In this document: one piece after another, positions 1 through 64,000 of the stretch
Layout: every line of letters begins with the position of its first letter
Position numbering within the stretch: position 1 is the stretch's first letter
Assembly (NCBI GenBank): GCA_035395685.1
Contig: DAOPBR010000002.1
Span: 84,488 to 148,487 of the forward strand
Direction: 5' to 3'
Source: Spirochaetota bacterium
GTDB taxonomy: Bacteria > Spirochaetota > UBA4802 > JAFGJZ01
Length of the DNA stretch: 64,000 bases
Notes under the pieces: model-generated
What the model was told of the DNA's origin: nothing
Databases searched by the model: none
The model's input: the letters and a program-made list of their open reading frames with translations, nothing else
Program-made: the position numbers and the translations under genes

Positions 1-41
1 TTTATTATAAATGAAATATTAAGTAACCGGCGGAGATCAAC

Positions 42-2342
42 ATGAAAAGACTCAGAATCGGCCTCCAAACTGCGAGACTGGAATACGGGTACGGTGTAAA
101 ATTGTGGCAGGGAGCGCTGATTTCCGCAAAACAAAGAGATGCGGATCTAATAGTATTTCCAGGACGCAATCTGAATTCTCCCCATGGATATGATTATCAG
201 TATAACAGCATCTTCAGTTTGATGAATCTTGAAAATATTGATTCACTCATTCTGATTACAACACTTATCAGCAATTACGTTGACAAAGAAGAGTTAAACA
301 AATTCCGCATGAGATTTTCAGATCTTCCAATTATCAGTGTCGGAGCAAGGATTGAAAATACCCCCAGCATTCTCATAGACAACCGGTCCGGAATAAGAGA
401 TCTTGTAAGACATCAAATTGAAGTTCACGGTGCAAAAAGAATCGCATTTATAAAAGGGCCTGAAAATAATTGGGAAGCCGACGAAAGATATCAGGCATAC
501 AAGTTAGAGTTAGAAGCAAACGGAATTCCTTTTGATGAAAGACTAATTGGCAACGGAGATTTCACTTCTCACAGTGTAGCTCCCGCGATTGAGAAAATAC
601 TAAATTCAAACGATCTTCTTCCTGAAGTATTTATGTTTGCAAACGATGAAATGGCAATACATGGCATGAGGCTTCTCAGAGAAAAAGGCATAGATATTCC
701 CGGAGATACATCTATTACTGGATTTGATGATATACATGAGGCTGCATCGCAGTCTGTTCCGATAACCACAGTATCACAGCCCCTTGCGGAAATGATAGAC
801 CGCGCGGTAAATCTGGCTGTTGAACTTGCGCAGGGAAAGGAAAGCCCTTTTGAAACCATTCTTCCGACACACGCCGTAATCAGATCATCATGCGGATGCA
901 TTGCTCATTGCGTAAATGACGTTGTAAGTATAAGAAAAAACCAATTCATCAAAGATGATAAAGAAGATGTTTGCAGTCAGGTTCTCAAGATTCTTGATAA
1001 ATATCATTTTGAAAACTATTCCGATAAAAACACAAGGCGTACCAATGTCGAACAGGTAATTCGCAAGATTATTTCTTTATCATCCGGCAATGAAAACGAA
1101 ACAGCCGAAGAAAAAGACATTTATTCCTTTTTCAATTTTTTCAGCCGAATACTGATGGAAGAAGCTTCACAAGAACTTCCGCCGGAACATTGGGAGATTC
1201 CGCTTTCAATTCTATCTGAGTTAGTAAATTCCTCACGTGCAACAGATATTATGCTTGATCAGTTCAGATTTCTTCTGCGTGCATGCGCGGTTTTAACCCT
1301 TGATTCCGCGCTCAACATGCGCGTCGCGAATCATTTCGAATTTGAAAGAATAATTGAACGCATTCATGATTTAGAATATGATATCTCTTCTGTAGTCGAT
1401 TTGAATTCTCTCATACAAATTCTCGTAAGAAAGCTTCCAAGCGTGGGAATCAATACATTCATGCTGTCAAAATATAAAACCGATTGGGAACAGAAGCGCG
1501 ATGACGAATGGTCAGAACTCCCGGATCTGAAATGCGTGGCCTCTATGTGCGACAGCAGTGAAATGAATACACTTGAACTTAATGACAGCGGGGCATTAAA
1601 GTGGATTTCATCACCAGGCAGATCCGAAAATGACAGAAGCAGAGCTTTTGTCATTTATCCCCTGTTTTTCCGTGAAAATCATTACGGAATTATTGCCTAC
1701 GAACTTTCGCTTCAAAGCGGATTCATATACGAAAGTCTGACAACCCAGATATCAGGAGTTTTAAAACGTATATTTCTATATGACGCGAAAGATAAAGCCG
1801 AACAGGGGCTCCGTCAGGCTATGCGCGATCTTGAAATTTTTAATGCACAGCTTAGTCAGCTTTCAATAACGGATGAATTGACGGGATTATTCAACAGACG
1901 CGGTTTTATGAAAATGGCAGAACATTCATCCTTTCTCGCGCGCCAAATGGGACAGTCTTCGATGCTGATATTCGCAGATCTCGATAAACTCAAGAAAATC
2001 AACGACACTTACGGACATGATGAAGGCGACTGGGCGATAAAAACAGTTTCCGAAGCTTTGAAGAAGACATTCCGTTCCAATGATGTAGTTGCGCGTCTCG
2101 GCGGAGACGAATTTACAGTTTTCGCGACAAACATGAAAGAAGAACTTCTTCCAAGATCTCAGGCCCGTATAAATGATTTTTTAAAACAAAAATGCGCAGG
2201 AAAACAAAAGGAATATCAACTGACTATAAGCATCGGTCATGTTATATGCCCGGTTAACGAATCGCTAAGTATCGAAGAATATATGCAGATAGCCGACAGC
2301 CGATTGTATGAGCAGAAAAAAAAGAAACATGCTGGAAGCTGA
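42..2342 (+). CDS. Diguanylate cyclase: N-terminal periplasmic-binding-protein-like (LacI/sugar-binding fold) sensor, an unassigned middle region of about 280 aa, and a C-terminal GGDEF domain
   Basis: 766-aa ORF. The C-terminus carries the GGDEF signature (..DKLKKINDTYGHDEGDWAIK..RLGGDEFTVFA..). The N-terminal roughly 300 aa have a PBP type-I-like pattern (IAFIKGPENNWEADERYQAYK, GFDD) with an 'SSCGCI' motif. No signal peptide or TM segment is apparent, so the protein is predicted cytoplasmic. Confidence 0.85.
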   Translation: MKRLRIGLQTARLEYGYGVKLWQGALISAKQRDADLIVFPGRNLNSPHGYDYQYNSIFSLMNLENIDSLILITTLISNYVDKEELNKFRMRFSDLPIISVGARIENTPSILIDNRSGIRDLVRHQIEVHGAKRIAFIKGPENNWEADERYQAYKLELEANGIPFDERLIGNGDFTSHSVAPAIEKILNSNDLLPEVFMFANDEMAIHGMRLLREKGIDIPGDTSITGFDDIHEAASQSVPITTVSQPLAEMIDRAVNLAVELAQGKESPFETILPTHAVIRSSCGCIAHCVNDVVSIRKNQFIKDDKEDVCSQVLKILDKYHFENYSDKNTRRTNVEQVIRKIISLSSGNENETAEEKDIYSFFNFFSRILMEEASQELPPEHWEIPLSILSELVNSSRATDIMLDQFRFLLRACAVLTLDSALNMRVANHFEFERIIERIHDLEYDISSVVDLNSLIQILVRKLPSVGINTFMLSKYKTDWEQKRDDEWSELPDLKCVASMCDSSEMNTLELNDSGALKWISSPGRSENDRSRAFVIYPLFFRENHYGIIAYELSLQSGFIYESLTTQISGVLKRIFLYDAKDKAEQGLRQAMRDLEIFNAQLSQLSITDELTGLFNRRGFMKMAEHSSFLARQMGQSSMLIFADLDKLKKINDTYGHDEGDWAIKTVSEALKKTFRSNDVVARLGGDEFTVFATNMKEELLPRSQARINDFLKQKCAGKQKEYQLTISIGHVICPVNESLSIEEYMQIADSRLYEQKKKKHAGS

Positions 2343-2344
2343 TG

Positions 2345-2700
2345 GGATCAGTGATTGCATGGTGTTATGCAATCACTGGAAGGTGCTACAAGGCGAAGTC
2401 TTATAGAGTACGCTAAACTCGCAGGCAGTCGGAACGATCCCGACAACCGAGACGCTACAAATCCGGCAGGAAGCCGGTTTAAAAGCGTCTCGACAGGAGC
2501 GGCTTCCATGCGGATTTATTTTTGGAATCATTACGTTATAAGTTTTTCTCAGCGAACATCCTATTCGCTTCGATTATAACTTGAAATTAACTTAACACCT
2601 CAAACTCCAAGGTAATGCTTGCGTTTTCCCGCTGTGGTCTTCAACCACCTCGCGGGCTATCTTTCCGCATCCATGCGGAAAGTAAAATCAGCATCGCGGT
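2345..2700. repeat. Solo copy of the hairpin-rich mosaic repeat family (same family as 56.1-59.3 kb)
   Basis: The element begins right after the stop codon of the GGDEF gene. It contains these modules: a perfect hairpin gtgattgcat-ggtgtt-atgcaatcac (2351-2376); 'ctcgcaggcagtcggaacgatcccgacaaccgagacgct'; 'aaaagcgtctcgacag'; and a segment of about 130 nt homologous to the 58343/58803/59176 unit. That unit includes stems agcgaa/ttcgct, cccgctgtgg/ccacctcgcggg (2628-2656) and tttccgca-tcca-tgcggaaa (2662-2681). Confidence 0.7.
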
Positions 2701-3837
2701 AATGATTAATGATATTCCGCTTATTATAAACGAATGCTGATATCCGAGTGAATGACCTATTTTCGGATAGATCATCATTCCGAAGAGGCTTCCTGCAACC
2801 TGAGATATTCCCCATATCCCCATGTTTCCGCCGAGCTTCTTCTTATCAAAAAGCGAACCGAGTCCGTGAAGTGTTACAAGCAAAACCATTCCGTCGCTCG
2901 CGCCGTGAATCATTCTCATCGCTAATGAAAAATAATAGTTCGGATTTACTTTCAGTATCATCGTTAATCCTGAAAAAAATACGCCGATCATAAATAATGT
3001 CAGAAGCGACATCTTGCCCTTCTCTATTATTCCGGCAAAGAAAAATGCAGCTGCCGGAAACGCTAAAAACTCGCACATCATGTATACTGTTGTATCCACC
3101 ATTCCGGCGTGTAAATAATGCTTAAGAAACAACGCGTAGCATGTTTCTTCGGCTCCCCAGTGCGATGAAAAGAGAAATAGAATTATACAGAAAACAATTA
3201 TACCCTTGCCTGTTTTCGTCTTTCCGTATTCGCGCAGAGGAACTTTTGCCGTATGTGTTTTTTTAAGCTTGAACGCTATCAAAGATGAAACTGCGAAAAT
3301 CACGCATGCTGCAATCGTCATCAGCTTAAAATTGGAATTTTCGCCGTAAATAATCTGAAAAAGAAAAACCGAGGCCAATCCGATAAATCCGGCCGCTGCA
3401 GTCACAAACAAATATTTTACAAGATGCTTTTCAGAATGTTCACCGAGAAGACGCTTTATGAAAAGTGAATCGAAGCTTGACTGAAATAGACTTTTTCCGC
3501 AAGCGAAAAGCGCGAATACGGGAATAAGCACCGCAAAGCTTGAGCCGAAACTGAGCGCCGCGGCAAAACCCGACAGAAGAAGAAACGCAAATAGAATGAG
3601 TTTTCTTGATTCTACCCTGTCATTAATAATCCCTGAAGGAAAAGCGAGAAGAAAGCTTACAAGCGGAACCTCCGCCATCAATATCCCCGTATAGATTCCT
3701 GTAATACCTTTCTGCTCAAGAAATAGAGGAATAAACCATGAAAGCGGAAACACAACCGCCTTAAATATAAAAAAGGCCGAATACTCGGCAAAATTTTTCT
3801 TCATAATTGCACCGCCGCGTGCAATTATGAACCGCAT
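2641..3837 (-). CDS. MFS-type transporter (about 12 TM helices)
   Basis: Strongly hydrophobic 398-aa ORF with repeated TM-helix pattern. The likely start is the internal Met (MKKNFAEY, about 3804). The last 9 codons (MRKDSPRGG) plus the stop are encoded inside the mosaic repeat at 2641-2682. Confidence 0.7.
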   Translation of the reverse strand: MRFIIARGGAIMKKNFAEYSAFFIFKAVVFPLSWFIPLFLEQKGITGIYTGILMAEVPLVSFLLAFPSGIINDRVESRKLILFAFLLLSGFAAALSFGSSFAVLIPVFALFACGKSLFQSSFDSLFIKRLLGEHSEKHLVKYLFVTAAAGFIGLASVFLFQIIYGENSNFKLMTIAACVIFAVSSLIAFKLKKTHTAKVPLREYGKTKTGKGIIVFCIILFLFSSHWGAEETCYALFLKHYLHAGMVDTTVYMMCEFLAFPAAAFFFAGIIEKGKMSLLTLFMIGVFFSGLTMILKVNPNYYFSLAMRMIHGASDGMVLLVTLHGLGSLFDKKKLGGNMGIWGISQVAGSLFGMMIYPKIGHSLGYQHSFIISGISLIITAMLILLSAWMRKDSPRGG

Positions 3838-4030
3838 ATACTTTTGTCAAGAAACAATATGGTTTTCATTTGAAGAGTGCGGAAGGACTGAAATAAGTAC
3901 TCAAGGTACGTTAGGCATCTATGCCGTGTCTCTTCCGCACTGAAGCAGGGGATACTGACATTTAAACCTCGCAGTGCGCTTCTGCAATTAATATACAATT
4001 GACTGCAGAAACGTCAACCGTCGGATTAAA

Positions 4031-5008
4031 TTATTTTTCTTCTGAAGAAATTTTTTGCCAGATTTCCGGATTCTCCTGACCTATGCGCCAGAAAGCAATC
4101 TTCGCGGCCCCCGCATTTTTATATATGCCGAATTTTTTCCGAAGTGATTCCTCGTCATCATAATAAAGCGACACCTCAACAGTTTCGGTATACCTGACAT
4201 TCGGAATTCCGTCTTCAGTCCTGCTTATTGAAAGATTTTTCAACTTTATGAGATTTGCAACTCCGCGGTTGATGTAAGCCTTAGCCGGATTCTTATCAAT
4301 CCACGCCCTTCCGTAGAACGGAATTCCCATTACGAGCTTTTCTCGAGGTATATGTTTCGCGGCATAAGACGATACTTCCCGGCACCATGCGTTTGATGCA
4401 ACAGGTCCGGGTTTACTCGTGCTCCAGTGCTCGTCATAAGCCATAATAATGATGCGGTCTACTGATTTCGATATTTTTTCATAATCATATGCATCATCCA
4501 CTTTTTTTCTTCTCGCAGGAAGAGCAACACTCAAAGTCTTATCTTTAATTTTAGCCTTCAGCTCATAAAGAAAAGAAATGAAATTATCCCTGTCTGCCGG
4601 ACGCACAGCCTCAAAATCAATCTGAACCCCCGCAAACGGCTTCGACTTGACGGCAATGCTTTCTAAAAGTTCGGCTCTGAAGGGAAGATCCGGACGCAGA
4701 ACAAAGTGGGTCAGCGAATAATCCGAAGTTTCGGCTATAACAAGATGAACTCTTCTGCCGAAATGACTTATCGCTCCGACATCAGGAACGCCACGAAGAC
4801 TCCCGTCCAAAGAAACCTTTGCGGAAAAATATCCAATATCCGTAACCGGAGAATTTTTAGTAAAATATTTTTCTTCACCGCTCATCAGATATCCCCATAT
4901 TTCCGTAAAAAATACAGGAGACGCGGCTTCTGCTTCAATATCCGCACGGACGTAAGAAAACGCCAGGCAGAAGAAGCCTGTAACAGCACATAATAATAAT
5001 TTTTTCAT
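4031..5008 (-). CDS. Secreted glycoside hydrolase family 18-like protein (YdhD/chitinase-like fold)
   Basis: N-terminal signal peptide (MKKLLLCAVTGFFCLAFS). Contains the 'MGIPFYGRAW' motif typical of GH18 and a 'VQIDFEAV' catalytic-region-like segment. Confidence 0.5.
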   Translation of the reverse strand: MKKLLLCAVTGFFCLAFSYVRADIEAEAASPVFFTEIWGYLMSGEEKYFTKNSPVTDIGYFSAKVSLDGSLRGVPDVGAISHFGRRVHLVIAETSDYSLTHFVLRPDLPFRAELLESIAVKSKPFAGVQIDFEAVRPADRDNFISFLYELKAKIKDKTLSVALPARRKKVDDAYDYEKISKSVDRIIIMAYDEHWSTSKPGPVASNAWCREVSSYAAKHIPREKLVMGIPFYGRAWIDKNPAKAYINRGVANLIKLKNLSISRTEDGIPNVRYTETVEVSLYYDDEESLRKKFGIYKNAGAAKIAFWRIGQENPEIWQKISSEEK

Positions 5009-5068
5009 TTAAAGATCTTTAGAAATGGAATTCGGGGAGCTGCAAGAGCTCCCCGGGATTATCGTTGA

Positions 5069-5458
5069 TTACTTAGAAGTTCTTGAAGTAAACTTGTCCG
5101 GACCTGCAACGTCGATATTAACTACAGTTTTGATGTCTCCCTGAGAAACAACAAGCTCAGCAGCACCTTCAGCTTTAGCTCTAACAGCAGCTTTAGGACC
5201 TACTGGATTAACAAGAGTTATGATACCTGCGAATTTTTTGTCAACAGACCATGTAGGATTGATAACAACAGGATTACCTGCAGAATCAAGACCTTTAGCT
5301 GTAAAAGAGAAAACATTTCCTTTTTCAATCTGTGCAGATGAAGGATCTACAACGATTGTAGAAAGAACTCCTAGAGCAGTCTTAGGCTGTGCAGTTTCAC
5401 AAGCAGCGGCAACAGCAACAACTGTCAATAGAACCAAGCATACTAATGCTTTTTTCAT
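5069..5458 (-). CDS. Small lipoprotein with a bacterial Ig-like (Big_2-type) domain
   Basis: Signal peptide plus lipobox (..VAAACET). Beta-rich Ig-like sequence of 129 aa. Confidence 0.45.
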   Translation of the reverse strand: MKKALVCLVLLTVVAVAAACETAQPKTALGVLSTIVVDPSSAQIEKGNVFSFTAKGLDSAGNPVVINPTWSVDKKFAGIITLVNPVGPKAAVRAKAEGAAELVVSQGDIKTVVNIDVAGPDKFTSRTSK

Positions 5459-5584
5459 TTTAGTCTCCTTAATTTTGTCATTTAAAATTGGTTCGAAAAC
5501 CGAATAAACTATAGTAATAATCCCTTTATATTATTGTAAAGCATTTTATTGCCTTACATCTCAAAGAAATCAACTTATAAATTC

Positions 5585-6412
5585 TCACGGAACACTTTGA
5601 TTTAGAATCGAAAGAATCTGTTTGGCCGAATAACTGCTTTTCACATGATGTCTCCTTAAACAGAAATTATCCCTTGTTACGGGATTCATTCCGTATTCAG
5701 TGGTAAACGCTCTCTTATATCCGGCAAGACGCGCCATATTAACCAGATAAGAATTATAGTTCCCGTATGGAAAAGCAATAAACTCGCATTTATCTCCCGT
5801 TTCAAGAGAAATGATTCTTCTTGAAAGATACATTTCCTTAAATAATTTATGAAACGAATCAGGATTATCGGAAGACAATATCTTAACAAGATCGGCATGC
5901 GAATAAGTGTGTGATTCGACATCGATTCCGGATCTTTCGAGTTCGCGGATTTCTTCCCAGTTGATAAGGTTTTTTGAAGAAGGATGAACAAAATCGATAT
6001 AGATAAAAAGCGTTATAGGATAACCGAATTCTTTTGCAATCGGAATAAGTTTTTCATACATCGACTTGTATCCATCATCAAACGTTATTACGGCGGATTT
6101 TCGCTGGTACGGAGTCCGGCTTTCTATCCGGCTTACAAGATCACGAAGGGAAACTACATCAACCCCGCTCTCCCTTATAAGACGGAAATGCTCTCTCAGT
6201 TGTTCCGAAGTAACTGAAAACGGCCCCTTTCCGTCAATATTATGATATAGAAGAATGGGAACCGCAAATAACCGGTCAATTTTCTCTTTTTCACGCTCTT
6301 TGTACGATTCCGAGTATTCACCGCCCGGTTTTCCGGATGAATATATCCAAAATACCGCCAAACCCGAAAAAATAACAAAAAGCAGTGCTGTTAATAATCT
6401 AAATGTTTTCAT
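5585..6412 (-). CDS. Polysaccharide deacetylase (NodB homology domain), membrane-anchored
   Basis: Contains the TFDDG motif (VITFDDGYKSMYE), a His-containing motif (ESHTYSHADL), and an N-terminal TM anchor. Confidence 0.8.
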   Translation of the reverse strand: MKTFRLLTALLFVIFSGLAVFWIYSSGKPGGEYSESYKEREKEKIDRLFAVPILLYHNIDGKGPFSVTSEQLREHFRLIRESGVDVVSLRDLVSRIESRTPYQRKSAVITFDDGYKSMYEKLIPIAKEFGYPITLFIYIDFVHPSSKNLINWEEIRELERSGIDVESHTYSHADLVKILSSDNPDSFHKLFKEMYLSRRIISLETGDKCEFIAFPYGNYNSYLVNMARLAGYKRAFTTEYGMNPVTRDNFCLRRHHVKSSYSAKQILSILNQSVP

Positions 6413-6496
6413 GTTATATTATCGGACAAGAAAAATCCTTTACAATAATAATCGTCAAATAATAAACTTGTTTAGAAACTGACACCGGCAGGAAAC

Positions 6497-6856
6497 ATGA
6501 CACGACAGAACAGGCTTAATGAAGATCATATAGTAAACAGCATCATCGGTGAAGGCAGTGAATTCAAAGGCGAATTCAAGATAAACGGGCTTTTGCGAAT
6601 TGACGGCAAATTTACGGGAACTATTCAGACTGAAGGAAAGGTTCTGATCGGTCAGTACGGCGAAGCGCTTACCGACATTCAGGCTCGAGTTGTCATAGTG
6701 GGCGGAACCGTCAAGGGAAACATTCTCGCAAGCGAAAGAGTCGTACTTCTGGCATCCGGTGATGTTAAGGGAAATATCATCACTCCTTCAATCATAATGG
6801 AAGACGGAGTCAAATTCGACGGAAGCTGTGTAATCAACAAAGAACATCCGGTATAA
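6497..6856 (+). CDS. Bactofilin (CcmA-like polymer-forming cytoskeletal protein)
   Basis: 119 aa with a beta-helical repeat pattern (KINGLLRIDGKFTGTIQTEGKVLIGQYGE..VIVGGTVKGNILASERVVLLASGDVKGNI) characteristic of DUF583/bactofilin. Confidence 0.75.
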   Translation: MTRQNRLNEDHIVNSIIGEGSEFKGEFKINGLLRIDGKFTGTIQTEGKVLIGQYGEALTDIQARVVIVGGTVKGNILASERVVLLASGDVKGNIITPSIIMEDGVKFDGSCVINKEHPV

Positions 6857-6857
6857 T

Positions 6858-7298
6858 ATGCTGAGAGTAAATCAATTCAAATCGGCTGACTCGGCGAGAA
6901 TCAAAAGCGGTTCAGGCGCTTCATCGGCAAAAAAAACCGATGCATCTTTCTCAGCAGAGCTTTCAAACGCCGTCAGTGAAAAAAACATGCGCGATTTTCA
7001 GGATATGATGGACGATCTTCATGATCAGGAAAAACGCTTTCTCGAAAAACGCGATCTTGAAGAGCTGGCAAACTACAAGGCTCTTGTTCAGAAACTTCTT
7101 ACGTTCATAAGCGACAGCTCTTTTGAATCGAAGGAGCTTTCAAGACTTAAGTCAACCAAGGCTCCCTTTCTTATTACAAAAAAAATCAATGAAAAACTTC
7201 TCGAAATCTCACAGCAGATTTCACGCGGCAACAAGGCTTTCAATCTCCTCAAAGAGCTTGATGAAATCCGCGGTCTTATTCTCGATTATACAAAGTGA
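6858..7298 (+). CDS. YaaR-like (DUF327) protein
   Basis: 146-aa hydrophilic protein immediately upstream of holB, the same position yaaR holds in the Firmicute yaaR-holB-yaaT arrangement. The assignment rests on synteny and size only. Confidence 0.4.
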   Translation: MLRVNQFKSADSARIKSGSGASSAKKTDASFSAELSNAVSEKNMRDFQDMMDDLHDQEKRFLEKRDLEELANYKALVQKLLTFISDSSFESKELSRLKSTKAPFLITKKINEKLLEISQQISRGNKAFNLLKELDEIRGLILDYTK

Positions 7299-8269
7299 TT
7301 ATGATACCCCAAATAGAAGGCCACCAAAAGCAGAAGAATTATATCAAAAAAATAATAGCGTCACCGTCACGGCCGCATGCTCTGCTTTTCACGGGTGTCA
7401 ACGGAATAGGAAAAAGCGCAGTCGCAGTTGAATCTATTGCAGCGTTTTTATGCGCCGATGCAAACTCTCCATGCGGAAAATGCCGTTCGTGCCGTCAGGT
7501 ATTTTCTTTTTCGCACCCTGATTTTCTGATTCTCGAACCCGATGAAAAAGGCTCGATACCTATCGGCGACAAAGATAAAAAAGAAGAAGGAAGCGTTAGA
7601 GCGCTTCTAAGTTCATTAAGCGAAAAACCTTTCGGAGGAAAACGCGCCGTTTTAATAAAAGAAATCGACTGTGCGAAAACAGCCGGAATGAATGCTCTCT
7701 TAAAAACAATTGAAGAACCCTCTGAAAATACTCTGATAATTATGACGACTTCTTCCGAATCAAGAATTCTAAGAACAATACTTTCACGTTCATCAGTAAT
7801 CAGGTTCTCTCCCCTTCCCTTTGATTCAATTAAGAAACTGCTTGGAGATATGCCGGAAGCAGAAAAAGATTTTATTGCCGCGGCTTCGGGCGGATCAATG
7901 GAAAATGCAATCAGGTTTTCATCAGAAAAAACAAGAGAAGAACTTAAGAATTTCGCAGCTGGAATACGAAAAGCATATCTTTCAAATTCTTTCATAGAAC
8001 CGTCCTCTCTTTCCGCAATGTCGGGAAAAGACGGCTACGGTTTGATTGACGGAGCCGTAAATATTTATTCATTTCTTCTGAAAAACAAACTTACAGGAAA
8101 AGTGACCTTCAGCTCTTTTTTGAACGATTTATATATTGACGCGGATAAAACGCTTCACAACATTATCAAAATGCTTCTCTCCGCGAAAAAAGGCTCTGCA
8201 CGGAACCTGAATCCGGCTTTTTCGGTAAAAGCTCTTTCTTATAACTTACTCGCGGAGAAACTAATATGA
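7295..8269 (+). CDS. holB: DNA polymerase III delta-prime subunit
   Basis: Walker-A-like GVNGIGKS, a Zn-module CGKCRSCRQ, and the TTS/SRS motifs of clamp-loader delta-prime. Start overlaps the upstream gene by 4 bp. Confidence 0.8.
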   Translation: MIMIPQIEGHQKQKNYIKKIIASPSRPHALLFTGVNGIGKSAVAVESIAAFLCADANSPCGKCRSCRQVFSFSHPDFLILEPDEKGSIPIGDKDKKEEGSVRALLSSLSEKPFGGKRAVLIKEIDCAKTAGMNALLKTIEEPSENTLIIMTTSSESRILRTILSRSSVIRFSPLPFDSIKKLLGDMPEAEKDFIAAASGGSMENAIRFSSEKTREELKNFAAGIRKAYLSNSFIEPSSLSAMSGKDGYGLIDGAVNIYSFLLKNKLTGKVTFSSFLNDLYIDADKTLHNIIKMLLSAKKGSARNLNPAFSVKALSYNLLAEKLI

Positions 8270-8276
8270 GGTTTAA

Positions 8277-9140
8277 ATGGAATTTACCAGCGTAAAAATG
8301 CGCAACAACTGTGCCATATACAATCTTGACTCGAATAATATCTTTATCAATCCGGGTTCGGCATGCATTGCAGAAACCGAACACGGTGTCGACATAGGTT
8401 ACGTCTTGTCGGGTATTCCTGCATGTAAAAGCCAGGAATGCGAGGCCCGCGGAAAAATTCTAAGGCTGGCTTCTGATGAGGATATTGCTCAGGCCAATTC
8501 TCTTCTTGATCTCGAAAAAAGATCTTTTGAAGAGTGCAAACTGAAAGCAAAAGAAAAGAATCTCGATATGACGCTCGTCAACGTTAAGGCAATTTTCGAC
8601 AAATCGAAAATTATATTTTATTTCGTTGCAGAGAACAGAGTCGATTTCCGCGAACTTGTCCGCGACCTTGCCGGAATTTTCAAAACACGTATCGAAATGC
8701 GTCAGATAGGCGTACGCGACAAGTCACGTATTATAGGCGGTCACGGAACCTGCGGTCAGTCGCTCTGCTGTACAAAAATGCGCGGAGTATTTTCCCCTGT
8801 ATCAATTAAAATGGCAAAAGAGCAGAATCTGAATCTCAACAGTCAGAAAATATCAGGATGCTGCGGAAGACTGCTCTGCTGTCTTGATTATGAATATGAA
8901 GTATACTGCGATCTGAATATGGGTCTGCCGCAGCAGGGAACCGAAATACGCATCGGCGATAATAAATGCTATGTAGATTCAGTTGATACTCTCAAACAGA
9001 CTATCAGACTAAAATACATGGATGCATATCTTCATATTCAGAAAAATGACATCACTTCAGACGGTATCAATTTCTCGGTTTCAATGCCGGTAATTGAACG
9101 GTTGATGAATCACACAGATGAAGAAAAAGAAGAAGATTAA
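8277..9140 (+). CDS. PSP1 C-terminal domain protein (RicT/YaaT-like)
   Basis: Cys-rich PSP1 pattern (GTCGQSLCCTKM..GCCGRLLCCLDYE). Conserved position between holB and metG. Confidence 0.7.
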   Translation: MEFTSVKMRNNCAIYNLDSNNIFINPGSACIAETEHGVDIGYVLSGIPACKSQECEARGKILRLASDEDIAQANSLLDLEKRSFEECKLKAKEKNLDMTLVNVKAIFDKSKIIFYFVAENRVDFRELVRDLAGIFKTRIEMRQIGVRDKSRIIGGHGTCGQSLCCTKMRGVFSPVSIKMAKEQNLNLNSQKISGCCGRLLCCLDYEYEVYCDLNMGLPQQGTEIRIGDNKCYVDSVDTLKQTIRLKYMDAYLHIQKNDITSDGINFSVSMPVIERLMNHTDEEKEED

Positions 9141-9158
9141 TATTTACAGAAGGACATC

Positions 9159-11057
9159 ATGGAAAAAAAGTTTTATATAACAACACCGATTTATTACGTC
9201 AATGCGGAACCTCACATAGGCCACGCATACAGCACAATCGTCGCGGATTTTCTCAAACGTCATTACAAGCTCCGCGGTTTTGACACGTATTTTCTAACCG
9301 GCACGGATGAACACGGCGATAAAATTCAGAAAGCCGCCGATGAAAAGAAAACAGATGTTAAATCATATACCGACGATATAAGCGCTAAATTCAAATCAGC
9401 ATGGAAACTTCTCGGCATAGAATACGACGACTTCATCCGCACTACCGAAGAACGCCACAAGAAGGTTGTTCAAAGCGTGTTGCAGAAAGTTTTTGATACA
9501 GGCGACATTTATTACGGCAGCTACGGCGGAAATTACTGCTACGGATGCGAAAGATTTCTCACCGACAAAGACATCATAGACGGCAAATGCCCCGAACACG
9601 GAAAACCCGTTCAGTGGATTGAAGAGCATAATTATTTCTTCAAAATGAAAAAATACCAGTCGTGGCTTGTTGATCATATCGAAAAAAATCCTGATTTCAT
9701 CAGGCCGGAACGCTATAGAAATGAAGTACTTGCTTTAATTAAAAATGAGGAATTGGAAGATCTTTGCATATCAAGACCAAAGTCGCGTCTTTCGTGGGGA
9801 ATACAACTTCCGTTTGACGACAAGTATGTTACTTATGTCTGGTTTGACGCCCTTATAAACTATATAAGCGCCATAGAATATCCTGACGGCGAAAAATTTA
9901 AAAAATACTGGCCTGTAGTTAATCACATCATCGCAAAAGACATACTTAAGCCTCACGGGGTTTTCTGGCCGACAATGCTCAAAGCCGCCGGAATCGAACC
10001 ATATTATCACCTGAATGTTCACGGATACTGGAATATGGCCGAAGCTAAGATGAGCAAAACTCTCGGCAATGTCGTGAGACCGAATGATCTTCTCGAGAAA
10101 TACGGAAATGACCAGTCGCGCTATTTCTTCCTCAGGGAAATGACTTTCGGACAGGATGCTAAGTTTACAGACGATGCAGTAATCGACAGAATAAATTATG
10201 ATCTTGCGAATGACCTCGGCAATCTGATTAACCGCGCTTTCAACATGATAGAAAAATATTTTGAAGGCAAAATACCCGATCGCACAGCAAATATCGCGGG
10301 GCTTGATGAAATCAGGAATCTACTTGATAAAGCTGAAAACGGCATGAGAGAAAATACGGATAAATTTCAGTTCAGCAACGCACTCGAGTCACTCTGGGAA
10401 TTCGTACGCTTTCTTAACAAATACATCGATCAGAACAAACCATGGACTCTTGCTAAAGAAAATAAAACTGACGAGCTCGCATCTGTTTTAAGAAACTGCG
10501 CGGAAGCTATTTTTTCAGTAACGGCACTCATTTCCCCGGTCTGCTTCAATACGGCACCGAAAATACTCAAAGCACTCGGCGCAGAACTGCCATCTTATGA
10601 TAAAATAACTTCTATGAATAACTTAATAACAGGAACAAAGATCGAAAATCCTGGAATTCTTTTTCCTAAAATTGAAAAACAGGCAAAGGCTGAAGTTGCC
10701 GAAACAAAAACTGCAGCTAATGATTCGGAAAAAATCGAGATCACAGACTTTGCGAAAATTGAACTCAAGGTGGCACAGGTTCTTTCAGCGGAGAAAGTCG
10801 AAGGCTCGGCAAAACTTCTGAAACTTCAAATAGATACGGGTTCTGACAAACGTCAGATCATAGCCGGCATCGGTGAAAAAATGACTCCGGAAAATATAAA
10901 AGGTAAAAAAATAATCGTTGTTGCGAACTTGAAACCTGCAGAAATTTTCGGCAACAAAAGCGAGGGAATGCTTCTCGCAGCAAAAAAATCCAAAAAGGAT
11001 CTCCCGAGCGTCATCATTGTAGATGACTCGATTGAAACGGGAAGCCGGCTTTCTTAA
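9159..11057 (+). CDS. metG: Methionine--tRNA ligase with a C-terminal EMAP/Trbp111-type tRNA-binding domain
   Basis: HIGH motif (PHIGHAYS) and KMSKS motif (KMSKTLGN). Zn knuckle CYGCERF..CPEHG. The C-terminal ..AKIELKVAQVLSAEKVEG.. tRNA-binding domain is present. Confidence 0.95.
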   Translation: MEKKFYITTPIYYVNAEPHIGHAYSTIVADFLKRHYKLRGFDTYFLTGTDEHGDKIQKAADEKKTDVKSYTDDISAKFKSAWKLLGIEYDDFIRTTEERHKKVVQSVLQKVFDTGDIYYGSYGGNYCYGCERFLTDKDIIDGKCPEHGKPVQWIEEHNYFFKMKKYQSWLVDHIEKNPDFIRPERYRNEVLALIKNEELEDLCISRPKSRLSWGIQLPFDDKYVTYVWFDALINYISAIEYPDGEKFKKYWPVVNHIIAKDILKPHGVFWPTMLKAAGIEPYYHLNVHGYWNMAEAKMSKTLGNVVRPNDLLEKYGNDQSRYFFLREMTFGQDAKFTDDAVIDRINYDLANDLGNLINRAFNMIEKYFEGKIPDRTANIAGLDEIRNLLDKAENGMRENTDKFQFSNALESLWEFVRFLNKYIDQNKPWTLAKENKTDELASVLRNCAEAIFSVTALISPVCFNTAPKILKALGAELPSYDKITSMNNLITGTKIENPGILFPKIEKQAKAEVAETKTAANDSEKIEITDFAKIELKVAQVLSAEKVEGSAKLLKLQIDTGSDKRQIIAGIGEKMTPENIKGKKIIVVANLKPAEIFGNKSEGMLLAAKKSKKDLPSVIIVDDSIETGSRLS

Positions 11058-11069
11058 AAGCTGATAAAT

Positions 11070-11579
11070 ATGCTTATAGGGATAATCGCGGATACGCACA
11101 ACAATGTTGAAATGATAATCAAAGCGGTTTCGTATCTGCGCTCCCGCAGGATTAATACATTGATCCACGCGGGAGATCTTTCATCTCCCCAGATGCTGGA
11201 CTTCTTCAGAGGATTTGACCTGTATATCGTTCTTGGAAACGATGACTGCTCAAATGATGAAATGAATCAGAAGCTTGCGTCTCTAGGACTGGAACCCGCA
11301 TGCTGTGCCAAAGAATTTGAATTTGACGGCAAAAAATTCATTCTGTTTCACGGTGATAATGTTCCGATGTTCCGCGACGCTGTTAACTCTGAAAAATACG
11401 ATTATATCATCAAAGGTCATCTTCACTGCGTTGAAAACTATGAAAGAAAAAACACCAGAATAATCAATCCCGGTTCACTCCGCAAGGGTGAAGAGAATAC
11501 AATCGCAATTCTCGATACATCAACCGGTGATGTAACACATGTTGACATGAACGCAGTTGATCCGTATAATTACTCATGA
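11070..11579 (+). CDS. Metallophosphoesterase (YfcE/MJ0936-like)
   Basis: Motifs IIADTHNN, HAGDL, GNDD, GHLH. Confidence 0.8.
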   Translation: MLIGIIADTHNNVEMIIKAVSYLRSRRINTLIHAGDLSSPQMLDFFRGFDLYIVLGNDDCSNDEMNQKLASLGLEPACCAKEFEFDGKKFILFHGDNVPMFRDAVNSEKYDYIIKGHLHCVENYERKNTRIINPGSLRKGEENTIAILDTSTGDVTHVDMNAVDPYNYS

Positions 11580-11920
11580 TGCTGAAATCTTTATTCATAA
11601 TATTCGCAGCTCTTCTGGCCGGAAATACTCTTTCCGATCTGTTGAAACTTCCGTTACCCGGAAGTATAATAGGCCTGGTTTTAATAACCGCATTACTCGA
11701 ATTCAAGCTTATTAAACCGGAAGATATCCGCGAAGGTTCTAATCTTCTTATAAACAATATGGCTCTCTTTTTTGTGCCTGCCGGTGTCGGATTAATACTT
11801 TATTCTGAAGTGTTAAAAAAAGAAATTCTTCCGATCGGTGCTTCATGCGCAATAAGCACATTCATAGTCATCATTACAGTATCGTGGACATTTAAAAAAT
11901 TATCGCGCGGAAAGAAATGA
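11576..11920 (+). CDS. LrgA/CidA-family holin-like membrane protein
   Basis: 114 aa with 4 predicted TM segments. Translationally coupled to the downstream LrgB-like gene. Confidence 0.7.
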   Translation: MMLKSLFIIFAALLAGNTLSDLLKLPLPGSIIGLVLITALLEFKLIKPEDIREGSNLLINNMALFFVPAGVGLILYSEVLKKEILPIGASCAISTFIVIITVSWTFKKLSRGKK

Positions 11921-12621
11921 ACTATATAATAGACAGTCAATTATTCTGGGTGACGCTTACGATAGGACTCTTTATTCTTGGCAAATATCTAAGCGCAAAA
12001 ACAAAATTCATTCTTTTTAATCCCGTTCTTTTTTCTGTAACTGTTCTGATAATACTTCTCAAACTCGCAGGAATAGATTATTCATCTTATAAATCCAACA
12101 CGGACATCATATCATTTTTTCTCGCGCCGTCAGTTATCGCTCTTGCTCTTCCTCTTTACAAAGAACTTGAAGAAATAAAAAAAAATCATATGGCTATTTT
12201 TATTTCTCTCACGGCAGGAAGCCTTGCCGGTCTTCTAAGTGTTTCCGGAATATCACTTCTGCTCGGCGCCGATACGCTTACAGTAATATCTCTTCTTCCC
12301 AAATCTGTTACAAGCGCAATAGCGATAGAAGTCTCATCTAAAATCGGAGGAGAACCCTCACTTACTGCAGGATTTGTCGTAATCACCGGAATCATCGGCG
12401 CCGGCGGAGGACTCTTCTTTTTACGTTTGATAAATGAGCACAGCCATAAAGGCGGCGGACTCGCTATTGGATGCGCAGCTCATGCACTTGGAACCGCGGC
12501 AATAGCTGAAAAAGGCGAAACATACGCCGCTTACGGCGGACTTGCTCTATGCGTCACAGGAATAATAACTTCCCTTCTCGCTCCCCTTTTCGCTTATATC
12601 ATCAAATATTTATACGGATGA
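11917..12621 (+). CDS. LrgB/CidB-family membrane protein
   Basis: 234-aa polytopic membrane protein. 4-bp overlap with the LrgA-like gene, the classic lrgAB pair. Confidence 0.75.
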   Translation: MNYIIDSQLFWVTLTIGLFILGKYLSAKTKFILFNPVLFSVTVLIILLKLAGIDYSSYKSNTDIISFFLAPSVIALALPLYKELEEIKKNHMAIFISLTAGSLAGLLSVSGISLLLGADTLTVISLLPKSVTSAIAIEVSSKIGGEPSLTAGFVVITGIIGAGGGLFFLRLINEHSHKGGGLAIGCAAHALGTAAIAEKGETYAAYGGLALCVTGIITSLLAPLFAYIIKYLYG

Positions 12622-12704
12622 AGTTTTTCTATTCATTCACAGGCTTTGACTTAAAATAACAGAATCCTGTAATTTATTTAATTAATACAGGCACATCATA
12701 CAAT

Positions 12705-12739
12705 TTCACTAAACTCTTAAAAATCAAGAGTTTAGTGAA
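12705..12739. terminator. Perfect 14-bp inverted repeat (ttcactaaactctt-aaaaatca-agagtttagtgaa) between convergent genes; a bidirectional terminator or protein-binding palindrome
   Basis: Read directly from the sequence. It lies between the lrgB-like stop (12621) and the stop of the minus-strand flavodoxin-like gene (12752). Confidence 0.4.
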
Positions 12740-12751
12740 ATGCAGAATCTA

Positions 12752-14125
12752 TTATGCTTCTTTTACAATTTTAGAAAGACCGGCAATCATACCCTTCTTC
12801 ATATTTTTATTCATGCCGTTTCTGAGTGCAGGAATACGCATGAGTCTGGAAGCAAAAGGTATAACGGTTTTATTGATAAGCTTTTTTGTCGGAAAATCAA
12901 ACATCTTGTTCTTTTTATAGAACTTATAATCAGCGGAAAAAATAATCCGCATAAAGCCCCATATCTCGTCACGGAAAATTCTTCTGCCTCCGTTACCCAG
13001 AAAAGTATCCGGCGCAAGAAACTTCTCTTCATGAAAAAAAGCTGCGCGTTTAACAAGCAAATCAATATCCTTAGAAAAAGCCTGCGGATCATTTGATTCA
13101 GAAGAAACAATTCCGGCAATATTTGCTTGAGATACTTCTGAATATGCTTCAATGAACTGCCTTATATTCGGAATTGCGCTGAGTTCACCAACAACAACCC
13201 ATGCTGTCTGCTTCCCTGACAAACTCGGCATGTGATTTCTGTAAAAACTGCGGTCAAAGAACATCTTGAATCTTGAAGACAAGTATCTGTCGCGTATCTC
13301 ACCGACAAAAAATACGATATCGGCGTCCAGAATCATTTTCTGATGAAACGCACGGTAATCATCCGAACCGTCGTAAATGCACTCGCTTTTTAATCCGCAT
13401 CTGAGACATCCCAGACAGCCGCCTTTTATGTTAACTTCAGCAAGGTCTCCTGCAACAGCATTACTAAATCTTGCAGCAATTTGTAATGCTGTCTCTTTTA
13501 CTGAATTGTTACCGGTTGAATCATAGATAATACGCACACGGGCGTTTGAATCACTTACCGGAGTTTGTCCTCCAATTGAATTATAAGAAAAAGAGTTTTC
13601 CTTCAGTGTGTTAAATGCCCGTGATACAGGATTTTTCAACTCGCAATCGCTGAAAATATTTTTCGCAAAAGTAACAATCCCTTTTCTTATTTTTTCCTTC
13701 ATCAAATCATTCATCTCTGGAGTAAACGAAGCGCAGAAATTCATTCCCAAATCTTCGCTTACTGCGTGAATATAATTCTTGGCAATATGATCCTGATAAT
13801 GAATAGAAGTCATTATCGCTGCCGCATACTTTCCATTAAATGCATCAAAGGAATTCCTTTCGTAAACCAGTTCAATAAAACGCTTTATCTGATAAGGAAC
13901 AAGCAGAACATAGACCGGAAACGACCAAATAATAAAATCCGCTCTCCGAACAGAATCAATAACCGAATCAAAACGGGCTGAATCTTTTTCAATAACATTA
14001 ATCATCGAACCGACATTTTCGACACCCCATTCATGCTCCGGAAATTTCTTCATAAGAAATTTGGAATACTGCATAGTAACACTGTCTTCTCCCTTCGGAC
14101 TCCCGTGCAAAACCAATATCTTCAT
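12752..14125 (-). CDS. NAD(P)H-dependent oxidoreductase with two tandem flavodoxin-like domains
   Basis: The N-terminus (MKILVLHGSPKGEDS..ADFIIWSFPVY) is typical of the NADPH-dependent FMN reductase/flavodoxin-like fold. A second flavodoxin-like segment starts at VRIIYDSTGNN, and there is a Cys cluster GGCLGCLRCGLKSEC. 4-bp overlap with the upstream tetR. Confidence 0.55.
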   Translation of the reverse strand: MKILVLHGSPKGEDSVTMQYSKFLMKKFPEHEWGVENVGSMINVIEKDSARFDSVIDSVRRADFIIWSFPVYVLLVPYQIKRFIELVYERNSFDAFNGKYAAAIMTSIHYQDHIAKNYIHAVSEDLGMNFCASFTPEMNDLMKEKIRKGIVTFAKNIFSDCELKNPVSRAFNTLKENSFSYNSIGGQTPVSDSNARVRIIYDSTGNNSVKETALQIAARFSNAVAGDLAEVNIKGGCLGCLRCGLKSECIYDGSDDYRAFHQKMILDADIVFFVGEIRDRYLSSRFKMFFDRSFYRNHMPSLSGKQTAWVVVGELSAIPNIRQFIEAYSEVSQANIAGIVSSESNDPQAFSKDIDLLVKRAAFFHEEKFLAPDTFLGNGGRRIFRDEIWGFMRIIFSADYKFYKKNKMFDFPTKKLINKTVIPFASRLMRIPALRNGMNKNMKKGMIAGLSKIVKEA

Positions 14126-14772
14126 TTTTTTCCTCCTTTTTTTACTTTTTCAGAAATAATTGCATCACCGATCATATTCATCGATGTTTTGATAAAATCA
14201 TCAGCATTCACTTTGTAATACTTTTCAAGTGAGTCACCGCATGATGCGACAAAATCAAGAACACCGTTTGACGAACTCATGACAAATAAAGCCGCCGTAA
14301 CCGGATCTATATCTTTTCTCAAAGTTCCGTCTTTACGCCCCTCGACAAAACTGTCTGACATCAGCGAAAAAACTTCCGACCAGTATTTCTCAATTTTTAC
14401 CCTGTATTCACCGGGATGTTCGACGCCGCCGAAGCGCCGCATCGAAAGAATTTTAAAGCCGGCATTATATTCACGGTAAAAATGAACGTATGCATCGCCG
14501 ATTGCACTGATTTTATCCAATCCGGTCTTATTATTAACAAATACCTCGCTGAATATCCGGAAAAGGATTTCTGATGCTCTCAATATCACAGCTGCAAAAA
14601 GTTCATCCTTGGTTGGGAAATAGCTATAAACAGATTTTTTTGTAAATTCTGCCGAAGCTGCAATTTCATCCATCGTCGCCGATTCATATCCTCTTTCGAT
14701 AAACACTTTTTCAGCCGCATCAAGAATAAGCTCCCTTCGTGATTCTTTTTCCTTTTCGCGTCTCGACTTCAT
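14122..14772 (-). CDS. TetR/AcrR-family transcriptional regulator
   Basis: N-terminal HTH (ELILDAAEKVFIERGYESATMDEIAASAEFTKKSVYSYFPTKDELF). Confidence 0.85.
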   Translation of the reverse strand: MKSRREKEKESRRELILDAAEKVFIERGYESATMDEIAASAEFTKKSVYSYFPTKDELFAAVILRASEILFRIFSEVFVNNKTGLDKISAIGDAYVHFYREYNAGFKILSMRRFGGVEHPGEYRVKIEKYWSEVFSLMSDSFVEGRKDGTLRKDIDPVTAALFVMSSSNGVLDFVASCGDSLEKYYKVNADDFIKTSMNMIGDAIISEKVKKGGKK

Positions 14773-14814
14773 TTTTTCACCTTTATTATATTTATTTTAC
14801 TTTTCGTTTATCAG

Positions 14815-14831
14815 GTATACTATTAGTATAC
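14815..14831. promoter_or_regulatory. Near-palindromic GTATACtattaGTATAC site upstream of tetR; candidate TetR operator
   Basis: 17-bp near-perfect palindrome 43 bp upstream of the tetR start, in the divergent tetR/HK intergenic region. Confidence 0.35.
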
Positions 14832-14981
14832 TTTTTGTCAAGTGTTTTTAAATGATACGCCGTCTCTTTCTAAAATATTTTTGGATTGTAAAGTTGGTTC
14901 TTAAACCGGGGTATCTTTTATAATGGACTTTAGAATTATAATTGACCCATTCGTTAAAATAGTTCATAATACATTCAGGAA

Positions 14982-17582
14982 ATGATTTTACCAGGCTTCA
15001 GTTTTCTTCATGCGTATAAGCAGGGGGAAAACTTGATTATTCCGGAGCACCAAAGAGTGAGAACAAAAGCGGGCAAGCATACAATTGGATTTCTAACCTT
15101 TGATATAGCCGGCACCTACAATAACACCATGTGGCGCCATCTGTTTAATGCCGCCCGCAATAAAAATATTCAAATGATAACCTTCTGCGGCGGAGTCCTT
15201 CTTGACGAAAGCATTCTGCACCGGCAATGGAATAAAATATACGATCTGGCATCAACTCAACGCATCGATGGACTAATAGTTCTCTCGGCATCTCTGTCTC
15301 AAAGCTGCGGCAAAGACAAATTATCGGAATTTCTTAAACGATTTTCTCCCATACCGGTTGTCAGCATCGGAGTCGAACTGGCAAATGCCGTATCCATTCT
15401 TCTTGATAACAAAGAAGGAATGCGTCAAATCGTTAACCACATGCTTGACGAGCATGACACGGCCAAAGTGCTTTTTCTTGCCGGTCCCGAGAATAACGAG
15501 GAAGCTCATTTGCGTCTTTCTGTTTTCAAAGAAGAAATGCTTAGGCGGGGTATTCCGATTAATGATGAATTGATTCGCCATGTATCTTATAGATACGATC
15601 TGGCAATTGAAGCTGTTGAAGAAGTAATAAAATCAGAAATTGATTTCGATTCAATAATAGCAGTAAATGATGACAGCGCACTGGGAGCTTACGATGCACT
15701 TAAGAAACACGGAATAAAAGTTCCTCACGAAATTTCTCTCAGCGGATTTGACAACACGGATCAGTCGCAATCCAATGCCGTCCCCCTGACAACGGTTCAG
15801 CAGCCGCACAGGGAAATGGCAGAAAGCGCACTTGAAGCAATACATTCTATTCTATCAGGAGAAGCAGTTGAAAAACGCCGCTTGATACCGGCAAAACTTA
15901 TCGTGAGAAATTCATGCGGATGCATATTAAAGAATTATATCTCTCAAAAAGACTTCATAACAGGCCAAAACTCAAAACCTGAACTTATTAAAAATACTGT
16001 TTTTACCAAGCCCGAAAATCCTGAGATTCTAAATAAACATTTTGATGAATTCATAAAGAATGATGATATCTCAAAACTGCTTTATGCTTTTAATGAAGAA
16101 TTACTTACCTCGGCAGAAAGCAATAACAGTGACGAAGTTTTCACCGGATGGCACAATTTTCTAACAACATGGAGTGCGGATATTCTTGAATCATCAATTT
16201 ATAACAGCACTCAGAAAATTTCAGCAGCATCCTTCTTTGAAAGTGCACGCTTCATGATTATCGAAGCCGAAAAAAATCTGATTGCCGCAAAGCGGCTTGA
16301 AACACAGAAAAAAGATTATCTTTTTATCCTGTTCAGTTCATATTTTTCTCCGCTGATTGACATGAAAAACTATTTAAACCACATCTCAAGAGAATTACCG
16401 AAATTCGGAGTAACATCTTTTTTTATTTCATTATTTTGCGACAAAGAACTTTCCAAATCAAAAATAGTACTCTATTATCTGCCGAACGGAAACACATACT
16501 GGGATATTGACGGAAAAGAATTTCAAAGCAATAAAATTTTACCGGAAGAACTCATCACAGACAGCTCTTCGGATCTGGTAATCGAGCCTCTATTGAATTA
16601 TGAGGAAATCATCGGTTATTTCGTCTTTCAGCTGGCTGAACCGGCCGAAATAATTGAAAACATCCGGCAGCTCGTATCGAACTCATTTTTAAGCATACTG
16701 CTGGCGCAGGAAGTTATAAAAGACAAACAGCTCAAAACTCTTCTGCAGAATCTCGAAACAAAACAGGAACTTCTCGAAGAAGCCTATCATTCATTAAAGG
16801 AAAATCAGGAAAAAATGCTCGTCATTGACAAGATGGCCTCGCTCGGGAAAATGACTGCGGGTATTGCTCACGAAATGAATACTCCCGTAGCATCGATCCG
16901 CACTTCTCTCTCTGAAATATCAAGACTGACCGAAGAATATGATAAGTCAATCGGCGATCCTGATGTAAGCGATGAAGACCACCGCGAAATCGCCGCAGAA
17001 ATAAAACACTCGTTGAATCTGGCCGAAAAAGCAGCAGAAAAAGCAGCGGCTTTCGTTCACGGTATAAAATCGCAAACGCGCGATCTTGATCCGAAAGACC
17101 GTTTTAACTTCAATGCTGTAGAAGTAATACGCGAAGCACTTCTTCTGCTCAGTCATTCTTTAAAGCAGAACAAATGCGATATGGAATTGACATGTGAACG
17201 GGACTACATAGAAATTAACGGAGTTCCGGGGAGGCTTTCCCAGGTTATCACAAACCTTGTCAATAATTCAATCGAAGCATGTCCGAATGACGGAAGCGGC
17301 AGAATAGAAGTAAATATTACCGAAACAGAAAACGAAGTCATTCTGAGTGTAGCTGATAACGGCAGCGGAATAACCAAGGAAAACTTAACAAAAATATTCG
17401 ATCCGATGTTCACAACAAAACCTTTCGGTGTAGGAACAGGACTCGGTCTCACACTTGTTCACAACATAGTATGTGCAGAATTCGGCGGAAGCATTGAAAT
17501 AACTAACGGCATCAACGGCGGTACAAAGTTTATCATTCATCTCAAGTCAAATCAGGAGGATCACATTGGCTCGAAAATATAA
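14982..17582 (+). CDS. Sensor histidine kinase with an N-terminal cytoplasmic PBP-like sensor domain (paralogous to the ORF at 42-2342), an unassigned middle region, HisKA and HATPase_c
   Basis: H-box (GIAHEMNTPVASIRTS); N, G1 and G2 boxes (NLVNNSIEAC, DNGSGI, GTGLGL). The N-terminal PBP-like domain has a VRNSCGCI motif matching IRSSCGCI in ORF 42-2342. Confidence 0.85.
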   Translation: MILPGFSFLHAYKQGENLIIPEHQRVRTKAGKHTIGFLTFDIAGTYNNTMWRHLFNAARNKNIQMITFCGGVLLDESILHRQWNKIYDLASTQRIDGLIVLSASLSQSCGKDKLSEFLKRFSPIPVVSIGVELANAVSILLDNKEGMRQIVNHMLDEHDTAKVLFLAGPENNEEAHLRLSVFKEEMLRRGIPINDELIRHVSYRYDLAIEAVEEVIKSEIDFDSIIAVNDDSALGAYDALKKHGIKVPHEISLSGFDNTDQSQSNAVPLTTVQQPHREMAESALEAIHSILSGEAVEKRRLIPAKLIVRNSCGCILKNYISQKDFITGQNSKPELIKNTVFTKPENPEILNKHFDEFIKNDDISKLLYAFNEELLTSAESNNSDEVFTGWHNFLTTWSADILESSIYNSTQKISAASFFESARFMIIEAEKNLIAAKRLETQKKDYLFILFSSYFSPLIDMKNYLNHISRELPKFGVTSFFISLFCDKELSKSKIVLYYLPNGNTYWDIDGKEFQSNKILPEELITDSSSDLVIEPLLNYEEIIGYFVFQLAEPAEIIENIRQLVSNSFLSILLAQEVIKDKQLKTLLQNLETKQELLEEAYHSLKENQEKMLVIDKMASLGKMTAGIAHEMNTPVASIRTSLSEISRLTEEYDKSIGDPDVSDEDHREIAAEIKHSLNLAEKAAEKAAAFVHGIKSQTRDLDPKDRFNFNAVEVIREALLLLSHSLKQNKCDMELTCERDYIEINGVPGRLSQVITNLVNNSIEACPNDGSGRIEVNITETENEVILSVADNGSGITKENLTKIFDPMFTTKPFGVGTGLGLTLVHNIVCAEFGGSIEITNGINGGTKFIIHLKSNQEDHIGSKI

Positions 17583-19044
17583 AGTCAGCTCTGAGAAAGG
17601 CGGTGAAATACTTCTAGTGGATGATAATCTTGAATATCTCGAAGCAACACGCCTTTTACTTTCGCGCGAAGGACACAATGTCACAACCGCTCCGGGAGGA
17701 GCGGAGGCTCTGGCAATACTGGAAAAAAAATCTTTCGACTTGATTCTTCTCGACTATTTTATGCCCGGCATGACTGGAGAAGAATTTGTCTCAGAACTTC
17801 GCAAGAAAAATAAGATAATCCAGATAATACTTCAGACAGGATACGCATCAGAACATCCTCCGCGCGAACTGCTTCGAAGACTGGACATACAGGGATACTT
17901 CGATAAAAGTGAAGGCCCTGACAGGCTTCTGTTATGGGTTGAGGTAGGACTCAAATCCGCCAATTCAATAAAACAAATCAGCAAAAGCCGTGAAAGCCTG
18001 AACTATATTCTGAATGTAACACCGGATCTGCACCGCATTCAGCCATTAGAAGAACTTCTTAACGGAATTCTGATTCAGATTATGGGTCTTCTCGGTGTCG
18101 GGAATTCGTTTTTGGCTGTATTCGGCGACAACAACTCGATGAACGTTGAACAGCATGAAGATTCTTTTCTTGCGATGATGGATGATGAGGCGGGTCTTAT
18201 AATTCAGGCTGGAACAGGACGCTTCAATCCGAAACATCATATCAAAGATTTTCTTGAAGGAAATGAAACAGAAATCATAGGTAAAGCTCTTAACGAAGGA
18301 ATCGTTTATGTCAAAAACGGCAGAACGGCCATACCTCTAAGAGTCGCCGATTATAATGTAGGAGTCGTCTATGTAGACCGTGAAATAAGTCTCGAAGACG
18401 ACGTTTCGCTTCTAAGCGTATTCGCGAATCAGGCCGCTGTTGCAATTCATAATTCACGACTGCATCAAATCGCGACAATCGATCCTCTGACTGGAGTCTA
18501 TGTGAGAGGATTTTTCTTTCAATGCCTGCTTCGTGATCTTCGGGGAGCATTCCGCAACAACTACCCTCTCGTTCTAATGATGGTTGATATTGATAATTTA
18601 AAAATCATCAACGACGAACACGGTCACATCGCGGGGGATCAGGCAATTGCGCTTATAGGACGCTCTCTGCTTAAAGCAACCAGAAACACCGATGCGGTAG
18701 GCCGTTACGGCGGTGACGAATTTACAGTACTTTTGCCGCAGACAAATCTTGACTCCGTCGAGATTATTCTTAACCGTTTCTACCGCCAGCTTGAAGATAA
18801 TCCCATAAACGGCGACGCCGAACCTCTCACAATCAGATGCTCTATCGGAGTCGGCCTTCTTGATTCACCCGATTTTGATATCAACGAAATGCCGAAGCCC
18901 ATACCTCAGAGCTATTTTCAGAAGATGGCAGAGTCTTTTATCGATTTCGCAGATCATGTTTTATATAAAGCAAAGACAAACGGCAAAAACCGTTTTATGA
19001 TGTCTGAAAATACATTAAAATGGAACAAGGATTCTGATCAATGA
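17566..19044 (+). CDS. Response regulator with REC, GAF and GGDEF domains (diguanylate cyclase)
   Basis: REC domain (LLVDDN..DLILLDYFMPGMTGEE..), a GAF-like middle region, and a GGDEF C-terminus (RYGGDEFTVLLP). 17-bp overlap with the kinase gene. Confidence 0.9.
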   Translation: MARKYKVSSEKGGEILLVDDNLEYLEATRLLLSREGHNVTTAPGGAEALAILEKKSFDLILLDYFMPGMTGEEFVSELRKKNKIIQIILQTGYASEHPPRELLRRLDIQGYFDKSEGPDRLLLWVEVGLKSANSIKQISKSRESLNYILNVTPDLHRIQPLEELLNGILIQIMGLLGVGNSFLAVFGDNNSMNVEQHEDSFLAMMDDEAGLIIQAGTGRFNPKHHIKDFLEGNETEIIGKALNEGIVYVKNGRTAIPLRVADYNVGVVYVDREISLEDDVSLLSVFANQAAVAIHNSRLHQIATIDPLTGVYVRGFFFQCLLRDLRGAFRNNYPLVLMMVDIDNLKIINDEHGHIAGDQAIALIGRSLLKATRNTDAVGRYGGDEFTVLLPQTNLDSVEIILNRFYRQLEDNPINGDAEPLTIRCSIGVGLLDSPDFDINEMPKPIPQSYFQKMAESFIDFADHVLYKAKTNGKNRFMMSENTLKWNKDSDQ

Positions 19045-19532
19045 TCACATTTAAAAAACTTGATTCAAAAGAAGAACTTTCCGATGCTCTTTCTGTTTTA
19101 AAAAAATCATTTAAAACTGTTGCGGATGAATTCGGTTTAACAAAAGAAAACGCACCTACAAATGCCGCATTCATGACACTGGAAAGGCTTATCGAAACAA
19201 CCGGAGACGGAGTTTCACTCTTCGGTTTATTCGAGAATGGAATTCTTGTCGGTACCGTGGCTCTTGAAAAATCAAAAGAGAATCCGGAAATCTTTTATCT
19301 CGAACGATTGTCCGTTCTTCCGGAAAAACGTCATCTCGGCTACGGAAGAAAGCTCATGGATTTTGCCAAAAATCGGGCCGCTGTTGAAAAAGCAAAAAAA
19401 ATATCAATCGGCGTCATCGACAGCAACGAAATCCTGAAATCATGGTATATCGAATACGGCTTCAAAGAAACAATGATTAAAAGCTACGATCATCTTCCTT
19501 TTAAAGTTTGTTTTATGGAACTCAATATCTGA
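19041..19532 (+). CDS. GNAT-family N-acetyltransferase
   Basis: Acetyl-CoA-binding motif (LERLSVLPEKRHLGYGRKLMDFA). Confidence 0.7.
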   Translation: MITFKKLDSKEELSDALSVLKKSFKTVADEFGLTKENAPTNAAFMTLERLIETTGDGVSLFGLFENGILVGTVALEKSKENPEIFYLERLSVLPEKRHLGYGRKLMDFAKNRAAVEKAKKISIGVIDSNEILKSWYIEYGFKETMIKSYDHLPFKVCFMELNI

Positions 19533-19555
19533 GTTTTGATAGAACCTTATTAATG

Positions 19556-19590
19556 CGAAAAACCGGCTCAATGAGCCGGTTTTTATTTAT
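19556..19590. terminator. Bidirectional rho-independent terminator (aaaaccggctc-aat-gagccggttttt)
   Basis: Perfect 9-bp stem flanked by an A-run and a T-run, between the convergent GNAT and flaB genes. Confidence 0.65.
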
Positions 19591-19666
19591 TCAGAAAAAA
19601 TACTTTCGGTTTGCAACATACAGTTTATTCAAAAAGGGATGTTCTATTGTTCGCCTTCACTCCCGA

Positions 19667-20515
19667 TTATCTTAAAAGCTGGAGGACAGTCTGCGCTTTC
19701 TGATTAGCCTGAGCAAGCATTGAAGTGCCGCTCTGAACAAGAATCTGATCTTTAGTAAGATCAACCATTGTTTCAGCCATATCAGCGTCACGAATACGGG
19801 ATTCAGAAGCCTGAATGTTTTCATAAGCATTCATGAGACCTTTAGAAGCAAATTCGAGTCTGTTGTAATATGCTCCAAGATCCGCTCTCTGTTTTGCAAT
19901 CTTCTGAAGTGCTTCGTCGACAACACCGATTGTTCTGTTAGCTTTGTCAGCAGTCGAAAGATTTGCCAAGAATTCACCGGTTTTTTCTTTGAGGCTAAGA
20001 CCCTCAGCAGTCATAGTTCCGATGTAAACTCTTTCTCTCTGATGCATATTAGCTCCGATGTGGAACCACATAGAAGCCTTAGGATTAGTTCTGGAATAAT
20101 CACCAAGAAGAAGTTTAAATTTGTTAAACTCTGCCTGAGACGCAATTCTGTCAACTTCATCGATCAAAGCCGAAACTTCAACCTGGATGAGCTGGCGGTC
20201 TTCATTAGTATAAATACCGTTTGAAGACTGAACTGCAAGAACGCGTATTCTCTGAAGAATCTGAGAAGTCTGGTCAAGGTAACCTTCTGTAGTCTGAACA
20301 AAGCTCATGCCGTCTTCAGCATTTCTTTCAGCCTGACGAAGACCCTGAATCTGAGTTCTCATTTTTTCTGATACTGCAAGTCCGGAAGCATCGTCCCCTG
20401 ATTTGTTAATTCTCATACCGGAAGAAAGCTTCTCAGTAGATCTGTTAACGTCCCAGTGTTTGAACTTCAAAACACGGTTTGCATTAATCGCGCTCATGTT
20501 ATGGTTAATAATCAT
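19667..20515 (-). CDS. flaB: Flagellin FlaB (periplasmic flagellar filament core protein), copy 1
   Basis: [87 protein letters not shown]. Canonical spirochaete FlaB. An AGGAG RBS lies 8 nt upstream. Confidence 0.95.
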
Positions 20516-20954
20516 ATATACACTCCTTTGTATATTCTCACCCGATCTCCTTACCGGGCGCTATATATGCCGTTAGAACCAAAAGTATTCCGGCATAATG
20601 CCGGTCTGAATTTCAAAGAACATCCCAGTTTGCGTACAATATATTTGTAATGCCAAACCGGCTGGCGGAAAATCCGCCTTCAGCCGATTTCGCAATACCA
20701 CCAAAGTTATCCGCTTCCATCATCCGGAAGCATTTATCAGTTACAGATAACTATTCGGTGTCAGAGCACTGAATCTGGAAGGTGATTATTGTCGTTTTTT
20801 GGCGTTTATATGGATATATTTGCGTTTTTGAATCTTTTTAGGCATGAATTGGGTATTTATGGTTTTTTTCCGCTGTTCTCCCCCTTCATATATATAATCG
20901 GAATAACTCATTTTTTCCGTTAATTTTTTTAAAAAAAATGGCACAATTTATGCT

Positions 20955-20983
20955 TTGACAGCAAAATTATGAATTATTATACA
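20955..20983 (+). promoter_or_regulatory. Sigma70-like promoter candidate (TTGACA, 17-nt spacer, TATACA) for the HD-GYP gene, inside a 570-bp AT-rich divergent intergenic region
   Basis: Read from the sequence, about 105 nt upstream of ATG 21089. Confidence 0.35.
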
Positions 20984-21088
20984 CTTTAATAATGATTTAC
21001 TACTTTATATTTTTCAAAATGCTTTCAAATTTAAGACAAATTAATAATAATTATTTGAATTTAATAAATATTAGTGTAGAATAATAAA

Positions 21089-22246
21089 ATGAAGAAAGTT
21101 GATCTATTGTATATTTCACCCGGTTCCAGTTTTGTTAATCCGCTTTTTTCTGAAGACGGAAAAAAGGTGCTTGAAGCAAGGATTGCAATCACCAAGGAGA
21201 TGATTGAAAGCTTTCAGGCAAAATACGGAAAATATCTCTATTACGATTCTTCAAACGAAAAGGTAAAGATTCCGCATTACCGCGTCAATATTGTTTACAA
21301 TAACGCAAAAACAATTCTGGATGAAGTTGAAAAAACGAATAAGCTCAGCAAAACAGGCTATCGTGCAGCCGAACAGGTAGTTGACGAAGTTCTTTCGGAG
21401 CTCAATTCAATTGAGATAGAAGAAATTGACTTATTGAAAGAACTCAGCTCTTTTGATGATTATATTTATAACCATTCCGTTAACGTCGGATTCATGACAG
21501 CGGTGCTTGCCAAGCGCATGAAAAAATTCAATGAAGACGAACTTCGCTCCATAACGCTTTCGGCATATCTTCACGATATCGGGCATAAGCAGATAGACAA
21601 ACAATTACTCAACAAAGAAGGGGCATTCAACGTCTCTGAATTTCAAAAGGTAAAACGCCATCCCCAGCTAGGCTATGAGATGATAAAAAACGTAAACAAT
21701 ACCGACCCTATCATTCAGCAGGGAGTTTTGTTTCATCATGAGAAATTCAACAACAACGGCTATTATCAGCTCCCGTATGAAAATCTTCCGGTTTTTCCGA
21801 AACTGATTTCAATCTGCGATATTTATGACGCGCTAACTACGGTTAGGCCGTTCCGGAAAGAATCTTTCACGTCAATTCAAGCCGTTCACGCAATAATAAA
21901 CAGCATTGATACGATATTCGATTACGAACTCGTTTCTGATTTTATAAGCATAATGCCTTCTCTTCTTAACTGTACGGAAGATATTTTCAAAAAAAACGAC
22001 ATCTGCGCACTCAATTCGGAAGAACTCGCTCTTATTGATTCATACAATCCGGAGAAAATTCTTCATCCTGAAGTACGTGTTTTCTGCAAATTTAAAAGAG
22101 TTCAGGGAAAGATCGCGGCAAGTTATTATTCTGAAACAAAACCGGTAAAACTTTCAGATGACGGAATACATATCGTCAAAGTAATAAACAATGCAAATCA
22201 GCTTGATTCAATACGGCTCGCATTGAAAGAAAAAAAGCTTATTTGA
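21089..22246 (+). CDS. HD-GYP domain c-di-GMP phosphodiesterase
   Basis: HD motif (LSAYLHDIGHKQID), downstream HHEKFNNNGY, and the ..ICDIYDALTTVRPFR.. segment typical of HD-GYP. Confidence 0.8.
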   Translation: MKKVDLLYISPGSSFVNPLFSEDGKKVLEARIAITKEMIESFQAKYGKYLYYDSSNEKVKIPHYRVNIVYNNAKTILDEVEKTNKLSKTGYRAAEQVVDEVLSELNSIEIEEIDLLKELSSFDDYIYNHSVNVGFMTAVLAKRMKKFNEDELRSITLSAYLHDIGHKQIDKQLLNKEGAFNVSEFQKVKRHPQLGYEMIKNVNNTDPIIQQGVLFHHEKFNNNGYYQLPYENLPVFPKLISICDIYDALTTVRPFRKESFTSIQAVHAIINSIDTIFDYELVSDFISIMPSLLNCTEDIFKKNDICALNSEELALIDSYNPEKILHPEVRVFCKFKRVQGKIAASYYSETKPVKLSDDGIHIVKVINNANQLDSIRLALKEKKLI

Positions 22247-22274
22247 ATTATAACAAAATTCCGGGAATCGGCTC

Positions 22275-23108
22275 TCATCCGAAAATTGAAAAAATTTCGT
22301 TTCGGATGTTTTTTATTTCTTCAAAAACAACCTTTTCGTTTTCAACCGCAAGAGAAAGCGCTTTTTCTGCCGAGGCAGACTCGGCAAATAATACCATTTT
22401 ACGCTGAGAGGAAATCATAATTTCAACATCCGGGCATTTCAATTTGATGATGGATTTTATGCGGCTTAAAAGAAATATTGATTCAGGAAGTTTCTCCGAA
22501 TCAGAAAGAGATATAAGAAAAATCTTATCATAATAATCAGTAAGATGAATCATAATTTTTGAGAGAGCCGAAAAATCCAATTCATAAGTTCTGGATTTAA
22601 TTTTCCGTATAAGCACATCAACTGCAGCAAGTTTGCTGAAATCACTGCCGGAGGACACAACAAAAGGCGGAAAGTATTCATTATCAAATAATTCCGTAAA
22701 ATCAGAAAAAGGTAATATTTTTAAAACTGAACCTGAAAATGGATATTCAAAAGGCTTTTTTTTGCGAAGTTTGCGGAAAAAATCCTTAGTAGGGATAATC
22801 GATTTAGAAGAATTCGAAGAATAGAGCGACTTTTCACAATCATAGCAGTATATTTCAGCAGACGCATGGGATTCTTCCAAAAAAAAACGAAATTCCATGC
22901 CATCAATATAATCCGAATTCAAATACGGCCTATTCAACGCTCGGTAAAAAATATTTGATGCAGAATATAAGGGGTCCGGTTTTTTTACGGAATCTTCGGA
23001 ATGAACTTCCCTTGTGACTTTTGAAATAAGCCCCTTCAGCTCTGAACTGAAAGCCTTTTGCCTGATGCGGCTTAAATCTTCATCGGTAAAAGAATTTTCT
23101 TCAGTCAT
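22275..23108 (-). CDS. Hypothetical protein (no recognisable domain)
   Basis: ORF-caller start is 23189. The first 27 codons contain the terminator hairpin of the upstream gene, so Met28 (23108), preceded by GGCGGA, is proposed as the start. Confidence 0.45.
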   Translation of the reverse strand: MTEENSFTDEDLSRIRQKAFSSELKGLISKVTREVHSEDSVKKPDPLYSASNIFYRALNRPYLNSDYIDGMEFRFFLEESHASAEIYCYDCEKSLYSSNSSKSIIPTKDFFRKLRKKKPFEYPFSGSVLKILPFSDFTELFDNEYFPPFVVSSGSDFSKLAAVDVLIRKIKSRTYELDFSALSKIMIHLTDYYDKIFLISLSDSEKLPESIFLLSRIKSIIKLKCPDVEIMISSQRKMVLFAESASAEKALSLAVENEKVVFEEIKNIRNEIFSIFG

Positions 23109-23125
23109 TCGTTTCCGCCGTAATA

Positions 23126-23158
23126 CAAAAAAATCGCGCGCGGTAAAACGCGCGCACG
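23126..23158 (-). terminator. Rho-independent terminator on the minus strand (gtgcgcgcg-tttta-ccgcgcgcga followed by TTTTTTT)
   Basis: GC stem plus T-run immediately downstream of the deacetylase gene (stop at 23310). Confidence 0.55.
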
Positions 23159-23309
23159 AAACTGATAACACTTTTTCACAATCAGTCAATCAATTATTTA
23201 TCAGCTGTTAGTTGTTAATCTCAATATTAAAACCTACTCACAAGTTTAGTTTGAAACACGGATATTTTTTCAAGCTAAACTTTTAATATCAGAAAGAATC
23301 GAATCAAAT

Positions 23310-24260
23310 CTAATGTGCAAGAGTAAGCGAACCTGCATCTAAAGAGACTTCATAATATCCATGACCGTCCCATTCCAAAAGCTTGTCATTTTGATAGAGA
23401 GTACCGCCGTCAACCGTAACCCTTAAATATTTTCCTGGAGGGAAATGATCCGGCAAAGTCCAATTCCACGTAGTAGTATTACCGGAAAAAACCGGCGTAA
23501 CAGAGGATAATATTTTCTGAGCACGCCAATATGCTCCGATGTTGGTCACAGTATCAATCCAAATATCGCCTAATGATTTAGCATACACAACGCCGGCCGC
23601 AAACTGATCATAATTCACAGGCTGATATGCACCATCATTGCCTCCTGTAAAACCATGCACAAGAATAATTCTCCAGCCTTTGACACTACGAGCTGAATCG
23701 ACAACAAAATCCATTCGTGAAGTTGAATGAATATCACATTTAAGATTATAAGGGTCTGTGCTGTCATTAGGCAAAATATTTCCGCCTGAAACACCGCGAC
23801 CGATAAAAAAACGCGTCTTCGCTAATGGAATGTATGAAGTATCACCATAGGGATACGCTATAGAATAAACATCAGTACCAAATGTATTTTGAATGAAATC
23901 AGTCGCAATATCGATATTTGCCGCTGAAACAGTTGTGTGATCATTAGTATGATTACCAATCTCATGTCCATCTTTGACAATCTTAGACCAAAGTGCTGCC
24001 AAATCCACAGGTTTCATGGTTATCCGATTTGTTTGTATGTAAAATGTCATAGGAATACCAAGTGCCTGCAATTCAGCATAATTATCTAATTGGGATGAAG
24101 TACTGTCATCAAATGTATACGAAACAGCCCCCGTAAATCCTGCCCAATTGAGTACCTTTAAATTACCCGGAATGCCTGATGGAACCGGAAGATTATTCAC
24201 TCCCGGAGGAATCGGAAGACTGGATATAATATTTAATTTTACCATATAAGTTTTATTCAA
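23310..24260 (-). CDS. Polysaccharide deacetylase family protein (NodB domain)
   Basis: TFDD motif (YTFDDSTSS) and HTNDH motif. No clear signal peptide. The 260 bp upstream have atypical composition. Confidence 0.6.
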   Translation of the reverse strand: MNKTYMVKLNIISSLPIPPGVNNLPVPSGIPGNLKVLNWAGFTGAVSYTFDDSTSSQLDNYAELQALGIPMTFYIQTNRITMKPVDLAALWSKIVKDGHEIGNHTNDHTTVSAANIDIATDFIQNTFGTDVYSIAYPYGDTSYIPLAKTRFFIGRGVSGGNILPNDSTDPYNLKCDIHSTSRMDFVVDSARSVKGWRIILVHGFTGGNDGAYQPVNYDQFAAGVVYAKSLGDIWIDTVTNIGAYWRAQKILSSVTPVFSGNTTTWNWTLPDHFPPGKYLRVTVDGGTLYQNDKLLEWDGHGYYEVSLDAGSLTLAH

Positions 24261-24518
24261 CCATCTTCTGCCATCGCAATATATGAAACAGGACTTGCAG
24301 ACTTATTAGAATTTACCCAGCTCTGTTGACACACCCCAAGAATCGACACCGTCTAGTTCTGATCGGCATAGTCAATCACCTGGTTCGTGCGATACGAAAT
24401 CCGATTATGACTTCAGTGGACAAAGATGACGGAAGCAATTGCGTCAAACCGATCGCCAGATCCTCATCAGCGCTCAGATAATTTCCTCCGCGGTATTCGC
24501 GGCATGTAGCTGATTAAA

Positions 24519-25385
24519 TTACTTTTTGCTGAAAAAGAATTTTTTGACAAATCCGGCAGCCGCAATCAGACCTATTATGATAAATTTCTTGGCGGCGAGA
24601 ATGCCTACCCACAGACTTTTCAAAAGACCCGTCTTCGCTGCTGCCGCGGCTCCCCCGGCAATAAGTGCGGCGATTCCGAACTCTGCCACCCTGTCCTTTC
24701 CGGGAACATATTCTGCATAACGGTTACCATCCGAGAAGTTTACCGATGCAAGTAGCGGAGCCGATTTAGACTCTATGTCTTTCAGCTGTTTCATTCCCGA
24801 AACGGCATTAAGAACAAGGACTCCTTTGCGTCCTAAAATTCTGAAGTTATAATTGAGAGTGTTTTCATTGCTACCTTCGAACTTAAGTTCCTTCGCCCAG
24901 AATAGTTTATGCGATGCTTTGTCATAATGCGGCGGAGTCGCCCAGCCGACAAGCTCGATCGAACTGTATCCGGCTTTCTTCCGTTCGGGATTAGATTCTT
25001 TTATCTCCTCCTTCATCGTAGAGAGAAGTTCATCATAGTCAATCTTGTCCGCATCATCGTCCTTGACGAATCCGGAGTCCTCATAGGTAATAACGATCCC
25101 CCAACTGTCATCCGCTATCGGATTCATATTTGATGGAAAAATCATTCCGAGAACACCGTCAGCGGATCCCTCGGGATTTCCCCAAAGATCTTCGATTACC
25201 GTCTTGCTCTGTTTCGGATCGAGATACCTGAAATCGCCGGGAAGATTCATTACAGCTATATTGTCGCCGATTTCGATTTTACCTGTTTTCCATTTGAATG
25301 ACGGCGCCTGATCCGCCGCGAAAATATGAACAGCACCAACGACTAACGCGATCGCTGCAAAAAAGTATAACGATTTTATTTTCAC
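24519..25385 (-). CDS. Secreted, membrane-anchored hypothetical protein (signal peptide plus C-terminal Ala/Gly-rich TM segments)
   Basis: N-terminal signal sequence. C-terminal segment ..FGIAALIAGGAAAAAKTGLLK..IIGLIAAAGFV. Confidence 0.4.
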   Translation of the reverse strand: MKIKSLYFFAAIALVVGAVHIFAADQAPSFKWKTGKIEIGDNIAVMNLPGDFRYLDPKQSKTVIEDLWGNPEGSADGVLGMIFPSNMNPIADDSWGIVITYEDSGFVKDDDADKIDYDELLSTMKEEIKESNPERKKAGYSSIELVGWATPPHYDKASHKLFWAKELKFEGSNENTLNYNFRILGRKGVLVLNAVSGMKQLKDIESKSAPLLASVNFSDGNRYAEYVPGKDRVAEFGIAALIAGGAAAAAKTGLLKSLWVGILAAKKFIIIGLIAAAGFVKKFFFSKK

Positions 25386-25406
25386 TTGTTTTCTCCTTTT
25401 GCCTGA

Positions 25407-26057
25407 TTAAATGAAACCCTGAATGCGCTCAACAAATCTGCCGATGACATCCGGATCAAACGCAACAGTTATAAGGAATCCCGTGAGAGAGCCCCAGAAG
25501 TGAGCGGAATGATTTATGTTATCCCCCTGACGTCTCGACGCGTAGATGCAATATCCGAGATATAGAAAAGCGTATATGAAAGCGGGGATGCCGATAGGAA
25601 TAAACATAATATAAATCCGTGAAAGCGGATCGTATAGGATATATCCGAACACGACACCGCTGACCGCTCCCGAAGCGCCGAGTGACGCATATCGCGGATT
25701 GTTTTTGTTCTTCAGATATGATGGAATGCTTGCAATTATCATGCTCGCGAAATAAAGAACCGCAAATTTAGCCGGTCCCATTATATTTTCGAGAGGAAAG
25801 GCGAAAAAGAAGAAAGTAAACATGTTAAAGAAGAGATGCTGATAATCCGCATGAATAAATCCGCTCGTTATAAAGGTCCGGTATGACCCGCTGCGGCTGA
25901 TATCATAAGGAGTCAGCAGCCATTTCCGCATGAGATGTTCGTGTTTGAACGCGAGAATGCTCATAACTATGCTGACTGCGAGAATGGAAAGAGGAACCGG
26001 ATTAGGAATCATATCAAACATTAGTGCTTCTCCTGAAATAAAAATGCATCGGGGCAA
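25407..26057 (-). CDS. Rhomboid-family intramembrane serine protease
   Basis: GASGAVSGV (catalytic Ser) and AHFWGSLTG (catalytic His) on a 6-TM scaffold. Confidence 0.8.
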   Translation of the reverse strand: MPRCIFISGEALMFDMIPNPVPLSILAVSIVMSILAFKHEHLMRKWLLTPYDISRSGSYRTFITSGFIHADYQHLFFNMFTFFFFAFPLENIMGPAKFAVLYFASMIIASIPSYLKNKNNPRYASLGASGAVSGVVFGYILYDPLSRIYIMFIPIGIPAFIYAFLYLGYCIYASRRQGDNINHSAHFWGSLTGFLITVAFDPDVIGRFVERIQGFI

Positions 26058-26070
26058 TTAGCAACGCTGC

Positions 26071-26970
26071 TTATATTTTGTCTACCCGCGAATCAGGGCG
26101 GATAAATGGGCTGTTCACATTCTTTGAAAGAATATCATTATATGCATAAACCTTTCTGTAGGCATTTCCCCACACTTCTGACTGCCTGTATTTACGCATA
26201 ATGTCAAGATCGAACTCAGCAATGAAGACACCTTCGTCACTGCCGCATTCAAGTATGCAGTGATTTCTTGTTCCGTTTTCATCATCATTTTCACTGACAA
26301 ACGCAACCCCGTCAAAAGCAATAGAATGCCCCTTATAAATCTCACCTGCATAGTTTGCCAATGCAATACCTGTCATATTTTCAAAGGCTCTTGTCATTAG
26401 TTGATTTTTACGGTTTGTCTCGATACGGCATGCGTTTGGAACTAAGATAATTTCCGCACCCTTGAGCATCAGTATACGGGCCGACTCTGGAAGCTCCCGG
26501 TCAAAACATATCATAGCACCGATTTTAACCAGCCCTTGACTGGTATCAAGCTCATCTACGAAAAATTCATCACCAGGACGGCAGTACTTCTCTTCACAAT
26601 AATCGCAGGTATGGATTTTACGGTAATTAAATTTAATTTCACCGAATCTATCAATCAGCATAAGCGAGTTCGCCGGCAGAAGATCGCTTTTTTCAAGATA
26701 TGTAAAAGCAATCGACATATCTAATTCTTTTGCAAGCGAACAATATTGGCTGATCTCCGTTGAATCTCTCTCGATAGCACTCTGTTTCCACTTCAGAAGA
26801 GACGCCTCATCTGTAGGAAAAGAATAACCGACAGACCACATTTCGGGAAATAGTGCTAAATCAGCTCCAGCGTTTTTAGCTTTTCGGCAGTATTCAATTC
26901 CCTTTAGTATATTTTCATCAAAATTTGAATTTGGCTTCATCTGAAGCAATGCAACTTTCAGAATTTTCAT
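26071..26970 (-). CDS. Carbon-nitrogen hydrolase (nitrilase/amidase superfamily)
   Basis: Glu-Lys-Cys triad context (LALFPEMW; RKIH; AMICFDRELPE). Confidence 0.8.
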   Translation of the reverse strand: MKILKVALLQMKPNSNFDENILKGIEYCRKAKNAGADLALFPEMWSVGYSFPTDEASLLKWKQSAIERDSTEISQYCSLAKELDMSIAFTYLEKSDLLPANSLMLIDRFGEIKFNYRKIHTCDYCEEKYCRPGDEFFVDELDTSQGLVKIGAMICFDRELPESARILMLKGAEIILVPNACRIETNRKNQLMTRAFENMTGIALANYAGEIYKGHSIAFDGVAFVSENDDENGTRNHCILECGSDEGVFIAEFDLDIMRKYRQSEVWGNAYRKVYAYNDILSKNVNSPFIRPDSRVDKI

Positions 26971-27338
26971 TTAAAAAACCTTTTGTCCGAACATATAGCT
27001 ACAATTATATTCAGAAACATCCTGAATTTATAAAGAGGTCAATTAAAATTTACTGGTGGGCAAGCAAATACTTAGAACTCGCATTGAGTTCTACTATTCT
27101 GTTAATCAGATAATTGGAAACTTAGCTTATATTATTTCAATCATATGACACACTTTCCGCCTCTTGTGCCTTTTTCACACAGATGATGAGAACAAATAAA
27201 CCGTCTTAATCTTTTTAGATACTTGAACACATCTCCGGTTTTCATCATATTTCCCATTCACAAAACAGAACGAAGCATCTTTCACCGACTAATTGAAATT
27301 TCTTTCTGCTGCTGGCAGATATTCCATCAGGCAGTTCT

Positions 27339-28457
27339 TCAACCAGCAAAATCTTTTACCATCATTTCTAATTCGTCAGGAATTGCAATCTGCTGAGGAC
27401 AGTGGCTGACACAGACACCGCATCTTGTGCACTTATCGGCACGAACCGGGGCATCAATCCATTGCCATGCACCGCGGGCAGTTTCACTCTTGCCGAACAT
27501 ATACAATTCATTCCAAACCTTGAAATTACGGGGAATATCGACACCGGAAGGGCACGGCATGCAATACGCGCACTGCGTGCATCCGATACGGGTATTCTGG
27601 CGGTAAAGTTCTTCTGTTTTATCAATCAGCGCCAGTTCTTCGGATGTAAAGCAATCAGGTCCGTTTGAGCCGGCAATCGCGAGATTTTCAACCAGCTGCT
27701 CCATAGTACTCATACCGCTTAGAACAACACCGATGTCCTTATGGCTGAATATCCATCCGAGAGCCCACTCTACCGCCGACCGCTGTTTTCCGGCACTCTT
27801 CCACAGCTCTTTTACCGTTTCAGGAAGAGGCTCTACAAGATTTCCGCCGCGAAGAGGTTCCATTATAATTATATCAATATTCTTTGAACGTGCATAATTC
27901 AGCCCGTCGAGACCGGCCTGCTCTTTTCTGTCCAGATAGTTATACTGAATCTGACAGAATTCCCAGTTATATGCATCAACAATATCTATAAATACCGGAT
28001 GAGCATCGTGAAACGAAAAACCGAAATGCTTGATTTTACCTTTTTTTACCATTTTTTCGCAGAAATCAATCGCGTTATGCTTCTTACATGTTGCCCATGT
28101 CCCGCTATTAAGGGCATGCAGCAGATAAAAGTCAATGCAGTCCACCTGAAGATTTTCAAGCTGTTTGTCGAGATAATATTCGAAGTCTTCATCCTTCTGA
28201 ATAAGCCAAACCGGAGATTTTGTTGCGATAAAGCTCTTTTCCCGATACCCGCCTTTGAAGGCCTTTGCAACAAGATCCTCACTGGTACCGTTATGATAAA
28301 CCCAGGCGGTATCAACATAGTTGATTCCGGAGTCAATCGCATGATGAATCATCCGTATTGACTCTTTTTCATCTATTTGTCCTCCGATCTGCGGCAGACG
28401 CATTGCGCCGAAACCGAGCTGTGATACTTTTTCTCCGGCAAGTGTACGGTATATCAT
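27339..28457 (-). CDS. Aldo/keto reductase fused to a C-terminal 2x[4Fe-4S] ferredoxin-like domain
   Basis: AKR N-terminus (GFGAMRLP..DTAWVY). C-terminal CTQCAYCMPCP and CTRCGVCVSHCP motifs. Confidence 0.85.
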   Translation of the reverse strand: MIYRTLAGEKVSQLGFGAMRLPQIGGQIDEKESIRMIHHAIDSGINYVDTAWVYHNGTSEDLVAKAFKGGYREKSFIATKSPVWLIQKDEDFEYYLDKQLENLQVDCIDFYLLHALNSGTWATCKKHNAIDFCEKMVKKGKIKHFGFSFHDAHPVFIDIVDAYNWEFCQIQYNYLDRKEQAGLDGLNYARSKNIDIIIMEPLRGGNLVEPLPETVKELWKSAGKQRSAVEWALGWIFSHKDIGVVLSGMSTMEQLVENLAIAGSNGPDCFTSEELALIDKTEELYRQNTRIGCTQCAYCMPCPSGVDIPRNFKVWNELYMFGKSETARGAWQWIDAPVRADKCTRCGVCVSHCPQQIAIPDELEMMVKDFAG

Positions 28458-28741
28458 TGTTAATCTCTCCTGTTTTTACATATGGCTGCAATAAAGCTAA
28501 GCGTAAGATACCCGCCTGTGATCATGATGATCATCCTAGTTAATCCTAAGCGCAGCGCACCGATTGCTCTCGAAATGCTGCCTGAAAGCAGAACTTCGGA
28601 AATTGAACCTGATTGCTGCATGATAATCACCTCTATACTTTTTTCTGCCGCGGAAAACGGTGTCAGCCCAATGAGAATGATAACAGTTTCCGCAAATATT
28701 GTACACAACTAATACAGCGAAGATAACACTGATGAAATAAT

Positions 28742-29173
28742 TTATAAACCGGCTTCGGCAATTGCTTCAGTTACAATACTTAAATCCGTTGTACCTCTGA
28801 ATCCGCTAAATCCTATGGAAAGTTTAATTCCGTTCTTCAAAGTAACAGGCTGACCGCCTTCCCACCCGATAAAATCCGGCATATTAATTCCGTATTTGCC
28901 ATGATCAAGTTTATCTGAAAATACAAGTTTCTCATATTCGTTTGTTTTGTAACCTGTAATCCAAACTTGGTTTGCCTTTGTCCAGGCAATCTTAAATGAG
29001 TCCCTGCACCTGATTTTATCTTCACCCCAAAGTTTCCCGTAAATCTGACCGTTTTCATCGATGATACATACAGAAACAACACCTTTTGCAATTGCATAAT
29101 CTTCAGGTGTTTTCATGTGAACCGGCACAAGCTCATTCAGAGTATCGATTATTTTTTGAATTGTTGATTCCAT
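28742..29173 (-). CDS. GlcG/DUF336-like (heme-binding/degrading HbpS-like) small protein
   Basis: 143 aa. Family assigned from size and weak motif resemblance only. Confidence 0.35.
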   Translation of the reverse strand: MESTIQKIIDTLNELVPVHMKTPEDYAIAKGVVSVCIIDENGQIYGKLWGEDKIRCRDSFKIAWTKANQVWITGYKTNEYEKLVFSDKLDHGKYGINMPDFIGWEGGQPVTLKNGIKLSIGFSGFRGTTDLSIVTEAIAEAGL

Positions 29174-29494
29174 AAAATTATATGTTTTTATCCGGGAAAA
29201 TCACCCGGAAAAAACTGCCTCCGTAATATATTTAATGCGATACAAATGAGTCAAAAATAAGATTCATAAACTTCCTGTATAACATAATAATTAGATGGCT
29301 TTTATGTCAAAGAAGAATTACTCGGCAGAAGAAAAGTTTAATACCGCAAAAGTGGCGCTGATAACATAAAATAATTATATGTAATTATTTTATTTATTAC
29401 CCCAAAAAACTTCATAATATCATGATTATACTTGAAAGCATAAGAACTCTTCCGGAAGATGTCATTAAATTTCGAAAAGACAGCGAGGATCAAT

Positions 29495-29851
29495 ATGAGC
29501 AACGAACCTAAATGCCCGGAATGCAGCTCTGCAAATTCATACCATGACGGAAATCTATGGGTCTGCCCTGACTGCAACTTTGAATGGGACCAGACTAAAA
29601 CGTCCGATGCTTCCGAAGCTGAAGAAGAGACAAATACCGTACGCGATGCGCACGGAAATATACTTAATAACGGAGACTCCGTTACAGTATTGAAAGAATT
29701 GAAAGTAAAAGGCTCATCATCTGGAATAAAAGCGGGAACCAAAGTAAAAGGTATCCGCATCATCGAAAGCGATAACGGACACAACATCTCATGTAAAATC
29801 GACGGAATTGGATCGATGTACCTGAAGTCCGAATTCGTAAGAAAAGCCTGA
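29495..29851 (+). CDS. phnA: PhnA/YjdC-family zinc-ribbon protein
   Basis: CPECSS..CPDC zinc ribbon, then ..DAHGNILNNGDSVTVLKELKVKGSSS..KVKGIRIIESDNGHNISCKIDGIGSMYLKSEFVRK, closely matching E. coli PhnA. The start is reassigned to ATG 29495, preceded by GAGGAT. Confidence 0.9.
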   Translation: MSNEPKCPECSSANSYHDGNLWVCPDCNFEWDQTKTSDASEAEEETNTVRDAHGNILNNGDSVTVLKELKVKGSSSGIKAGTKVKGIRIIESDNGHNISCKIDGIGSMYLKSEFVRKA

Positions 29852-29961
29852 AAGAAAATTTGTTTCGAGATAGTATTCAACAAAAACAGAAAAAGAAGAA
29901 TAGACTTATTTCCATGGCGACGTGACAATGTAATAATTATATAATGATTTTTTAATATTAT

Positions 29962-30438
29962 TTAAAGAAAAATCTCATTTACTTTAATAACTTTTCCTTC
30001 AATATTGGATATAGACAAATAACCAAATGAACGGCTATCACAGGAATTCTCTCTATTATCACCTAAAACTACAATCACTCCCTTTGGAACCAAACCGTTC
30101 AAATCGATGTTGCCTTTAAGATACGTTTCACCTTTAACATATGGTTCATGAAGTGTTTTACCATTCAAAATGACTTTTCCGTTTTTAAACTCCAATTGAT
30201 CATTCTCTGAAGCAATAAATCGTTTGGCATATGTTTCTTTTTTCTTATCACAGATAACCAAAATATCACCTTTAGTATATTTTCCGAATTCATATTTTTC
30301 ATAAACAATAATATCTCCAATTTCCAAAGTTGGTTGCATTGAACCATTTGAAATTGCTGCTCTCATTCTGCATGCACCGCATGACAGTGACATAATTACA
30401 GCTACAAACAGATAAATTTTCTTCATATAGTTTTCCAT
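29962..30438 (-). CDS. lepB: Signal peptidase I
   Basis: Box B (NGSMQPTLEIGD) and box E (VVLGDNRENSCDSRSFGY). Confidence 0.8.
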   Translation of the reverse strand: MENYMKKIYLFVAVIMSLSCGACRMRAAISNGSMQPTLEIGDIIVYEKYEFGKYTKGDILVICDKKKETYAKRFIASENDQLEFKNGKVILNGKTLHEPYVKGETYLKGNIDLNGLVPKGVIVVLGDNRENSCDSRSFGYLSISNIEGKVIKVNEIFL

Positions 30439-30579
30439 TGTCTATCTAATATTTTCCACTAGCAAATCCTGACTCGCAACGGCCCAATTCAAATAAATAA
30501 AATCACATATTGTGTGATTAAATCTAACTATTCCATAATAAACGCCCGATGGCTCAGATCCATTAAAATTTAATACTTT

Positions 30580-31668
30580 TTATTTCTTCTGGAATGTCAT
30601 TAAGATATTCCCTTTTTTATCAATAAAGCCCCACTCTGTTTCTGATTCAAATCTGGCCAGACCATCATGAAAAGACCACGCCATGGTGAATTGAAAATCG
30701 ATTACTGTTTTATTATTTTTATCAATAAAGCCGTACTTCCCGTCTTTTTTTGCAAGAGCTAGGTCATCAAAAAACCAGTCGCATGATTCATATTGAAGTC
30801 CAATAACAACATTCCCCATATTATCAATGAAACCGTATTTTCCGTTTTTATTAACCAGGGCAAGCCCTTCGTGGAATATGGAAGCACGTTCATACTGAAA
30901 ATCCACAATAACACGGCCTTCGGTGTTGATATAGCCCCATTTCCCATTGCGGGCCACCGGCGCAAGTCCGCTTGAAAAGCCCATGGCATCATCATATTCC
31001 GTATTAATTATCAGCTTTCCTTCTTTGTTTATAAAACCGTACCTGTTTTTTTCTTTCAGTATTTTGACCATTGCGAGTCCGCCGGAGAACCCGGTTGAAA
31101 AATCAAACTCTGTTTCAAAAACGATTTTTCCTCCCTTGTTTATAAAATCAACACGCCCTTTTCTCCCGTTTCTCCAGACCGGTGCAAACCCTTCATGAAA
31201 ACTGCCTGCTGTGGCGAACTGATAATCGAGGACAACTTTCCCCTGTTTATCTATGTACCCTGCTTGTCCATCTTTTCTAACAGCAGCAAGACCTTCTGAA
31301 AAAGGTTTATAATCATCAAAGGTTTCAGAGGTGATTTGAATGCCCTTGTTGTTTATAAAAAGAAAAACATCGTGTTGTTTTACTTTGTCATACTTCGCTA
31401 CACAGAAGATCCCTTCAGAATAAAAGTCAGAGGGTATGTCTTTATAAACCGGGGCTATAACGATTTTCCCTTTTTTATCAATCAGTCCCCATCCTCTATC
31501 AGTAGCAATCGGTGCGAGCCCACCGGAAAAATTATAGGGTTTAACATACTTGAAAAGATTCTGCCATCGGGTATTGACAGTGGTTGCGGATTTGCTGCTG
31601 GCTGCACTAAACAGGGTTGTAATTAACAAACCTGTCATTGCGGCAGTAAATATTAATCTTCTTTTCAT
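30580..31668 (-). CDS. WG-repeat (KWG-type) beta-propeller-like secreted protein
   Basis: Signal peptide, then about 9 repeats of a G(K/Y)(W/Y)G(F/Y)I(D/N) motif. Confidence 0.75.
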   Translation of the reverse strand: MKRRLIFTAAMTGLLITTLFSAASSKSATTVNTRWQNLFKYVKPYNFSGGLAPIATDRGWGLIDKKGKIVIAPVYKDIPSDFYSEGIFCVAKYDKVKQHDVFLFINNKGIQITSETFDDYKPFSEGLAAVRKDGQAGYIDKQGKVVLDYQFATAGSFHEGFAPVWRNGRKGRVDFINKGGKIVFETEFDFSTGFSGGLAMVKILKEKNRYGFINKEGKLIINTEYDDAMGFSSGLAPVARNGKWGYINTEGRVIVDFQYERASIFHEGLALVNKNGKYGFIDNMGNVVIGLQYESCDWFFDDLALAKKDGKYGFIDKNNKTVIDFQFTMAWSFHDGLARFESETEWGFIDKKGNILMTFQKK

Positions 31669-32112
31669 ACTTCACCTTCAGAATAGTTTTTTAGATGTTT
31701 CCGGTAAAGAATTATATCTTTACGTGTCTGTTACTGCAATAAAACAAAATACAGTGAAATGGCTACCAATTAAATAACTACTTCACCATAGAACCCCGAA
31801 TCTATTCTCCTGATAAGCATCTTGTTAAGTTTATAAAAAGCTTCTTCGCACACAAGGGCATAACTTTTCCCAAATTTTAACAACTCATTTTCATGAGGTA
31901 CTTTTTGCAATGGAATGAACTTTCCGGCATTTATATAACCCATCATATTTCCCATACAGGAGGCATCTCATGAAACTACTTGTATCAATTTTAACATTTT
32001 ATGTCATCCTTTTTTTACATTTAGCAGGGGACAGTCATAGTAAGATGCAATTAAAACCCTCGTTCTTTTGAAACGAATGTTTTAATTGCATTAAGAAAGA
32101 TATAATAATATA

Positions 32113-32545
<433 letters not shown>

Positions 32546-32546
32546 T

Positions 32547-33881
32547 TTACTCTATTGCCTGCAAAGAACGTTTTTTTATTATATTGCTGTAATATCTTCC
32601 GCTCTTTTTAATAATTCTTTTTTGAGAATCATAGTCAACTCCTATAATTCCAAATCTTTTATCATATCCGAAAGCCCATTCGAAATTATCCATTAATGAC
32701 CAGACATAATATGCTATCACATTTAATCCTTCTTCATTCATTTTTACAACTGCCTCAAGATGACTTCTTAAATATTCCAGCCTTTCAGTATCTTCAATTT
32801 CACCATTTTTTATTTCATCTTTAAATGCTGAACCATTTTCAGTAATCATTACCGGAATATCAGTATATTTTTCTCTAATCTGTCTGACAATATCAATAAA
32901 ACCTTCAGGAGAAATTTCCCAACCCATAGCAGTCTTCTTTCGGCCCATGTCAACATGCGATCCCTGCAAGAATGCATCTCGGTCATAACGCATGTTAAAA
33001 TCCATGTAGTAATTAACTCCAAGAAAATCTGTTTCTCCATTTATAATTTTGAGATCATCATCCTGAATGTGAGAAAAATCAATATGATTGGACTCGTAAT
33101 AATCAAGCATATCAACCGGATACTGACCTTTAAAAAGAGGTTCTAAAAACCATCGATTGGCAAAACCGTCATATCTTGAAGCTGCGAGCTTATCCGTTTC
33201 TGTTTCCGAATATGGATATGCAGGTCCTAAATTTAGAGTTATTCCAATTTTTGATTTAAGCCCCGTTTGCCGGAATATATTCAAAGCTCTGCCATGAGTC
33301 AGCAAAAGGTGATGCGCGGTTTGAATAGCATCCTGAAGATTTTTATGCCCTGGAGCATGCTGACCATAAAGATGCCCAAGCATACTTATGCAATACGGCT
33401 CATTATGAGTAACCCAGTATTTTACCCTATCTCCGAATTTATTAAATAAAAGTTCTGAATAATCTTCAAAATATCCGCAGATTTCTCTTGAAATCCATCC
33501 GCCCTTCTCATACATCCATTGAGGCAAATCCCAATGATACATAGTCAGCATCGGACTTATTCCATTATCAAGAAGCTTATCTATTAATCTATTATAAAAA
33601 TCAATTCCCTTCTCATTTACATGTCCGGGATGAGGAATAACTCTCGGCCAGGAAACAGAAAATCTGTAAGAATCAAGCCCGATTTCTTTCATCAATGCAA
33701 TATCATTTTCATAAAGATGATAATGGTCGCATGCAACATCTCCATTATCTCCATTAGCAATTTTACCGGGAATATGCGAAAACACATCCCAGATAGAAGA
33801 AGTCTTTCCATCACTATCATGTGCTCCCTCAATCTGATATGCTGCAGTTGCTGCACCAAAAATAAAATCCTTCTCAAACAT
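32547..33881 (-). CDS. GH1 beta-glucosidase
   Basis: Catalytic motifs VTHNEPYC (acid/base Glu) and MITENGSAF (nucleophile Glu). Full-length GH1, 444 aa. Confidence 0.9.
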   Translation of the reverse strand: MFEKDFIFGAATAAYQIEGAHDSDGKTSSIWDVFSHIPGKIANGDNGDVACDHYHLYENDIALMKEIGLDSYRFSVSWPRVIPHPGHVNEKGIDFYNRLIDKLLDNGISPMLTMYHWDLPQWMYEKGGWISREICGYFEDYSELLFNKFGDRVKYWVTHNEPYCISMLGHLYGQHAPGHKNLQDAIQTAHHLLLTHGRALNIFRQTGLKSKIGITLNLGPAYPYSETETDKLAASRYDGFANRWFLEPLFKGQYPVDMLDYYESNHIDFSHIQDDDLKIINGETDFLGVNYYMDFNMRYDRDAFLQGSHVDMGRKKTAMGWEISPEGFIDIVRQIREKYTDIPVMITENGSAFKDEIKNGEIEDTERLEYLRSHLEAVVKMNEEGLNVIAYYVWSLMDNFEWAFGYDKRFGIIGVDYDSQKRIIKKSGRYYSNIIKKRSLQAIE

Positions 33882-34012
33882 AACGGCTCCAGACAGGTTT
33901 ATAACCTTAATTTCATTATCAGAAATAATTTTATATTTTGATCAATTCTTTTTTTGTTAGAAAATATTCGGAAAATATTTTTTTCTTTTTAGGAATATTG
34001 TGATAATTTTTA

Positions 34013-34684
34013 TTACTTTCCAATGATCTTTAAATATTCTTTTTCACTAACCGGCTGAATCACGATATTAACATCCACATTGGTCAAAGATGCTCTTAAT
34101 TCATCAATTTTCCATGTTCCATTATATTTACGTAACTCAAAACCGCAATAATAGGTTTGTGTACCACAACGGTATAATACTGTTCTGAAAGTTATACTCT
34201 CTGCGCCATATTTCTTACAGCGGGTTTTCAGTATATTTTTAAAATTATCAGTTCTAGTCTGTTGTTCATTCGGAACATCTATTCTTTCAATTGTTAAATC
34301 TTCAAGATTCAACTGCTGAAGCTTTATATCAATATCCTTAAGTATATTCTGTTCTTTATTGGCATCTGTTAAGGTAAATCCAATCAAAAAAGTAACATAC
34401 TGATTAACCATTCGACGGTGCTTTTCTTCATAAGCAGGACGTTTTGCATTATCTCCAAAATCTTTTTTTGCCATTTCCAGATTATAACCGTCGACATATT
34501 CCTGAAGATCAAAATACTGTATGATATTATCTGCATTTTTTTCTTTGGCAGCTTCCGTAAAATCCTGAAGCAGTTTATTGATACTTTCTTCATCTTTTAA
34601 ATTATCCGAAGATAAAGCTTTCGAGCAGGCAAATAATGATATCAGTGATATAAGGATCATCGTTACGATAATTTTTGCTTTCAT
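34013..34684 (-). CDS. Hypothetical lipoprotein
   Basis: Signal peptide with lipobox (LISLFACSKA). No recognisable domain. Confidence 0.45.
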   Translation of the reverse strand: MKAKIIVTMILISLISLFACSKALSSDNLKDEESINKLLQDFTEAAKEKNADNIIQYFDLQEYVDGYNLEMAKKDFGDNAKRPAYEEKHRRMVNQYVTFLIGFTLTDANKEQNILKDIDIKLQQLNLEDLTIERIDVPNEQQTRTDNFKNILKTRCKKYGAESITFRTVLYRCGTQTYYCGFELRKYNGTWKIDELRASLTNVDVNIVIQPVSEKEYLKIIGK

Positions 34685-35067
34685 CTAAATCTCCTCAATT
34701 CTGAGTATTTTTCAGTTTCTAATTTTACGAAATACTATTGTTTATCAGGTATTTATTAACAAAACAATATCATAATGCATAATTAGTATATATAGTCAAT
34801 TATTTTTTATAGTTTGCATAATTCAACGCCGTAATCGCTACATTAAACTCAAACAAAGAAATAATTGTTTGGATTAATTCCTATAAATTACGATGATAAC
34901 ATCGCCAATCAATGCTTTTAATCCTTTTTTGATACACATAACAATTTCATGCATTCAACAGCTTCATGTTTCTCATTTTACTGCTAAGGCATCATAATAG
35001 TAATAATTTTTTAGACTTCTTGTATCATAATAATTGACAAAACAAATGAATATGCTATAAAGAATAT

Positions 35068-35559
35068 ATGATTAAATTAATTGCTGTCTCCCTCCTTGCA
35101 ACACTGGTTTTTAGTTCCGAAATATTCGCAAACCAGATGGGCGCGTCAATGCCCGTCAAGGCAATTGGCACTTCAATTGATTATATTCATTCATTCGACG
35201 GCGATAAACGCAATGACGGTGCAGTATTTTTATCAGGAAAAGCGGGCTATTTCGGATTTTTCTCTTTTCTCGCATCTGCCGACGCCGGTTATAAAATCAG
35301 AGAAAAATCATACTCTGGAAAACTCGGACTTCAGACCATGATTCTATTTGCGGGGATTGAAGCCGGTTTCTCGTCAAAATACAAAACAGACGATGACTCA
35401 AAAAAATACTTTCCGGGTGCTTACACGGGTCTCTGCTTCACCTATCCTGCTAATAGCAGTTCTCTGATCTCTGCAGCCGCTGGATTCAATTTCTATTCGC
35501 GCAAATCTGAAAATGAATTCTATTTCAAACTCGGATATCTTTTCAATTTCGCCGATTGA
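35068..35559 (+). CDS. Putative small outer-membrane beta-barrel protein
   Basis: Signal peptide plus alternating hydrophobic beta-strand pattern with Gly/aromatic-rich strands. Confidence 0.3.
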   Translation: MIKLIAVSLLATLVFSSEIFANQMGASMPVKAIGTSIDYIHSFDGDKRNDGAVFLSGKAGYFGFFSFLASADAGYKIREKSYSGKLGLQTMILFAGIEAGFSSKYKTDDDSKKYFPGAYTGLCFTYPANSSSLISAAAGFNFYSRKSENEFYFKLGYLFNFAD

Positions 35560-35577
35560 TTATTTTCACAAAAGCAT

Positions 35578-36069
35578 CTACTTTATTTTTCTATGCATCC
35601 AGATTATATCGAGTTTTTTGCCGAATTTTTCCGCAATGGCGGGAAAATTTCCGCATTCATTAAAATCATGTTTCTTATGAAAATTTATGCTTCCATGGTT
35701 TTCAGAAGCTATTTCAGCCATAATATTTTCTATTCCGGCTTCTGCGGCATCTTCAATAAGTTTGCCGAGAATGGAGCTTCCTATTCCTTTGCCGGTAAAT
35801 GACGGATGCAGAAAATATGATACCGATGCAGTTTTCTTAAAAATCCCCATCGGGCTGTACGGCCGCATAAAACCGAATCCGGCAAAATTTGAATTTTGAT
35901 AAACGGCATACGCGGGATAATTTGCAACGGTCTTAAGCATCATCGCAAAATATTTATCCGGCATCCGTACATCGGCAAATGCCGAAAATTCATTCTCAGC
36001 ATAGTAATTAAAAATATCCATTACATCAACTGCATGATTTTCAGAAAGACGTTCAAATTTAATATTCAT
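35578..36069 (-). CDS. GNAT-family N-acetyltransferase
   Basis: ..SYFLHPSFTGKGIGSSILGKLIEDA.. acetyl-CoA motif. The start is reassigned to ATG 36069, preceded by AAGGAG. Confidence 0.8.
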   Translation of the reverse strand: MNIKFERLSENHAVDVMDIFNYYAENEFSAFADVRMPDKYFAMMLKTVANYPAYAVYQNSNFAGFGFMRPYSPMGIFKKTASVSYFLHPSFTGKGIGSSILGKLIEDAAEAGIENIMAEIASENHGSINFHKKHDFNECGNFPAIAEKFGKKLDIIWMHRKIK

Positions 36070-36160
36070 ATAAACTCCTTTTTCTTTCATTTTCTATACT
36101 TTTAAAAAGGAATTGCAATATGCAGTACAAACAGAATTCACATATAACAGTTGACATTTA

Positions 36161-37600
36161 TTGATTCTGTTATACTCAGGCGTAATGAAGAAATATCTGA
36201 CTGTTGCAGACCGCATAACAAAACTTATTGAAAGCGGCGTTTTAAAATCCCGCGATAAAATTCCTTCTATACGCGAAATGTCCGTTCAGATGAATCTCAG
36301 CATGATGACTATCCTGAACGGATACAGGCTTCTCGAAGAACAGGGAATTATCGCGAGCCATCCGCAATCCGGCTATTACGTGCGCCCCGAAAACATGAGA
36401 TTCAGTCATTCCGCCATCAGCAATTTTATCGAATCAGACACGAAAATAAAAATCTTAACCGATCATATAAAAATTTCTCCGGAGACCGAAAAGCTTCTTG
36501 AAGATTCAATGCGCGAAGACATCATCCCGCTCGGCATCGGATTCCCCTATTCGGACGAAAAAATAAATGAAGAACTTTCTCTTCACCTGTCGAGACGCAT
36601 ACGCGAAAATCCCGATAAAAATAACCGTTACAATTTCGGCAGAGGAAATAACGCTTTAAGGGAAATTTTTTCACGGAAGATGATCGAATCATTCTGCGAA
36701 ACATCATCCGATGAAATAATAATAACTTCCGGAGCAACGCCGGGACTTTTGTCGGCTCTGCTCGCAGTTACTAAAACCGGTGATTCGGTTGCGGTTGAGT
36801 CACCCGGCTATCACGGATTCTTCGGTCTGATATCAAAACTCGGTCTAAAAGCACTCGAAGTTCAAACTAATTCTGTTTCGGGTTTTGACGTTGAAACATT
36901 TGAAAAAACTGTTAAAAAGAAAAAGATTTCAGCAGTAATACTGTCACCGAATTTTTCGAATCCGACCGGCGCGAAAATGAGCGATCCGGCGAAAGAAAGG
37001 CTCGCCTGCATTTCAGCACAATACGGAATTCCTGTTATCGAAGACGACAGCTACGGCGATTTGTTTTTCGCGTCAAAGCCGCGCGCGATAAAATCATATA
37101 ATCCCGACAATACAATTTACGTATCCAGTCTCAGCAAATCAATCGCGCCGGGATATAAAACAGGCTGGGTTGCGGGGGGAATTTATCAAAAGGACATTCA
37201 TAAAATATTAAACACGGCCTACTCAGTTCCGTCGGCATTTATTCAGTCAGGGCTCGCTTCATTCATGTCTAAAAGCTTTTATTCTCATTCGATGAAAAAA
37301 CTCCGCAGAATTTACAGAGAAAACATATCGGCTTATCAGGCATTTTTCTCTGAACATATCCCCGAATGCGAAGTCAGCAATCCGGAAGGAGGATTCTTTC
37401 TCTGGATAAAAGCACCGGATAAAACCGATTCAAGGAATATAGCTTATCTGGCGGTTAAAAACGGTTTTACAATCGCACCTGGAATAATTTTTTCTGCAAG
37501 AAGCAATTTTGCTAATTATTTCAGGCTCAACTCCGCATGTCTCTTTTCTGAAAAAACCGAGAAAGCGCTTAAAATTTTCGCGGAACTTATCAGAAAATAA
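36161..37600 (+). CDS. MocR/GntR-family regulator (N-terminal wHTH plus class-I PLP aminotransferase-like domain)
   Basis: GntR HTH (KIPSIREMSVQMNLSMMTILNGYRLLEEQGII) followed by about 350 aa of aminotransferase fold (..SLSKSIAPGYKTGW..). Confidence 0.85.
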   Translation: MILLYSGVMKKYLTVADRITKLIESGVLKSRDKIPSIREMSVQMNLSMMTILNGYRLLEEQGIIASHPQSGYYVRPENMRFSHSAISNFIESDTKIKILTDHIKISPETEKLLEDSMREDIIPLGIGFPYSDEKINEELSLHLSRRIRENPDKNNRYNFGRGNNALREIFSRKMIESFCETSSDEIIITSGATPGLLSALLAVTKTGDSVAVESPGYHGFFGLISKLGLKALEVQTNSVSGFDVETFEKTVKKKKISAVILSPNFSNPTGAKMSDPAKERLACISAQYGIPVIEDDSYGDLFFASKPRAIKSYNPDNTIYVSSLSKSIAPGYKTGWVAGGIYQKDIHKILNTAYSVPSAFIQSGLASFMSKSFYSHSMKKLRRIYRENISAYQAFFSEHIPECEVSNPEGGFFLWIKAPDKTDSRNIAYLAVKNGFTIAPGIIFSARSNFANYFRLNSACLFSEKTEKALKIFAELIRK

Positions 37601-37660
37601 TTACTTTACATAAAATGTAACTGCTCAAATTCTGTTTTTGTTCATATTTTGGAGGAATAA

Positions 37661-38764
37661 ATGCAGCTTGAAACATTTGAAAAGAAGCCTCTCGGCGGGG
37701 CTGATTTGAAGGTTATCATGAAAACCCTCATGTCAGAGGGACAGAAAGGCGCAGACGAGCTTCTCGAAAAACAGATAAAAGAGATAAAAACTCTCGGCGT
37801 AAAACTTCCGTCAGACCATGTTGTGCTAATGCTCGGCGGATCAAACGGAATTCTCCGCGCAGTAACGCTTCAGCTTCTTTTCGGCGAAAAGATTCCGGTT
37901 TACGGAGTGCATTATGACAGAGCCAATCTTCAGATAGGCTACAATCATGTTGAATCTATCAAAAAAGAAGCGGCTAAACAGAATGTTGATTCAAGATGGT
38001 GGAATATTGACGCGACTGATCCTAAAGCAATAGAAGAAGTAGTTAACACAATCAAAGAAAAGTATTCAGTTGTTCATCTGATTAACGGAATTGCAGCCGG
38101 TGCAACAAAACGCTACGAAGAACACGGCACAATAAAAGTCAAAGATATCGATCTGTCTTATCATCCGGTTTATCAGTATCCTGATTTTTCAAAAATCGAC
38201 AATTTTAAAAAATTCGGAATGGTTGATGTTGCAGTAGCAAATGAGGGCGACATAGAAAGAACAAATAAGTTCATGGGAACTTCCACTACTCTTTGGGTTG
38301 AACCTCTTGCAAAAGCAGGTCTTATAAAAAAAGATGTAAGCATAGTTGCTTTCGCAGATTACGATTTCGAGAAAGATGATCCCGTCTACGGAATGGGCCC
38401 TCTTGCAGGCGCCAAAATTCTTCAGAGAAAAAGTATGGCTGACGCAAAGAACAATTTCGGTGTAAAAGCTGTCAGACTTTGCTATCCTGCGATGGATACA
38501 ACGGCAATTGGAGCAATCCCTGGCGGATTATTGATGCTTGCAATGACAAGCGTTGTTCTTAATGAAAAAGGTAAATTCAAGAATCTTCATACTCTTGCAG
38601 AAGAGACAATGGAAATATTCAAACCTGACTTCAATAAAGAAGAACTCCGCACTGATGATGATTTTCAGAAAATGCTTCCTGAATTCCATGCAAGAGTCGA
38701 CGCGCTTAAGGAAGAAGATTTTCCAAAAGCATTTGAATCTCTCACAAAAGTATCAATGCCTTAA
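37661..38764 (+). CDS. Divergent FabV/Ter-family trans-2-enoyl reductase homologue (short-chain dehydrogenase superfamily)
   Basis: Gly-rich cofactor loop VLMLGGSNGILRAVTLQLLFGE..GVHYDR parallels FabV/Ter (VLV(I/L)G(A/C)S.GYGLA.R...FG....GV.FE(R/K)). Tyr/Lys pair in ..DYDFEKDDPVYGMGPLAGAK. The assignment comes from motif recollection only. Confidence 0.45.
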   Translation: MQLETFEKKPLGGADLKVIMKTLMSEGQKGADELLEKQIKEIKTLGVKLPSDHVVLMLGGSNGILRAVTLQLLFGEKIPVYGVHYDRANLQIGYNHVESIKKEAAKQNVDSRWWNIDATDPKAIEEVVNTIKEKYSVVHLINGIAAGATKRYEEHGTIKVKDIDLSYHPVYQYPDFSKIDNFKKFGMVDVAVANEGDIERTNKFMGTSTTLWVEPLAKAGLIKKDVSIVAFADYDFEKDDPVYGMGPLAGAKILQRKSMADAKNNFGVKAVRLCYPAMDTTAIGAIPGGLLMLAMTSVVLNEKGKFKNLHTLAEETMEIFKPDFNKEELRTDDDFQKMLPEFHARVDALKEEDFPKAFESLTKVSMP

Positions 38765-38790
38765 CGGAATACCATATCTTTAAACAAATA

Positions 38791-38822
38791 AAAAAGACCG
38801 CGAAAGCGGTCCTTTTTATTTT
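38791..38822. terminator. Bidirectional rho-independent terminator (aaaaagaccgc-gaaa-gcggtcttttt)
   Basis: Perfect stem with flanking A-run and T-run, between convergent genes. Confidence 0.65.
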
Positions 38823-38830
38823 CAATCAAG

Positions 38831-39445
38831 TTATCTTCTTATTTTATCTAAAGAATAATTCTGATAAAACAATAACTCTCCTTCATTATCGAAAATATAA
38901 ATTGTGGCATAATTGAAAAACTGATACTTCTTTCTGTATTGCGACAGAAGCTCCGTTCTTACCGGAAGATAGCTTTCAAGAATATATGGTTTGCCCGTGT
39001 TAGGATTAATTCCGGTTTTGAAATCTTTCGGATATTTATTAATTACTTTTTTTCCGTCTTCTTCCTTTTCAAACTGTGTTTTATCATCAGGCGTAGACGC
39101 GAAATGTTTAATTATTATTTTCTTGAGAGTGACTTTTCGGTTGTTGAAAGTGTTCCAAACCCATTCCTTGTCCTCAACTGTGCCCATCATAAAAATATAA
39201 AGTTCAAGCGGCGAATCAGTATTATTTTTGAGGGCAAATTCGACCTGAAGAAGCTCGCCTTTTCCGGTAGGATCTATCTTTTTATTGAATGATAGATTTT
39301 CTATACCGAAAACATCGGTTGAAACAATCTGTTCAGGCTTTTCGATTTTTGTTTTATTCTTTTCGTCTTTTACCGCATCACTCTGGGAAAAAACGAAAGA
39401 CACGGGAACAATTAAAGCCAGCATTATATAAATTCTTCTAAACAT
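38831..39445 (-). CDS. Secreted hypothetical protein
   Basis: Signal peptide. The start is reassigned to ATG 39445, preceded by GGAGGA. No recognisable domain. Confidence 0.45.
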   Translation of the reverse strand: MFRRIYIMLALIVPVSFVFSQSDAVKDEKNKTKIEKPEQIVSTDVFGIENLSFNKKIDPTGKGELLQVEFALKNNTDSPLELYIFMMGTVEDKEWVWNTFNNRKVTLKKIIIKHFASTPDDKTQFEKEEDGKKVINKYPKDFKTGINPNTGKPYILESYLPVRTELLSQYRKKYQFFNYATIYIFDNEGELLFYQNYSLDKIRR

Positions 39446-39541
39446 CGAATCCTCCGGGACAGAATACATTCCGCTTCTTACTATATATCGGAAGATTAGC
39501 TTTTGCTTAAAAGAAATTTTCGCGTGATTTAAAATAATTTG

Positions 39542-40945
39542 CTAGAATCCGAGCGAAATTCCGCAGTCAAGTACGATATCATACTGTTTCTTAGAAGGCG
39601 GCACTATTTCGACTGAAAGCTTCTGATAGAATGAAGCCTGACCGGTCCTTTCTTCCAGTTTGCACGAAATTACATGAGAATTTGAATAATGTCCGCTCAT
39701 GGGAGACCCTTTGAACCACTTGAACCTGTTGAATCCGAAAAAACCCTGACCGTTCATGCCGGAATAAGGCTTCTCATTCAGGATATCTATCATGTATATC
39801 CGCTCGCAGAATTCCCCGAAAATACTGAAATTTCTATTTTGTGAGAAAAGTACACCCAAAGCAATATCATATGAACCGGCATAATTTGAAAGTTCCGCGC
39901 CGTGATCATAGAAAGTAAACCCGTATGTAGTAAAACGGGTCTTAATACCCAGATTCTTTATTCTGGACAGGTATTCAATATTCAGATGAGACACATCAAG
40001 AGTACGCACGGGACTGTAACCCGCATCATTGGGAATGAGTGCCGGATAAAACTGCAATATAAATTCACTCTTCTCAGAGAAAGTTTTCAGGGCGAAACCG
40101 ATTTTAAAATCATTGAATTTTTCTTTCTCTCCCCAGATTTCATCACCCCGGTAATGATAAGCGGAAAACCCGAGACCCAGAAAAACATCTTCCCGGCCGT
40201 AATATACCTCAGCTCTTTCATAGAAATTTAAAACTTCAGGCATCAGCGCTCCGAAATAAGGAACTCCGCAGACTGCGGCAAAAGACCAGTTTTCGGAAGG
40301 ATCAATGTTAACAGCTGCCTTTAATGGAAAATCAAGCGAACCCGGTCCCTCTGTTTTCACATACTTAAAATCTTTATCATCTCCGGAAATAAAAGCATAG
40401 CGCAGAATCCCTGAAAGTGAAATTCTGAAAACAGATTTCTTTTCATCAGTCTTCTCTTCCTTTGCCGATTCAAGAGATTTAGAATACAGTTTATCTTTTT
40501 CAAGCAGTGTAATTTCATTTCTCTTTACCCTGAATCTCTCAGAATAAGCCGTTTCAAGCCACGGTAGAACATTTTTATTCAAAGGATCCAGCTTAAGAAC
40601 TTTCTCTCCCGCGACAATTGCGTTCGCATAAAGACCCGATTTTGAATATAATTCGCATGCCCTTTCGAGAGAAGGAATCAAGTTAGGATCACGGCTCAAC
40701 GCCTCTTCGTAATATTTCAGAGCATTGGTCTCATCACCTTTCAGTTCAGCAACATGACCCATGTTGTGATATACTTTTGCTGAAGATATGTCATTTTTTT
40801 CTATAGCTGAATCAAAATCTTCAATCGCGCTATTCAGATTATTTGATTTTGCCTTTTCTACGCCTCTTCTGTTGAATTCGGATGCGCTTTGGGCGTAAAT
40901 AGAAAAGCCGGCAAGTATCATAATTAAAGGAATAATTTTTTTCAT
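39542..40945 (-). CDS. Secreted TPR-repeat protein with a C-terminal putative beta-barrel domain (paralogue A)
   Basis: Signal peptide, then about 3 TPR units (..AKVYHNMGHVAELKGDETNALKYYEEALSRDPN..), then about 280 aa of beta-strand-rich sequence ending ..LDCGISLGF. Confidence 0.5.
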   Translation of the reverse strand: MKKIIPLIMILAGFSIYAQSASEFNRRGVEKAKSNNLNSAIEDFDSAIEKNDISSAKVYHNMGHVAELKGDETNALKYYEEALSRDPNLIPSLERACELYSKSGLYANAIVAGEKVLKLDPLNKNVLPWLETAYSERFRVKRNEITLLEKDKLYSKSLESAKEEKTDEKKSVFRISLSGILRYAFISGDDKDFKYVKTEGPGSLDFPLKAAVNIDPSENWSFAAVCGVPYFGALMPEVLNFYERAEVYYGREDVFLGLGFSAYHYRGDEIWGEKEKFNDFKIGFALKTFSEKSEFILQFYPALIPNDAGYSPVRTLDVSHLNIEYLSRIKNLGIKTRFTTYGFTFYDHGAELSNYAGSYDIALGVLFSQNRNFSIFGEFCERIYMIDILNEKPYSGMNGQGFFGFNRFKWFKGSPMSGHYSNSHVISCKLEERTGQASFYQKLSVEIVPPSKKQYDIVLDCGISLGF

Positions 40946-42363
40946 AAACTTATTCCTCCTCCGAAACCGATCAAAAGCTCCTGATGATCTTCGTGACGGT
41001 CGACTATTTCAAGAATCAATTTCTGATAAAGATATGTCTTTGAATCTATTTTTTCGGAAGCTCCCATACGGATTATATTGCTTCTTGAACGCTGTCCCGA
41101 AAAATAAGAAGGGTCTTTCGATGAATCAAATCCGAGAAATCCCTGACCATTAAATGTTTTATATGGTTCATCTTCATTAAGTTTTCTTAGATTAATTCTT
41201 TTCGCATATTCGATATAAATAGAACCGCCTTTCATAAATTTTCCGGATTTATAATCAAGAGATAAGCCTATTGCAATTTCAAAATAACCCCAATAATGAG
41301 ATTGAACTGCATCATGATCAAAAACATAAAAATCGTACTCGGAAATTCTCGAATAATACCTGAGAGCCTTATGAACAGTATACGAATACGAAAACTCATA
41401 CATTCCGCAGTCAAGCGTTCTGCCGTCAGAAAATTTTTCCGTATCACGCAAAAATAGTCTGGGATAAAGGCGCACATTTGTCTCGGATTTTTCGTTGGCA
41501 TACGACATCAGTATTCCCATTTTGCAGTCATTGAGACTCTCAGAACTTCCAAAAACAAAATCATCCGTATAATGAGTAAACCAGAGACCGCATCCCAATG
41601 AAAAGGAACCGATCGAAAACATTCCTTCAAGAAATTCGTGCTGTGAAACAGCACGGTCAACAGCTGCCCCCCAGTGAGGATTTTCAGCCCTCATACTGAA
41701 CGTAAAAAAATCATTCGGACGGAACCACATATTCAGCGAGAAAGGTAAATTTATTGTTTTGGATTCTGATTTAATATAATACGGTCTTCCGCCTCTGACA
41801 TTTCTGCCGTAACGCAAATTGAGATCGAATGATAATCCGAAAAATTCAAACCCGTTATTAGTCTCAGCCGATTCTGCCTGCGGTGCTTCATCAGATTCTA
41901 TCTCTTCATTTGTAACTTTTTCGGGTTCAGATGATTTCGCCAGAAGATTAAGCCTGTAAGCCTCAGGAAGCCACTCATTCAGATACGGAACGCGCGGATT
42001 TATCTCAGCGGCTTTTTCTCCAAGTTCAACGGCTTTTTCATATTCGCCTTTTTTGTAGTGATGATAACCCAGTCTTTCAATCGAATCAGCCTGGGAAGGA
42101 TTTCTTTCAAGTGCCTTTTCGTAGAACCTTACAGCTTCTTCATTTTTTCCCTGAAGCTCCAGAGCCCATGCCTTATTATGATAATATTTGGCGCCTTCTT
42201 TGTTATACATTTCCGATGCTTCGGCGAATTCCTTCATCGCCTCGTCATATTTGCTCTGCTTGCCGAGCTCGGCACCCCTTCTGTTGATTTCCTGAGGAGT
42301 GTCCGCATAAAGAACGGGAAAAACAGTTATAGACAAAGATAGAATTAAAACAAGTCCGCGCAT
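40942..42363 (-). CDS. Secreted TPR-repeat protein with a C-terminal putative beta-barrel domain (paralogue B)
   Basis: Same architecture as paralogue A and co-linear with it (..AKYYHNKAWALELQGKNEEAVRFYEKALERNPS..; ends ..GFGGGISL). 4-bp overlap with paralogue A. The start is reassigned to ATG 42363, preceded by GGAG. Confidence 0.5.
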   Translation of the reverse strand: MRGLVLILSLSITVFPVLYADTPQEINRRGAELGKQSKYDEAMKEFAEASEMYNKEGAKYYHNKAWALELQGKNEEAVRFYEKALERNPSQADSIERLGYHHYKKGEYEKAVELGEKAAEINPRVPYLNEWLPEAYRLNLLAKSSEPEKVTNEEIESDEAPQAESAETNNGFEFFGLSFDLNLRYGRNVRGGRPYYIKSESKTINLPFSLNMWFRPNDFFTFSMRAENPHWGAAVDRAVSQHEFLEGMFSIGSFSLGCGLWFTHYTDDFVFGSSESLNDCKMGILMSYANEKSETNVRLYPRLFLRDTEKFSDGRTLDCGMYEFSYSYTVHKALRYYSRISEYDFYVFDHDAVQSHYWGYFEIAIGLSLDYKSGKFMKGGSIYIEYAKRINLRKLNEDEPYKTFNGQGFLGFDSSKDPSYFSGQRSRSNIIRMGASEKIDSKTYLYQKLILEIVDRHEDHQELLIGFGGGISL

Positions 42364-42449
42364 AATACTCCAGATAAAACAAGGCTCATAGCATTTTCGC
42401 ACTATTCGGAACATTTATAAAGAAATAAATATAAACACAGTCAGTTTTA

Positions 42450-43622
42450 TTATATCATTGATTCAATCATCGCCGCGAAATCAGCCGCAGAAGCCTTTAC
42501 CGGAGAATTCTTGCTTTCGGATGATTCTGCGATTTTAACGGCAGTCTGTGAGTCTATACCGAATGCTGAAAGTTTCGGAATCCCGGCTGTTTTAACTATT
42601 TTCTCAAGCCGGTCGATAAATTTCCGCGCACATGACATATCTTCATGTGAATGAGCTTCGGCCGAAATACATCCGATCATAGACATCTTCTTTACATAAG
42701 ATGAATATTTTTTATTATCTTCTGAAAACTTTTCAAGACTGTATCTTAGTGTCGGCACTATCATATTCGCGCACGCTATTCCGTGAGGGATATCCGTGAA
42801 TCCGCCCATGGGACCCGCAACACCATGGCAAAGCCCCAGACCTGCATTTGCAAGGGTAACACCCGAGATATAAGCGCAATATGCTAGCGATGAACGGATA
42901 CCGATATCAATAATTTCACCCTGTGAAATTTTTTCCAGGGATTCAAGAGCTTTGTTAATGGAAGGCAGCGCAAGTGAATCCGTAAATATATTCGATTTAT
43001 CCGACAGATAAGACTCGATGAGCTGTGAAAAAGCATCCAGCGCGCAGTAAGCAGTTGTTGCCGGCGGAAGTGTTGACGACAAAGCCGGATCAATGAGAGC
43101 AACATCCGGCACGAATAAGTCATGGCGTAAAGATTTCTTAAATCCGTGTTCCCCTCTTTCTGTTATAACGGCATTCTTGGTAGCTTCGCTTCCCGTTCCT
43201 GCCGTAGTCGGAAGAGCTATAAACGGAAGTTTTCTGCCCGATGGTTTGTGTTTCCCGACACCTTCGAGATAGTCGGTAACACTACCCGTTTCTTTAAGCA
43301 TACAGCTGATCGCCTTGCCGGCATCAATGGAACTTCCGCCTCCTATTGCAACAACACAGTCTATTCCGTGTTTGGAATGAATGGAAACAGCTTCATCTAT
43401 TATTGACGGCGATGGTTCGGCTGCAACACGGTAGAAATAAAGCTCAATCCCCTTTGCGGCAGAGTGTTCCATTAGAATTTGAAGATTACCGGATTTCTCG
43501 AAAGAAATACCGCCGGTAATAACCAGCGCACGTTTGCCGTAGCGCAGAATAAGATCGGTAAGAAAAGGAAACTTTCCCGCACCGAAATAGAGTTCAGGCA
43601 TTTTTGAAACAGAAAAATTCAT
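42450..43622 (-). CDS. Iron-containing (class III) alcohol dehydrogenase
   Basis: GGGSSIDAGKAI motif and metal-binding His pattern (..CHGVAG..). Confidence 0.85.
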   Translation of the reverse strand: MNFSVSKMPELYFGAGKFPFLTDLILRYGKRALVITGGISFEKSGNLQILMEHSAAKGIELYFYRVAAEPSPSIIDEAVSIHSKHGIDCVVAIGGGSSIDAGKAISCMLKETGSVTDYLEGVGKHKPSGRKLPFIALPTTAGTGSEATKNAVITERGEHGFKKSLRHDLFVPDVALIDPALSSTLPPATTAYCALDAFSQLIESYLSDKSNIFTDSLALPSINKALESLEKISQGEIIDIGIRSSLAYCAYISGVTLANAGLGLCHGVAGPMGGFTDIPHGIACANMIVPTLRYSLEKFSEDNKKYSSYVKKMSMIGCISAEAHSHEDMSCARKFIDRLEKIVKTAGIPKLSAFGIDSQTAVKIAESSESKNSPVKASAADFAAMIESMI

Positions 43623-43930
43623 TTCCAGCCCTTTTTATCAGAAGGCATTATTACCGAATGCGATACGCCTTCACGCGGTTTTTCCATCCAGGGAGCAACC
43701 GCATCACGCCATTTTAGATAATGGGCGGTTTCCTTATGTTTCGCCGCTGCGGCTTCCGATTCATACGCTTCATATAATGTAAAGCGGCACGGATCGGAAT
43801 TATTCTGAAGCACATCAAAGCGGAGATTACCATCCTCCATTACCGAATGAGTGTGGTTTTCAACAGTTGCATTTATAAAATCGTCCAAATGGTCTTTTTT
43901 AACCCAGACATTTACCAGTGTAACAATCAT
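43619..43930 (-). CDS. Antibiotic-biosynthesis-monooxygenase (ABM) domain protein
   Basis: About 100-aa ferredoxin-like ABM pattern (..FDVLQNNSDPCRFTLYEAYESEAAAAKHKETAHY..). The start is reassigned to ATG 43930, preceded by GGAGGA. Confidence 0.7.
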   Translation of the reverse strand: MIVTLVNVWVKKDHLDDFINATVENHTHSVMEDGNLRFDVLQNNSDPCRFTLYEAYESEAAAAKHKETAHYLKWRDAVAPWMEKPREGVSHSVIMPSDKKGWK

Positions 43931-44113
43931 TGTTCCTCCGAAACTAATAGATAATGATTTTATTTCATACGCTGATATAATCAAATCATTTTTATGCTCT
44001 TTTCATCATTAACCGGATTTTCAAACAGGAGTGCAATTCCGGAATACGAAATATTTATTGACGAAAAGACGCTTTTTAAGGAATCTCAATATCTGCAATA
44101 AACGGGGGAACTA

Positions 44114-46069
44114 ATGAACAAAATCTTCAAGCGTACCGCTTCGATAACACTTTTCACTCTGCTGTTTGTTTTCGGCTGCGGATCACGCACCGAAAAACTC
44201 AATCAGGGTGATATTATGCCGCTGATGAACCGCATTCTTTCGATGCACGTTTCCCAGCACAGTTTCAATGATGAAATTTCGGAACGCACACTGAATCTAA
44301 TGCTTTCATATCTTGATTCATCTAAGCTCTATTTCCACCAGTCGGATGTAGACGAATTTATGAAAGATAAAAATAATCTCGATGACTTCACTGCTTCAAG
44401 AGATTATACGTTTTTAAACAAGATTTTCGGTACATTCGTAAAAAGATTTTCCGAACGTATGAAATATTTTGACGAGCTCGTGAAAGCCGATCACAATTTC
44501 GATGTCGATGAGTATATCGACCTAGACCGCGAAAAGCTTCTCTATTGCTCGGATGAAAAAGAACTCAATGAAAGATGGCGCATTTTCGTCAAATATCAGC
44601 TTCTCAACTACATGAAAACAGGAAAGAATCTTGATGAGGCGAGAGAGAAGCTCTCTAAAAAGTATAATACAGTAAAAAAAGAAAACGAAGTCTTCTCAAA
44701 AGACAGGATTTTTTCGATTTATTTAAACATGTTCTGTATGGCTCTCGATCCGCACACGAACTATCTGACGCCTGAAGAATTTCAGGATTTCAGAATATCC
44801 ATGGAACTTCAGCTCTCTGGAATAGGTGCGGTTTTGAGATCAGAAGACGGATTCGTTTTTGTAGAATCCATCATTAAGGGCGGACCCGCATCTAAGCTTC
44901 CGGAGCCGACAGCACTTAAGGTAAATGATAAAATTATCGCTGTGGCACAGGGAAGCGACGAACCTGAAGAAGTTATAGACATTCCTCTTTCAAAGGCTGT
45001 GAGCAAGATAAGGGGAAAGAAAGGAACTAAAGTTGTTCTAACCGTCGTAAGAACAGATCCTGGAACAAAACAGGAAAAAACTGTTATCATTCCGATAGTC
45101 AGAGACACGGTTGCACTTAAAGACAAAGAAATCAAATATGATGTTTATAACGGCAAAAACGGAAAAATCGGATACATCAAGTTTCCTGAATTTTACGCAC
45201 CGGTAAAAGAAGGAAGCAAATACTGTTCACAGGATTTGTATAATGCTCTCGTTGAACTTCAGAAAAATAAAGTCAGCGGAATAGTAGTCGATCTCAGAGG
45301 CAATCCCGGCGGATCTCTCGCCGAGGCTGTAAGAGCTGTCGGGCTTTTCATAAAGAGCGGTCCGGTTCTTCAGGTAAAATACAGCGACAATATCGATATT
45401 CATAAAGATGAAGATTCGAATATTTACTATGACGGTCCTCTAACCGTGCTAATAGACAAAGGAAGCGCGAGTGCGTCTGAAATTTTCGCAGGCGCGATAA
45501 AAGACTACGGCCGCGGAATAATCCTCGGTTCATCAAGAACTTTCGGCAAAGGAACAGTTCAGGATTTAAGAAGCTTTGATTCAACCGGGGCGATTAAAGT
45601 TACCATTCAGATTTTTTATCAGCCTTCAGGAACTTCAAACAACTTAAACGGAATCGAAGCCGACATTAAGATTCCGGATCTCATGGAAGTATTTGATTTC
45701 GACGAAAGCAAGATGAAATATCCTCTCGCTTGGCAGCCGATAAAAAAAGCCGAATACCGTTCGGTGGCGAACAAATATCTCACTCCGGCAACTCTTTCGA
45801 TGCTGAAGAGAAATTCAGAAAGAAGAATCAAATCTGATAAGGAATTTCAGGATCTGAACAAGAAAATTGAAGAGTACAAAGCAGTTCTCTCAGCAAAAAG
45901 AGTCAGCCTGAAAAAAGATGCAAAAGCAGAAGCTGTTGAAGATGATATCAGAAAGATCTCTGAAGACAAAAGCAAGGATGAAAAAGTGTTCGACGTAACA
46001 AAGGACATTTTTCTCCGCGAAGCCTTTACAATCACCGAAGATTATGCTAAAATGCTCGGAGCAAAATAA
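44114..46069 (+). CDS. C-terminal processing (S41, Tsp/CtpA-like) protease with a PDZ domain
   Basis: VVDLRGNPGGSLAEAV (S41 catalytic Ser region), ..DKGSASASEIFAGA.. (Lys region), and a PDZ-like segment. Signal peptide/lipobox (FVFGCGS). Confidence 0.85.
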   Translation: MNKIFKRTASITLFTLLFVFGCGSRTEKLNQGDIMPLMNRILSMHVSQHSFNDEISERTLNLMLSYLDSSKLYFHQSDVDEFMKDKNNLDDFTASRDYTFLNKIFGTFVKRFSERMKYFDELVKADHNFDVDEYIDLDREKLLYCSDEKELNERWRIFVKYQLLNYMKTGKNLDEAREKLSKKYNTVKKENEVFSKDRIFSIYLNMFCMALDPHTNYLTPEEFQDFRISMELQLSGIGAVLRSEDGFVFVESIIKGGPASKLPEPTALKVNDKIIAVAQGSDEPEEVIDIPLSKAVSKIRGKKGTKVVLTVVRTDPGTKQEKTVIIPIVRDTVALKDKEIKYDVYNGKNGKIGYIKFPEFYAPVKEGSKYCSQDLYNALVELQKNKVSGIVVDLRGNPGGSLAEAVRAVGLFIKSGPVLQVKYSDNIDIHKDEDSNIYYDGPLTVLIDKGSASASEIFAGAIKDYGRGIILGSSRTFGKGTVQDLRSFDSTGAIKVTIQIFYQPSGTSNNLNGIEADIKIPDLMEVFDFDESKMKYPLAWQPIKKAEYRSVANKYLTPATLSMLKRNSERRIKSDKEFQDLNKKIEEYKAVLSAKRVSLKKDAKAEAVEDDIRKISEDKSKDEKVFDVTKDIFLREAFTITEDYAKMLGAK

Positions 46070-46079
46070 TAAACACTAT

Positions 46080-46103
46080 CACAGACGGCTCAACCCGTCT
46101 GTG
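46080..46103 (+). terminator. Hairpin (cacagacgg-ctcaac-ccgtctgtg) downstream of the protease gene; weak terminator candidate
   Basis: 9-bp perfect stem. The T-run is poor (ATTATAAAA). Confidence 0.35.
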
Positions 46104-46122
46104 ATTATAAAAGGGTAAATAT

Positions 46123-47106
46123 ATGCCTCCTAAAAAAACAGTTAAAAAGAAAACATATCTTTCGGTTGTTCTTCCTGTTTATAATGAAGAAGAAAATATC
46201 GAAATGCAGTATCAGAAGATCAGAGAAAACCTGAATGCGATTAAAAAAACTTATGAAGTAATTTTCGTGGACGACGGAAGCCGCGACAACTCATATTCAA
46301 TTCTTTCAAAAATTGCGGCAAAAGACAAAAACGTAAAACTAGTGAAGTTCAGACGCAATTTCGGTCAGACTGCGGCTATGGCAGCCGGAATTGATTATTC
46401 CGAAGGTGAAATAATAGTATTTATGGATTCGGATCTGCAGAATGATCCGTCTGACATAAAGACTGTTCTTGAAAAAATTGAAGAAGGCTACGATGTCGTA
46501 AGCGGTTGGAGAAAATTCCGCAAAGACAAAATGATTTCTAGAAAGATTCCTTCAAAAATCGCAAACCGCCTGATAGCGAAAGTCAGCGGCGTACCTCTGC
46601 ACGATCTGGGATGCTCGCTCAAAGGATACCGCGCTGAAGTTCTGAAAAAAGTGCGTCTATACGGCGAAATGCACCGCTTCATTCCGATTCATGCTTCTTG
46701 GGTCGGCGCGAAAATAATTGAAATTCCGGTTAAACACCACGCGCGTCAGTTCGGAAAATCAAAATACGGAATACAAAGAACTCTCAAGGTTCTTCTTGAT
46801 CTCATAACAGTCAAATTTATGAGTTCATACGCAACCAAGCCGATTTATCTCTACGGAGGAGTTGCACTTGGAGTATTTCTTCTCAGCATCATGTCGCTTG
46901 CCGGAACAATTCTCATGAAATATTTCAAGGGAATGAATATGACGGGGAATCCCCTTCTTATGCTTTCGTCGATTCTCTTTCTTCTCAGTGTAATAATGAT
47001 TCTGATGGGAATTCAGGCGGAAATTCTTATCCGCATTTATCACGAAACTGAAGGAAAAGAACTCTACTACGTAAAAGAAACCGCTAATATCAAAGAAAAG
47101 AATTAA
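46123..47106 (+). CDS. Family-2 glycosyltransferase (polyprenyl-phosphate glycosyltransferase, DPM1/ArnC-like) with C-terminal TM helices
   Basis: LSVVLPVYNEEENI..FVDDGSRDNS..DSDLQNDP (DxD). Two C-terminal TM segments. Confidence 0.85.
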   Translation: MPPKKTVKKKTYLSVVLPVYNEEENIEMQYQKIRENLNAIKKTYEVIFVDDGSRDNSYSILSKIAAKDKNVKLVKFRRNFGQTAAMAAGIDYSEGEIIVFMDSDLQNDPSDIKTVLEKIEEGYDVVSGWRKFRKDKMISRKIPSKIANRLIAKVSGVPLHDLGCSLKGYRAEVLKKVRLYGEMHRFIPIHASWVGAKIIEIPVKHHARQFGKSKYGIQRTLKVLLDLITVKFMSSYATKPIYLYGGVALGVFLLSIMSLAGTILMKYFKGMNMTGNPLLMLSSILFLLSVIMILMGIQAEILIRIYHETEGKELYYVKETANIKEKN

Positions 47107-47807
47107 TTGCTTCTCATGGTCTTATTCCTGAATTCTTCAGGAGTAAGACCTGTATATTTTTTAAATGTTCTGTTAAAATGACTCTGATCGCAAAAACCGC
47201 AGTCAAATGCGGTCTCAATAAGACTTCTGCCGTCAAGCATCATTGCTTTTGCTTTGCGAATACGCACAAGAATGTGATATACTGAAGGCGTAACGCCGAA
47301 ATCTTTCCTGAAAGAACGCAGTACGGAATATTTTGATTGTCCGTAAACGCTAACATCTTCAAGCGTATTTTTTTCTGAATAATTTTCACTGATTATATTC
47401 CGGATTCTTTCACAATCCGTTTCCGCAAACTGAAAAGACGGCTCAGCCTGTTCCATCAATATCTTCTCGATGAGTCCGGTATCAGGTATATTATTCTTAT
47501 AGACTGAAGGATATTGCCGGGCAATATCCTTCAGTATCAGATACTTCTTACGAGTCCGGCATAATGCATCCGCATTTTGCGCAAAGGTTATAACAGCGAT
47601 TGAAGCATCATCAAACGTCCTCGCTCTATGCGGAGTATAAGGAAAAATTATATAAGCATCACCGGAAGAAAGTTCATAAGATTCCTCTTCAAAAGAAAGA
47701 CGCACTCTCCCGGATGAAACAAATCCGGCGATTATTCTTTCGTGTATATGAAGCGGAAAAGAATGATCTTTTCTCGATAAATAAACTTCTTCCTTCCTGA
47801 GACTCAT
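47103..47807 (-). CDS. AraC-family transcriptional regulator (cupin N-domain plus HTH)
   Basis: C-terminal AraC HTH (..FDCGFCDQSHFNRTFKKYTGLTPEEFR). Confidence 0.85.
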   Translation of the reverse strand: MSLRKEEVYLSRKDHSFPLHIHERIIAGFVSSGRVRLSFEEESYELSSGDAYIIFPYTPHRARTFDDASIAVITFAQNADALCRTRKKYLILKDIARQYPSVYKNNIPDTGLIEKILMEQAEPSFQFAETDCERIRNIISENYSEKNTLEDVSVYGQSKYSVLRSFRKDFGVTPSVYHILVRIRKAKAMMLDGRSLIETAFDCGFCDQSHFNRTFKKYTGLTPEEFRNKTMRSN

Positions 47808-47812
47808 TTCTC

Positions 47813-48178
47813 CTAATTTAGGGGCGGAACAAATTTTGCAAGAAGTATTATACCGTCATGCCCTGCTTTTACTGAATGAAGAGTATCTTCAGGAATGAAA
47901 GCGGCGACACCCATTTCATAAGAGTATTCGATGCCGGCAAGATTAAAGATTCCGCTGCCGGCAAGCACTTCATGTGTTTCATTTTTCCCTTCATGCATAT
48001 GAGACTTAAGTTCAGCACCAGGTTCAAGACGTACTATATGACAGCTTATTTTCCCTCCGCTGTCTTTTGACGTGATGAGATTACGCATATAGACTCCGTC
48101 AAATGACGGATGCGGATTCCATGAATCATTTTCGTTCATGCCTGAAGATGTTATAATTTTTGATAAATCTGTTTTCAT
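47813..48178 (-). CDS. Cupin-domain protein
   Basis: HxH...E cupin motif (KSHMHEGKNETHEV). The start is reassigned to ATG 48178, preceded by AAAGGAG. Confidence 0.6.
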   Translation of the reverse strand: MKTDLSKIITSSGMNENDSWNPHPSFDGVYMRNLITSKDSGGKISCHIVRLEPGAELKSHMHEGKNETHEVLAGSGIFNLAGIEYSYEMGVAAFIPEDTLHSVKAGHDGIILLAKFVPPLN

Positions 48179-48278
48179 AAGTTTCTCCTTTTGATTGAAA
48201 AAACTTATAACTGCAGCAGTAAAATGTATTGGATTATATTGCAGAAACAAAAAAAGAACCGCTTACGCGATCCTTTTG

Positions 48279-48362
48279 TGCCCAGGACGAGATTCGAACT
48301 CGTACAGAAGAACTTCCGCTAGCCCCTCAAGCTAGTGTGTCTACCAATTCCACCACCTGGGC
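48279..48362 (-). tRNA. tRNA-Leu (anticodon GAG), type II with a long variable arm; CCA not encoded
   Basis: Reverse complement: GCCCAGG-TG-GTGG-AATTGGTAGA-CACA-CTAGC-TTGAGGG-GCTAG-(variable arm CGGAAGTTCTTCTGTACG)-AGTTCGAATCTCGT-CCTGGGC-A. Seven-bp acceptor stem, GAG anticodon in a 7-nt loop, TTCGAAT T-loop. Confidence 0.85.
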
Positions 48363-48405
48363 GATGGATACTTGATATAATTCAGTGCGTTTTCCGTCAA
48401 GAAAA

Positions 48406-48963
48406 TTATCGAATAATGCGGTGAATGAATTTGAAATCTTCACAGCCCGCGCGTTCTATAAGCATAAAAAGAATTGTCTCAGCCGGAAGAACTTTAACAC
48501 CTTCAGTAAGTAGTGATTTGAGAGCATACTCCATACTTTTTGAGTTTCTTGAAGCTACGGCATCTGCAACAACATAGGTTTCATAACCTTCAGCTAGAAA
48601 GGAAAGAGCCGTCTGATAAACGCATATGTGAGATTCAATGCCGCAGATAACGGCTTTTTTTCTATTGAGCTTTTTTACCGCGTCATTAATTGAACTCTCT
48701 TTGAGCGAATCAAAGTGAATTTTTTCCATAATGCGTACTTTGTCAAAACCCTCTGCGGTCTTTAATTTCTTTATCGTAGAACCTACACCGTTCGGATACT
48801 GTTCTGTCGCAATAACAGGAATATCGAATTTAGAATATGCAGTAACCATCATCTGAATGTTTGAAACAGCTTCCTGAAGATCAGGCTGACTCATTGCCGG
48901 AAGGAGTTTTTCCTGCATATCTATTATCATCAAAAAAGAATCTCTGAGCATGTCCCCTCTCAA
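48406..48963 (-). CDS. Isochorismatase-family cysteine hydrolase
   Basis: ..LMIIDMQEK.. and the conserved VICGIESHICV Cys region. The start Met is ambiguous (M1, M5 or M12). Confidence 0.75.
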   Translation of the reverse strand: MRGDMLRDSFLMIIDMQEKLLPAMSQPDLQEAVSNIQMMVTAYSKFDIPVIATEQYPNGVGSTIKKLKTAEGFDKVRIMEKIHFDSLKESSINDAVKKLNRKKAVICGIESHICVYQTALSFLAEGYETYVVADAVASRNSKSMEYALKSLLTEGVKVLPAETILFMLIERAGCEDFKFIHRIIR

Positions 48964-51492
48964 TTATTTAAGTAAGTCTTCGCCGATATTATCAAGAATC
49001 TTGTCGCCCTTCAAGGATTTTATTCCGCTGTTGATTTCGTTTTTATTCTGTTCAACAATACTTTCCTTAGGCCCTTTGATATTGAGATTATATCCGTTGT
49101 TTCTGTCTGCGCAGAATTTGCAGTCTTCTTTCGGAGTTTTTCCGGGAATAAAAACTTCTTTGATAATTTCCTTGCAGTCTGACGTCGGTTTCATTCCGCT
49201 GAAGGCGCAGACTTCCATTGACTCAAGTCCGGCAAACTCAGGGAAACCTGTAACAGGATAACGGCTCAAAGCCTGACGCATGTATCTGCCCCAAGTCGGT
49301 GCCGCGATTCCGCCCCCCGTCTGCCCTACACCGAGAGAAATACCCTGAGTGTCATAACCGAACCATATTGCGGTAGTAACTTCCGGAGTAAAGCCCACAA
49401 ACCACGCATCGCGCCATCCGCTCGTAGTTCCTGTTTTGCCGCACGCCGGACGTCCCGGATAAGCTCCGGCACCAGTTCCTGAATTGATGGTGCTTTGAAG
49501 CATGCTTATCATTATCTGTGAAGTCGCAGGCTCAAGAATCCGTCTGCGCTTTTCAAATTTCTTTTTCATCTCAGACTCGTAGTCTTTAATTATTTTCTTA
49601 TCGCGGTCTTTTATATATCTGATTCCGTAAGGAATAACTTCCATACCGCCGTTAGCTATAGCGCCGTAAGCGCATGTTATTTCAAGCGGAGTTACATCTA
49701 TTGAACCAAGTGCAATGGAGAAATTTCTCGGAATTCTTCTCTTCGCGCTTGATTTATCCATGCCGAAAAAAGACGCGTAATAATCCATTACATTCTGAAT
49801 GCCTATTGATTCGGCAAGCTTAACGGAAATTACGTTAATTGACATCGCAAGAGCGCGGCGAAGGGTCATCATGCCGTTATAGCCGCCCTCATAGTTTTCG
49901 GGAGTCCAGTCGCCGCCCTCATTATCCATATAAAATGCCGGCGAATCAAAGAAAGAAGATGCGGGCGAAAAATCACCTTTTTCAAAAGCTGCGGCATAAA
50001 GCAGAGGCTTGATTGAAGAACCCGGCTGACGGTACGACTGAACGGCGCGGTTCAGCTGATTTTGTCTTTCAAAAGTACTTCCCCCGATCATCGCTTCGAT
50101 ATATCCGTTAGACTGGTTGACTGAAATGAGAGCGCCCTGAACCTTCAAGAAATCCTTGTCCTGAAAGTTGTTGAACTTATACTCGGAAAAGGTTTCACCC
50201 ATATTGTCGCTTCCGAGAAAAAAGTTTATTATTTCTATTTCATCAAGCGCGTCCTGCTTGAAAGCGTCGTTTATTTTTTTGCCTTCAAGAGAACCCTTGT
50301 TTGATATTGAGTTCAGACCAAAAAGAAGTGTAAACATTTCCGCTTCTGCGGCAAACTGTTCTGTAATAACATCCTCTTTGAAAAAAAGGAGATTGGTTGA
50401 AACCGCGTTCTGCTGGCGTAAAGCGGAATCCATGACTTCATTAGCAGCTAACTGTTTATTAAGATCAAGCGTCGTATAAACCGAGAGCCCGCCGGAATAA
50501 AGTTCCTCCTCGCTCATTTCTTTGAGGAGCTGGCGTCGCACATATTCAGTAAACCATGGAGCCTTGTCAATACGTTCAGACCACGAACTTATGCTCGGAG
50601 AAACATCGCTTATTTCATAACTGTATTCCGGCCAGAACTCATTATAAGCATCTTCAGCTTCCTTGACAGTGATATAGCCGAGATCGGCCATTTTAGCGAG
50701 AGCAATGATATGCATCTGTCTGGAACGCTTGATATTTTTAATCGGCGAATAAAGGTTCGGCGCCGAAGGAAGAGTCGAGAGAAGAGCGCATTCCGCAAGA
50801 TTAAGATCCCTTACGTGTTTCTTAAAGTAAAGCTGTGAGGCCGCTTCGACGCCGTAGGTGTCGTGACCGAGAAAAATCTGATTAAGATACAGCTCCATGA
50901 TCTTGTCTTTATCATAAAAAGCTTCAATCATCAGAGCAAGAAAGACGTCTTTGATTTTTCTGAAAATGGTACGCTTGCCCGAAGTCATCAGAACCTTGGC
51001 AAGCTGCTGGGTTATTGTACTTCCGCCCTGCTTGATGCTGAATGACGAGATATTCACAAGCATAGCGCGGACAATCGCCTTGGGATTTATTCCTATATGA
51101 TCGTAGAAATCATTGTCTTCCATGGCAATGAAAGCGTTAACCAGATTTTTCGGCATATCTTTGTAAGGAACAACATCTCGCTTCTGGCGGAAAAGTTCAG
51201 AAATCAGAATTCCGTTTTTATCATAAAGCTTGGTAGTGGTTTCCGGCATGTATTCCGCAAGAGCGCGAACCTTCATAAAATCCATGACGAGAAATACGTT
51301 AAATATAAAAGCACCAGCGCTGAGCGCGATGATTATTCGGCGTTTATTTTTTTTGAAATTAAAATTGAGGACAAAACCAAGAACGGAAGCAAAAGTCGGA
51401 ATATGGATCTCGGGAAAATACAATCTCGTTAAAAACGAAGGAATCCGAATCATACTTAATTTCGCTTTGCCGCCGAATTTCCGACCAAACAT
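48964..51492 (-). CDS. Class A penicillin-binding protein (bifunctional glycosyltransferase GT51 plus transpeptidase), PBP1A-like
   Basis: GT51 motifs (AMEDNDFYDHIGINP..GGSTITQQLAK). Transpeptidase SSIKP (SxxK), SVN and KTGTT motifs. N-terminal TM anchor. Confidence 0.9.
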   Translation of the reverse strand: MFGRKFGGKAKLSMIRIPSFLTRLYFPEIHIPTFASVLGFVLNFNFKKNKRRIIIALSAGAFIFNVFLVMDFMKVRALAEYMPETTTKLYDKNGILISELFRQKRDVVPYKDMPKNLVNAFIAMEDNDFYDHIGINPKAIVRAMLVNISSFSIKQGGSTITQQLAKVLMTSGKRTIFRKIKDVFLALMIEAFYDKDKIMELYLNQIFLGHDTYGVEAASQLYFKKHVRDLNLAECALLSTLPSAPNLYSPIKNIKRSRQMHIIALAKMADLGYITVKEAEDAYNEFWPEYSYEISDVSPSISSWSERIDKAPWFTEYVRRQLLKEMSEEELYSGGLSVYTTLDLNKQLAANEVMDSALRQQNAVSTNLLFFKEDVITEQFAAEAEMFTLLFGLNSISNKGSLEGKKINDAFKQDALDEIEIINFFLGSDNMGETFSEYKFNNFQDKDFLKVQGALISVNQSNGYIEAMIGGSTFERQNQLNRAVQSYRQPGSSIKPLLYAAAFEKGDFSPASSFFDSPAFYMDNEGGDWTPENYEGGYNGMMTLRRALAMSINVISVKLAESIGIQNVMDYYASFFGMDKSSAKRRIPRNFSIALGSIDVTPLEITCAYGAIANGGMEVIPYGIRYIKDRDKKIIKDYESEMKKKFEKRRRILEPATSQIMISMLQSTINSGTGAGAYPGRPACGKTGTTSGWRDAWFVGFTPEVTTAIWFGYDTQGISLGVGQTGGGIAAPTWGRYMRQALSRYPVTGFPEFAGLESMEVCAFSGMKPTSDCKEIIKEVFIPGKTPKEDCKFCADRNNGYNLNIKGPKESIVEQNKNEINSGIKSLKGDKILDNIGEDLLK

Positions 51493-51822
51493 AACTCACC
51501 TTAAAATCATTATTTTTGAAACTGAATCAGAACCGTTGTTTTTCCGCATTTAATAGAAGAAAAGCCTAAAACAGCCCAGTCAAAGACATAGGATTAAAAG
51601 GAAGCGCGGTATTCAACAATAAAAACTAAGTTTTATATCTTTTTTGATTTTGTTATGTAAAATCCACATTTTGATGTCATATTTTCGTTTTTTTGCCAAT
51701 ATTCGCCATTAATGAGACCTAATAATCATTAAAGGATTATTCAATAACACCGACTCTTTATATGACAATAAGGAATTCTCAGTTATCACGGATGATAACG
51801 GTAATATTCAAGGAGGAATAGA

Positions 51823-52671
51823 ATGATTATCAATCACAACGTCAGCGCGATTTTCGCACATCGCACACTCAAGTTTCACGACTGGAGTCTCACTTCTGAT
51901 ATCGAAAAACTTTCATCAGGCTTGAGAATCAATAAGGCCGGCGATGACGCGTCCGGACTTGCAGTATCTGAAAAAATGAGATCACAGATTCAGGGACTTC
52001 GTCAGGCTGAAAGAAACACAGAAGACGGCATGAGTCTTATACAGACTGCGGAAGGATATCTTGAGGAAACTCACGGAATCATTCAGCGTATACGTGTTCT
52101 TGCGGTGCAGGCGGCAAACGGTATTTATACACCTGAAGACCGTCAGCTGATTCAGGTTGAAGTATCCGAACTTATCGATGAAGTAGACCGTATTTCATCA
52201 CAGGCCGAGTTCAACAAGATGAAACTGTTGACAGGTTCGTTTGCAAGACTCAGACCAACCGCTTCAATGTGGTTCCATATGGGTCCGAACATGCACCAGA
52301 GAGAAAGAGTATTTATCGAGACAATGACTACAGCGGCACTAGGACTCAGAAACCCTACAACGCTTACATTTATATCGATCTCGACTCCGGGCAAAGCAAA
52401 CAGCGTAATAGGACTCGCGGACGAAGCTCTTAGAATTATATCAAAACAGAGAGCGGATCTTGGAGCATATTACAACAGACTCGAACATGCAGCGAAAGGA
52501 TTGATGAACGCGTACGAAAATACACAGGCATCAGAATCCCGCATCAGAGACACAGACATGGCAGAGCAGATGTCTTCATTCACAAGATATCAGATACTCC
52601 AGCAGGCTGCGACATCGATGCTCGCACAGGCGAATCAGAAGAGCCAGGGAGTGCTCAGACTGTTACAGTAA
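51823..52671 (+). CDS. flaB: Flagellin FlaB (periplasmic flagellar filament core protein), copy 2
   Basis: [87 protein letters not shown]. About 70% identical to copy 1. A GGAGG RBS lies upstream. Confidence 0.95.
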
Positions 52672-52713
52672 ACAAATTAAATTTTGGCTTGAGCCAATTT
52701 CGCAATACCACAA

Positions 52714-52760
52714 CCAAAAAAGCCGGACATCCCATCCGGCTTTTTTATGTTGAGAGGGGG
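52714..52760 (+). terminator. flaB-2 rho-independent terminator (agccgga-catccca-tccggct plus T-run), which is also the left copy of an about 47-bp direct repeat flanking the R-M cassette
   Basis: Perfect 7-bp stem followed by TTTTTT. The same ggacatccc.tc.ggct.tttta..tt.gag.aggg string recurs at 55117-55166. Confidence 0.65.
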
Positions 52761-52801
52761 ATGAAAATGGGAGACAAATAGAACATTTAGAATTTAAGCA
52801 A

Positions 52802-53875
52802 TCAAGCCATTACGCTTATCTTCTCTTCATCTAAAAACTCTTCCGTTGATAAAGTATGCGATAAAGTAATCTTTTTATTCTTAAACAACTTAGAAATATC
52901 TTTTTCAATTTTTTTTGCTAAATGATATGCCAAATTAACCGGAACAGCATTCCCAATCATTTTATATCCTGCTGTCAAATTATTGTATTTGAACACAAAG
53001 CTGTCTGGAAAAGTTTGTATCCGAGCACATTCACGAATACTTAATCTTCTGTATAAATGCTCTTGTCCTGGAGAAAATATTCTTTTATTCTGTTCAACAA
53101 AAACCATTTTGGGAGCTTGCGGATGTAAAGGAGCATGCCTTCCACCAGCTTGGATGGTAAACGAAACTTCATCCCAAGATCTCACTCTATTGCGAGACAT
53201 GAAAATCGTAGAGAAACCTCCAGTCATATATTCATGATTAGGAATAACGCATTTATTTCCATTCGTTTTTTGGAGAGAAAGCGCCGGTAAAGCATTATCC
53301 TTTAAATCATAAATGACATCTTTAAGAAGAACTTTATCGTGTTCAGTAATTGGTTCTGGAAAATTAAATTCTATTCCCAGATCAGAGCGATAACCAATAA
53401 AGAAAACTCGTTTTCTATCCTGTGGTACTCCATAATCTGATGCATTCAGAAGAGCGAATGATAAATTATAACCGCTTTCAACAAACATTTCTTTAATATT
53501 TTGCAATGCCTTACCATGTGTTGGCAACAACATTCCAGATACATTTTCAGCTAAAAAAAACAATGGTTTTTTATCACGCAAAATTCTGATAAAATCAAAA
53601 AACAATTGTCCTCTTTTATCATTAATTCCTCGAAGAGCGCCTGCTTCACTCCAACTTTGACAAGGTGGACCTCCAATAATACCGATGCATTCAGGAATTT
53701 CATTAGATGAAATTTCCGTTATACTTCTTTTATCTAAAATTGTTTTTTTATGATTAGCTTCAAATGTTTCCCATATTTCTTTGTCATATTCATTAGCCCA
53801 GACAATATTAAATCCAGCTTTTTGGAAACCTAAATCAAGTCCACCCGCTCCTGAAAAAAAAGAAACAATATTCAT
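52802..53875 (-). CDS. DNA (cytosine-5) methyltransferase, M.HaeIII-like (predicted GGCC specificity)
   Basis: Motif [12 protein letters not shown], motif [11 protein letters not shown], motif VI ENV, motif [16 protein letters not shown]-terminal variable region (..[41 protein letters not shown]..) resembles M.HaeIII/M.NgoPII as recalled. GGCC specificity is not verified. Confidence 0.9.
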
Positions 53876-53885
53876 TTATTTCTCC

Positions 53886-54872
53886 CTAAATTGTATTAAC
53901 CGATAAAGTATTCTTAAAAAGAGTATGAGGCGCACTTAGCAAATTGATGTCAAATTTTAATGATGGCTCAATTCTTGAACTGGCATTATGTATTCGAAAA
54001 GAAAGCTCCCAACCTTTATTAAATTTTACAATTATAGTTGTTAAAGAATTCTCTTTAAACTGAACATCTATAATCTGATCAGGTAGCCCGACAATGGGCG
54101 TAACAAATTTTGGAAACTTATCCTTAAAAGGCAAATTTAAAGTACCATGCAGATTAAAAGCTTGAATTTCAATATGATTCGTACTTCTTATAACTTTATA
54201 AAAATCTTTGTTACCAACTAAATATTCTATCATTCTTGAAGCTACTTGTTTTTTATTCATACTATATAATTTCAACAACTCATTTCGGAATGCTTCCAAA
54301 ATCGGCTTATATATTGATTCATGGTAATTGCCTAGCGTATCCCATTTCTGAGTGGATTTACTATCTATCTTAATTTTCTTTAACAAATCAAAAACCGGAG
54401 CTACATTTTCAAAATACTCTGATGAGCAATTAACACCAAGCCATTTATCGCCAAAATCTATATCATTAGATAAACGCGAATGCTTTACTGCGTGATGATT
54501 ATTTTTTGCAGATATGCCAATTTCCCATTTTTGCATTAGACGAATCGCAAGAACATCTCTTACATCACCTTCTTGCCCATGATTATCTGTCAATATTTCA
54601 AGTTGAAGCAAGTCCTTTTTATTTATACCATTTGAAAGACGAGGTTCAATATCAATCATAAAATTGACAGCAAAACTTGCACTTAATAAATAACGACTCT
54701 TTTCATTTTTATCGATACGGCTAAAACATTCTTCGGCAGTTATATACGCGGCGTTCTCAATAACTTGAACAGTAGTTTCTTTGGATAACTTCTCAAAAAA
54801 TTCTTTCAACAAAGCATATTCAAATGCTTTTCCACTTATCATTTGTTTTGAATTTTCAATCATGGATAACAC
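53886..54872 (-). CDS. Putative type II restriction endonuclease partnered with the m5C methyltransferase (HaeIII-type suspected)
   Basis: 328-aa ORF 10 bp upstream of the methyltransferase gene on the same strand. Size and context fit R.HaeIII-like enzymes. No motif was independently recognised. Confidence 0.5.
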   Translation of the reverse strand: MLSMIENSKQMISGKAFEYALLKEFFEKLSKETTVQVIENAAYITAEECFSRIDKNEKSRYLLSASFAVNFMIDIEPRLSNGINKKDLLQLEILTDNHGQEGDVRDVLAIRLMQKWEIGISAKNNHHAVKHSRLSNDIDFGDKWLGVNCSSEYFENVAPVFDLLKKIKIDSKSTQKWDTLGNYHESIYKPILEAFRNELLKLYSMNKKQVASRMIEYLVGNKDFYKVIRSTNHIEIQAFNLHGTLNLPFKDKFPKFVTPIVGLPDQIIDVQFKENSLTTIIVKFNKGWELSFRIHNASSRIEPSLKFDINLLSAPHTLFKNTLSVNTI

Positions 54873-55116
54873 CTATAATTTGTTGAGAGTCAAATCCTCT
54901 TAACTTATTACAAACCATCGCTATCATCGTCAATACTAAAACCATGAACAAAGAACATGTTCGTCATAGTAATTTATAAACAAGAAAATTCTCACCAGTA
55001 ACCTCTCAGCGCCAAATTACTCGAATACTTTACAAAGGATATAACGTATTTTAGAAATTAATTATCAATATAACTTTTTTTTTGCAATCCGTTGAAAGCG
55101 GTCTGAAAATCAAGGC

Positions 55117-55166
55117 GAAAAAGGTGGACATCCCGTCAGGCTGTTTTACATTATTGAGGAGAGGGA
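55117..55166 (+). repeat. Right, degenerate copy of the flaB-terminator-derived direct repeat (R-M cassette boundary)
   Basis: gaaaaaggtggacatcccgtcaggctgttttacattattgaggagaggg matches 52714-52760 at about 70% identity. The stem complementarity is lost in this copy. Confidence 0.5.
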
Positions 55167-55260
55167 AATTAGAACAGGGGTCAGTCCGAGATAGTTATTT
55201 CCTCAAAAAAAGAAAGCTTCTATATTGAATCATTTCGTATTATATAAGATGGATAACATT

Positions 55261-55773
55261 TTAATTATCCTTTTCTGGAATAATCGAAGCTAAATCATCT
55301 TCAACATCAATTCCATATAAAGTTGCAATTTGAGCAACCATGATACCAAAATTACCTCTTAATTCTCCTAACGCAGAAGCAAAAGTCCAACTTGCCCAAT
55401 GACCCCAACTCCTTGCATTATCCATGAATCTATTATCTTCAATATTCATTTTATCAAGAAATTTCCTACAGGATATACGCATAGCTTTAACTGGATCATA
55501 CAGTTTTGATTTATTAGACAAACTTTGCAATTCCGTAGTTAAAAATTTACGAATTTCAATAATGGATTGAACACAGTGGTTGGGCACTTCCATTTCGCTC
55601 GGACTATATAAAACCCTGCGATCTTCGAGAAAACGAATAATCCGTTTTGCAATATTACATTCTGCCTCTGATGGATTCCAAGAAATTCCAAATACAGAAC
55701 AATTAATTCCGGTTATTCTTTCTCTGATTTCTGAAAATTTCATAATCATTCCTAAATCAAAATTTCTATCCAT
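55261..55773 (-). CDS. Hypothetical protein, orphan 170-aa ORF in the accessory island
   Basis: Clean ORF with its own 330-bp AT-rich upstream region. No recognisable motif (it lacks the Vsr, HTH and PIN signatures that were checked). Confidence 0.5.
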   Translation of the reverse strand: MDRNFDLGMIMKFSEIRERITGINCSVFGISWNPSEAECNIAKRIIRFLEDRRVLYSPSEMEVPNHCVQSIIEIRKFLTTELQSLSNKSKLYDPVKAMRISCRKFLDKMNIEDNRFMDNARSWGHWASWTFASALGELRGNFGIMVAQIATLYGIDVEDDLASIIPEKDN

Positions 55774-56099
55774 TTATCCTAAACATAGATGATACTTCTG
55801 TCACATACTCCACCAAAAATCTAATAATACACGAAGCTAAACCTATAAAATGTTTCAATCTCGCTTCTTTTGTTTTTTCATTTTAAAGTTGCGAACTGTT
55901 CAGCTTTAACCGATGAACACCCTAAGATCTTCCACTCAATGATTATTATGATCTTTATGCATAATGTTTTCATGAATGTCAAATCCAAAATAATCCAACT
56001 GTCACAGAAAAAATTACGCGTATGCTGAGCGCAGCGAATAAACGCGTAATGATATTATAAAATGAATGATTTCTAAAATCAAGAAAGTGCGCTAAGCAC

Positions 56100-56337
56100 T
56101 TCAAATAAAGACGGATGATAGCAATAACACCAAAACCGTCCGACGCAGTCGGACACCAAATAAGCGCAGATTATCGCAGTCATTTCGAAGAAATGCGCGA
56201 TAGTTCTGTCGCGACAAGCCCCGCGCAGCGGTGCCCTTTTCTTTCGCCGAATTTCTTTTGGGCACGCAAAAGAAATCGGCAAACGGATTTAAAAGGTGCG
56301 AAGCACCTTTTGTGTCTCGCATGACACCATGCGAAAC
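56100..56337. repeat. GC-rich, hairpin-dense mosaic element abutting the mazF stop codon
   Basis: Hairpins aaaaggtgc-gaa-gcacctttt (56291-56311), tcgcatg-acacc-catgcga (56317-56334, 3 nt from the mazF stop), gccgaatttctttt...aaaagaaatcggc, and gtccgac-gca-gtcggac (56137-56153). These modules are shared with the element at 57105-57488. Confidence 0.7.
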
Positions 56338-56661
56338 TTATTCTACCAACATTTCTTTAATAACTGCTTTGATCTTCGTGATCGTTTTCTTGTCAAGTTT
56401 ACCTAATTTTTTAATTATTCTTACTTTGTCTATCGTTCTAATCTGATCTATAACTATCCATCCATCCTTCAAATTAAAATTTGTCTTAACACGGGATGGA
56501 TAGTCATGTCCTTTTGTTGTCATTGGCGCAATGATTATTGTTGAAATATTATGATTCATTTCATTCGGCGAAATTACGGTACATGGCCGGCTTTTTTTAA
56601 TTTCATGACCGACTGTTGGGTCAAGATTTACCAACACAACATCATATTGATCTATTACCAT
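56338..56661 (-). CDS. mazF: MazF/PemK-family endoribonuclease toxin
   Basis: ..YDVVLVNLDPTVGHEIKKSRPCTVISPNEMN..STIIIAPMTT.. typical PemK/MazF fold. 7-bp overlap with the upstream antitoxin gene. Confidence 0.85.
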   Translation of the reverse strand: MVIDQYDVVLVNLDPTVGHEIKKSRPCTVISPNEMNHNISTIIIAPMTTKGHDYPSRVKTNFNLKDGWIVIDQIRTIDKVRIIKKLGKLDKKTITKIKAVIKEMLVE

Positions 56662-56924
56662 TCGAAATCTTCCTGCTCAATATCCAATGAATCATCAATA
56701 AGCAAAGAGTCGTGTTTATTTTCAGACATTTCTTTGAACTTTTTCGACCATTCTCTTCTGGGTGTTTCTTTTACAGGAATAATAATGATTTTCTGATTTT
56801 CAATCTTCATTTCAACTTCTGTTCCGATATGACATTGTGATAGAACTGAAGAAGGTATTCGTATCCCCTTTGAGTTTCCTATTTGTACAATATTGACTTT
56901 CATAATGAATAACCTATCGATCAT
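56655..56924 (-). CDS. mazE: MazE/AbrB-type (SpoVT/AbrB fold) antitoxin
   Basis: MKVNIVQIGNSKGIRIPSSVL.. swapped-hairpin AbrB N-terminus with an acidic C-tail. Confidence 0.8.
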   Translation of the reverse strand: MIDRLFIMKVNIVQIGNSKGIRIPSSVLSQCHIGTEVEMKIENQKIIIIPVKETPRREWSKKFKEMSENKHDSLLIDDSLDIEQEDFEW

Positions 56925-57104
56925 TTAACGTAATCACAATATAGTTACATGTCAACTGTTTAATTTCTTCAAATCAACTCTTCCCCTAACCTCATTCCGC
57001 CGCATTCGAACAAACCAAAATCAATGCAAGATTAAATCGCCATAAAATATACCGCTTCATAACGATTGAAATCTGCATGCTTAGTGATTACAGAAATTTC
57101 AAAT

Positions 57105-57488
57105 CTAAAAACAAACCGCCTGGCGTGGGGAAAAGATGAATGAAAACAAAATCATTAAAACGTCCGACGCAGTCGGACACTAAGGCGGTAGGAGAACCGC
57201 CACCGAGGCGCTTCACAAGCAAACAGGAAGTTTGCACAAAGCGCCTCGCAACGGGCGACCGCAGCATCCGGCAAAGCCGGTGCGAGGAATTCGCCCGACA
57301 AAAGCCAGGAGTGGGATCTCAAAGGGATGAGGAGCGGCGACTGAGCTCCTCGTCCCTTTGAATATTCTCGCATGATCCATGCGAAACCGGATTACAAAGG
57401 CGAAGCCTTTGACAACAAGTCCGGTGACCGGACAAATCGGATTTAAAAGGTGCTCTGCACCTTTTATGTATCACATGACACCATGTAA
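57105..57488. repeat. GC-rich, hairpin-dense mosaic element abutting the vapC stop codon
   Basis: aaaaggtgc-tct-gcacctttt (57445-57465); tcgcatg-atc-catgcga; caaaggc-gaa-gcctttg; gtccgg-tga-ccggac; a long stem aagggatgaggagc...gctcctcgtccctt; gaggcgctt...aagcgcctc (57205-57247) enclosing gcaaac..gtttgc; gtccgac-gca-gtcggac (57162-57178); and the aaaacaaaccgccWggYgtgg module (57107-57134). Confidence 0.7.
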
Positions 57489-57887
57489 TTAAACCCAGTT
57501 CTCCATTCTCAATTTCTTAACCTTTGAAAATTCCTTCAAATTATTAGAAACCAAAATTAAATCTAACGATATTGCCTGTGCCGCTAATAAATAATCCATC
57601 GCTCCGATCGGTTGACCGGATTTTTCCAAGTCCGATCTGATAATCCCATATTCTTTTGCCGCTTTAAAATCATAATCAATCAATTTAAACGGCAACAGGA
57701 ATTCAATTAATGCAATTCGGCTGTTATCAGGATTTTTACTTTTATTGATGCCGTATTCGAGTTCCGAAACCGTAATTGAAGATATGGCAATATCGTCTAT
57801 TTCATAATTCGACAACCGCTGTATAACAGAAACGGGTCTTTTATTGATAATATAAATACATATGTTTGTATCAAGAAGATACTTCAT
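57489..57887 (-). CDS. vapC: VapC PIN-domain ribonuclease toxin
   Basis: MKYLLDTNICIY.. with the conserved PIN acidic residues (D6, E42-like SSITVSELEYG, D-containing C-terminal region). Confidence 0.85.
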   Translation of the reverse strand: MKYLLDTNICIYIINKRPVSVIQRLSNYEIDDIAISSITVSELEYGINKSKNPDNSRIALIEFLLPFKLIDYDFKAAKEYGIIRSDLEKSGQPIGAMDYLLAAQAISLDLILVSNNLKEFSKVKKLRMENWV

Positions 57888-58129
57888 TCGATAATTTCTC
57901 TCGCTTCAATGGCCGGCTGAATCCGTTCAGACATAAAATTTTCAGGAAACTTCTCCAGACTTTTTGAAAAATTATCCCAAACTTTATCTTTCGGTATAAG
58001 AATAACCATATCATCAATCCGTTTAACAAATACAGATTCGGTTAAAAATCTATATTCCTTTGGCAATCTTACGGCCTGACTCCTTCCGGTTGTAAATATT
58101 TTTGCTGCGTCCATATAATTATCCCCCAT
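57884..58129 (-). CDS. vapB: VapB (VagC/AbrB-type) antitoxin
   Basis: ..TTGRSQAVRLPKEYRF.. SpoVT/AbrB motif. 4-bp overlap with vapC. Confidence 0.8.
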   Translation of the reverse strand: MGDNYMDAAKIFTTGRSQAVRLPKEYRFLTESVFVKRIDDMVILIPKDKVWDNFSKSLEKFPENFMSERIQPAIEAREIIE

Positions 58130-58283
58130 TCATCTGATAGATATCATGATACATATCTTTTGACAAAGTATCAAGTCTTTTTTTAACATTGAATTAAGTG
58201 ATGAGAATGGATTGTTGAAATGTTAGGCGGTAATTGCAGAAAAACAATTCGTCATCATCAGATGATTTATTGAATGCCGAATC

Positions 58284-59320
58284 AAAAACAAACCGCCAGG
58301 TGTGGAAAAAAAATACGTGCGCCCTCACCTCGGCTCCTGTAAAATTTACTCACAAATTCAGTGTCCCATTGCTTTATCTCCGCGAACTTCCTGTTCGCTC
58401 CGAATGCAACTTTAAATCAATTTAACACCTATATCTCCGAGGTAACGCTTGCGTTCTCCTGCTGCGGACTTCGTCCGCCTCGCAGGCAGTCGGAACGATC
58501 CCGACAATCGAGACGCTTCCCTCGCAAACTGCTCGACTCTTTTTGTGCCGTCCTGGCACAGAGTCTCGTTGCCATCATCGTGATGGCTCAAAGTTTGCAC
58601 AAAAGCGTCTCGACAGTTTCCGCCTCCGTGCGTTAGAGCATTTATGCTTGAATACAATTGTTGCTTTTTCTCAACGGTCATCCTTGACCGTTTCGATTAT
58701 ATCAATAATGCCAATTATCACCTCAAACTATGCGGTAACGCTTGCGGTCTCCCGCTATGGACTTCGTCCATAGCGGGCAATGTTTCCGCCTCCGTGCGGA
58801 TTTACTCACAAATTCAGTATACCATTGCTTTATCTCCGCGAACTTCCTGTTCGCTCCGGATACAACATCAAATTGATTTATCACCTCAAACTATGCGGTA
58901 ACGCTTGCGTTCTCCTGCTGCGGACTTCGTCCATCTCGCAGGCAGTCGGAACGATCCCGACAATCGAGACGCTTCCCTCGCAAACAGGAGGTTTGCACAA
59001 AAGCGTCTCGACAGTTTCTACTCCTCGGCGCGTTTGCCGTCCTGGCCGCGCCTCATTGCCGGAAGGAATCCGGCAACAAATCGCAACTTGTCGTCACGGA
59101 GGACGACACAAAGCGATTTGCAATGCACATCCTGTGCAAGCGCCTGCGGATTTGCTAATGACTTCAATCAAATGATTCGTTATCTCCGCGAACTTCCTGT
59201 TCGCTCCGAATGTAACTTTAAATCAATTTAACACCTATATCTCCGAGGTAACGCTTGCGTTCTCCTGCTGCGGACTCCGTCCGCCTCGCAGGCAATGTTT
59301 CCGCCTCCGTGCGGAAACTG
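58284..59320. repeat. ORF-less tandem array of the mosaic hairpin repeat family: about 2.3 copies of a 460-bp composite unit plus partial modules
   Basis: A unit of about 145 nt starts at 58343, 58803 and (5'-truncated) 59176. Each copy is followed by modules agtcggaacgatcccgacaatcgagacgcttccctcgcaaac (58487, 58947), gtttgcacaaaagcgtctcgacagtttc (58589, 58994) and gtttccgc-ctccgt-gcggaaac (58781, 59297-59318). A unique 60-nt insert occupies 58529-58588. A leader module aaaacaaaccgccaggtgtgg lies at 58284-58310. The ORFs the caller reports inside the array are artefacts of GC-rich repeats. Confidence 0.75.
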
Positions 59321-59387
59321 ATTGACAATATCTGCCTATAATTTGTGCTTATCCCAAATACTTCATAATTTCCGGAGGAACCGAACC

Positions 59388-59918
59388 ATGCCCCAAATAG
59401 GAATAATTCTCGGCAGCGATTCCGATCTCCCTAAAATCAGACAGTGCCCTGAAATTCTCGATAAATTCGGTGTCAGTTTTGAGATCATCTTCTCATCTGC
59501 TCACCGCACACCAGAACAGACCAAAGAATGGGTTGAAAGCGCGCGTTCACGCGGCATCAAAGTAATCATCGCCGCTGCAGGCGGCGCGGCGCATCTTCCT
59601 GGTGTTTGCGCGGCTCACACCACCCTTCCGATTGTCGGAATTCCGATTGAATCTCCGGTATCGGGCGGTCTCGATTCCATTCTCTCAATAATTCAGATGC
59701 CGTCCGGAATTCCGGTAGCTGCGATGCCGGCAGGTAAAGCGGGTGGAGCAAACTCGGCGCTTTTCGCTTTATCAATTCTTTCGGTTTCCGACTCTTCGAT
59801 TGCCGAAAAACTCGCGGCATACCGCGAAGAAATGAAAACTGAAATCAAAAAGAAAAATGATCTTTTAAATGAAAAAGGCTACAAAGAATATATTGATTCA
59901 CTCGGAGTTAAAAAATGA
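59388..59918 (+). CDS. purE: N5-carboxyaminoimidazole ribonucleotide mutase
   Basis: [34 protein letters not shown].. canonical PurE. The start is reassigned to ATG 59388, preceded by GGAGGA. Confidence 0.9.
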
Positions 59919-61465
59919 ATCTTCATGATGAAAAAGTTCTGATACTGGATTTCGGTTCGCAGTACACTCAGCTTATAGCCCGCAAAGTGCGTGAACAGAA
60001 AGTCTATGCGGAAATCGTTCCATTCAATTACCCGGTTGAAAAAATCAAAAACGAAAAACCAAGTGCAATCATCCTTTCAGGCGGCCCTTCTTCAACTTAT
60101 GACAAAGGCGCTCCCTTCGTTTCAAATGAAATCTTCAACTTGAATGTTCCAGTACTCGGCATCTGTTACGGTCTTTACATGATAGTAAACGGTTTTGCCG
60201 GAAAGAGCTCTTCATCAAACAAGAAAGAATACGGCAGAGCGGAAATCGTTATCAAGAAAGAATCCCCTCTTTTCAAGGGTCTTTCAGAACGCGAAACCGT
60301 ATGGATGAGCCACGGCGATAAAGTAACTGAAATTCCTTCCGGTTTTGAAATAGTTGCCGAATCAGAAAACACTCCGGTTGCGGCAATTCAGAACAAAGAA
60401 AAAAACATCTACGGCATTCAGTTTCATCCCGAAGTTTTTCACAGCGTTCACGGAAAAGAAGTCATCGCGAATTTCCTTTTCGAGATATGCAAACTCAAGG
60501 GACTATGGACGATGAAATCCTTCGTTGATTCGTCGGTTGAACAGATCAGAAGAGAAGTCGGAAACGGAACCGTTCTTCTCGGGCTTTCGGGCGGAGTCGA
60601 TTCTACCGTAACAGCTGTTCTTTTGCAGAAAGCAATCGGAGAAAAGCTTTACTGCGTATTTGTAGATAACGGCGTTCTCAGAAAAAATGAAGCCGAGAAC
60701 GTCATCAAGAGATACAAGGAAGGACTTAATCTCAACCTCATCGCTGTTGACGCGGCGGATCTATTTCTCAAAAAACTCAAGGGTGTGACTGATCCCGAAA
60801 AGAAAAGAAGAATTATCGGAAAAGAATTCATAAAGGTTTTCATGAAGGAAGCAAAGAAGATCGGACGTTTCGATTTTCTTGCGCAGGGAACATTATATCC
60901 TGATGTTATTGAGTCAGTTTCAATCAAAGGACCTTCAGACACCATCAAGAGCCACCACAACCGCGTTCCTGAAGTCCTTAAGCTGATTGAGTCAGGCAAG
61001 GTAGTCGAACCTCTCAAAGAGCTTTTTAAAGACGAAGTACGCGCTCTCGGTACCGAACTCGGCATTCCCCGCGAACTTATCGCGCGCCATCCTTTTCCGG
61101 GTCCGGGTCTTGCGATACGCATAATCGGCGAAATCACAAAAGCGCGCCTCGACATTCTCCGCGAAGCGGACGACATCATTGTCAGCGAAATTAAGAACGC
61201 CGGATACTATGACAAACTCTGGCAGGCATTCGGAATATTTCTTCCTGTAAAGTCTGTCGGCGTAATGGGCGATAATAGAACTTATGAAAACGTAATCGCA
61301 ATCCGTGCCGTCGAATCAACAGACGCGATGACTGCAGACTGGGCGGATCTTCCGCACGATTTCGTTAAAAAGATATCGAGCCGTATAATCAATGAAGTGC
61401 GCGGAATTAACCGTGTAGTCTATGACGTCTCTTCCAAACCGCCTTCAACAATAGAATGGGAATAA
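59915..61465 (+). CDS. guaA: GMP synthase (glutamine-hydrolysing)
   Basis: GATase1 domain (GICYG..H..E catalytic triad context), PP-loop SGGVDSTV, and the C-terminal dimerisation domain (..[17 protein letters not shown]..). Confidence 0.95.
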
Positions 61466-61470
61466 AATAA

Positions 61471-61501
61471 AAGAGGGGTAACGCCCCCTCTTTTATTTTT
61501 T
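61471..61501. terminator. Bidirectional rho-independent terminator (aagagggg-gtaac-gccccctctt plus T-run)
   Basis: Perfect GC-rich stem between the convergent guaA and ClC genes. Confidence 0.65.
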
Positions 61502-62860
61502 ATCTTCAATATGCATTATTTCTTTCATTCGCTTTTTTATTTTCCGCTGAATCTTCTTCTGGTTTATTTCGCATGAAGGCTTTATTTTTCCGAATGTCTT
61601 TCCGGTTTCGACATCTACTGATTCCGACTTTCTGACTGAAAGCACCTGCGAAGGATATATGCTTCTATGACCCGTCATCAGAAAACTGACGAGGCAGGAT
61701 ACGCATGCATATGGCGCGATCTCAGGGCCGAAAAGTTCAATAGCCATTACGCTGGACGCAATCGGAGCGTTCGTCACACCTGCCAGCATACTCACCAGAG
61801 CGACAGCAGCGAATGTCTGAGGATTAATTCCGAATAATGAAGCAAATGCCGAACCGAGAGTCGAACCGACATAAAGTATCGGCGTAATTATTCCGCCGAC
61901 GCCTCCGAAGGCAAGCGTGACTGCCGTCGAAACAGTTTTTACTATCGGTGCGTAAAAAGGAACTTCGCTCCCGTGAAGTGATTTTTCGACCGTATTCATG
62001 CCGAGACTTAAGTATTCGGGAGAGATAATGAATCCAATAAGACATAGAATCAATCCACCAAAAAAAGCTCTGATGATAATATTTCCTGAAAATTTTGAAG
62101 CTATCCGGTTGATGTATTTATTGATTTCTATAAACGCAAAAGAGCAAATACCGAAAAATACACCTGCGAGAATAATCTTCAAAAAGAATAATTCAGAAAA
62201 CTGCGGCACGAAGTTCAAAGGCTCGATAAAATACTTCGCACCAAGCATAGAAGAAACCTGATACGATGTTACACCGGCAACAAGAGACGGCAGAAAAACA
62301 TCATACAATATGCTTCCGACAAATAAAACTTCAACTCCGAAAATCGCACCCGAAACCGGAACACCGAAAACACCCGCGAATCCGGCGCTGACTCCGCATA
62401 TCATGAGCTTTTTGCGGTCAACAGTATTGAACTTGAATATCGCGGAAAATAATGAACCGAAACCCGCGCCGATATCCGCACAGGGAGCCTCCTTGCCGGC
62501 TGAACCGCCTGATGCTATTGAGATTATTGACAAAAAGAATGCCTTGATTATCGAAACCAGTGAAATCTTTCTTCCACTATGAATCACGTTTATAACTTTA
62601 TCTGTTGTAAAATCAAGTGATGAAGGAAATATTTTTAATGAAAGAAATGCGACACATGGAAGAACAAAAGGCAGAATAAAGTAATAGTAAGAAAATCCTT
62701 CCTGAAGTGCAATCGAAAAATCAAGAAGCCTGACAAACAATGACGACGCAACGCCGGTGAATATTCCGACAATCGTGGCAAGAATAACCCATTTGACTAC
62801 ACTCGCAAAAATAACAGTTTCTTCGGTAATTTTTTTCTTCATTCTTCTTTCCGTCAGCAA
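61493..62860 (-). CDS. ClC-family voltage-gated chloride channel / H+-Cl- antiporter
   Basis: GSAGKEAP (ClC 'GKEGP'-type selectivity motif). Polytopic membrane protein with Gly-rich helices. Confidence 0.8.
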   Translation of the reverse strand: MLTERRMKKKITEETVIFASVVKWVILATIVGIFTGVASSLFVRLLDFSIALQEGFSYYYFILPFVLPCVAFLSLKIFPSSLDFTTDKVINVIHSGRKISLVSIIKAFFLSIISIASGGSAGKEAPCADIGAGFGSLFSAIFKFNTVDRKKLMICGVSAGFAGVFGVPVSGAIFGVEVLFVGSILYDVFLPSLVAGVTSYQVSSMLGAKYFIEPLNFVPQFSELFFLKIILAGVFFGICSFAFIEINKYINRIASKFSGNIIIRAFFGGLILCLIGFIISPEYLSLGMNTVEKSLHGSEVPFYAPIVKTVSTAVTLAFGGVGGIITPILYVGSTLGSAFASLFGINPQTFAAVALVSMLAGVTNAPIASSVMAIELFGPEIAPYACVSCLVSFLMTGHRSIYPSQVLSVRKSESVDVETGKTFGKIKPSCEINQKKIQRKIKKRMKEIMHIEDKK

Positions 62861-62973
62861 ATCCGGCTTATAAACATCCGTTTTTATGGGATTATAGACA
62901 GAAAGAAATATCAGTCAATAGGTTTACTGAAAAACTGATATTTTTTATTCAGAATATTTTTTTATATTATAAT

Positions 62974-64000
62974 TCAATCAGATGACTTCACCGTAATTTC
63001 AACACGGCGGTTTTTCTGTCGATTAATTTCATTATCATTGTCGACAGCTGAATTAGAATATCCGTAACCCTTTGACGAGATACGGTTATTTTTTATACCA
63101 CGGCCGAAAAGATATTCAGCAACTGCTTCCGCTCTTTTTTTAGAAAGCTTCATGTTATAGTCCGGGCCGCCGACATTATCAGTATGTCCTGAGATTTCAA
63201 TTTTGACTCCGGGATTATTTTTCATAAAATCATAGAGCCGTTCAAGCGCAGGCATAGACTCGGGCCGTAGTTTAGCACTTCCCGAATCGAAATAAATATT
63301 ATCCGCGGAGAAAGTATATCCTGTCCGGACTTTTCCTTTATTCAGATAAACAGTCTTTGTAACGATATCATCAGCAGAACCGGTTTCAAAAGTTTCATTA
63401 TAATAAGCATATCCGTCGGCTGTAATTTCAGCCGAATATGATGTACTTTTTCTTACGGTAAACGCCGAACGTCCGCGAGTGTCAGCTGAACTTTTCAAAG
63501 CTATCCCGGAAGTTCGATCTCCTATTCTAACAAGTTTGACATTAGCCCGTATCGGAGACTTTGTCGCGGCATCAAGCGTGATTACATCAAAAAACATTAC
63601 AGGATAACCCTGACGAAATTCATCAGAAAGACTGCAGATTACCGAACTGTCATTTTTCCGGAATGAATGATATGCCTTTCGCGAAGTGCCCTGCACATAT
63701 ACCGGGAAAAATTCATTCCTGAATGTGTTAAGGGATTTCATGTTTTCGATATTATCAATTTTAAAGTTTCCTTTTAGTGATGAAAGCGTACCCGAATATA
63801 CATCATATCCTCCGCTTCCGCCTCTTCCGTTAGATGAAAAATAAACGGTTTCACCGTCAGGATGCAGATAAACTGAACATTCATCCATTGGAGTATTGAT
63901 GTTCGCCATAGGAACGGGATTATCCCATATTCCTTTTTCATCTCTGCGTGAAATATATATATCAAGACCGGTCGTGACATTTCTGTTTGATACAAAAAGA
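62974..64000 (-). CDS. OmpA-family protein with N-terminal PD40/TolB-like beta-propeller repeats (5' end lies outside the window)
   Basis: C-terminal OmpA peptidoglycan-binding motif (ISGHTDNVGGPDYNMKLSKKRAEAVAEYL). PD40-like repeats (..YLHPDGETVYFSS..GGYDVY..). The reading frame stays open to the window edge, beyond the first Met at 63909. Confidence 0.7.
   Translation of the reverse strand, partial: LFVSNRNVTTGLDIYISRRDEKGIWDNPVPMANINTPMDECSVYLHPDGETVYFSSNGRGGSGGYDVYSGTLSSLKGNFKIDNIENMKSLNTFRNEFFPVYVQGTSRKAYHSFRKNDSSVICSLSDEFRQGYPVMFFDVITLDAATKSPIRANVKLVRIGDRTSGIALKSSADTRGRSAFTVRKSTSYSAEITADGYAYYNETFETGSADDIVTKTVYLNKGKVRTGYTFSADNIYFDSGSAKLRPESMPALERLYDFMKNNPGVKIEISGHTDNVGGPDYNMKLSKKRAEAVAEYLFGRGIKNNRISSKGYGYSNSAVDNDNEINRQKNRRVEITVKSSD

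What the first reader, a model, noticed from the sequence alone, without database searches (positions are those of the whole stretch)
42..19044. Paralogous cytoplasmic PBP-like sensor modules wired to c-di-GMP output; four c-di-GMP proteins within 22 kb around flaB-1
ORF 42-2342 and ORF 14982-17582 share an N-terminal PBP type-I-like domain, including the signature (I/V)R(S/N)SCGCI, and then an unassigned region of about 280 aa that ends in a GAF-like segment. They diverge only in output: GGDEF versus HisKA-HATPase. The kinase is translationally coupled to a REC-GAF-GGDEF regulator, and an HD-GYP phosphodiesterase sits just beyond flaB-1. Neither sensor has a signal peptide or TM segment, so the 'periplasmic binding' fold is used intracellularly. 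The likely function is sensing a cytoplasmic small molecule (perhaps a sugar or metabolite) to control motility. The middle domain appears uncharacterised.
Basis: partly seen in the sequence, partly recalled or inferred. Interest (0 to 1): 0.5.

Follow-up and report, generated by a model that had tools for sequence, protein, structure and literature searches.

The report
LacI-core cytoplasmic sensor module, two paralogues
Two soluble signalling proteins in this spirochaete genome share one input module (a Lac-repressor-type ligand pocket, an invariant Cys-Gly-Cys, a haem-less globin-like bundle and a GAF-like domain) that is widespread in bacteria, fused to many outputs, and apparently unstudied.

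Summary
ORF 42-2342 and ORF 14982-17582 share a Pfam Peripla_BP_3/BP_1 domain (31% identity, E=9e-49). They also share a homologous middle region of about 300 aa with no Pfam match (profile-profile probability 96.7%, E=4e-10). One ends in GGDEF, the other in HisKA-HATPase. The kinase gene overlaps a REC-DUF3369-GGDEF regulator gene by 17 nt. Neither sensor has a TM segment.

Three points change the picture:
- The "periplasmic binding" domain is really a LacI/GalR repressor core without its HTH. It is therefore cytoplasmic by ancestry, and the LacI sugar-contact residues are conserved.
- In a pLDDT 89-92 AlphaFold model the middle region splits into a globin-like helical domain without a conserved His, a GAF-like domain and a signalling helix.
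- The module is not local. At least 1,598 clusters (50% identity) match at E<=1e-30. Their outputs include kinase, GGDEF, EAL, HD-GYP, MCP, STAS, SpoIIE, sigma-54 and HTH domains.

S-C-G-C is invariant in all 122 aligned members and is unexplained. Only the kinase-regulator pair is conserved in distant relatives. The flaB and HD-GYP neighbours are lineage synteny, so the motility link is inference. I found no characterised member, only a census-level mention. I rate it a new variant of a known kind, of moderate interest.

The parts
42..2342 (+). ORF1, 766 aa: soluble one-component diguanylate cyclase with the LacI-core / globin-like / GAF-like input module
   Evidence: The AF2 full-length model has pLDDT 91.8 and pTM 0.79.
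42..890 (+). ORF1 LacI/GalR-type effector-binding core (aa 1-283), with no HTH in front
   Evidence: Peripla_BP_3 at 7.9e-28. The top Foldseek PDB hits are LacI-family transcription-factor cores. LacI contact residues are conserved.
888..899 (+). Invariant S-C-G-C motif (aa 283-286), immediately after the last strand of the LacI core
   Evidence: C284 and C286 are 100% and G285 99% conserved in 122 aligned family members. The motif is present in 133 of 136 distant representatives.
906..1253 (+). ORF1 globin-like all-helical domain (about aa 289-404; also borrows the following long helix), no conserved His
1254..1721 (+). ORF1 GAF-like domain (about aa 405-560)
1722..1868 (+). ORF1 long signalling helix (aa 561-609) leading into GGDEF
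   Evidence: DSSP on the AF2 model shows helix 561-609.
1866..2327 (+). ORF1 GGDEF domain. GGDEF motif at aa 687-691 and RxxD I-site at aa 678-681.
   Evidence: Pfam 5.3e-37. Motifs located.
14982..17582 (+). Soluble sensor histidine kinase, 866 aa (the real start may be 17 codons downstream, as in P0121)
15078..15914 (+). Kinase LacI/GalR-type core (aa 33-311)
   Evidence: Pfam. BLASTP to ORF1 gives E=9e-49.
15915..15923 (+). Kinase CGC motif (aa 312-314)
15924..16790 (+). Kinase middle region (aa 315-603), homologous to the ORF1 globin-like + GAF-like region
   Evidence: A local HMM of the family's middle region scores 4.5e-34. hhalign probability is 96.7%.
16842..17549 (+). Kinase HisKA (H-box HEMNTP, aa 630-635) and HATPase_c (N, G1 and G2 boxes present)
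17553..17558 (+). AGGAGG Shine-Dalgarno sequence for the regulator, located inside the 3' end of the kinase gene
17566..19044 (+). Response regulator REC (aa 15-122) + DUF3369 GAF-like (128-301) + GGDEF (303-476; GGDEF and RxxD intact). TTG start; overlaps the kinase stop by 17 nt.
   Evidence: The same overlapping pair is found in five homologous loci.
19041..19532 (+). GNAT acetyltransferase gene, overlapping the regulator stop by 4 nt. Probably the last gene of the kinase operon in this lineage only.
19667..20515 (-). Flagellin (FlaB-type, 282 aa). A neighbour, not shown to belong functionally.
21089..22246 (+). HD_5/HD-domain protein (HD-GYP class). HD and HHE are present; 'GYP' reads GYY. 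A neighbour, not shown to belong functionally.

Best explanation
Both proteins are soluble cytoplasmic sensors built on the same N-terminal input module. That module has four parts: a LacI/GalR repressor-type ligand-binding core without its DNA-binding head; an invariant Ser-Cys-Gly-Cys; a haem-less globin-like helical domain followed by a GAF-like domain; and a long signalling helix.

ORF1 couples the module directly to a GGDEF diguanylate cyclase. The paralogue couples it to a HisKA/HATPase kinase, which phosphorylates the co-translated REC-DUF3369-GGDEF regulator.

Shown:
- the domain composition;
- the homology of both parts between the two paralogues;
- intact catalytic motifs;
- the conserved kinase-regulator gene pair;
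- the absence of export signals.

Inferred:
- The LacI-type pocket binds a small polyhydroxylated cytoplasmic metabolite (a sugar, sugar phosphate or similar).
- Pocket closure is relayed through the globin-like/GAF-like tandem to the coiled-coil helix of a dimer.
- This switches c-di-GMP synthesis on or off, so that c-di-GMP level tracks carbon or metabolite status.

An effect on motility is expected only from general knowledge of c-di-GMP in spirochaetes.
For: Domains and paralogy.

LacI-repressor nature of the core:
- phmmer against PDB finds only LacI-family regulators.
- Foldseek on the full model puts CelR-cellobiose, LacI ancestors, AscG, RbsR, CcpA and PurR on top.

Pocket conservation, LacI residue to ORF1 residue:
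- D149 to D113 (69% D, 20% E)
- R197 to R149 (100%)
- W220 to F174 (94%)
- N246 to N201 (92%)
- D274 to D229 (100%)
- Q291 to Q246 (72%)
These residues are identical in ORF1 and the kinase except at the aromatic position, where the kinase has Tyr.

Sugar link for the core subtype: a genuine LacI-family regulator with the same terminal SCGC (P0143) sits in a sugar-utilisation locus with GH4, GH2, GH3 and an SBP.

Fold of the middle region:
- The AF2 model has pLDDT 88.9.
- Short-form homologues lack only the globin-like helices, which confirms two separable domains.

Catalytic motifs are intact.

Module behaviour: the same input sits in front of GGDEF, HisKA/HATPase, HisKA_3, HD-GYP, EAL, GerE and AraC HTH, SpoIIE, STAS, MCPsignal and Sigma54_activat. 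This is what a generic sensor module does.

Gene pair: the kinase and a REC-DUF3369 regulator overlap in all five other loci examined.
Against: - No ligand is identified.
- None of the examined loci of module-bearing homologues shows a conserved sugar-transport or catabolic neighbourhood. Two have glycoside hydrolases nearby: the window itself has GH18, and P0032 has GH8 and GH17.
- In LacI repressors the allosteric signal leaves through the N-subdomain towards the N-terminal head, whereas here the output hangs on the C-terminus. A different relay must exist and is not demonstrated.
- The conserved pocket residues are common to the whole LacI/GalR family, so they do not indicate ligand specificity.
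- All structure is predicted, and I could not inspect coordinates.
- Foldseek on the middle-region model found only weak GAF hits (best E=2.4e-3) and no globin.
- There is no sequence-level match to Rsbr_N, Globin or Protoglobin.
Confidence: 0.6

Rival explanations
1. The LacI-type core is mainly a dimerisation scaffold. The real input is sensed elsewhere in the module: by the invariant Cys-Gly-Cys (thiol redox switch or a metal or Fe-S site bridging a dimer) and/or by a ligand or cofactor in the globin-like or GAF-like domain.
For: - SCGC is the only family-specific invariant motif. C284 and C286 are 100% conserved in 122 sequences, and the motif is in 133 of 136 distant representatives.
- ORF1 orthologues add a third Cys, giving CGCxxxC.
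- The globin-like fold matches sensor domains: the RsbR N-domain, fatty-acid-binding pXO2-61, photoglobin 8j2w and phycobiliproteins.
- The output is attached to the C-terminus, next to the CGC, not to the N-subdomain that moves in LacI.
Against: - The pocket residues R149, D229 and N201 are as invariant as the cysteines. That is hard to explain for a pure scaffold.
- No other conserved Cys or His exists in the middle region to complete a metal or haem site.
- The SCGC also occurs at the very C-terminus of an ordinary LacI-family repressor (P0143), which has no downstream domains.
- The globin-like part is poorly conserved (19% mean column identity) and is dispensable in short forms.
Confidence: 0.2
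2. The four genes form a dedicated motility-control cluster around flaB. The sensors, the regulator and the HD-GYP enzyme are co-localised because they jointly regulate flagellin or flagellar function.
For: - Physical proximity in the window.
- The kinase-regulator-(glyoxalase)-GNAT-flaB-HD_5 order is kept in an 85%-identical relative.
- c-di-GMP controls motility in spirochaetes (general knowledge).
Against: - In four loci with 41-43% identical kinases, only the kinase-regulator pair is kept. No flagellin or HD-GYP gene is nearby.
- ORF1 is 12.6 kb away, behind housekeeping genes on both strands.
- ORF1 orthologues and more distant GGDEF-type homologues sit in unrelated contexts.
- flaB is on the opposite strand, and a second flagellin gene lies 30 kb away.
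Confidence: 0.1
3. The GAF-like domain is a cyclic-nucleotide receptor, as in the Leptospira cAMP-activated cyclase Lcd1. The proteins would then integrate cNMP signals rather than sugars.
Against: - Sequence similarity to GAF families is below every Pfam threshold. Identity to cNMP-binding GAFs is 9-13%.
- The conserved residues of this domain (P540, L541, F542, G549, E554, Y563) are mostly core or turn residues.
- GAF is a generic fold that is also used purely as a transducer.
Confidence: 0.08

Closest known systems
LacI/GalR-family repressor effector-binding cores (e.g. CelR-cellobiose 5ysz, E. coli LacI 1efa, AscG 3brq, RbsR 9ny7, CcpA, PurR)
   Same: Same fold and clear sequence homology: 21-28% identity, phmmer E down to 1e-27, Foldseek E about 1e-18. 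They are cytoplasmic. The inducer-contact Arg, Asn, Asp and aromatic residues are conserved, as are the HL...GH and vR.S motifs.
   Different: - There is no N-terminal HTH_LacI.
- The chain continues C-terminally through SCGC into about 300 aa of sensor/transducer domains and an enzymatic output.
- The signal must therefore exit at the opposite end from LacI.
RsbR N-terminal non-haem globin (stressosome; 3zta) and the pXO2-61 / BA2291 sporulation sensor-globin domain (3pmc)
   Different: - No detectable sequence similarity. Foldseek did not recover them.
- Here the domain is internal, sandwiched between a LacI core and a GAF-like domain, and is absent from short-form relatives.
GAF-GGDEF cyclases such as Leptospira Lcd1, and GAF-regulated kinases and phosphodiesterases
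   Different: The GAF-like domain fails every Pfam GAF threshold. There is no evidence for cNMP binding. It is preceded by two further domains.
Borrelia Hk1-Rrp1, and Bacteroides hybrid two-component sensors with periplasmic PBP domains (from memory, not tested here)
   Same: A kinase with a solute-binding-type sensor controls a REC-GGDEF regulator in a spirochaete (Hk1-Rrp1). A type I PBP domain acts as the sugar sensor of a kinase (Bacteroides).
   Different: Those sensors are periplasmic, anchored by TM segments, and belong to transport-type SBP families. Here the sensor is cytoplasmic and repressor-type, and is followed by globin-like and GAF-like domains.
'Peripla_BP' domains listed among uncharacterised sensory domains of c-di-GMP enzymes (Randall et al. 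2022, PMC8846402)
   Same: The same fusion class (LacI-type PBP + GGDEF/EAL/HD-GYP) is noted in a census and suggested to bind sugars.
   Different: It is a census-level mention only. The conserved middle region, the CGC motif and the wider output range are not described there.

Membership tests
LacI/GalR effector-binding domain (type I PBP fold, Pfam Peripla_BP_3 / Peripla_BP_1) | Sequence match above the curated Pfam threshold | tested here: met
   ORF1 scores 98.1 bits against a cut-off of 26.5. The kinase scores 80.8 bits.
LacI/GalR effector-binding domain (type I PBP fold, Pfam Peripla_BP_3 / Peripla_BP_1) | Two-lobed fold that superposes on solved LacI-family cores | tested here: met
   Foldseek on the AF2 model gives TM (target-normalised) 0.7-0.88 and E 1e-15 to 6e-19 to CelR, LacI, AscG, RbsR, CcpA and PurR. 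This rests on a predicted model.
LacI/GalR effector-binding domain (type I PBP fold, Pfam Peripla_BP_3 / Peripla_BP_1) | Conserved ligand-contact residues in the inter-lobe cleft | tested here: met
   The equivalents of LacI D149, R197, W220, N246, D274 and Q291 are conserved at 69-100% across 122 members.
LacI/GalR transcription factor (whole protein) | N-terminal HTH_LacI DNA-binding domain | tested here: not met
   There is no PF00356 match. The core starts at residue ~1-6 of ORF1, and an in-frame stop lies upstream.
Periplasmic solute-binding protein | Signal peptide, lipobox or TM anchor for export | tested here: not met
   Maximum 19-residue Kyte-Doolittle mean is 1.30 for ORF1. For the kinase it is 1.74, and that stretch lies inside a core beta-strand. 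N-termini are polar, and stops lie upstream.
GGDEF diguanylate cyclase | GGDEF domain with an intact GG(D/E)EF active site; RxxD I-site optional | tested here: met
   ORF1 has RSND-x5-GGDEF (aa 678-691). The regulator has RNTD-x5-GGDEF (aa 373-386). Catalysis itself is not testable with these tools.
HisKA-type sensor histidine kinase | H-box His plus the N, G1 and G2 boxes of HATPase_c | tested here: met
   HEMNTP (630-635), NLVNNS, DNGSG and GVGTGL are present. HisKA scores 27.6 bits against a cut-off of 26.9. HATPase_c scores 86.5 bits.
GAF domain | Sequence match to a Pfam GAF family above threshold | tested here: not met
   ORF1 and the kinase middle regions give no hit. Only 1-2 of 44 homologues reach E 0.007-0.04.
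GAF domain | GAF fold (antiparallel sheet backed by helices, flanked by long N- and C-terminal helices) | tested here: met
Globin-coupled sensor / sensor globin | Globin-fold helical sandwich | tested here: inconclusive
Globin-coupled sensor / sensor globin | Conserved proximal His that ligates haem | tested here: not met
   No His or Cys reaches 60% conservation in aa 287-560. If it is a globin, it is a non-haem one.
HD-GYP c-di-GMP phosphodiesterase (gene 21089-22246) | HD metal-binding residues plus the HHExxDGxGYP signature | tested here: inconclusive
   HD_5 scores 56.9 bits. HD (162-163), HHE (216-218) and DIYDAL are present, but the signature reads HHEKFNNNGYY, so both the Asp-Gly and the Pro of GYP are replaced.
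Cognate two-component pair | Adjacent, co-oriented kinase and regulator genes, conserved across relatives | tested here: met
   There is a 17-nt overlap with AGGAGG in the window. The same kinase followed by a REC-DUF3369 regulator, with overlapping genes, is found in five other loci at 41-85% identity. Phosphotransfer itself is not testable here.

The most novel reading that the evidence does not exclude
The family may be a new class of dual-input cytoplasmic receptor. In this reading, the invariant Cys-Gly-Cys at the exit of the LacI core forms a redox-active or metal/Fe-S site across the dimer, together with the haem-less globin-like domain. That site would gate or integrate the sugar signal from the LacI pocket before it reaches the output. 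One module would then combine carbon status and redox or metal status, and would be reused in thousands of kinases, cyclases, chemoreceptors and transcription factors.
Probability: 0.15. Interest if true: 0.7.

Novelty: new variant of a known kind. Interest (0 to 1): 0.45.

Why it matters
If the reading is right, bacteria from at least four phyla reuse the Lac-repressor ligand pocket as a plug-in cytoplasmic sensor. It would feed kinases, c-di-GMP enzymes, chemoreceptors, partner-switching modules and transcription factors, not only DNA-binding repressors. That would give a direct route from intracellular sugar or metabolite pools to second-messenger and two-component signalling.

The family has at least 1,598 clusters at E<=1e-30. 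No curated model covers its 300-aa transducer region, and I could find no characterised member.

For this spirochaete, it predicts two parallel metabolite-to-c-di-GMP inputs.

In practice, the module could become a source of new small-molecule-responsive switches. LacI-family pockets are well understood and can be engineered.

Tried and rejected
- Direct BLASTP of the two proteins shows only the PBP part. Homology of the middle regions needed intermediates and profiles.
- A sequence profile of the middle region against PDB returned only designed helical repeats and noise. Pfam scans of 44 middle regions gave nothing above threshold.
- The afdb50 fold library was unavailable.
- The search for related loci with family alignments failed twice because no stretch was conserved enough. 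With ORF1 alone it returned only three loci from closely related Spirochaetes MAGs. I have no named-genome phyletic profile.
- The listing of cluster members gave no organism names for distant representatives.
- I read the gene neighbourhoods of nine homologues hoping for a conserved sugar operon and found none. Context does not reveal the ligand.
- I asked whether H124 and H129 could form a Cys2His2 site with the CGC.
- I decided not to spend the third large homology search on the globin-like sub-alignment. At 19% column identity a word-indexed search would mostly re-find the same family.
- Five literature searches found no characterised member. A sixth led only to a census-level mention.

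Full report
**1. What is in the sequence**

The ORFs exist at the coordinates given: 42-2342 (+), 14982-17582 (+), 17566-19044 (+), 19041-19532 (+), 19667-20515 (-) and 21089-22246 (+). Pfam gives these assignments:
- ORF1: Peripla_BP_3/BP_1 at aa 17-284 and GGDEF at 609-762.
- Kinase: Peripla_BP_3/1/4 up to aa 312, HisKA at 621-676 and HATPase_c at 748-856.
- Regulator: REC, DUF3369 and GGDEF.
- The remaining three: a GNAT acetyltransferase, a flagellin, and an HD_5/HD protein.

The two sensors align at 31% identity over 282 aa (E=9e-49). The alignment stops at VIRSSCGCI / IVRNSCGCI.

Hydropathy shows no TM-grade segment, and in-frame stops lie just upstream of both starts. Both proteins are therefore soluble.

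The regulator starts at a TTG, 7 nt after an AGGAGG, and overlaps the kinase stop by 17 nt. The GNAT gene overlaps the regulator stop by 4 nt.

The catalytic motifs are intact:
- GGDEF with an RxxD I-site in both cyclase domains.
- H, N, G1 and G2 boxes in the kinase.

The HD-domain protein has HD and HHE, but its GYP reads GYY.

The window comes from an uncultured Spirochaetota MAG. The ORF1 protein is encoded identically in GCA_035377685.1 and GCA_035367765.1, with the same neighbouring genes.

**2. The middle region**

BLASTP finds nothing between the two middle regions. They are homologous all the same:
- Each hits a shared set of intermediates. The kinase middle hits ORF1 orthologues directly, at 3.6e-8 and 3.9e-6.
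- hhalign of the two orthologue-group profiles gives probability 96.7%, E=4.2e-10, over 211 columns.
- An HMM built from the family's middle region scores 4.5e-34 on the kinase. It hits no other ORF in the 64-kb window.

No curated family covers this region:
- Pfam gave weak GAF matches in 1-2 of 44 homologues only.
- NCBIfam matched only the LacI-type and output parts.
- PDB sequences gave noise.

The structure predictions agree with each other:
- An AlphaFold2 model of ORF1 aa 286-606, built on 44 homologues, has mean pLDDT 88.9.
- The full-length model has pLDDT 91.8 and pTM 0.79.
- Both show five helices (aa 289-397), then a very long helix (405-449), an alpha/beta domain (454-554), and a second long helix (561-609) that runs into GGDEF.

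No His or Cys is conserved in this region. If it is a globin, it is a non-haem one.

Foldseek recovered only weak GAF hits. I therefore treat the GAF-like assignment as solid at fold level, and the globin-like assignment as probable but resting on a single method.

Independent support for two separable domains comes from homologues of 640-700 aa. They keep the LacI core, the CGC, the long helix and the GAF-like part, but lack exactly the first ~125 profile positions, which are the short helices.

**3. The 'periplasmic binding' domain is a Lac-repressor core**

By sequence, the nearest solved proteins are all LacI/GalR-family regulators: LacI ancestors, CelR, CcpA, AscG, LacI, RbsR and PurR. 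By fold the same proteins come out on top.

The inducer-contact positions are conserved as follows:

| LacI residue | ORF1 residue | Conservation in 122 members |
|---|---|---|
| D149 | D113 | 69% D, 20% E |
| R197 | R149 | 100% |
| W220 | F174 | 94% |
| N246 | N201 | 92% |
| D274 | D229 | 100% |
| Q291 | Q246 | 72% |

These residues are identical in ORF1 and the kinase, apart from Tyr for Phe at the aromatic position in the kinase.

This supports a pocket that can still bind a polyhydroxylated ligand. It says nothing about which ligand.

Cytoplasmic location is therefore expected, not surprising.

**4. The Cys-Gly-Cys**

Across 122 aligned family members the invariant residues are H124, H129, R149, D202, G227, D229, R281, C284, C286 and G549. 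All but the two cysteines and G549 are generic LacI-family positions.

Other facts about the S-C-G-C:
- It follows the last strand of the core directly.
- It is present in 133 of 136 distant representatives that carry the core.
- It is present in the short forms.
- In ORF1 orthologues it is extended to CGCxxxC.
- It is absent from 14 of 15 ordinary LacI-family repressors retrieved.
- The fifteenth repressor (P0143, HTH_LacI + core, 345 aa) ends ...RRSCGCIEQIDF. It lies in a sugar-utilisation locus with GH4, GH2, GH3 and an SBP.

I cannot explain the motif. A thiol or metal site is possible but untested.

**5. The module is a large, modular family**

A search with ORF1 aa 1-609 found the core plus a middle region of 290-330 aa fused to many outputs:
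- GGDEF
- HisKA/HATPase, with or without REC
- HisKA_3
- GerE HTH
- HD-GYP
- SpoIIE
- extra GAF domains

The sources are named Spirochaetota, Treponemataceae, Brevinematales, Lachnospiraceae, Saccharofermentans, Thermoclostridium, Polyangia, Deltaproteobacteria and Lentzea. The kinase search added Ruminococcaceae.

An exhaustive HMMER search with the middle-region profile against 1.84 billion cluster representatives gave these counts:

| E-value cut-off | Clusters |
|---|---|
| <=1e-3 | 5,804 |
| <=1e-10 | 3,733 |
| <=1e-30 | 1,598 |

Some of the weaker hits may be generic GAF or coiled-coil matches.

Of the top 144 new representatives, 136 carry the LacI core upstream. The other eight look N-terminally truncated.

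Pfam scans of 48 representatives add four more outputs: MCPsignal, STAS, EAL and Sigma54_activat. They also show AraC-type HTH and many PAS/GAF extensions.

The two window proteins are thus members of a generic input module, not a local curiosity.

A second genome (a 2.74-Mb contig) carries both a GGDEF-type copy (P0032) and a kinase-type copy (P0128).

**6. Gene context**

The kinase is followed by an overlapping REC-DUF3369 regulator gene in all five other loci examined, at 41-85% identity. Three of those regulators carry GGDEF and two do not.

The order GNAT, flaB, HD_5 is kept only in the 85%-identical relative. ORF1 is 12.6 kb upstream, behind housekeeping genes. Its orthologues and more distant GGDEF-type homologues sit in unrelated contexts.

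No sugar operon is consistently adjacent.

So the 'four c-di-GMP proteins around flaB' is a true count but not a conserved functional cluster. The motility link is inference from general c-di-GMP biology.

**7. Mechanism**

Confidence in the following model is 0.6:
1. A cytoplasmic metabolite binds the LacI-type cleft.
2. The change is passed through the globin-like/GAF-like tandem to the long helix of a dimer.
3. This sets the activity of the GGDEF domains (ORF1), or of the kinase, which then phosphorylates the REC-DUF3369-GGDEF regulator.

Composition, homology, motifs and the gene pair are shown. Ligand binding, the relay and the physiological output are inferred.

The main weakness concerns the route of the signal. 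In LacI the signal leaves through the N-subdomain, whereas here the output is C-terminal, next to the CGC. This keeps open the rival that the core is a scaffold and the CGC or the downstream domains do the sensing (confidence 0.2).

**8. Comparison and novelty**

The parts are known folds. The nearest functional analogues are:
- LacI repressors, for the pocket.
- RsbR and the pXO2-61-type sensor globins.
- GAF-GGDEF enzymes such as Lcd1.
- Hk1-Rrp1 of Borrelia, for the kinase to REC-GGDEF logic.

A 2022 census of c-di-GMP sensory domains lists the LacI-type 'Peripla_BP' domain among uncharacterised inputs that 'may bind ... sugars' (PMC8846402).

I found no paper that describes the conserved middle region, the CGC or a characterised member. 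The literature library is incomplete, so prior description elsewhere cannot be excluded.

My verdict is a real, ordinary-looking but apparently undescribed variant of a cytoplasmic sensor module. It is of moderate interest, and the unexplained invariant CGC is its most intriguing feature.

Noticed in passing
window 32110-32540 (-): An isolated fragment strongly resembles the 3' third of bacterial 23S rRNA (Rfam LSU model positions ~1940-2090 and ~2640-2925, 190 bits). It has a 548-position internal deletion that removes the peptidyl-transferase region. It lies immediately downstream of a GH1 gene (32547-33881 -), with no rRNA operon nearby. It could be an rRNA pseudogene remnant or a MAG assembly chimera.
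   Followed up: partly
window 21089-22246 (+): The HD-GYP-class protein keeps HD (aa 162-163), HHE (216-218) and DIYDAL. Its signature reads HHEKFNNNGYY, so GYP has become GYY and the Asp-Gly is lost. Its first ~120 aa have no Pfam match. Its activity as a c-di-GMP phosphodiesterase is uncertain.
   Followed up: partly
window 51823-52671 (+): A second FlaB-type flagellin gene (282 aa, Flagellin_N + Flagellin_C) lies about 31 kb from the first. Neither sits in a flagellar operon.
   Followed up: no
window 2641-6412 (-): Just downstream of ORF1, on the opposite strand, there are four genes: an MFS transporter (2641-3837), a GH18 family protein (4031-5008), a small secreted or lipoprotein-like ORF (5069-5458), and a polysaccharide deacetylase (5585-6412). 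This could be a chitin/GlcNAc or peptidoglycan-glycan handling set. The adjacency to ORF1 is kept in close relatives only.
   Followed up: partly
P0143 (locus L016 8001-9038): An ordinary 345-aa LacI-family repressor (HTH_LacI + core) ends in ...LVIRRSCGCIEQIDF and sits in a sugar-utilisation locus. The SCGC motif therefore predates, or is independent of, the fusion to the sensor domains.
   Followed up: partly
loci L006 8537-9454 and L015 6816-7730: In two homologous kinase loci the overlapping regulator is only REC + DUF3369 (~305 aa), with no GGDEF domain. The conserved partner of this kinase family is thus REC-DUF3369, and the c-di-GMP output is optional.
   Followed up: no
homologues P0048, P0050, P0053, P0058, P0074 and others (640-700 aa): A short-form subfamily keeps the LacI core, CGC, GAF-like domain and output, but lacks the globin-like helices. 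It offers a natural deletion series for testing what the globin-like domain does.
   Followed up: partly
window 54001-56000: The lowest G+C in the window (0.319, against about 0.40 elsewhere) coincides with strongly negative GC skew. Between about 55.8 and 59.3 kb there is no ORF of 150 aa or more. Not examined.
   Followed up: no
window 36161-37600 (+): A MocR-type regulator (GntR HTH fused to a class I/II aminotransferase-like domain). Ordinary, noted only for completeness.
   Followed up: no

Follow-up and report, generated by a model that had tools for sequence, protein, structure and literature searches.

A lineage-variable island of restriction-modification and toxin-antitoxin genes, spaced by a family of modular palindromic repeats, between flaB and purE of an uncultured Spirochaetota species

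The REP/BIME sequences of Enterobacteriaceae and Pseudomonas, including REPIN/RAYT, are GC-rich imperfect palindromes that are dispersed between genes, singly or in mosaic clusters, and often lie directly past stop codons or between convergent genes. Their stems are preserved by compensatory change, IS110- and IS3-family elements insert into the hairpins, the targeting of REP by IS110 elements being known (PMC1525189, PMC11208160), and the sequences are tied to strain-specific genome segments (PMC1525189). The neisserial NIMEs and the BOX elements of Streptococcus pneumoniae (review PMC3184786) form modular arrays of differing units, variable in order and number, at plastic loci. Integron arrays and CALINs, as defined for IntegronFinder (PMC4889954) and as found in the chromosomal integrons of Treponema (PMC3607928), consist of co-oriented small accessory units, among them toxin-antitoxin (TA) cargo, with a structured element right past the stop codon. 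Restriction-modification (R-M) gene complexes can be inserted with long target duplication (PMC2853133). The locus described here shares features with each of these systems and departs from each.

The window, by which we mean the whole 64-kb stretch of DNA that was analysed, derives from an uncultured Spirochaetota species of anaerobic digesters. The 6.6 kb between flaB and purE (52714–59320) contain seven accessory genes, all on the minus strand as first described, which form four units: an R-M pair of HaeIII type, a DUF6650 gene, mazEF and vapBC. Gene identities are taken from Pfam, PADLOC and NCBIfam profile matches, and the features are as follows.

2343–2690, plus strand: separate copy of the repeat family, about 350 nt (fold z-score -6.5)
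51823–52671, plus strand: flaB flagellin, left core flank (Pfam Flagellin_N, Flagellin_C); identical protein found with four downstream contents
52717–52768, unstranded: bidirectional terminator hairpin AAAAAGCCGGACATCCCATCCGGCTTTTTT plus about 20 nt, common to flaB and the methylase gene; direct repeat copy 1 (family D6)
52802–53875, minus strand: type II C5 cytosine DNA methyltransferase (Pfam DNA_methylase 1e-99; PADLOC MTase_II 4e-116)
53886–54872, minus strand: HaeIII-family type II restriction endonuclease (Pfam RE_HaeIII 4e-98; PADLOC REase_II 6e-101)
55100–55175, unstranded: decayed second copy of the flaB-terminator segment; direct repeat copy 2 (D6, 71% over 52 nt)
55261–55773, minus strand: DUF6650 protein (Pfam DUF6650 3e-22)
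55961–56337, minus strand: spacer element C, beginning at the MazF stop codon (z -6.9)
56338–56661, minus strand: MazF/PemK toxin (Pfam PemK_toxin 1e-29; NCBIfam)
56655–56924, minus strand: AbrB-type MazE antitoxin (Pfam MazE_antitoxin)
57100–57488, minus strand: spacer element D, about ten hairpins (z -8.3)
57489–57887, minus strand: Leptospira-type VapC PIN-domain toxin, tRNA-fMet endonuclease family (Pfam PIN; NCBIfam VapCLeptosp 3e-54)
57884–58129, minus strand: VapB antitoxin (NCBIfam VapBLeptosp 1e-28)
58284–58314, unstranded: AAAACAAACCGCC module, copy 2 (repeat family D8), lying upstream of the vapB promoter
58330–59320, plus strand: repeat cluster with no credible gene, stopping just before the purE promoter (z -12.3)
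59388–59918, plus strand: purE, right core flank, followed by guaA (Pfam AIRC 3e-54; called genes)

The preliminary description took this stretch for an accessory island between core genes, and comparison with relatives bears this out: it is a genuine, lineage-variable island of R-M and TA genes. Contigs with identical FlaB sequence carry at least four different flaB–purE contents (A–D), at least three other contents occur in a sister species with the identical FlaB protein, and homology to the sister species is lost at 52745 and regained at 59287. The island genes are AT-rich (GC 0.29–0.35, against 0.40–0.47 in the flanks), and the repeat blocks have a GC content of 0.47–0.51. Content differs between species, and close strains differ by insertions and deletions of repeat modules. 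Module replacement, module insertion and array contraction are all observed among type A strains; in close strains 56103–56316, within element C, is swapped for a different sequence of about 140 nt, and strain L038 has approximately one repeat-cluster unit fewer. Between types B and C the differing segment has its right breakpoint inside a repeat block. The interval is a hotspot of exchange; about 18 assemblies of the window's own species all have the same gene content, so this designation rests on the sister species and on the repeat indels.

The R-M unit is bracketed by a direct repeat of 52–75 bp that includes the flaB terminator. In common with R-M complexes inserted with long target duplication, it comprises a type II pair with GC content under the genome average and no associated mobility gene, and the flanking repeat exceeds 30 bp and is single-copy in the sister species. 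This position inside a direct repeat, the pattern described previously (PMC2853133), is counted in favour of arrival of the pair by such an insertion, although here the copies are only about 71% identical and the comparison site is that of a sister species. The DUF6650 protein probably starts at 55743, giving 160 residues; its AlphaFold model is a helical bundle for which no fold match was found in the PDB.

Repeats within the island are hairpin-dense and far above chance expectation. A uniform layout had been proposed for every unit, in which a structured element, a recurrent module and promoter-like DNA precede the genes and the next element starts within 3 nt of the stop codon. This layout applies to the two TA operons only, where the following elements begin 0–3 nt past the MazF and VapC stop codons; no GC-rich element lies between DUF6650 and the R-M pair or between that pair and flaB. 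Each unit is preceded by an AT-rich promoter region of its own (150–330 nt), and vapB has a promoter-like site at 58174–58146. Reading from the MazF stop codon, element C consists of the hairpin TCGCATGGTGTCATGCGA, the putative terminator hairpin AAAAGGTGC-TTC-GCACCTTTT, a unique hairpin section, a GTCCGAC-TGC-GTCGGAC hairpin (56138–56154) and, last, a module richer in AT that contains a promoter-like site. Element D, read from the VapC stop codon, comprises the hairpin ACATGGTGTCATGT, the putative terminator AAAAGGTGC-AGA-GCACCTTTT, three short hairpins, a 112-nt module termed m112 (57252–57363), a compound hairpin, the GTCCGAC hairpin (57162–57178) and the AAAACAAACCGCC module (57102–57137). 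The GTCCGAC-GCA-GTCGGAC hairpin (56138 and 57162) and the AAAACAAACCGCC module (57108 and 58285), previously regarded as standard parts of each unit, are present twice each and occur together in one spacer only. The supposed repeat array at 58.3–59.3 kb does comprise about 1 kb without a credible gene, but it is a mosaic cluster rather than a regular tandem array: a unit core of about 125 nt (hairpins H_a, H_b and H_c) is present four times with alternative 3' extensions, at irregular spacings of 293, 163, 350 and 456 nt, and TRF makes no tandem-repeat call on it.

The repeats are dispersed, and their composition is turned over fast between strains. The copy at 2343–2690 lies between convergent genes encoding a GGDEF protein and an MFS transporter, 1 nt past the GGDEF stop codon, so the family is not limited to the island. 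In two related MAGs the repeats are spread over several contigs, and 50 metagenome loci with repeats resolve into about 19 distinct contexts. Here the repeats adjoin pgi, metK, the DEAD-box helicase gene deaD, argF, a response regulator gene and an aconitase-family gene accompanied by an HTH-cupin regulator, and equally accessory genes (PIN, HepT, MNT, BrnT, hsdR and one of RHS type) and a group II intron. Eleven of the 12 island modules defined for this tally recur elsewhere, m112 with 93–100% identity across seven contexts. TA genes adjoin repeat blocks in about 5 of the 19 sampled contexts and are over-represented; given this, and a shared stop-codon-abutting module in three TA families, a specific link between repeats and TA genes is conceivable.

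Repeat stems are kept through compensatory changes. Among 42 distinct copies of the unit 92% of pair cells are paired, and 102 double-change cells were observed as against 32 in shuffles, with none of 500 shuffles matching the observed value; this covariation signal is lost once pairing partners are slid. One repeat hairpin loop is an IS110 insertion site, an element in a sister strain being inserted exactly within it.

The GC-rich elements make up a family of modular palindromic repeats that is specific to the lineage, lies between genes throughout the genome and is REP/BIME-like, not attC. Because they are scattered and also adjoin housekeeping genes, they correspond essentially to the REP/BIME-type outcome that the preliminary description had named as telling against its own cassette-array proposal. 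Compared with REP/BIME, a cluster combines far more kinds of hairpin (a 390-nt element has about ten), the units are longer (125-nt core, 112-nt module) and incorporate AT-rich linkers, the sequences are not similar, and the host belongs to a Spirochaetota lineage. The modular arrangement at a plastic locus recalls NIMEs and BOX elements. NIMEs lie around the silent pilS cassettes and have a presumed role in recombination there, whereas the island has no sign of gene-conversion cassettes, its cargo consists of complete, self-promoted TA and R-M modules, and the sequences are unrelated. The island is of a known kind in a new host; the repeat family is new and lineage-specific.

We consider it probable that the locus is a lineage-specific accessory island in a flaB–purE recombination hotspot, the spacers and the 1-kb cluster belonging to the genome-wide palindromic repeat family. 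The island would then comprise four selfish or defence modules, each independent and with its own promoter. Judging from sequence, the first two hairpins past each TA operon may serve as terminator or 3'-end stabiliser, insulating neighbouring units; the second consists of an A-tract, a 9-bp GC stem and a T-tract. The AAAAGGTGC hairpins escaped a scan for consensus terminators, as their T-run is part of the stem. Being dispersed homologous DNA and targets of IS elements, the repeats may promote local indels and segment replacement, and island content would change through homologous replacement via conserved flanks and repeat modules, with no part played by integrase/attC site-specific recombination. 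On this reading the R-M pair would have arrived by insertion with long target duplication, and mazEF and DUF6650, if not more of the cargo, would come from the environmental pool of integron cassettes or have a common origin with it, their attC sites having since gone.

It is unlikely, though less so than the readings that follow, that, instead of being repeats of the DNA as such, the elements are structured non-coding RNA genes (e.g. a family of multicopy sRNAs) or cis-regulatory structures of UTRs. The compensated stems and conserved loops would suit an RNA, as would the GC hairpin and T-run resembling an intrinsic terminator that follow m112, and the unit is co-oriented with an adjacent gene in 8 of 11 contexts read by hand. 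However, no Rfam family matches at E≤1, counts of G-U versus A-C mismatches favour neither strand, orientation relative to neighbouring genes varies and there is no consistent promoter. The shuffling, duplication and deletion of modules between close strains is a better fit to selfish or neutral repeats than to a conserved RNA gene.

Still less probable is a new, non-integron cassette system in which the mosaic hairpins are sites for an unidentified recombinase (e.g. an RNA-guided IS110-type or Xer-like enzyme) that swaps small accessory units. In its favour, the toxin stop codon is directly followed by the same module in three TA families that are unrelated to one another (MazEF, VapBC whose antitoxin is of AbrB type, and PIN with an RHH antitoxin), and all three have related modules upstream. 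The same blocks also punctuate further series of small, co-oriented accessory genes (L082, L042), an IS110 recombinase recognises one hairpin loop, and the near-identity of m112 between contexts suggests recent mobility. Against this, the exact MazF, VapC and methylase proteins were never found at another locus, the closest mazEF and DUF6650 relatives lie elsewhere without these repeats, and core genes are adjoined by the same modules, whose orientation to neighbouring genes is not fixed. The window encodes no recombinase, and in the L102–L104 island, retrieved without reference to repeats, none of three TA pairs is repeat-flanked although the genome has repeats.

The originally proposed array of integron-type cassettes, in which the GC-rich elements would be the attC sites of a CALIN or of a sedentary integron with its integrase elsewhere, is very improbable and is largely refuted, as neither strand contains a strict RYYYAAC...GTTRRRY pair within 50–160 nt, a relaxed structural scan that recovered the attC-like sites of contigs L092 and L093 found no match at any unit boundary and two weak matches inside the repeat cluster only, the called genes of the 64 kb include neither an integrase nor a transposase by Pfam, each unit has its own promoter DNA, and the same modules flank housekeeping genes. 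The spacers are strings of about ten different hairpins over 240–390 nt, unlike attC sites, which are single imperfect palindromes of 57–141 nt; nor do the control attC sites show sequence similarity to them. What the locus does share with such arrays is the co-orientation of its units, the abutment of elements on two TA operon stop codons and its cargo. TA and R-M genes are usual integron cassette cargo, and the nearest non-identical relatives of mazEF and DUF6650 (87–89% nucleotide identity) are genuine attC-flanked cassettes on other contigs. The promoter and mazEF (56973–56339) are 89% identical to a cassette in L092, where the downstream site has AGATAAC as its R'' box, exactly the reverse complement of GTTATCT, the R' box of the upstream site; attC-like palindromes likewise flank the relative in L093. 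The nearest DUF6650 relative, 87% identical over 55775–55244, lies within an attC-like cassette array (L095; similar palindromes in L095–L099), and the homology of this unit tails off at the R'' box on one side and, on the other, within about 10 nt of the R' box.

The interval between flaB and purE contains seven genes, all of which lie on the minus strand, as the preliminary description had proposed:

51823-52671 (+), flaB, left flank
52802-53875 (-), C5 cytosine methyltransferase (Pfam DNA_methylase, 1e-99)
53886-54872 (-), HaeIII-family endonuclease (RE_HaeIII, 4e-98)
55261-55773 (-), DUF6650 protein
56338-56661 (-), MazF (Pfam/NCBIfam)
56655-56924 (-), MazE (Pfam/NCBIfam)
57489-57887 (-), VapC (top scores against Leptospira-type tRNA-fMet VapBC models)
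57884-58129 (-), VapB (top scores against the same models)
59388-59918 (+), purE, right flank

The endonuclease and methyltransferase genes are separated by 10 nt and, being adjacent members of matching families, are predicted to form a type II restriction-modification (R-M) pair of the HaeIII family, for which family membership would imply the specificity GGCC. Similarly, MazEF and VapBC are predicted type II toxin-antitoxin (TA) modules, as each comprises small antitoxin and toxin genes of matching domain families that overlap (by 7 nt in MazE/MazF and 4 nt in VapB/VapC). The remaining protein, DUF6650, has an AlphaFold model with a helical bundle (pLDDT 84) that found no fold match when searched with Foldseek against the PDB (top match E=0.5), and PADLOC returned no match for it; homologs with 55-66% identity are spread across the Bacteroidota, Acidobacteriota, Gammaproteobacteria and Patescibacteria. 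The comparison of GC content that had been called for sets the island genes (29-35%) apart from the flanks (40-47%), and the repeat blocks between the genes reach 47-51%. As noted previously, no integrase, transposase, recombinase or phage gene, including Phage_integrase, is present among the genes called in the whole 64-kb window, and a tRNA scan revealed none adjoining the island as a possible integration site. The sole tRNA of the window, tRNA-Leu(GAG) at 48278-48362 (-), is 4 kb to the left of flaB and away from the island. A further flagellin gene (19667-20515, -) is also not adjacent to it. The window matches contigs that come from anaerobic digesters and activated sludge and belong to an uncultured Spirochaetota population, for instance in JGI 3300025677 (Ga0209719_1000301) and in the NCBI MAGs GCA_035377685.1 and GCA_035367765.1 ("Spirochaetota bacterium").

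The preliminary description regarded this interval as an accessory island organised like an integron cassette array; the first part of that reading holds, but tests for attC sites were negative. By the IntegronFinder definition, a CALIN needs two or more attC sites within 4 kb (PMC4889954). Candidate attC sites were required to lie on the same strand and to form an imperfect palindrome of 57-141 nt with R''/L'' and L'/R' boxes (AAC...GTT ends) and extrahelical bases; a complete integron, to carry intI with attI nearby; and a cassette, to start with an R' box complementary to the R'' box of its own attC. A strict search for RYYYAAC...GTTRRRY on both strands of the window gave no pair. As the strict pattern would miss the real attC-like sites of L092, a metagenome contig, we used a relaxed structural scan with positive controls, which recovered the two attC-like sites present in L092, the two in L093 and, in L095, two of the approximately four discerned by eye. 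Sites in two of these contigs, in the coordinates of each contig, are:

L092, 1492-1607 and 2352-2453
L095, 390-551 and 3397-3490

Within the window the relaxed scan found no site at any unit boundary and just two weak matches inside the repeat cluster at 58330-59320. The control contigs carry close homologs of two of the island units. The nearest non-identical MazF (95% amino acid identity) is encoded in L092/L093, where mazEF is located between palindromes of 116 and 102 nt whose ends pair with a bulge, and in L092 the downstream R'' box AGATAAC and the upstream R' box GTTATCT are exact reverse complements; this mazEF bears the signature of an integron cassette. The nearest DUF6650 homolog (86% amino acid identity; L095-L099) is likewise part of a co-oriented array with attC-like sites, and the central motif GCCTTCGGCACATT is common to the sites of the L092 and L095 arrays. 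Paired R'/R'' boxes are absent around mazEF, vapBC, the DUF6650 gene and the R-M pair of the window, with faded vestiges near DUF6650 only, and the control attC sites have no sequence in common with the window spacers. Since attC sites are lacking at the unit boundaries and the spacers are unlike the control sites, and with no integrase in the window, the island is not an attC array, nor is it a CALIN. Nucleotide homology to the attC cassettes is confined to the promoter and mazEF (56973-56339, 89%) and to DUF6650 (55775-55244, 87%); for DUF6650 it fades out at the R'' box and, near the R' box, no more than about 10 nt away. Thus mazEF and DUF6650 are in circulation in two forms, as attC cassettes and as hotspot modules that lack attC, with no discernible direction of transfer.

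What separates several of the units is instead a family of structured repeats. The hairpin GTCCGACGCAGTCGGAC occurs in two copies in the window where none is expected by chance, and the unit core GGTAACGCTTGCGKTCTCC in five copies against 0.01 expected. Folding z-scores are -6.9 for the spacer beyond the MazF stop codon (56084-56340), -8.3 for that beyond the VapC stop codon (57095-57491) and -12.3 for the cluster at 58330-59320. After both TA operons the repeat element begins 0-3 nt beyond the stop codon; a CATGGTGTCATG-type hairpin comes first and AAAAGGTGC-NNN-GCACCTTTT next. The uniform layout previously ascribed to every unit is overstated, as the GTCCGAC hairpin and the AAAACAAACCGCC module are present in two copies each and coincide in one spacer only; nor does a GC-rich element lie between all units, being absent both between DUF6650 and the R-M pair and after the R-M pair. 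The cluster at 58.3-59.3 kb, formerly described as an array, is irregularly spaced and was not called as a tandem array by TRF. A further 350-nt copy of the family is found at 2343-2690, between genes encoding a GGDEF protein and an MFS transporter, and begins 1 nt past the GGDEF stop codon. A scan of 52-60 kb against Rfam (E<=1) gave just two sub-threshold chance matches, at the flaB terminator.

The stems of these repeats are under structural selection. In an alignment (A3) of 42 distinct copies of the approximately 125-nt unit core, two hairpins covary strongly, with 92% of pair cells paired and 102 double-change cells compared with 32 in shuffles (0 of 500 shuffles reached the observed value). 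The signal collapsed when the 3' partners were slid by 1-3 columns, and the same helices were predicted independently by RNAalifold. Stems may be wholly exchanged while the TTCCT-type loop is kept, as in GCGAAC/GTTCGC, GCTGTC/GACAGC and ACGGAC/GTCCGT. Counts of G-U versus A-C pairs single out neither strand, and the orientation of the unit relative to the neighbouring gene is variable (co-oriented in 8 of 11 cases, which is not significant). One hairpin loop is also targeted by a mobile element: in L003, a contig from a sister-species strain, an IS110-family element (NCBIfam transpos_IS110; L003:15771-17155), a member of an RNA-guided transposase family, is located directly upstream of purE and exactly in a hairpin loop of this repeat family. 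The corresponding empty site, in a second contig (L006:9929-9948), reads AACGGACTTCCT^TGTCCGTT.

The repeats are dispersed widely, and do not specifically bound accessory genes as had been supposed. When the unit core was scanned against species-representative genomes, two related Spirochaetes MAGs proved to carry it on several contigs, and a scan of metagenome contigs gave 50 loci that reduce to approximately 19 distinct contexts; their repeat blocks measure 130-1100 bp. Their neighbours include housekeeping genes (phosphoglucose isomerase, SAM synthetase, an aminotransferase, a DEAD-box helicase, an aconitase-family gene with an HTH-cupin regulator and a response regulator with a SpoIIE domain) as well as accessory genes (PIN/HicB-like, HepT, MNT, BrnT, RHS, a type I R subunit, group II intron reverse transcriptase and SH3_3 proteins), and all island spacer modules other than AAAACAAACCGCC recur in other contexts. 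The repeats are not simply the UTRs of a duplicated gene family, as no paralogy was found among the cargo of different repeat-bearing loci, except for one N-terminally related ORF family (L014/L016). TA loci appear over-represented beside the repeats, in about 5 of the 19 contexts, within a sample selected by the repeat itself. As an unbiased test, a VapC homolog (80% amino acid identity) was retrieved by protein identity alone with 7 kb on each side (L102-L104). This yielded a second co-oriented accessory island, adjoining argF in a genome with the same repeats and encoding HEPN_RiboL-PSP, a patatin, three TA pairs and a GLUG/invasin-like protein; repeat blocks are present solely at the argF border and none of the three TA pairs is flanked by them.

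Repeat clusters are mosaics in which repeat types vary in number and order. Dispersed GC-rich palindromes, mosaic clusters, compensated stems, insertion of IS110 and IS3 elements into hairpins and an association with strain-specific segments are hallmarks of REP/BIME elements (PMC1525189, PMC11208160, PMC3184786). The repeats described here resemble these in their intergenic dispersal, compensated palindromes and mosaic clusters, and no RAYT (Y1 transposase) is encoded on the contig fragments read. The hairpin mosaics are most likely REP/BIME-like repeats that belong to the genome itself. Such repeats are known; what is new is the previously undescribed, lineage-specific family of strongly covarying, modular palindromic repeats.

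Contigs retrieved with the exact FlaB protein revealed at least four different contents of the flaB-purE interval:

type A, the arrangement of the window
type B, ORFs of 195, 241 and 317 aa and a PIN-RHH TA pair, with an IS110 element in one contig
type C, another set of small ORFs and the PIN-RHH TA pair of type B
type D, an IS3 element directly beyond flaB

Types B to D belong to a sister species with flanks 87-93% identical in nucleotide sequence to those of the window. Homology to the window ends at 52745, just past the flaB terminator, and restarts at 59287, within the last repeat module; the right breakpoint of the segment differing between types B and C is also inside a repeat block. 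In type D (L008:11057-12330, L009) an IS3-family element abuts flaB and the contigs end in or just past it. Gene content thus varies in the sister species but is invariant in the window's own species, in which the exact MazF, VapC and methylase proteins always occur in this arrangement and look-ups of these proteins gave no second locus. Modules nevertheless turn over rapidly among close strains, which carry approximately 140 nt of other sequence in place of 56103-56316, an insertion of approximately 130 nt at 57320/57342, additional modules upstream of vapB or loss of one unit of the cluster.

On either side of the R-M unit (52769-55117) lies one copy of an imperfect direct repeat of 52-75 bp (52717-52768 and 55118-55169), which takes in the flaB terminator and is present once in the sister species. 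Such a direct repeat around a low-GC insert agrees with the pattern termed "insertion with long target duplication" in R-M complexes (PMC2853133), although entry by this route is suggestive rather than proven because the copies are just 71% identical.

The island is most likely a set of independently acquired, self-promoted addiction or defence modules in a permissive hotspot. The hairpins beyond the stop codons could terminate or stabilise TA transcripts and insulate adjacent units, while the repeats would supply homology and IS targets that lead to local rearrangement, and the whole interval could be replaced by homologous recombination via flaB, purE and repeat modules. We consider it highly improbable that the multi-hairpin mosaics are recombination or insulation sites of an undescribed, integrase-independent Spirochaetota cassette system, possibly driven by an RNA-guided IS110-type recombinase recognising the conserved loops, in which self-promoted units such as TA pairs were captured from the environmental integron cassette pool after loss of attC. 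With the mosaics taken as REP/BIME-like repeats, an integron-like appearance can arise from a genome's own repeats piling up in a plastic locus; co-oriented TA and R-M units split by structured repeats mimic an integron, and this appearance is not diagnostic when genomes are scanned. None of these findings overturns current understanding. Their interest lies in an undescribed covarying repeat family in an abundant uncultured digester spirochaete and in a clean natural example, from outside the Proteobacteria, of IS110 insertion into the loop of a repeat hairpin, and the circulation of TA and DUF6650 genes with and without attC bears on exchange between the cassette pool and genomic islands.

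One component of the repeats, a module of 112 nt with two hairpins (57252-57363), is sharply bounded and 93-100% identical in seven genomic contexts, a conservation that exceeds that of the core flanks. It is also present in L014, L016, L082, L060, L056 and L006 and usually precedes a GTCCGAC-type hairpin and TTTT. Ten distinct copies have identical, sharp boundaries, and no terminal inverted repeat or target-site duplication is evident in 30-nt flanks; an active MITE-like element and a multicopy sRNA are both possible identities for the module. In L082, L016 and L014 (JAKJGA010000007.1 and relatives), an 11-kb run of co-oriented ORFs without Pfam matches is interspersed with five repeat blocks and an IS3 element, and includes a family of approximately 300-aa ORFs whose common N-termini abut this module. 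Bacterial group II introns frequently home to terminator-like hairpins, and in a further contig a group II intron reverse transcriptase/maturase gene (L071:4827-6137) directly adjoins a repeat block.

Follow-up and report, generated by a model that had tools for sequence, protein, structure and literature searches.

The 64-kb window analysed here (the whole stretch of DNA, 64,000 nucleotides) raises the question of how a restriction-modification (R-M) gene pair came to lie beside the flagellin gene flaB with a copy of the flaB terminator region on either side of it. The first-pass annotation of this locus had read the layout as the footprint of a mobile R-M unit that duplicated its target sequence upon insertion. 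The pair belongs to an island of cargo genes, all oriented towards flaB, and the features of this island are collected in Table 1.

Table 1. Features of the flaB-purE interval, with positions given in the window.
Feature	Position	Strand	Basis or remark
flaB, flagellin core gene, 282 aa	51823..52671	+	Pfam Flagellin_N, Flagellin_C
flaB 3' UTR	52672..52716	+	near-invariant across sister species
Left repeat copy	52717..52761	+	two-way terminator hairpin (52717-52747) and purine-rich box; flaB-side island boundary
3' spacer of the R-M unit, 40 nt, lineage-specific	52762..52801	-	types A and G diverge after ~52761
C5 cytosine DNA methyltransferase, M.HaeIII-like, 357 aa	52802..53875	-	PF00145, 1e-99
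HaeIII-family restriction endonuclease, 328 aa from GTG	53886..54872	-	PF09556, 4e-98, full-length
AT-rich region upstream of the endonuclease gene	54873..55080	-	without the island's conserved inter-cassette junction
Hairpin module (TTTTGCAATCCGTTGAAAGCGGTCTGAAAATCAAGGCG)	55081..55117	+	member of the island hairpin-mosaic family
Right repeat copy, decayed terminator and purine box	55118..55166	+	repeat search, alignment, core pattern
DUF6650 gene, 170 aa, cargo beside the right copy	55261..55773	-	PF20355
Leader and conserved junction, common to sister-species islands	55826..56181	-	blastn 75-77% to L003, L006, L007
mazEF toxin-antitoxin cassette	56338..56924	-	PemK_toxin, MazE_antitoxin
vapBC cassette (PIN and AbrB/MazE-type antitoxin)	57489..58129	-	PIN, MazE_antitoxin
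purE, core gene closing the island on the right	59388..59918	+	AIRC domain

Comparison of the two repeat copies

A repeat search over positions 51000-57000 returned 52717-52768 and 55118-55169 as the top direct-repeat family (52 nt, 71% identical without gaps). Local alignment of 52717-52761 with 55118-55166 gave 38 identical columns out of 49 (78%), with two small indels. The repeat unit is made up of the flaB terminator hairpin and a purine-rich box; it measures 45 nt in the left copy and 49 nt in the right one, and the similarity runs on beyond the hairpin into the box. The alignment scored 41; dinucleotide shuffles (n = 2000) averaged 18.4 and reached 30 at most, and none scored as high. 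The direct repeat of the first-pass annotation was thus confirmed at almost the coordinates it had given, and the similarity did not fall to the shuffled background with a proper aligner. Each copy was the best non-self match of the other across the window. The degenerate core pattern AAAAAGNNGGACATCCCNTCNGGCTNTTTTA, with at most three mismatches, had two matches in the window, which were the two copies, where 0 were expected.

The left hairpin has a 12-bp stem (A6/GCCGGA...TCCGGC/T6) and is stable on both strands (-26.5 and -28.8 kcal/mol, z ~ -3). The right copy carries seven substitutions and two indels relative to the left copy, its stem is destroyed, and no stable hairpin was predicted (z +0.65 and +1.5 on the two strands). 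Its description as a copy decayed to about 70% identity with a lost stem therefore holds.

Such a similarity could be coincidental if two unrelated intrinsic terminators resembled each other through their A-run, G+C stem and T-run. Both copies do follow minus-strand genes, a position in which a terminator is expected, and an identity of 71-78% is modest. However, this explanation is very improbable: the score beats every shuffle as well as every other place in the window, the purine boxes are similar too, the right copy is no terminator at all, and the terminator of the other flaB gene is unrelated to the repeat unit. In addition, a 9-nt exact match spans the loop sequence GGACATCCC, which terminator function does not constrain. 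Since this loop is common to both, the copies are, judged by their sequence, homologous beyond general terminator likeness.

The limits and the dispersal of the repeat were also considered. Extension of the repeat was not significant either upstream (TTTYGCAAT, P ~0.29 alone) or downstream (AAnTAGAACA, P ~0.23 alone). A scan of 185,579 representative genomes matched the core pattern in spirochaetes only at the flaB terminator, so the idea of a dispersed repeat, with two matches in the window, was rejected at the stringency of the degenerate pattern. The right copy as the remnant of a second flaB was rejected as well: tblastn and DNA alignment revealed no flagellin coding remnant beside it, and the other flaB terminator bears no relation to it.

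The R-M pair

Between the two repeat copies, the methyltransferase and endonuclease genes were the only ORFs of at least 50 aa with a family match (PF00145 and PF09556), as the first-pass annotation had said of this interval. The insert (52762-55117) is 2356 nt long and carries both genes. The methyltransferase aligned end to end with M.HaeIII (PDB 1DCT; 3.9e-140, 470 bits) over residues 1-324, including the variable region, and its translation holds the C5 catalytic motifs, ENV among them. The endonuclease has more than 5000 homologues in a collection of 5.8 billion proteins, the closest foreign one being 76% identical. The gene caller placed the endonuclease start at an ATG at 54863, which gives 325 aa.

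The pair is of HaeIII type and its specificity is probably for GGCC. As in the HaeIII system (M.HaeIII, PDB 1DCT/3UBT; RE_HaeIII, PF09556), the two genes are adjacent, on the same strand and match their models over the full length. What sets it apart is the endonuclease, to which no other sequence in the collection comes closer than 76% identity. No GGCC site occurs within the R-M unit. GGCC is also under-represented in core DNA, but equally so in sister species without this pair, and GGCC avoidance was therefore uninformative as a residence clock.

The G+C content of the pair is 0.28-0.37, compared with ~0.43-0.47 in the core. Upstream of the endonuclease gene, alignment to the island's junction and leader did not rise above the shuffled background. 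Because the R-M unit lacks the junction and leader found ahead of the other cassettes, it is marked as a separate addition. The boundaries of the unit could not be taken from foreign relatives, since nothing but coding sequence is shared with the nearest R-M pair (L030) or with the nearest DUF6650 gene (L021), in the latter case only 55243-55794.

The island in sister species

All public contigs of this lineage, an anaerobic-digester spirochaete represented by MAGs GCA_035367765.1 and GCA_035377685.1, were 99.8-100% identical and carried the R-M pair in the same arrangement, which is fixed in the lineage. Contigs with the same FlaB but other cargo came from sister species, with 84-91% core DNA identity. 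The FlaB protein is identical on contigs of several of these species, and the flaB 3' UTR differs by only a few bases among loci with no more than 84-91% identity in their core DNA. The left hairpin was 100% conserved across all island types, and the purine box was found in types A, E, F, G and H. Types A and G are alike up to ~52761 and divergent after it. Because this point coincides with the right end of the repeat, the repeat unit and the conserved element that bounds the hotspot on the flaB side are one and the same.

In the sister species a single copy stands at flaB and is followed by other cargo, a pattern of substitution rather than of simple presence or absence. In this spirochaete lineage the flaB-purE interval is a hotspot where genes are gained and replaced, because the cargo that the sister species have at this boundary is unrelated. 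Compared with the sister species, a lineage-specific block (52746-55825) differs as a whole; it comprises the R-M pair, the decayed copy and the DUF6650 gene. Cassettes are separated by conserved junctions and by G+C-rich hairpin strings with compensatory stem changes. A conserved junction of ~105 nt precedes unrelated cargo in several species, and a search against Rfam found no known RNA family in the island.

The locus resembles integration hotspots and defence islands in that the same core pair (flaB and purE) brackets differing cargo across related species, and in that the cargo includes R-M and toxin-antitoxin genes of low G+C, with IS elements in some variants. However, in the sister species the cargo consists mainly of lipoproteins and of proteins without a known function. 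The co-orientation of the cargo, and its partition by conserved junctions and G+C-rich hairpin strings, also set this island apart.

Possible insertion with long target duplication

We read the R-M pair between the two copies tentatively as an old instance of insertion with long target duplication, an account that includes the later decay of one copy and that, taken as a whole, falls a little short of an even chance. Insertion of R-M genes with long target duplication was reportedly described by Nobusato et al. in 2000. The class was defined by an insert that contains R and M, is shorter than 20 kb and lacks a mobility gene, and by a repeat longer than 30 bp (Furuta, Abe and Kobayashi, 2010; PMC2853133). 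Its published members include duplications of 46-47 bp at gene 3' ends and a low-G+C Type II insert (PMC2853133).

The scar matches this class and is fairly ordinary rather than of a new kind (Furuta et al., 2010). The insert contains both genes, is far below 20 kb and is not linked to a mobility gene. The direct repeat of 45/49 nt exceeds 30 bp and lies at a gene 3' end, the G+C of the insert is below that of the host, and the repeat is not multi-copy (two in the window, and in spirochaetes only at the flaB terminator). In size it nearly equals the repeat of the Type II case from H. influenzae, with a 46-bp duplication (PMC2853133). However, differences from the class were found. The published repeats are 93-100% identical (PMC2853133), compared with 78% here; no genome was found in which the site is unoccupied and single-copy; the single copy in the sister species is followed by other cargo, which indicates substitution rather than an indel; and the duplicated unit here is a functional two-way terminator with a conserved box.

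We infer the insertion event, its mechanism and its age as follows. At some non-recent time, a promoter-poor, low-G+C, HaeIII-type pair would have been inserted at the flaB-proximal edge of the island, just past the flaB terminator and purine box. The boundary element of ~45-49 bp would have been left in two copies, one on each side of the insert, either by the filling-in of staggered breaks or by recombination that joined one end through homology and the other illegitimately. The outer (left) copy would still be required as the shared terminator of flaB and of the methyltransferase gene, which run into it from opposite sides, and it has remained invariant. The inner (right) copy would have lost its role as a terminator and mutated until the stem was destroyed. 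Because substitutions and indels destroy the right stem, the DUF6650 gene and the R-M pair now have no terminator between them, and read-through from the DUF6650 promoter into the R-M pair may occur.

This reading is supported by a repeat that is significant, unique in the window and similar even in the unconstrained loop. It is also supported by the restriction of the core pattern in spirochaetes to the flaB terminator, by the right end of the repeat falling where types A and G part, and by an insert of low G+C that holds only the two R-M genes, has no GGCC site, has no mobility gene within 10 kb and lacks the junction and leader. The contrast between a strong left hairpin and an unfolded right copy, and the like anatomy of published cases, point the same way. 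Counting against it are the lack of an empty site, the identity of only 78%, the replacement of cargo in sister species rather than its simple presence or absence, a right box that is nearer to the type H boundary, and a right copy that abuts a mosaic module which in L007 occurs with no R-M pair nearby. The proposal that the duplication is the footprint of R-M insertion was accordingly upheld in part: the topology fits the class of Furuta et al., but no empty site was found and duplication of hairpin modules is a live rival. Other parts of the first-pass annotation did not stand. An insertion into the hairpin itself is contradicted by the two copies, both of which hold the whole hairpin and the purine box, and by the R-M cargo, whose start lies 15 nt or more beyond the T-run. 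At 78% identity the scar is far more diverged than the published cases and is not unusually clear. Nothing pointed to a site-specific mechanism: neither an integrase nor an attC site was found, and terminal inverted repeats were lacking.

Origin of the right copy

The right copy directly adjoins the hairpin module 55081-55117, which is 88% identical (38/43) to L007 7350-7392 and also aligns with window positions 57262-57305 and with L006. In L007 this module stands beside a terminator-like half-site AAAAAAGCCGGGATGGGAT, within the 3' hairpin string of another cassette and with no R-M pair. Because the right copy adjoins a module family of other islands, the duplication may be older than the R-M pair or unconnected with it. 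In that case the cassettes would be separated by hairpin modules that duplicate and diversify, and the DUF6650 cassette would have 55081-55166 as its 3' end, formed by local tandem duplication of the flaB boundary. Alternatively, the decayed copy could have been imported with the DUF6650 gene from a related island in which that gene adjoined flaB. The R-M pair would then have landed between two existing repeats, or have been there already; Furuta et al. named such a class 'chance insertion between repeated sequences' (PMC2853133).

We regard this origin as possible, though on balance doubtful. In its favour, besides the module in L007, the other cassettes too are set apart by hairpin strings whose stems show compensatory changes, the box of the right copy is nearer to the boundary of type H, from another species, than to its own left partner, and it is the whole block 52746-55825 that differs from the sister species. 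However, at least two events would be needed, with the R-M pair placed exactly between the copies by chance, and no genome was found with both copies and no intervening R-M pair. The terminator core is not dispersed in the representative genomes, and the terminator-like mosaic linkers are borderline. As evidence of serial duplication these linkers proved weak, since the match at 57300 needs four edits and an equally good chance match occurs in a core gene.

Searches for an empty site and for mobility functions

An ancestral site, with flaB followed by a single terminator and the 170-aa ORF, had been proposed as a check of the insertion and was not found in any collection searched. The pattern ATTTCGCAATACCACN{40,70}AGAACAGGGGTCAG had 0 matches in the metagenome and genome collections, and no contig joining flaB directly to the DUF6650 side was found in either. 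Exact look-ups of six proteins (FlaB, DUF6650, methyltransferase, endonuclease, MazF and PurE) did not reveal an R-M-free arrangement in this lineage.

On the contigs of this lineage, no integrase, transposase or recombinase was called within 10 kb on either side, and the genes called outside the island over these distances were housekeeping genes. No inverted repeat pairs the ends of 52762-55117. A transposon- or IS-borne R-M unit was rejected on these grounds, namely the lack of terminal inverted repeats and of a transposase in this lineage. Sister islands contain IS110 and IS3 elements, which are insertions in their own right and show no association with the repeat.

The unidirectional array of small cassettes (R-M, DUF6650 and two toxin-antitoxin pairs) could also suggest an integron-like or otherwise recombinase-driven array, with the flaB terminator as the attachment site and the R-M pair as the latest capture. 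Chromosomal integrons exist in Treponema species (PMC3607928), and they likewise have unidirectional cassettes of one or two genes, with toxin-antitoxin and R-M genes among them, and structured DNA between the cassettes. The conserved junction upstream of unrelated cargo would fit such an array, as would the attC-looking sequences seen by eye on the flanks of the closest foreign R-M and DUF6650 relatives. We nevertheless consider it improbable. Besides the lack of a recombinase gene, neither intI nor attI was found adjacent to the array within 10 kb on either side, and inspection by eye revealed no attC site at the cassette 3' end. The hairpin is perfect, without R and L boxes or extrahelical bases, in contrast to attC sites with their AAC/GTT R boxes and bulged L box. 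Island types lose their homology on the cargo side of the T-run and not at the flaB-side GTT, that is, not where attC recombination would be expected to place it. The R-M unit is without the junction element, and the sister-island IS elements are not linked to the repeat. As an integron gene cassette the unit was rejected, given its perfect 12-bp stem, cargo-side breakpoints and lack of intI within 10 kb.

The flaB terminator and purine box might instead be the entry site of an integrase-independent accretion of cassettes, in which each new cassette enters at the flaB end and duplicates the terminator region, displaced copies turn into the G+C-rich hairpin strings and junctions between the older toxin-antitoxin cassettes, and the R-M pair with its decayed repeat is the latest and best-preserved step. 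We consider this unlikely.

Implications

The wider context may outweigh the scar: a single interval between two core genes has been refilled with different cargo in each sister species, and conserved junctions and hairpin strings separate the cassettes. If insertion with long target duplication is the correct reading, the locus would provide a spirochaete example of R-M pairs that enter a genome without a transposase or integrase and duplicate tens of base pairs of their target. The duplicated target would here be a functional two-way terminator. It would also suggest that a duplicated terminator, once redundant, decays, which would fuse the newly acquired genes to the neighbouring transcription unit.

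Gene order and the R-M unit

From the flaB terminator to the G+C-rich repeats, all genes lie on the minus strand. The methyltransferase aligned end to end with M.HaeIII (PDB 1DCT, E = 3.9e-140) and the endonuclease spanned the complete RE_HaeIII Pfam model. The G+C content of this restriction-modification (R-M) unit is 0.28-0.37, compared with about 0.43-0.47 in the flanking core genes, and it contains no GGCC site. A simple promoter scan of 54873-55117 gave no convincing minus-strand candidate, so transcription of the R-M genes may come by read-through from the promoter of DUF6650 near 56054-56082. In the core DNA of the window (1-52716 and 59322-64000), GGCC was under-represented (observed/expected 0.58). 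It was equally or more depleted (0.35) in sister species lacking this R-M pair (contigs L003, L006 and L038), and the depletion is thus uninformative on the age of the insertion. GATC was likewise depleted (about 0.66), which suggests that the whole group may have been long exposed to GGCC- and GATC-specific restriction. Elsewhere in the window, Rfam reported a partial LSU rRNA match (112 bits, 32123-32450, minus strand); since model positions 2045-2912 are compressed into 328 nt, it represents a lone rRNA-like fragment rather than an rRNA operon.

Features of the flaB-purE island (window coordinates)
Feature	Coordinates	Strand	Remark
flaB flagellin	51823-52671	+	282 aa; family match
flaB 3' UTR	directly after flaB, before hairpin	+	45 nt
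Terminator hairpin	52717-52747		
Left copy	52717-52761		hairpin and purine-rich box
C5 methyltransferase (M)	52802-53875	minus	
HaeIII-family endonuclease (R)	53886-54872	minus	
Hairpin module	55081-55117		37 nt; immediately left of right copy
Right copy	55118-55166		decayed
DUF6650 gene	55261-55773	minus	
mazEF	56338-56924	minus	
vapBC	57489-58129	minus	
G+C-rich repeats	between vapBC and purE		about 1 kb
purE, then guaA	right of G+C-rich repeats	+	

The terminator and its decayed copy

The flaB 3' UTR is followed by a perfect hairpin, A6-GCCGGA-CATCCCA-TCCGGC-T6, and then by the purine-rich box ATGTTGAGAGGGGGA. Both strands gave a strong fold (-26.5 and -28.8 kcal/mol, z about -3), and the hairpin is therefore predicted to be able to serve the two genes that converge on it, ending transcription of flaB on its left and of the methyltransferase gene on its right. 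Between species that differ by 9-16% in coding DNA, the stretch 52672-52746 (3' UTR and terminator) hardly varied and was better conserved than flaB itself; this conservation hints at a possible regulatory role for the 3' UTR. A 24-nt piece of it, CTTGAGCCAATTTCGCAATACCAC (52688-52711, plus strand), occurs again with 2 mismatches at 20677-20700 (plus). This second site is flanked on one side by the other flagellin gene (19667-20515, minus) and on the other by an HD-domain gene (from 21089 on, plus), and it too precedes a hairpin with a similar loop.

The first-pass annotation had described a terminator-derived direct repeat with a decayed right copy, and our analysis bore this out. The repeat (52717-52768 and 55118-55169; 52 nt, 71% identity ungapped) was the top direct-repeat family in 51000-57000. 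Local alignment of the two copies gave 38 identical columns of 49 and scored 41, whereas 2000 dinucleotide shuffles averaged 18.4 and never exceeded 30. Across the 64-kb window the copies were each other's best match, and a degenerate core pattern (up to 3 mismatches) found these two sites only. The longest exact match, GGACATCCC, spans the loop. The loop is not constrained by terminator function and yet is identical, which indicates homology between the copies beyond a shared terminator-like character; a coincidental resemblance is very unlikely. The possible extensions TTTYGCAAT (upstream) and AAnTAGAACA (downstream) were not significant alone. Both stem arms and the T-run are altered in the right copy, which no longer folds (z +0.65 and +1.5). 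No flagellin coding remnant was found beside it.

Comparison with sister species

Contigs encoding exactly the same FlaB protein were compared and fell into several groups. The arrangement of the window (type A) was present on >10 independent assemblies, with core DNA 99.9-100% and island DNA 99.8-100% identical to it. The other contigs shared only 88-91% (left core) and 84-89% (right core) identity, so they represent sister species rather than sister strains. Their flaB-purE cargo was unrelated: lipoproteins, zinc-ribbon proteins, a different PIN/RHH pair, and IS3 or IS110 elements. In sister islands (L003 15960-17144; L008 11057-12330), an IS110-family element closely precedes purE, and an IS3-family element is found about 180 nt downstream of the flaB terminator. 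Assemblies often break at the island. By blastn, the lineage-specific block was 52746-55825, comprising the R-M unit, the right copy and DUF6650. Starting at 55826 and continuing to the right, the window shares a leader and a junction of about 105 nt with sister species, where they stand upstream of different genes.

The 3' UTR and hairpin of flaB were almost invariant in every island type, with similarity stopping just past the T-run, and the purine-rich box was kept in types A, E, F, G and H. In A and G the box is common as far as about 52761, beyond which the two types diverge. The left/right repeat similarity ends exactly there, which makes the repeat unit the conserved element that bounds a substitution hotspot on its flaB side.

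Origin of the second copy

The best-supported account, tentative and close to an even call, is that the HaeIII-type pair was inserted long ago, immediately beyond the flaB terminator-box, and that this element of about 45-49 bp came to flank the insert on both sides. The outer (left) copy would be held invariant because it terminates flaB and M, and the inner copy, being redundant, would lose its stem. Such an event belongs to the published class of R-M insertion with long target duplication, in which inserts below 20 kb carry both genes and no mobility gene between repeats above 30 bp; in several cases the repeats measure 46-47 bp and lie at the 3' ends of genes, and the inserts are low in G+C (PMC2853133). 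The phenomenon has been described before, and the scar, with 78% identity, is less distinct than the published examples, not unusually clear. The repeat itself stands as an observation; its reading as an R-M insertion is plausible within this known class, if unproven. Insertion would have been beside the hairpin rather than into it, and nothing supported a site-specific mechanism.

As the main rival, possible if somewhat doubtful, the second copy would be older than or independent of the R-M unit, through module duplication in the hairpin-mosaic island or import with DUF6650. The hairpin module beside the right copy is 88% identical to one in the sister-species contig L007, and it can be aligned to parts of the hairpin strings at 57262-57305 and in L006. 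After the L007 module comes AAAAAAGCCGGGATGGGAT, which corresponds to the inverted arm and loop of the terminator; this site lies within the hairpin string 3' of a different cassette, where no R-M genes are nearby. Either the R-M segment carried in a mosaic module that came from a related island, or the decayed terminator and the module beside it already formed the 3' end of the DUF6650 cassette. The purine box of the right copy was closer to the type H boundary (25/31 columns) than to the left copy, so the duplication is old or came from a different allele. Other terminator-like linkers in the mosaic were only borderline, with an equally good chance match in a core gene.

Nothing in the metagenome and genome collections matched a pattern that linked the flaB 3' UTR with the flank on the DUF6650 side. 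When DUF6650, M, R, MazF and the lineage-specific PurE were looked up as exact proteins, all contigs either had the type A arrangement or were too short to be informative, and no DUF6650 allele between 86% and 100% identity occurred in the protein collection. In 185,579 representative genomes the degenerate terminator pattern returned 2 spirochaete records only, both the flaB terminator; with spirochaete matches confined to that site, a dispersed-repeat identity was rejected.

The nearest foreign R-M pair (L030, 76% DNA identity) and DUF6650 (L021, 86% protein identity) had only coding sequence in common with the window. Imperfect inverted repeats with AAC...GTT ends at L030 1-170 and 2206-2272 and L021 3382-3543 are integron attC-like by eye only, and these relatives appear to travel as integron cassettes elsewhere. 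For the window, an integron-like origin driven by a recombinase is unlikely: no integrase lies within 10 kb, attC architecture is absent, and the breakpoints are on the wrong side of the hairpin.

Island junctions and hairpin strings

The highly conserved junction (window 55990-56100, minus; L006 ~7900-8010; L007 ~7130-7240; L055 1230-1340) occurs repeatedly between cassettes in several sister species, with unrelated cargo genes downstream of it. It holds two hairpins, AAGTGC-TTA-GCGCACTT and ATTACGCGT-N20-ACGCGTAAT, and in three contexts is followed by a shared leader of about 230 nt with a TTGACA-like box. No copy was found upstream of R, which sets the R-M unit apart from the other cassettes. 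G+C-rich hairpin strings (fold z-score -4.7) lie 3' of toxin-antitoxin cassettes at 56100-56335, 57100-57487 and 58340-59335, and after mazF in the loci L053-L056; they include 186-nt repeats (x3) before purE. They had no Rfam match, and within the 64-kb window their modules are restricted to the island. The post-mazF architecture is kept in other species via compensatory stem changes. One 110-nt segment (57252-57361) was 98% identical to L003 and L006, core genes being only ~90% identical, which suggests that it may be under strong constraint or recently exchanged between species. What is less ordinary at this locus is not the R-M scar but the island around it, where conserved junctions and structured hairpin strings occur.

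Follow-up and report, generated by a model that had tools for sequence, protein, structure and literature searches.

Type VI Thoeris was first described in late 2025 (bioRxiv 10.64898/2025.12.03.692087). Yirmiya et al. reported that a TIR protein produces 2'cADPR upon infection and that an adjacent effector, annotated as DUF6650 and named ThsG, arrests growth in a response that is specific to 2'cADPR (bioRxiv 10.64898/2025.12.03.692087). When modeled using AlphaFold 3, ThsG forms a hexameric tube that has basic pockets where protomers meet (bioRxiv 10.64898/2025.12.03.692087). Part of the ThsG proteins carry N-terminal membrane helices; ThsG without transmembrane (TM) helices still arrests growth on 2'cADPR, by a toxic mode that the authors call unclear (bioRxiv 10.64898/2025.12.03.692087). 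DUF6650 is also among the domains newly implicated in defense by the DefensePredictor paper, on the basis of a validated protein that has a SMEK domain and, at its C-terminus, a weak DUF6650 match. WP_010377994.1, an E. coli DUF6650 protein of 158 aa that stands alone, was scored in that paper as a likely defense gene, which is a prediction. Here, we describe a branch of the DUF6650/ThsG family whose members stand alone, without a TIR gene. This branch is new, whereas the Pfam family itself was already known.

The gene studied here (the window gene) is located on the minus strand of a 64-kb stretch of DNA from a Spirochaetota bacterium, which we refer to as the window. It lies in an island between purE/guaA and the flagellin gene. 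Genes encoding a HaeIII-type endonuclease and an m5C methyltransferase are located downstream, and genes encoding MazE/MazF and VapB/VapC (PIN) are located upstream, all on the minus strand. Pfam calls confirmed the mazEF, vapBC, and m5C methyltransferase neighbors already named in the initial annotation, and likewise the HaeIII-type endonuclease. One other MAG at NCBI, as well as several metagenome contigs from JGI and Logan, has the genes in the same arrangement. The restriction-modification (R-M) genes form a complete HaeIII-type type II pair at 52802-54872 on the minus strand (PF09556, E 4e-98; PF00145, E 1e-99).

The window protein is, by its sequence, a core DUF6650 member that is predicted to be soluble and all-helical. 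It matches Pfam DUF6650 (PF20355) with 79.6 bits (E 2.9e-22; gathering cut-off 27), and the match spans protein residues 17-161, which correspond to profile positions 2-146 of 150. A second match is to phrog_29952 of PHROGs (E 1.2e-32). The two matches contradict the initial description of the protein as having no recognizable motif. The window protein is a full-length, high-scoring member of both families, but neither family has a function attached, and the match names the protein without explaining it. No NCBIfam or PADLOC 2023 model matches the window protein.

The open reading frame at 55261..55773 (minus strand, 170 aa, ATG start) is present as first annotated. Translation almost certainly starts from the 55743 ATG, however, giving a product of 160 aa rather than 170 aa (55261..55743, from M11 of the 170-aa frame to the stop codon), because homologs begin at this position, an AGGA ribosome-binding site is suitably spaced from it, and the extension of the closest relative contains a stop. 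Among 823 homologs of the window protein, the majority are approximately 160 aa and begin at the equivalent of M11, and the in-frame 10-codon extension (55744..55773), which is probably untranslated, is missing from nearly all of them. The AGGA, read from the sequence at 55750..55753, lies 7-10 nt 5' of the 55743 ATG, and the surrounding sequence, GGAATGATTATG, is identical in the window and in the closest relative (locus L007, described below). In L007, the equivalent of the 55773 ATG is followed by an in-frame TAA that closes the extension. Residue numbers used here are those of the 170-aa frame.

Alignment of 50 family members revealed 23 invariant positions (G22, W32, P34, L49, E50, R53, L55, P58, E62, P64, C67, S70, R75, R99, F105, W129, F131, A134, G136, R139, G143, L161, and P166), and several other Arg, Lys, and Glu positions come close to invariance. 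The AlphaFold 2 (AF2) model of the window protein (pLDDT 83, pTM 0.80) consists of an N-terminal segment ending at the invariant W-x-P, followed by four long helices with a short helix between the third and fourth. The initial annotation had suggested structure prediction and a fold search as a check; the model is confident, but a fold search with it returned generic four-helix bundles only. Neither the Pfam scan nor the fold search identified an enzyme-like domain. The highest 19-residue hydropathy is 0.94, and the protein is without a transmembrane segment. A PDB sequence search with the family profile produced a score for WD40 proteins (E 5.6e-13), which we rejected as an artefact because it is the sum of many weak matches of a 27-column N-terminal motif to WD repeats, with no single stretch passing the threshold.

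For comparison, we retrieved two systems of the experimentally tested type. In the tested Bacillus-scaffold system, the TIR protein (P0121) is 100% identical to the published domain, and a 170-aa ThsG gene lies 15 bp downstream. In the E. coli type VI system (L114 2270-3618, strain A14), located in a P2 prophage hotspot between the replication endonuclease/DinI genes and the portal gene, a 243-aa effector gene has a stop overlapping the TIR start. On the contig of the Bacillus-scaffold system (L105 3494-8075), type VI Thoeris adjoins two extra TIR-domain genes, for products of 263 aa and 279 aa, and a pair of unknown genes beside a phage-type integrase, so that several TIR systems are clustered. 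We set aside a type VI TIR on an E. coli plasmid, which is frameshifted and without an effector.

The tested ThsG proteins resemble the window protein in size (TM-less forms are about 160-170 aa), in a shared G-x-x-W-x-P-x-E motif and helix order, and in being found, like the window clade, in mobile or defense regions. The AF2 models of Bacillus-type ThsG and of the window protein show an identical order of elements. At the sequence level, the similarity is weak. Neither the Bacillus-scaffold 170-aa ThsG nor the E. coli 243-aa ThsG matches Pfam DUF6650 (hmmscan, E <= 1), whereas the window protein is well above the cut-off. In profile-profile comparison of the core clade with the Bacillus-type ThsG family, the N-terminal 35 columns alone align (probability 39%, E 3e-4), and these contain the G-x-x-W-x-P-x-E motif. 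Over the FLE-x-R-x-LY stretch, there is a weak alignment (E 9e-4) to a Priestia protein that is TIR-linked, and E. coli 243-aa ThsG does not match the core-clade profile (probability 0.5%). These comparisons suggest that the tested ThsG proteins are remote relatives of the core DUF6650 clade, and transfer of function between them spans a large distance. We found no experimentally tested member of the core clade in the literature. WP_010377994.1, which equals the window protein in size and likewise stands alone, appears in the DefensePredictor prediction tables only and is missing from the tables of tested systems that we searched; a DNA-similarity search for its gene returned nothing. The link from the SMEK protein of DS-27 to the core clade was not reproduced (hhalign probability 0.1%). 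Among the invariant or near-invariant residues, R19, R52, R53, R75, R99, R103, K104, and R139 would fit basic pockets at protomer interfaces.

The composition of the window gene is foreign. Its GC3 is 0.22, and that of the R-M genes is similarly foreign (0.22-0.24), against 0.43-0.46 for the flanking purE, guaA, flagellin, and penicillin-binding protein (PBP) genes. The window gene reads best as horizontally acquired. Its closest relative, with 86% protein identity and about 88% DNA identity, is on a Bacteroidota-like metagenome contig (L007; ENA ERZ27315046 k141_308703, 1-5556). This contig carries a row of five co-oriented ORFs with an attC-like inverted repeat after each of them, in which the DUF6650 gene is a single-gene unit between repeats. 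No integrase was found on the contig. Four of the five downstream spacers start with ..YAAC, three finish with ..AACYGTTRG(C/A)AA, and the spacer after the DUF6650 gene finishes with a degenerate GTTGTAG. The attC-like repeat after the DUF6650 gene folds well beyond shuffled sequences (z -3.85). The contig also carries a T9SS-sorting-domain gene, and cassette arrays of the same type are present at L008-L012 and L022.

DNA similarity between the window and L007 starts about 50 nt 5' of the 55743 ATG, where the upstream repeat has its R'-like end, and ends about 15 nt past the stop codon. At this 5' boundary, the window contains a putative attC-like R' remnant, TATCATCTATGTTTAGGATAAATGG (55770..55794, minus strand), that aligns with TACCATCAACTGTTGGAAGAAATGG, the end of the attC-like repeat preceding the 86%-identical gene in L007. 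When the GTT cores are compared, TATCATCTATGTTTAGG of the window aligns with TACCATCAACTGTTGGA of L007, and homology starts there, with a degenerate core. The 3' side differs. The spacer between the DUF6650 gene and the HaeIII-type endonuclease gene (54873..55260, minus strand) is without an attC-like hairpin, and no hairpin was found at window positions 55130-55262 (DNA fold z +1.28). Because similarity to L007 begins at the R'-like end and the window has no 3' hairpin, the window gene is most likely a former single-gene integron-type cassette whose 3' recombination site is gone. As in integron cassettes, the nearest relative is one ORF between attC-like repeats in a co-oriented array, and the window retains the upstream boundary. 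Unlike them, the window gene has neither a 3' attC nor a nearby integrase (none within 6 kb by Pfam calls), and unrelated GC-rich hairpin repeats come after the neighboring mazEF and vapBC units.

We searched for TIR genes in three ways: three TIR domains of type VI systems served as tblastn queries, 93 type VI TIRs were combined into an HMM, and jackhmmer was run for three rounds from six diverse TIR seeds. The searches covered the 64-kb window in six frames, the two spacers flanking the window gene, and DUF6650 loci L001-L104, L110, and L111, and no TIR gene was found in any of these. In the positive controls (L105-L109 and L112-L114), every TIR was recovered, including divergent ones. Pfam calls across 12.5 kb around the window gene also contained no TIR domain, neither flanking spacer contained a TIR relic, and no TIR was present within about 6 kb of any of ~95 close homologs. 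Whereas tested-type ThsG has an adjacent TIR gene, this partner, the defining feature of type VI Thoeris, is missing at the window locus. No other gene takes its place. The immediate neighbors of about 80 loci include no shared partner family, and Pfam and PADLOC scans of 100 immediate neighbors revealed no recurrent partner gene.

We propose, at about even chances and by analogy with ThsG, that the window protein is a self-contained, single-gene, ligand-gated ThsG-like effector that would halt growth of the infected cell. A single-gene unit, formerly an integron-type cassette, would have entered the Spirochaetota genome by horizontal transfer and settled in a small toxin-antitoxin and R-M island. 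Like ThsG, the protein is expected to homo-oligomerize, with its invariant Arg, Lys, and Glu residues forming a putative pocket for a nucleotide-like signal. Ligand binding would then trigger growth arrest of the infected cell and so serve defense; we infer the oligomerization, the ligand gating, and the defense role from the same analogy. Since no paired TIR synthase is present here or in close relatives, the protein may act as a self-contained unit or on a signal made elsewhere. The initial annotation had suggested a defense or addiction component in a cassette. The papers linking DUF6650 to defense, the foreign GC3, and the L007 cassette favor the defense and cassette parts of that suggestion; the absence of a conserved partner speaks against addiction.

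It is unlikely that the window gene instead encodes an orphan ThsG effector acting in trans, whose signal (2'cADPR or another ADPR isomer related to it) would come from a TIR encoded elsewhere in the genome, or that it is what remains of a type VI operon after loss of the TIR gene. DUF6650-annotated effectors do respond specifically to 2'cADPR (bioRxiv 10.64898/2025.12.03.692087), type VI Thoeris is on record in a Spirochaetes genome and in Gallionella, and the inspected part of the window genome amounts to 64 kb. However, an operon survivor would have to be reconciled with a window and two flanking spacers that hold neither a TIR nor its relic, and with ~95 close homologs that have no TIR within about 6 kb, for which loss in each lineage is implausible. 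The nearest relative, moreover, is a one-gene cassette.

Relatives of the window protein are widespread but sporadic. A search of 185,579 species genomes (one genome per species) yielded 274 matches, or about 0.15%. The best 80 of these 274, each 50-61% identical to the query, come from Bacteroidota, Bacillota, Desulfobacterota, Pseudomonadota, Acidobacteriota, Planctomycetota, Chloroflexota, and Armatimonadota, and also include another Spirochaetota genome and three archaeal lineages. An exhaustive profile search placed 1,962 clusters (50% identity) in the family at E <= 0.001; among the best 150 of these clusters, nearly all proteins are single-domain and 150-200 aa in length. Relatives are carried by 15 plasmids, and none was found in 50,697 phage genome records. 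In Bacteroidota, the DUF6650 gene is mobile as cargo of conjugative elements bearing ArdA (about 4.5 kb away), a coupling protein, and a relaxase.

The initial annotation had proposed examining the neighborhoods of homologs for association with defense islands. Among the 100 immediate neighbors, we found a type IV secretion system (T4SS) coupling protein, a relaxase, AbiEii, HEPN/Toprim, AbiJ, HsdR, RhuM, and a KAP NTPase. Abi, R-M, and HEPN neighbors are thus seen, but no family recurs, and housekeeping genes (SecA, DXP synthase, dapB, and shikimate dehydrogenase) are neighbors at several homologs. In favor of a defense role are the Abi, R-M, HEPN, and conjugative-element neighbors and the DefensePredictor score of the 158-aa relative. 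Against it are the 50-60% identity over bacterial phyla and archaea, which is unusually high for a defense gene, the housekeeping neighbors, the generic four-helix fold matches, the lack of a PADLOC 2023 model, and the weak match to ThsG. The same observations, namely very high conservation over phyla and archaea, housekeeping genes flanking some loci, and no PADLOC model or informative fold match, would fit an accessory protein unrelated to immunity, such as a small regulatory or stress protein traveling with mobile DNA. We consider that explanation improbable, as such a protein would be sporadically distributed, in about 0.15% of species genomes, would recur beside Abi, R-M, and HEPN genes and in the cargo regions of prophages or conjugative elements, and would still be remotely related to ThsG.

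Two other arrangements of DUF6650 genes were observed. In E. coli and Klebsiella, a 260-aa DUF6650 protein has a helical domain homologous to that of the window protein (hhalign probability 98.3%, E 1.5e-14, 133 columns). Its gene, like the window gene, is TIR-less and on mobile DNA, but a 125-aa N-terminal extension that the window gene lacks replaces the W-x-P segment, and the module has a fixed 380-aa downstream partner, which the window gene also lacks. The 380-aa partner is without a Pfam match. One copy of this two-gene module lies between dicB and hokD of a lambdoid prophage (L110 5001-7018, E. coli TW10690), and another lies beside a KAP NTPase on an IncR plasmid (L102 3611-5628, K. 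pneumoniae pKPN5). The module is a candidate TIR-less DUF6650 defense system. In a Bacteroidota conjugative element (L013 5564-6340), the gene for a 258-aa protein lies 38 bp after the DUF6650 gene. This protein contains the motifs FLDMLGY and IFSDSIIL, which look nucleotide cyclase/GGDEF-like; its best Pfam match, DUF4129 (E 0.23), is not significant. If the cyclase/GGDEF resemblance is real, the 258-aa protein might make a signal for DUF6650 in place of a TIR. Nothing informative came from the genes around a 283-aa relative with an N-terminal extension.

A further explanation is that the window protein is an anti-defense decoy, in which a soluble ThsG-like oligomer without a killing module, carried by mobile elements, would absorb TIR-made signals and so shield an incoming element against immunity of the Thoeris type. 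Several properties are consistent with such a role: the window protein has neither a transmembrane segment (maximum 19-residue hydropathy 0.94) nor an enzyme-like domain, relatives reside on ArdA-bearing conjugative elements, on plasmids, and in a cassette between attC-like repeats, and high conservation fits the binding of a universal ligand. The route by which TM-less ThsG is toxic is also unclear in the original report, yet TM-less tested-type ThsG does arrest growth when given 2'cADPR (bioRxiv 10.64898/2025.12.03.692087). Known sponges (Tad1/Tad2-like) are phage-encoded, but the family is absent from 50,697 phage genomes, no structural match to a viral protein was obtained, and its neighbors are mostly defense rather than anti-defense genes. 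A decoy therefore appears quite improbable here, and the self-contained effector remains our preferred reading of the window protein.

Between the window gene and the preceding mazEF unit lies an AT-rich non-coding leader (55774..56100, minus strand). As first annotated, the leader is AT-rich (GC 0.317), its hairpins are perfect, and hairpin-A lies 5' of the region. The hairpins comprise a 9-bp palindrome, with arms ATTACGCGT at 56013-56021 and ACGCGTAAT at 56042-56050, and a stem of AAGTGC (56085-56090) and GCACTT (56096-56101). Hairpin-A (CGTCCGACGCAGTCGGAC) is at 56137-56154 and has a second exact copy at 57161-57178, where the chance expectation is zero copies. A consensus scan of the minus strand identified a putative promoter, TTGATT-17-TATAAT (10/12 matches; 56054..56082), about 310 nt 5' of the start, and a weaker putative promoter at 55804-55776. 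The same scan identified two terminator-like hairpins, each with a T-rich tail, at 56155-56137 (hairpin-A) and 56102-56084 (together 56084..56155, minus strand). They lie directly after the GC-rich element behind mazF, DNA at 56084-56160 folds with z -3.94, and they probably end the mazEF transcript. The 9-bp palindrome is just 3' of the putative -10 box.

The leader had initially been regarded as the gene's own. Similarity to L007 begins about 50 nt 5' of the ATG, however, and apart from its last ~20 nt (the attC-like remnant, 55774-55794) the leader matches no other DUF6650 locus. We read its features as local punctuation between transcription units that is not part of the mobile gene. The leader was also considered as a structured RNA and rejected (fold z -1.47 against shuffled sequences, not significant; no Rfam match), as was hairpin-A as an attC site, since it is terminator-like and present in two copies only, inside the GC-rich elements after mazF and vapC. 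An addiction-module toxin or antitoxin with its partner in a small ORF or RNA within the 330-bp leader, to which the position between mazEF/vapBC and the R-M system and the leader hairpins might point, is very unlikely, because no partner gene is conserved (none recurs among 100 immediate neighbors), no other locus conserves the leader together with the gene, and the leader has neither an Rfam match nor a significant fold.

The island also contains two kinds of repeats. GC-rich (0.46-0.49) multi-hairpin elements at 56101-56337 and 56925-57488 lie directly 3' of mazF and vapC. They have blocks in common (56281-56331 with 57435-57485, 86%; 56133-56159 with 57157-57183, 93%), and they may be a repeated terminator, an insulator element, or a MITE. 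A family of ~186-nt repeats occupies the interval between vapB and purE (58344-58529, 58800-58985, and 59150-59335). A fourth, more diverged copy is 56 kb away at 2514-2699, so this repeat is dispersed, and not all island repeats are island-specific. A search of Rfam with the 52.6-59.5 kb region found nothing relevant, and the island copies of the ~186-nt repeat were unmatched.

At the loci examined, the core DUF6650 clade, to which most of the family belongs, was never found with a TIR, and it moves as a single gene via cassettes between attC-like repeats, conjugative elements, and defense islands. We tentatively suggest, as a possibility we consider rather unlikely, that the core clade as a whole is a TIR-independent version of the ThsG fold, either a single-gene immune sensor-effector or a signal-sequestering decoy. 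A clade of this kind would explain the extreme conservation and the spread of lone genes over bacteria and archaea. If the clade does not bind a signal, then equating DUF6650 with ThsG would be a mistake for the greater part of the family, with consequences for automated defense annotation. If it binds a nucleotide signal, its members would be effectors that eavesdrop on signaling or decoys that remove the signal, and either would alter how signaling immunity is read from genomes.
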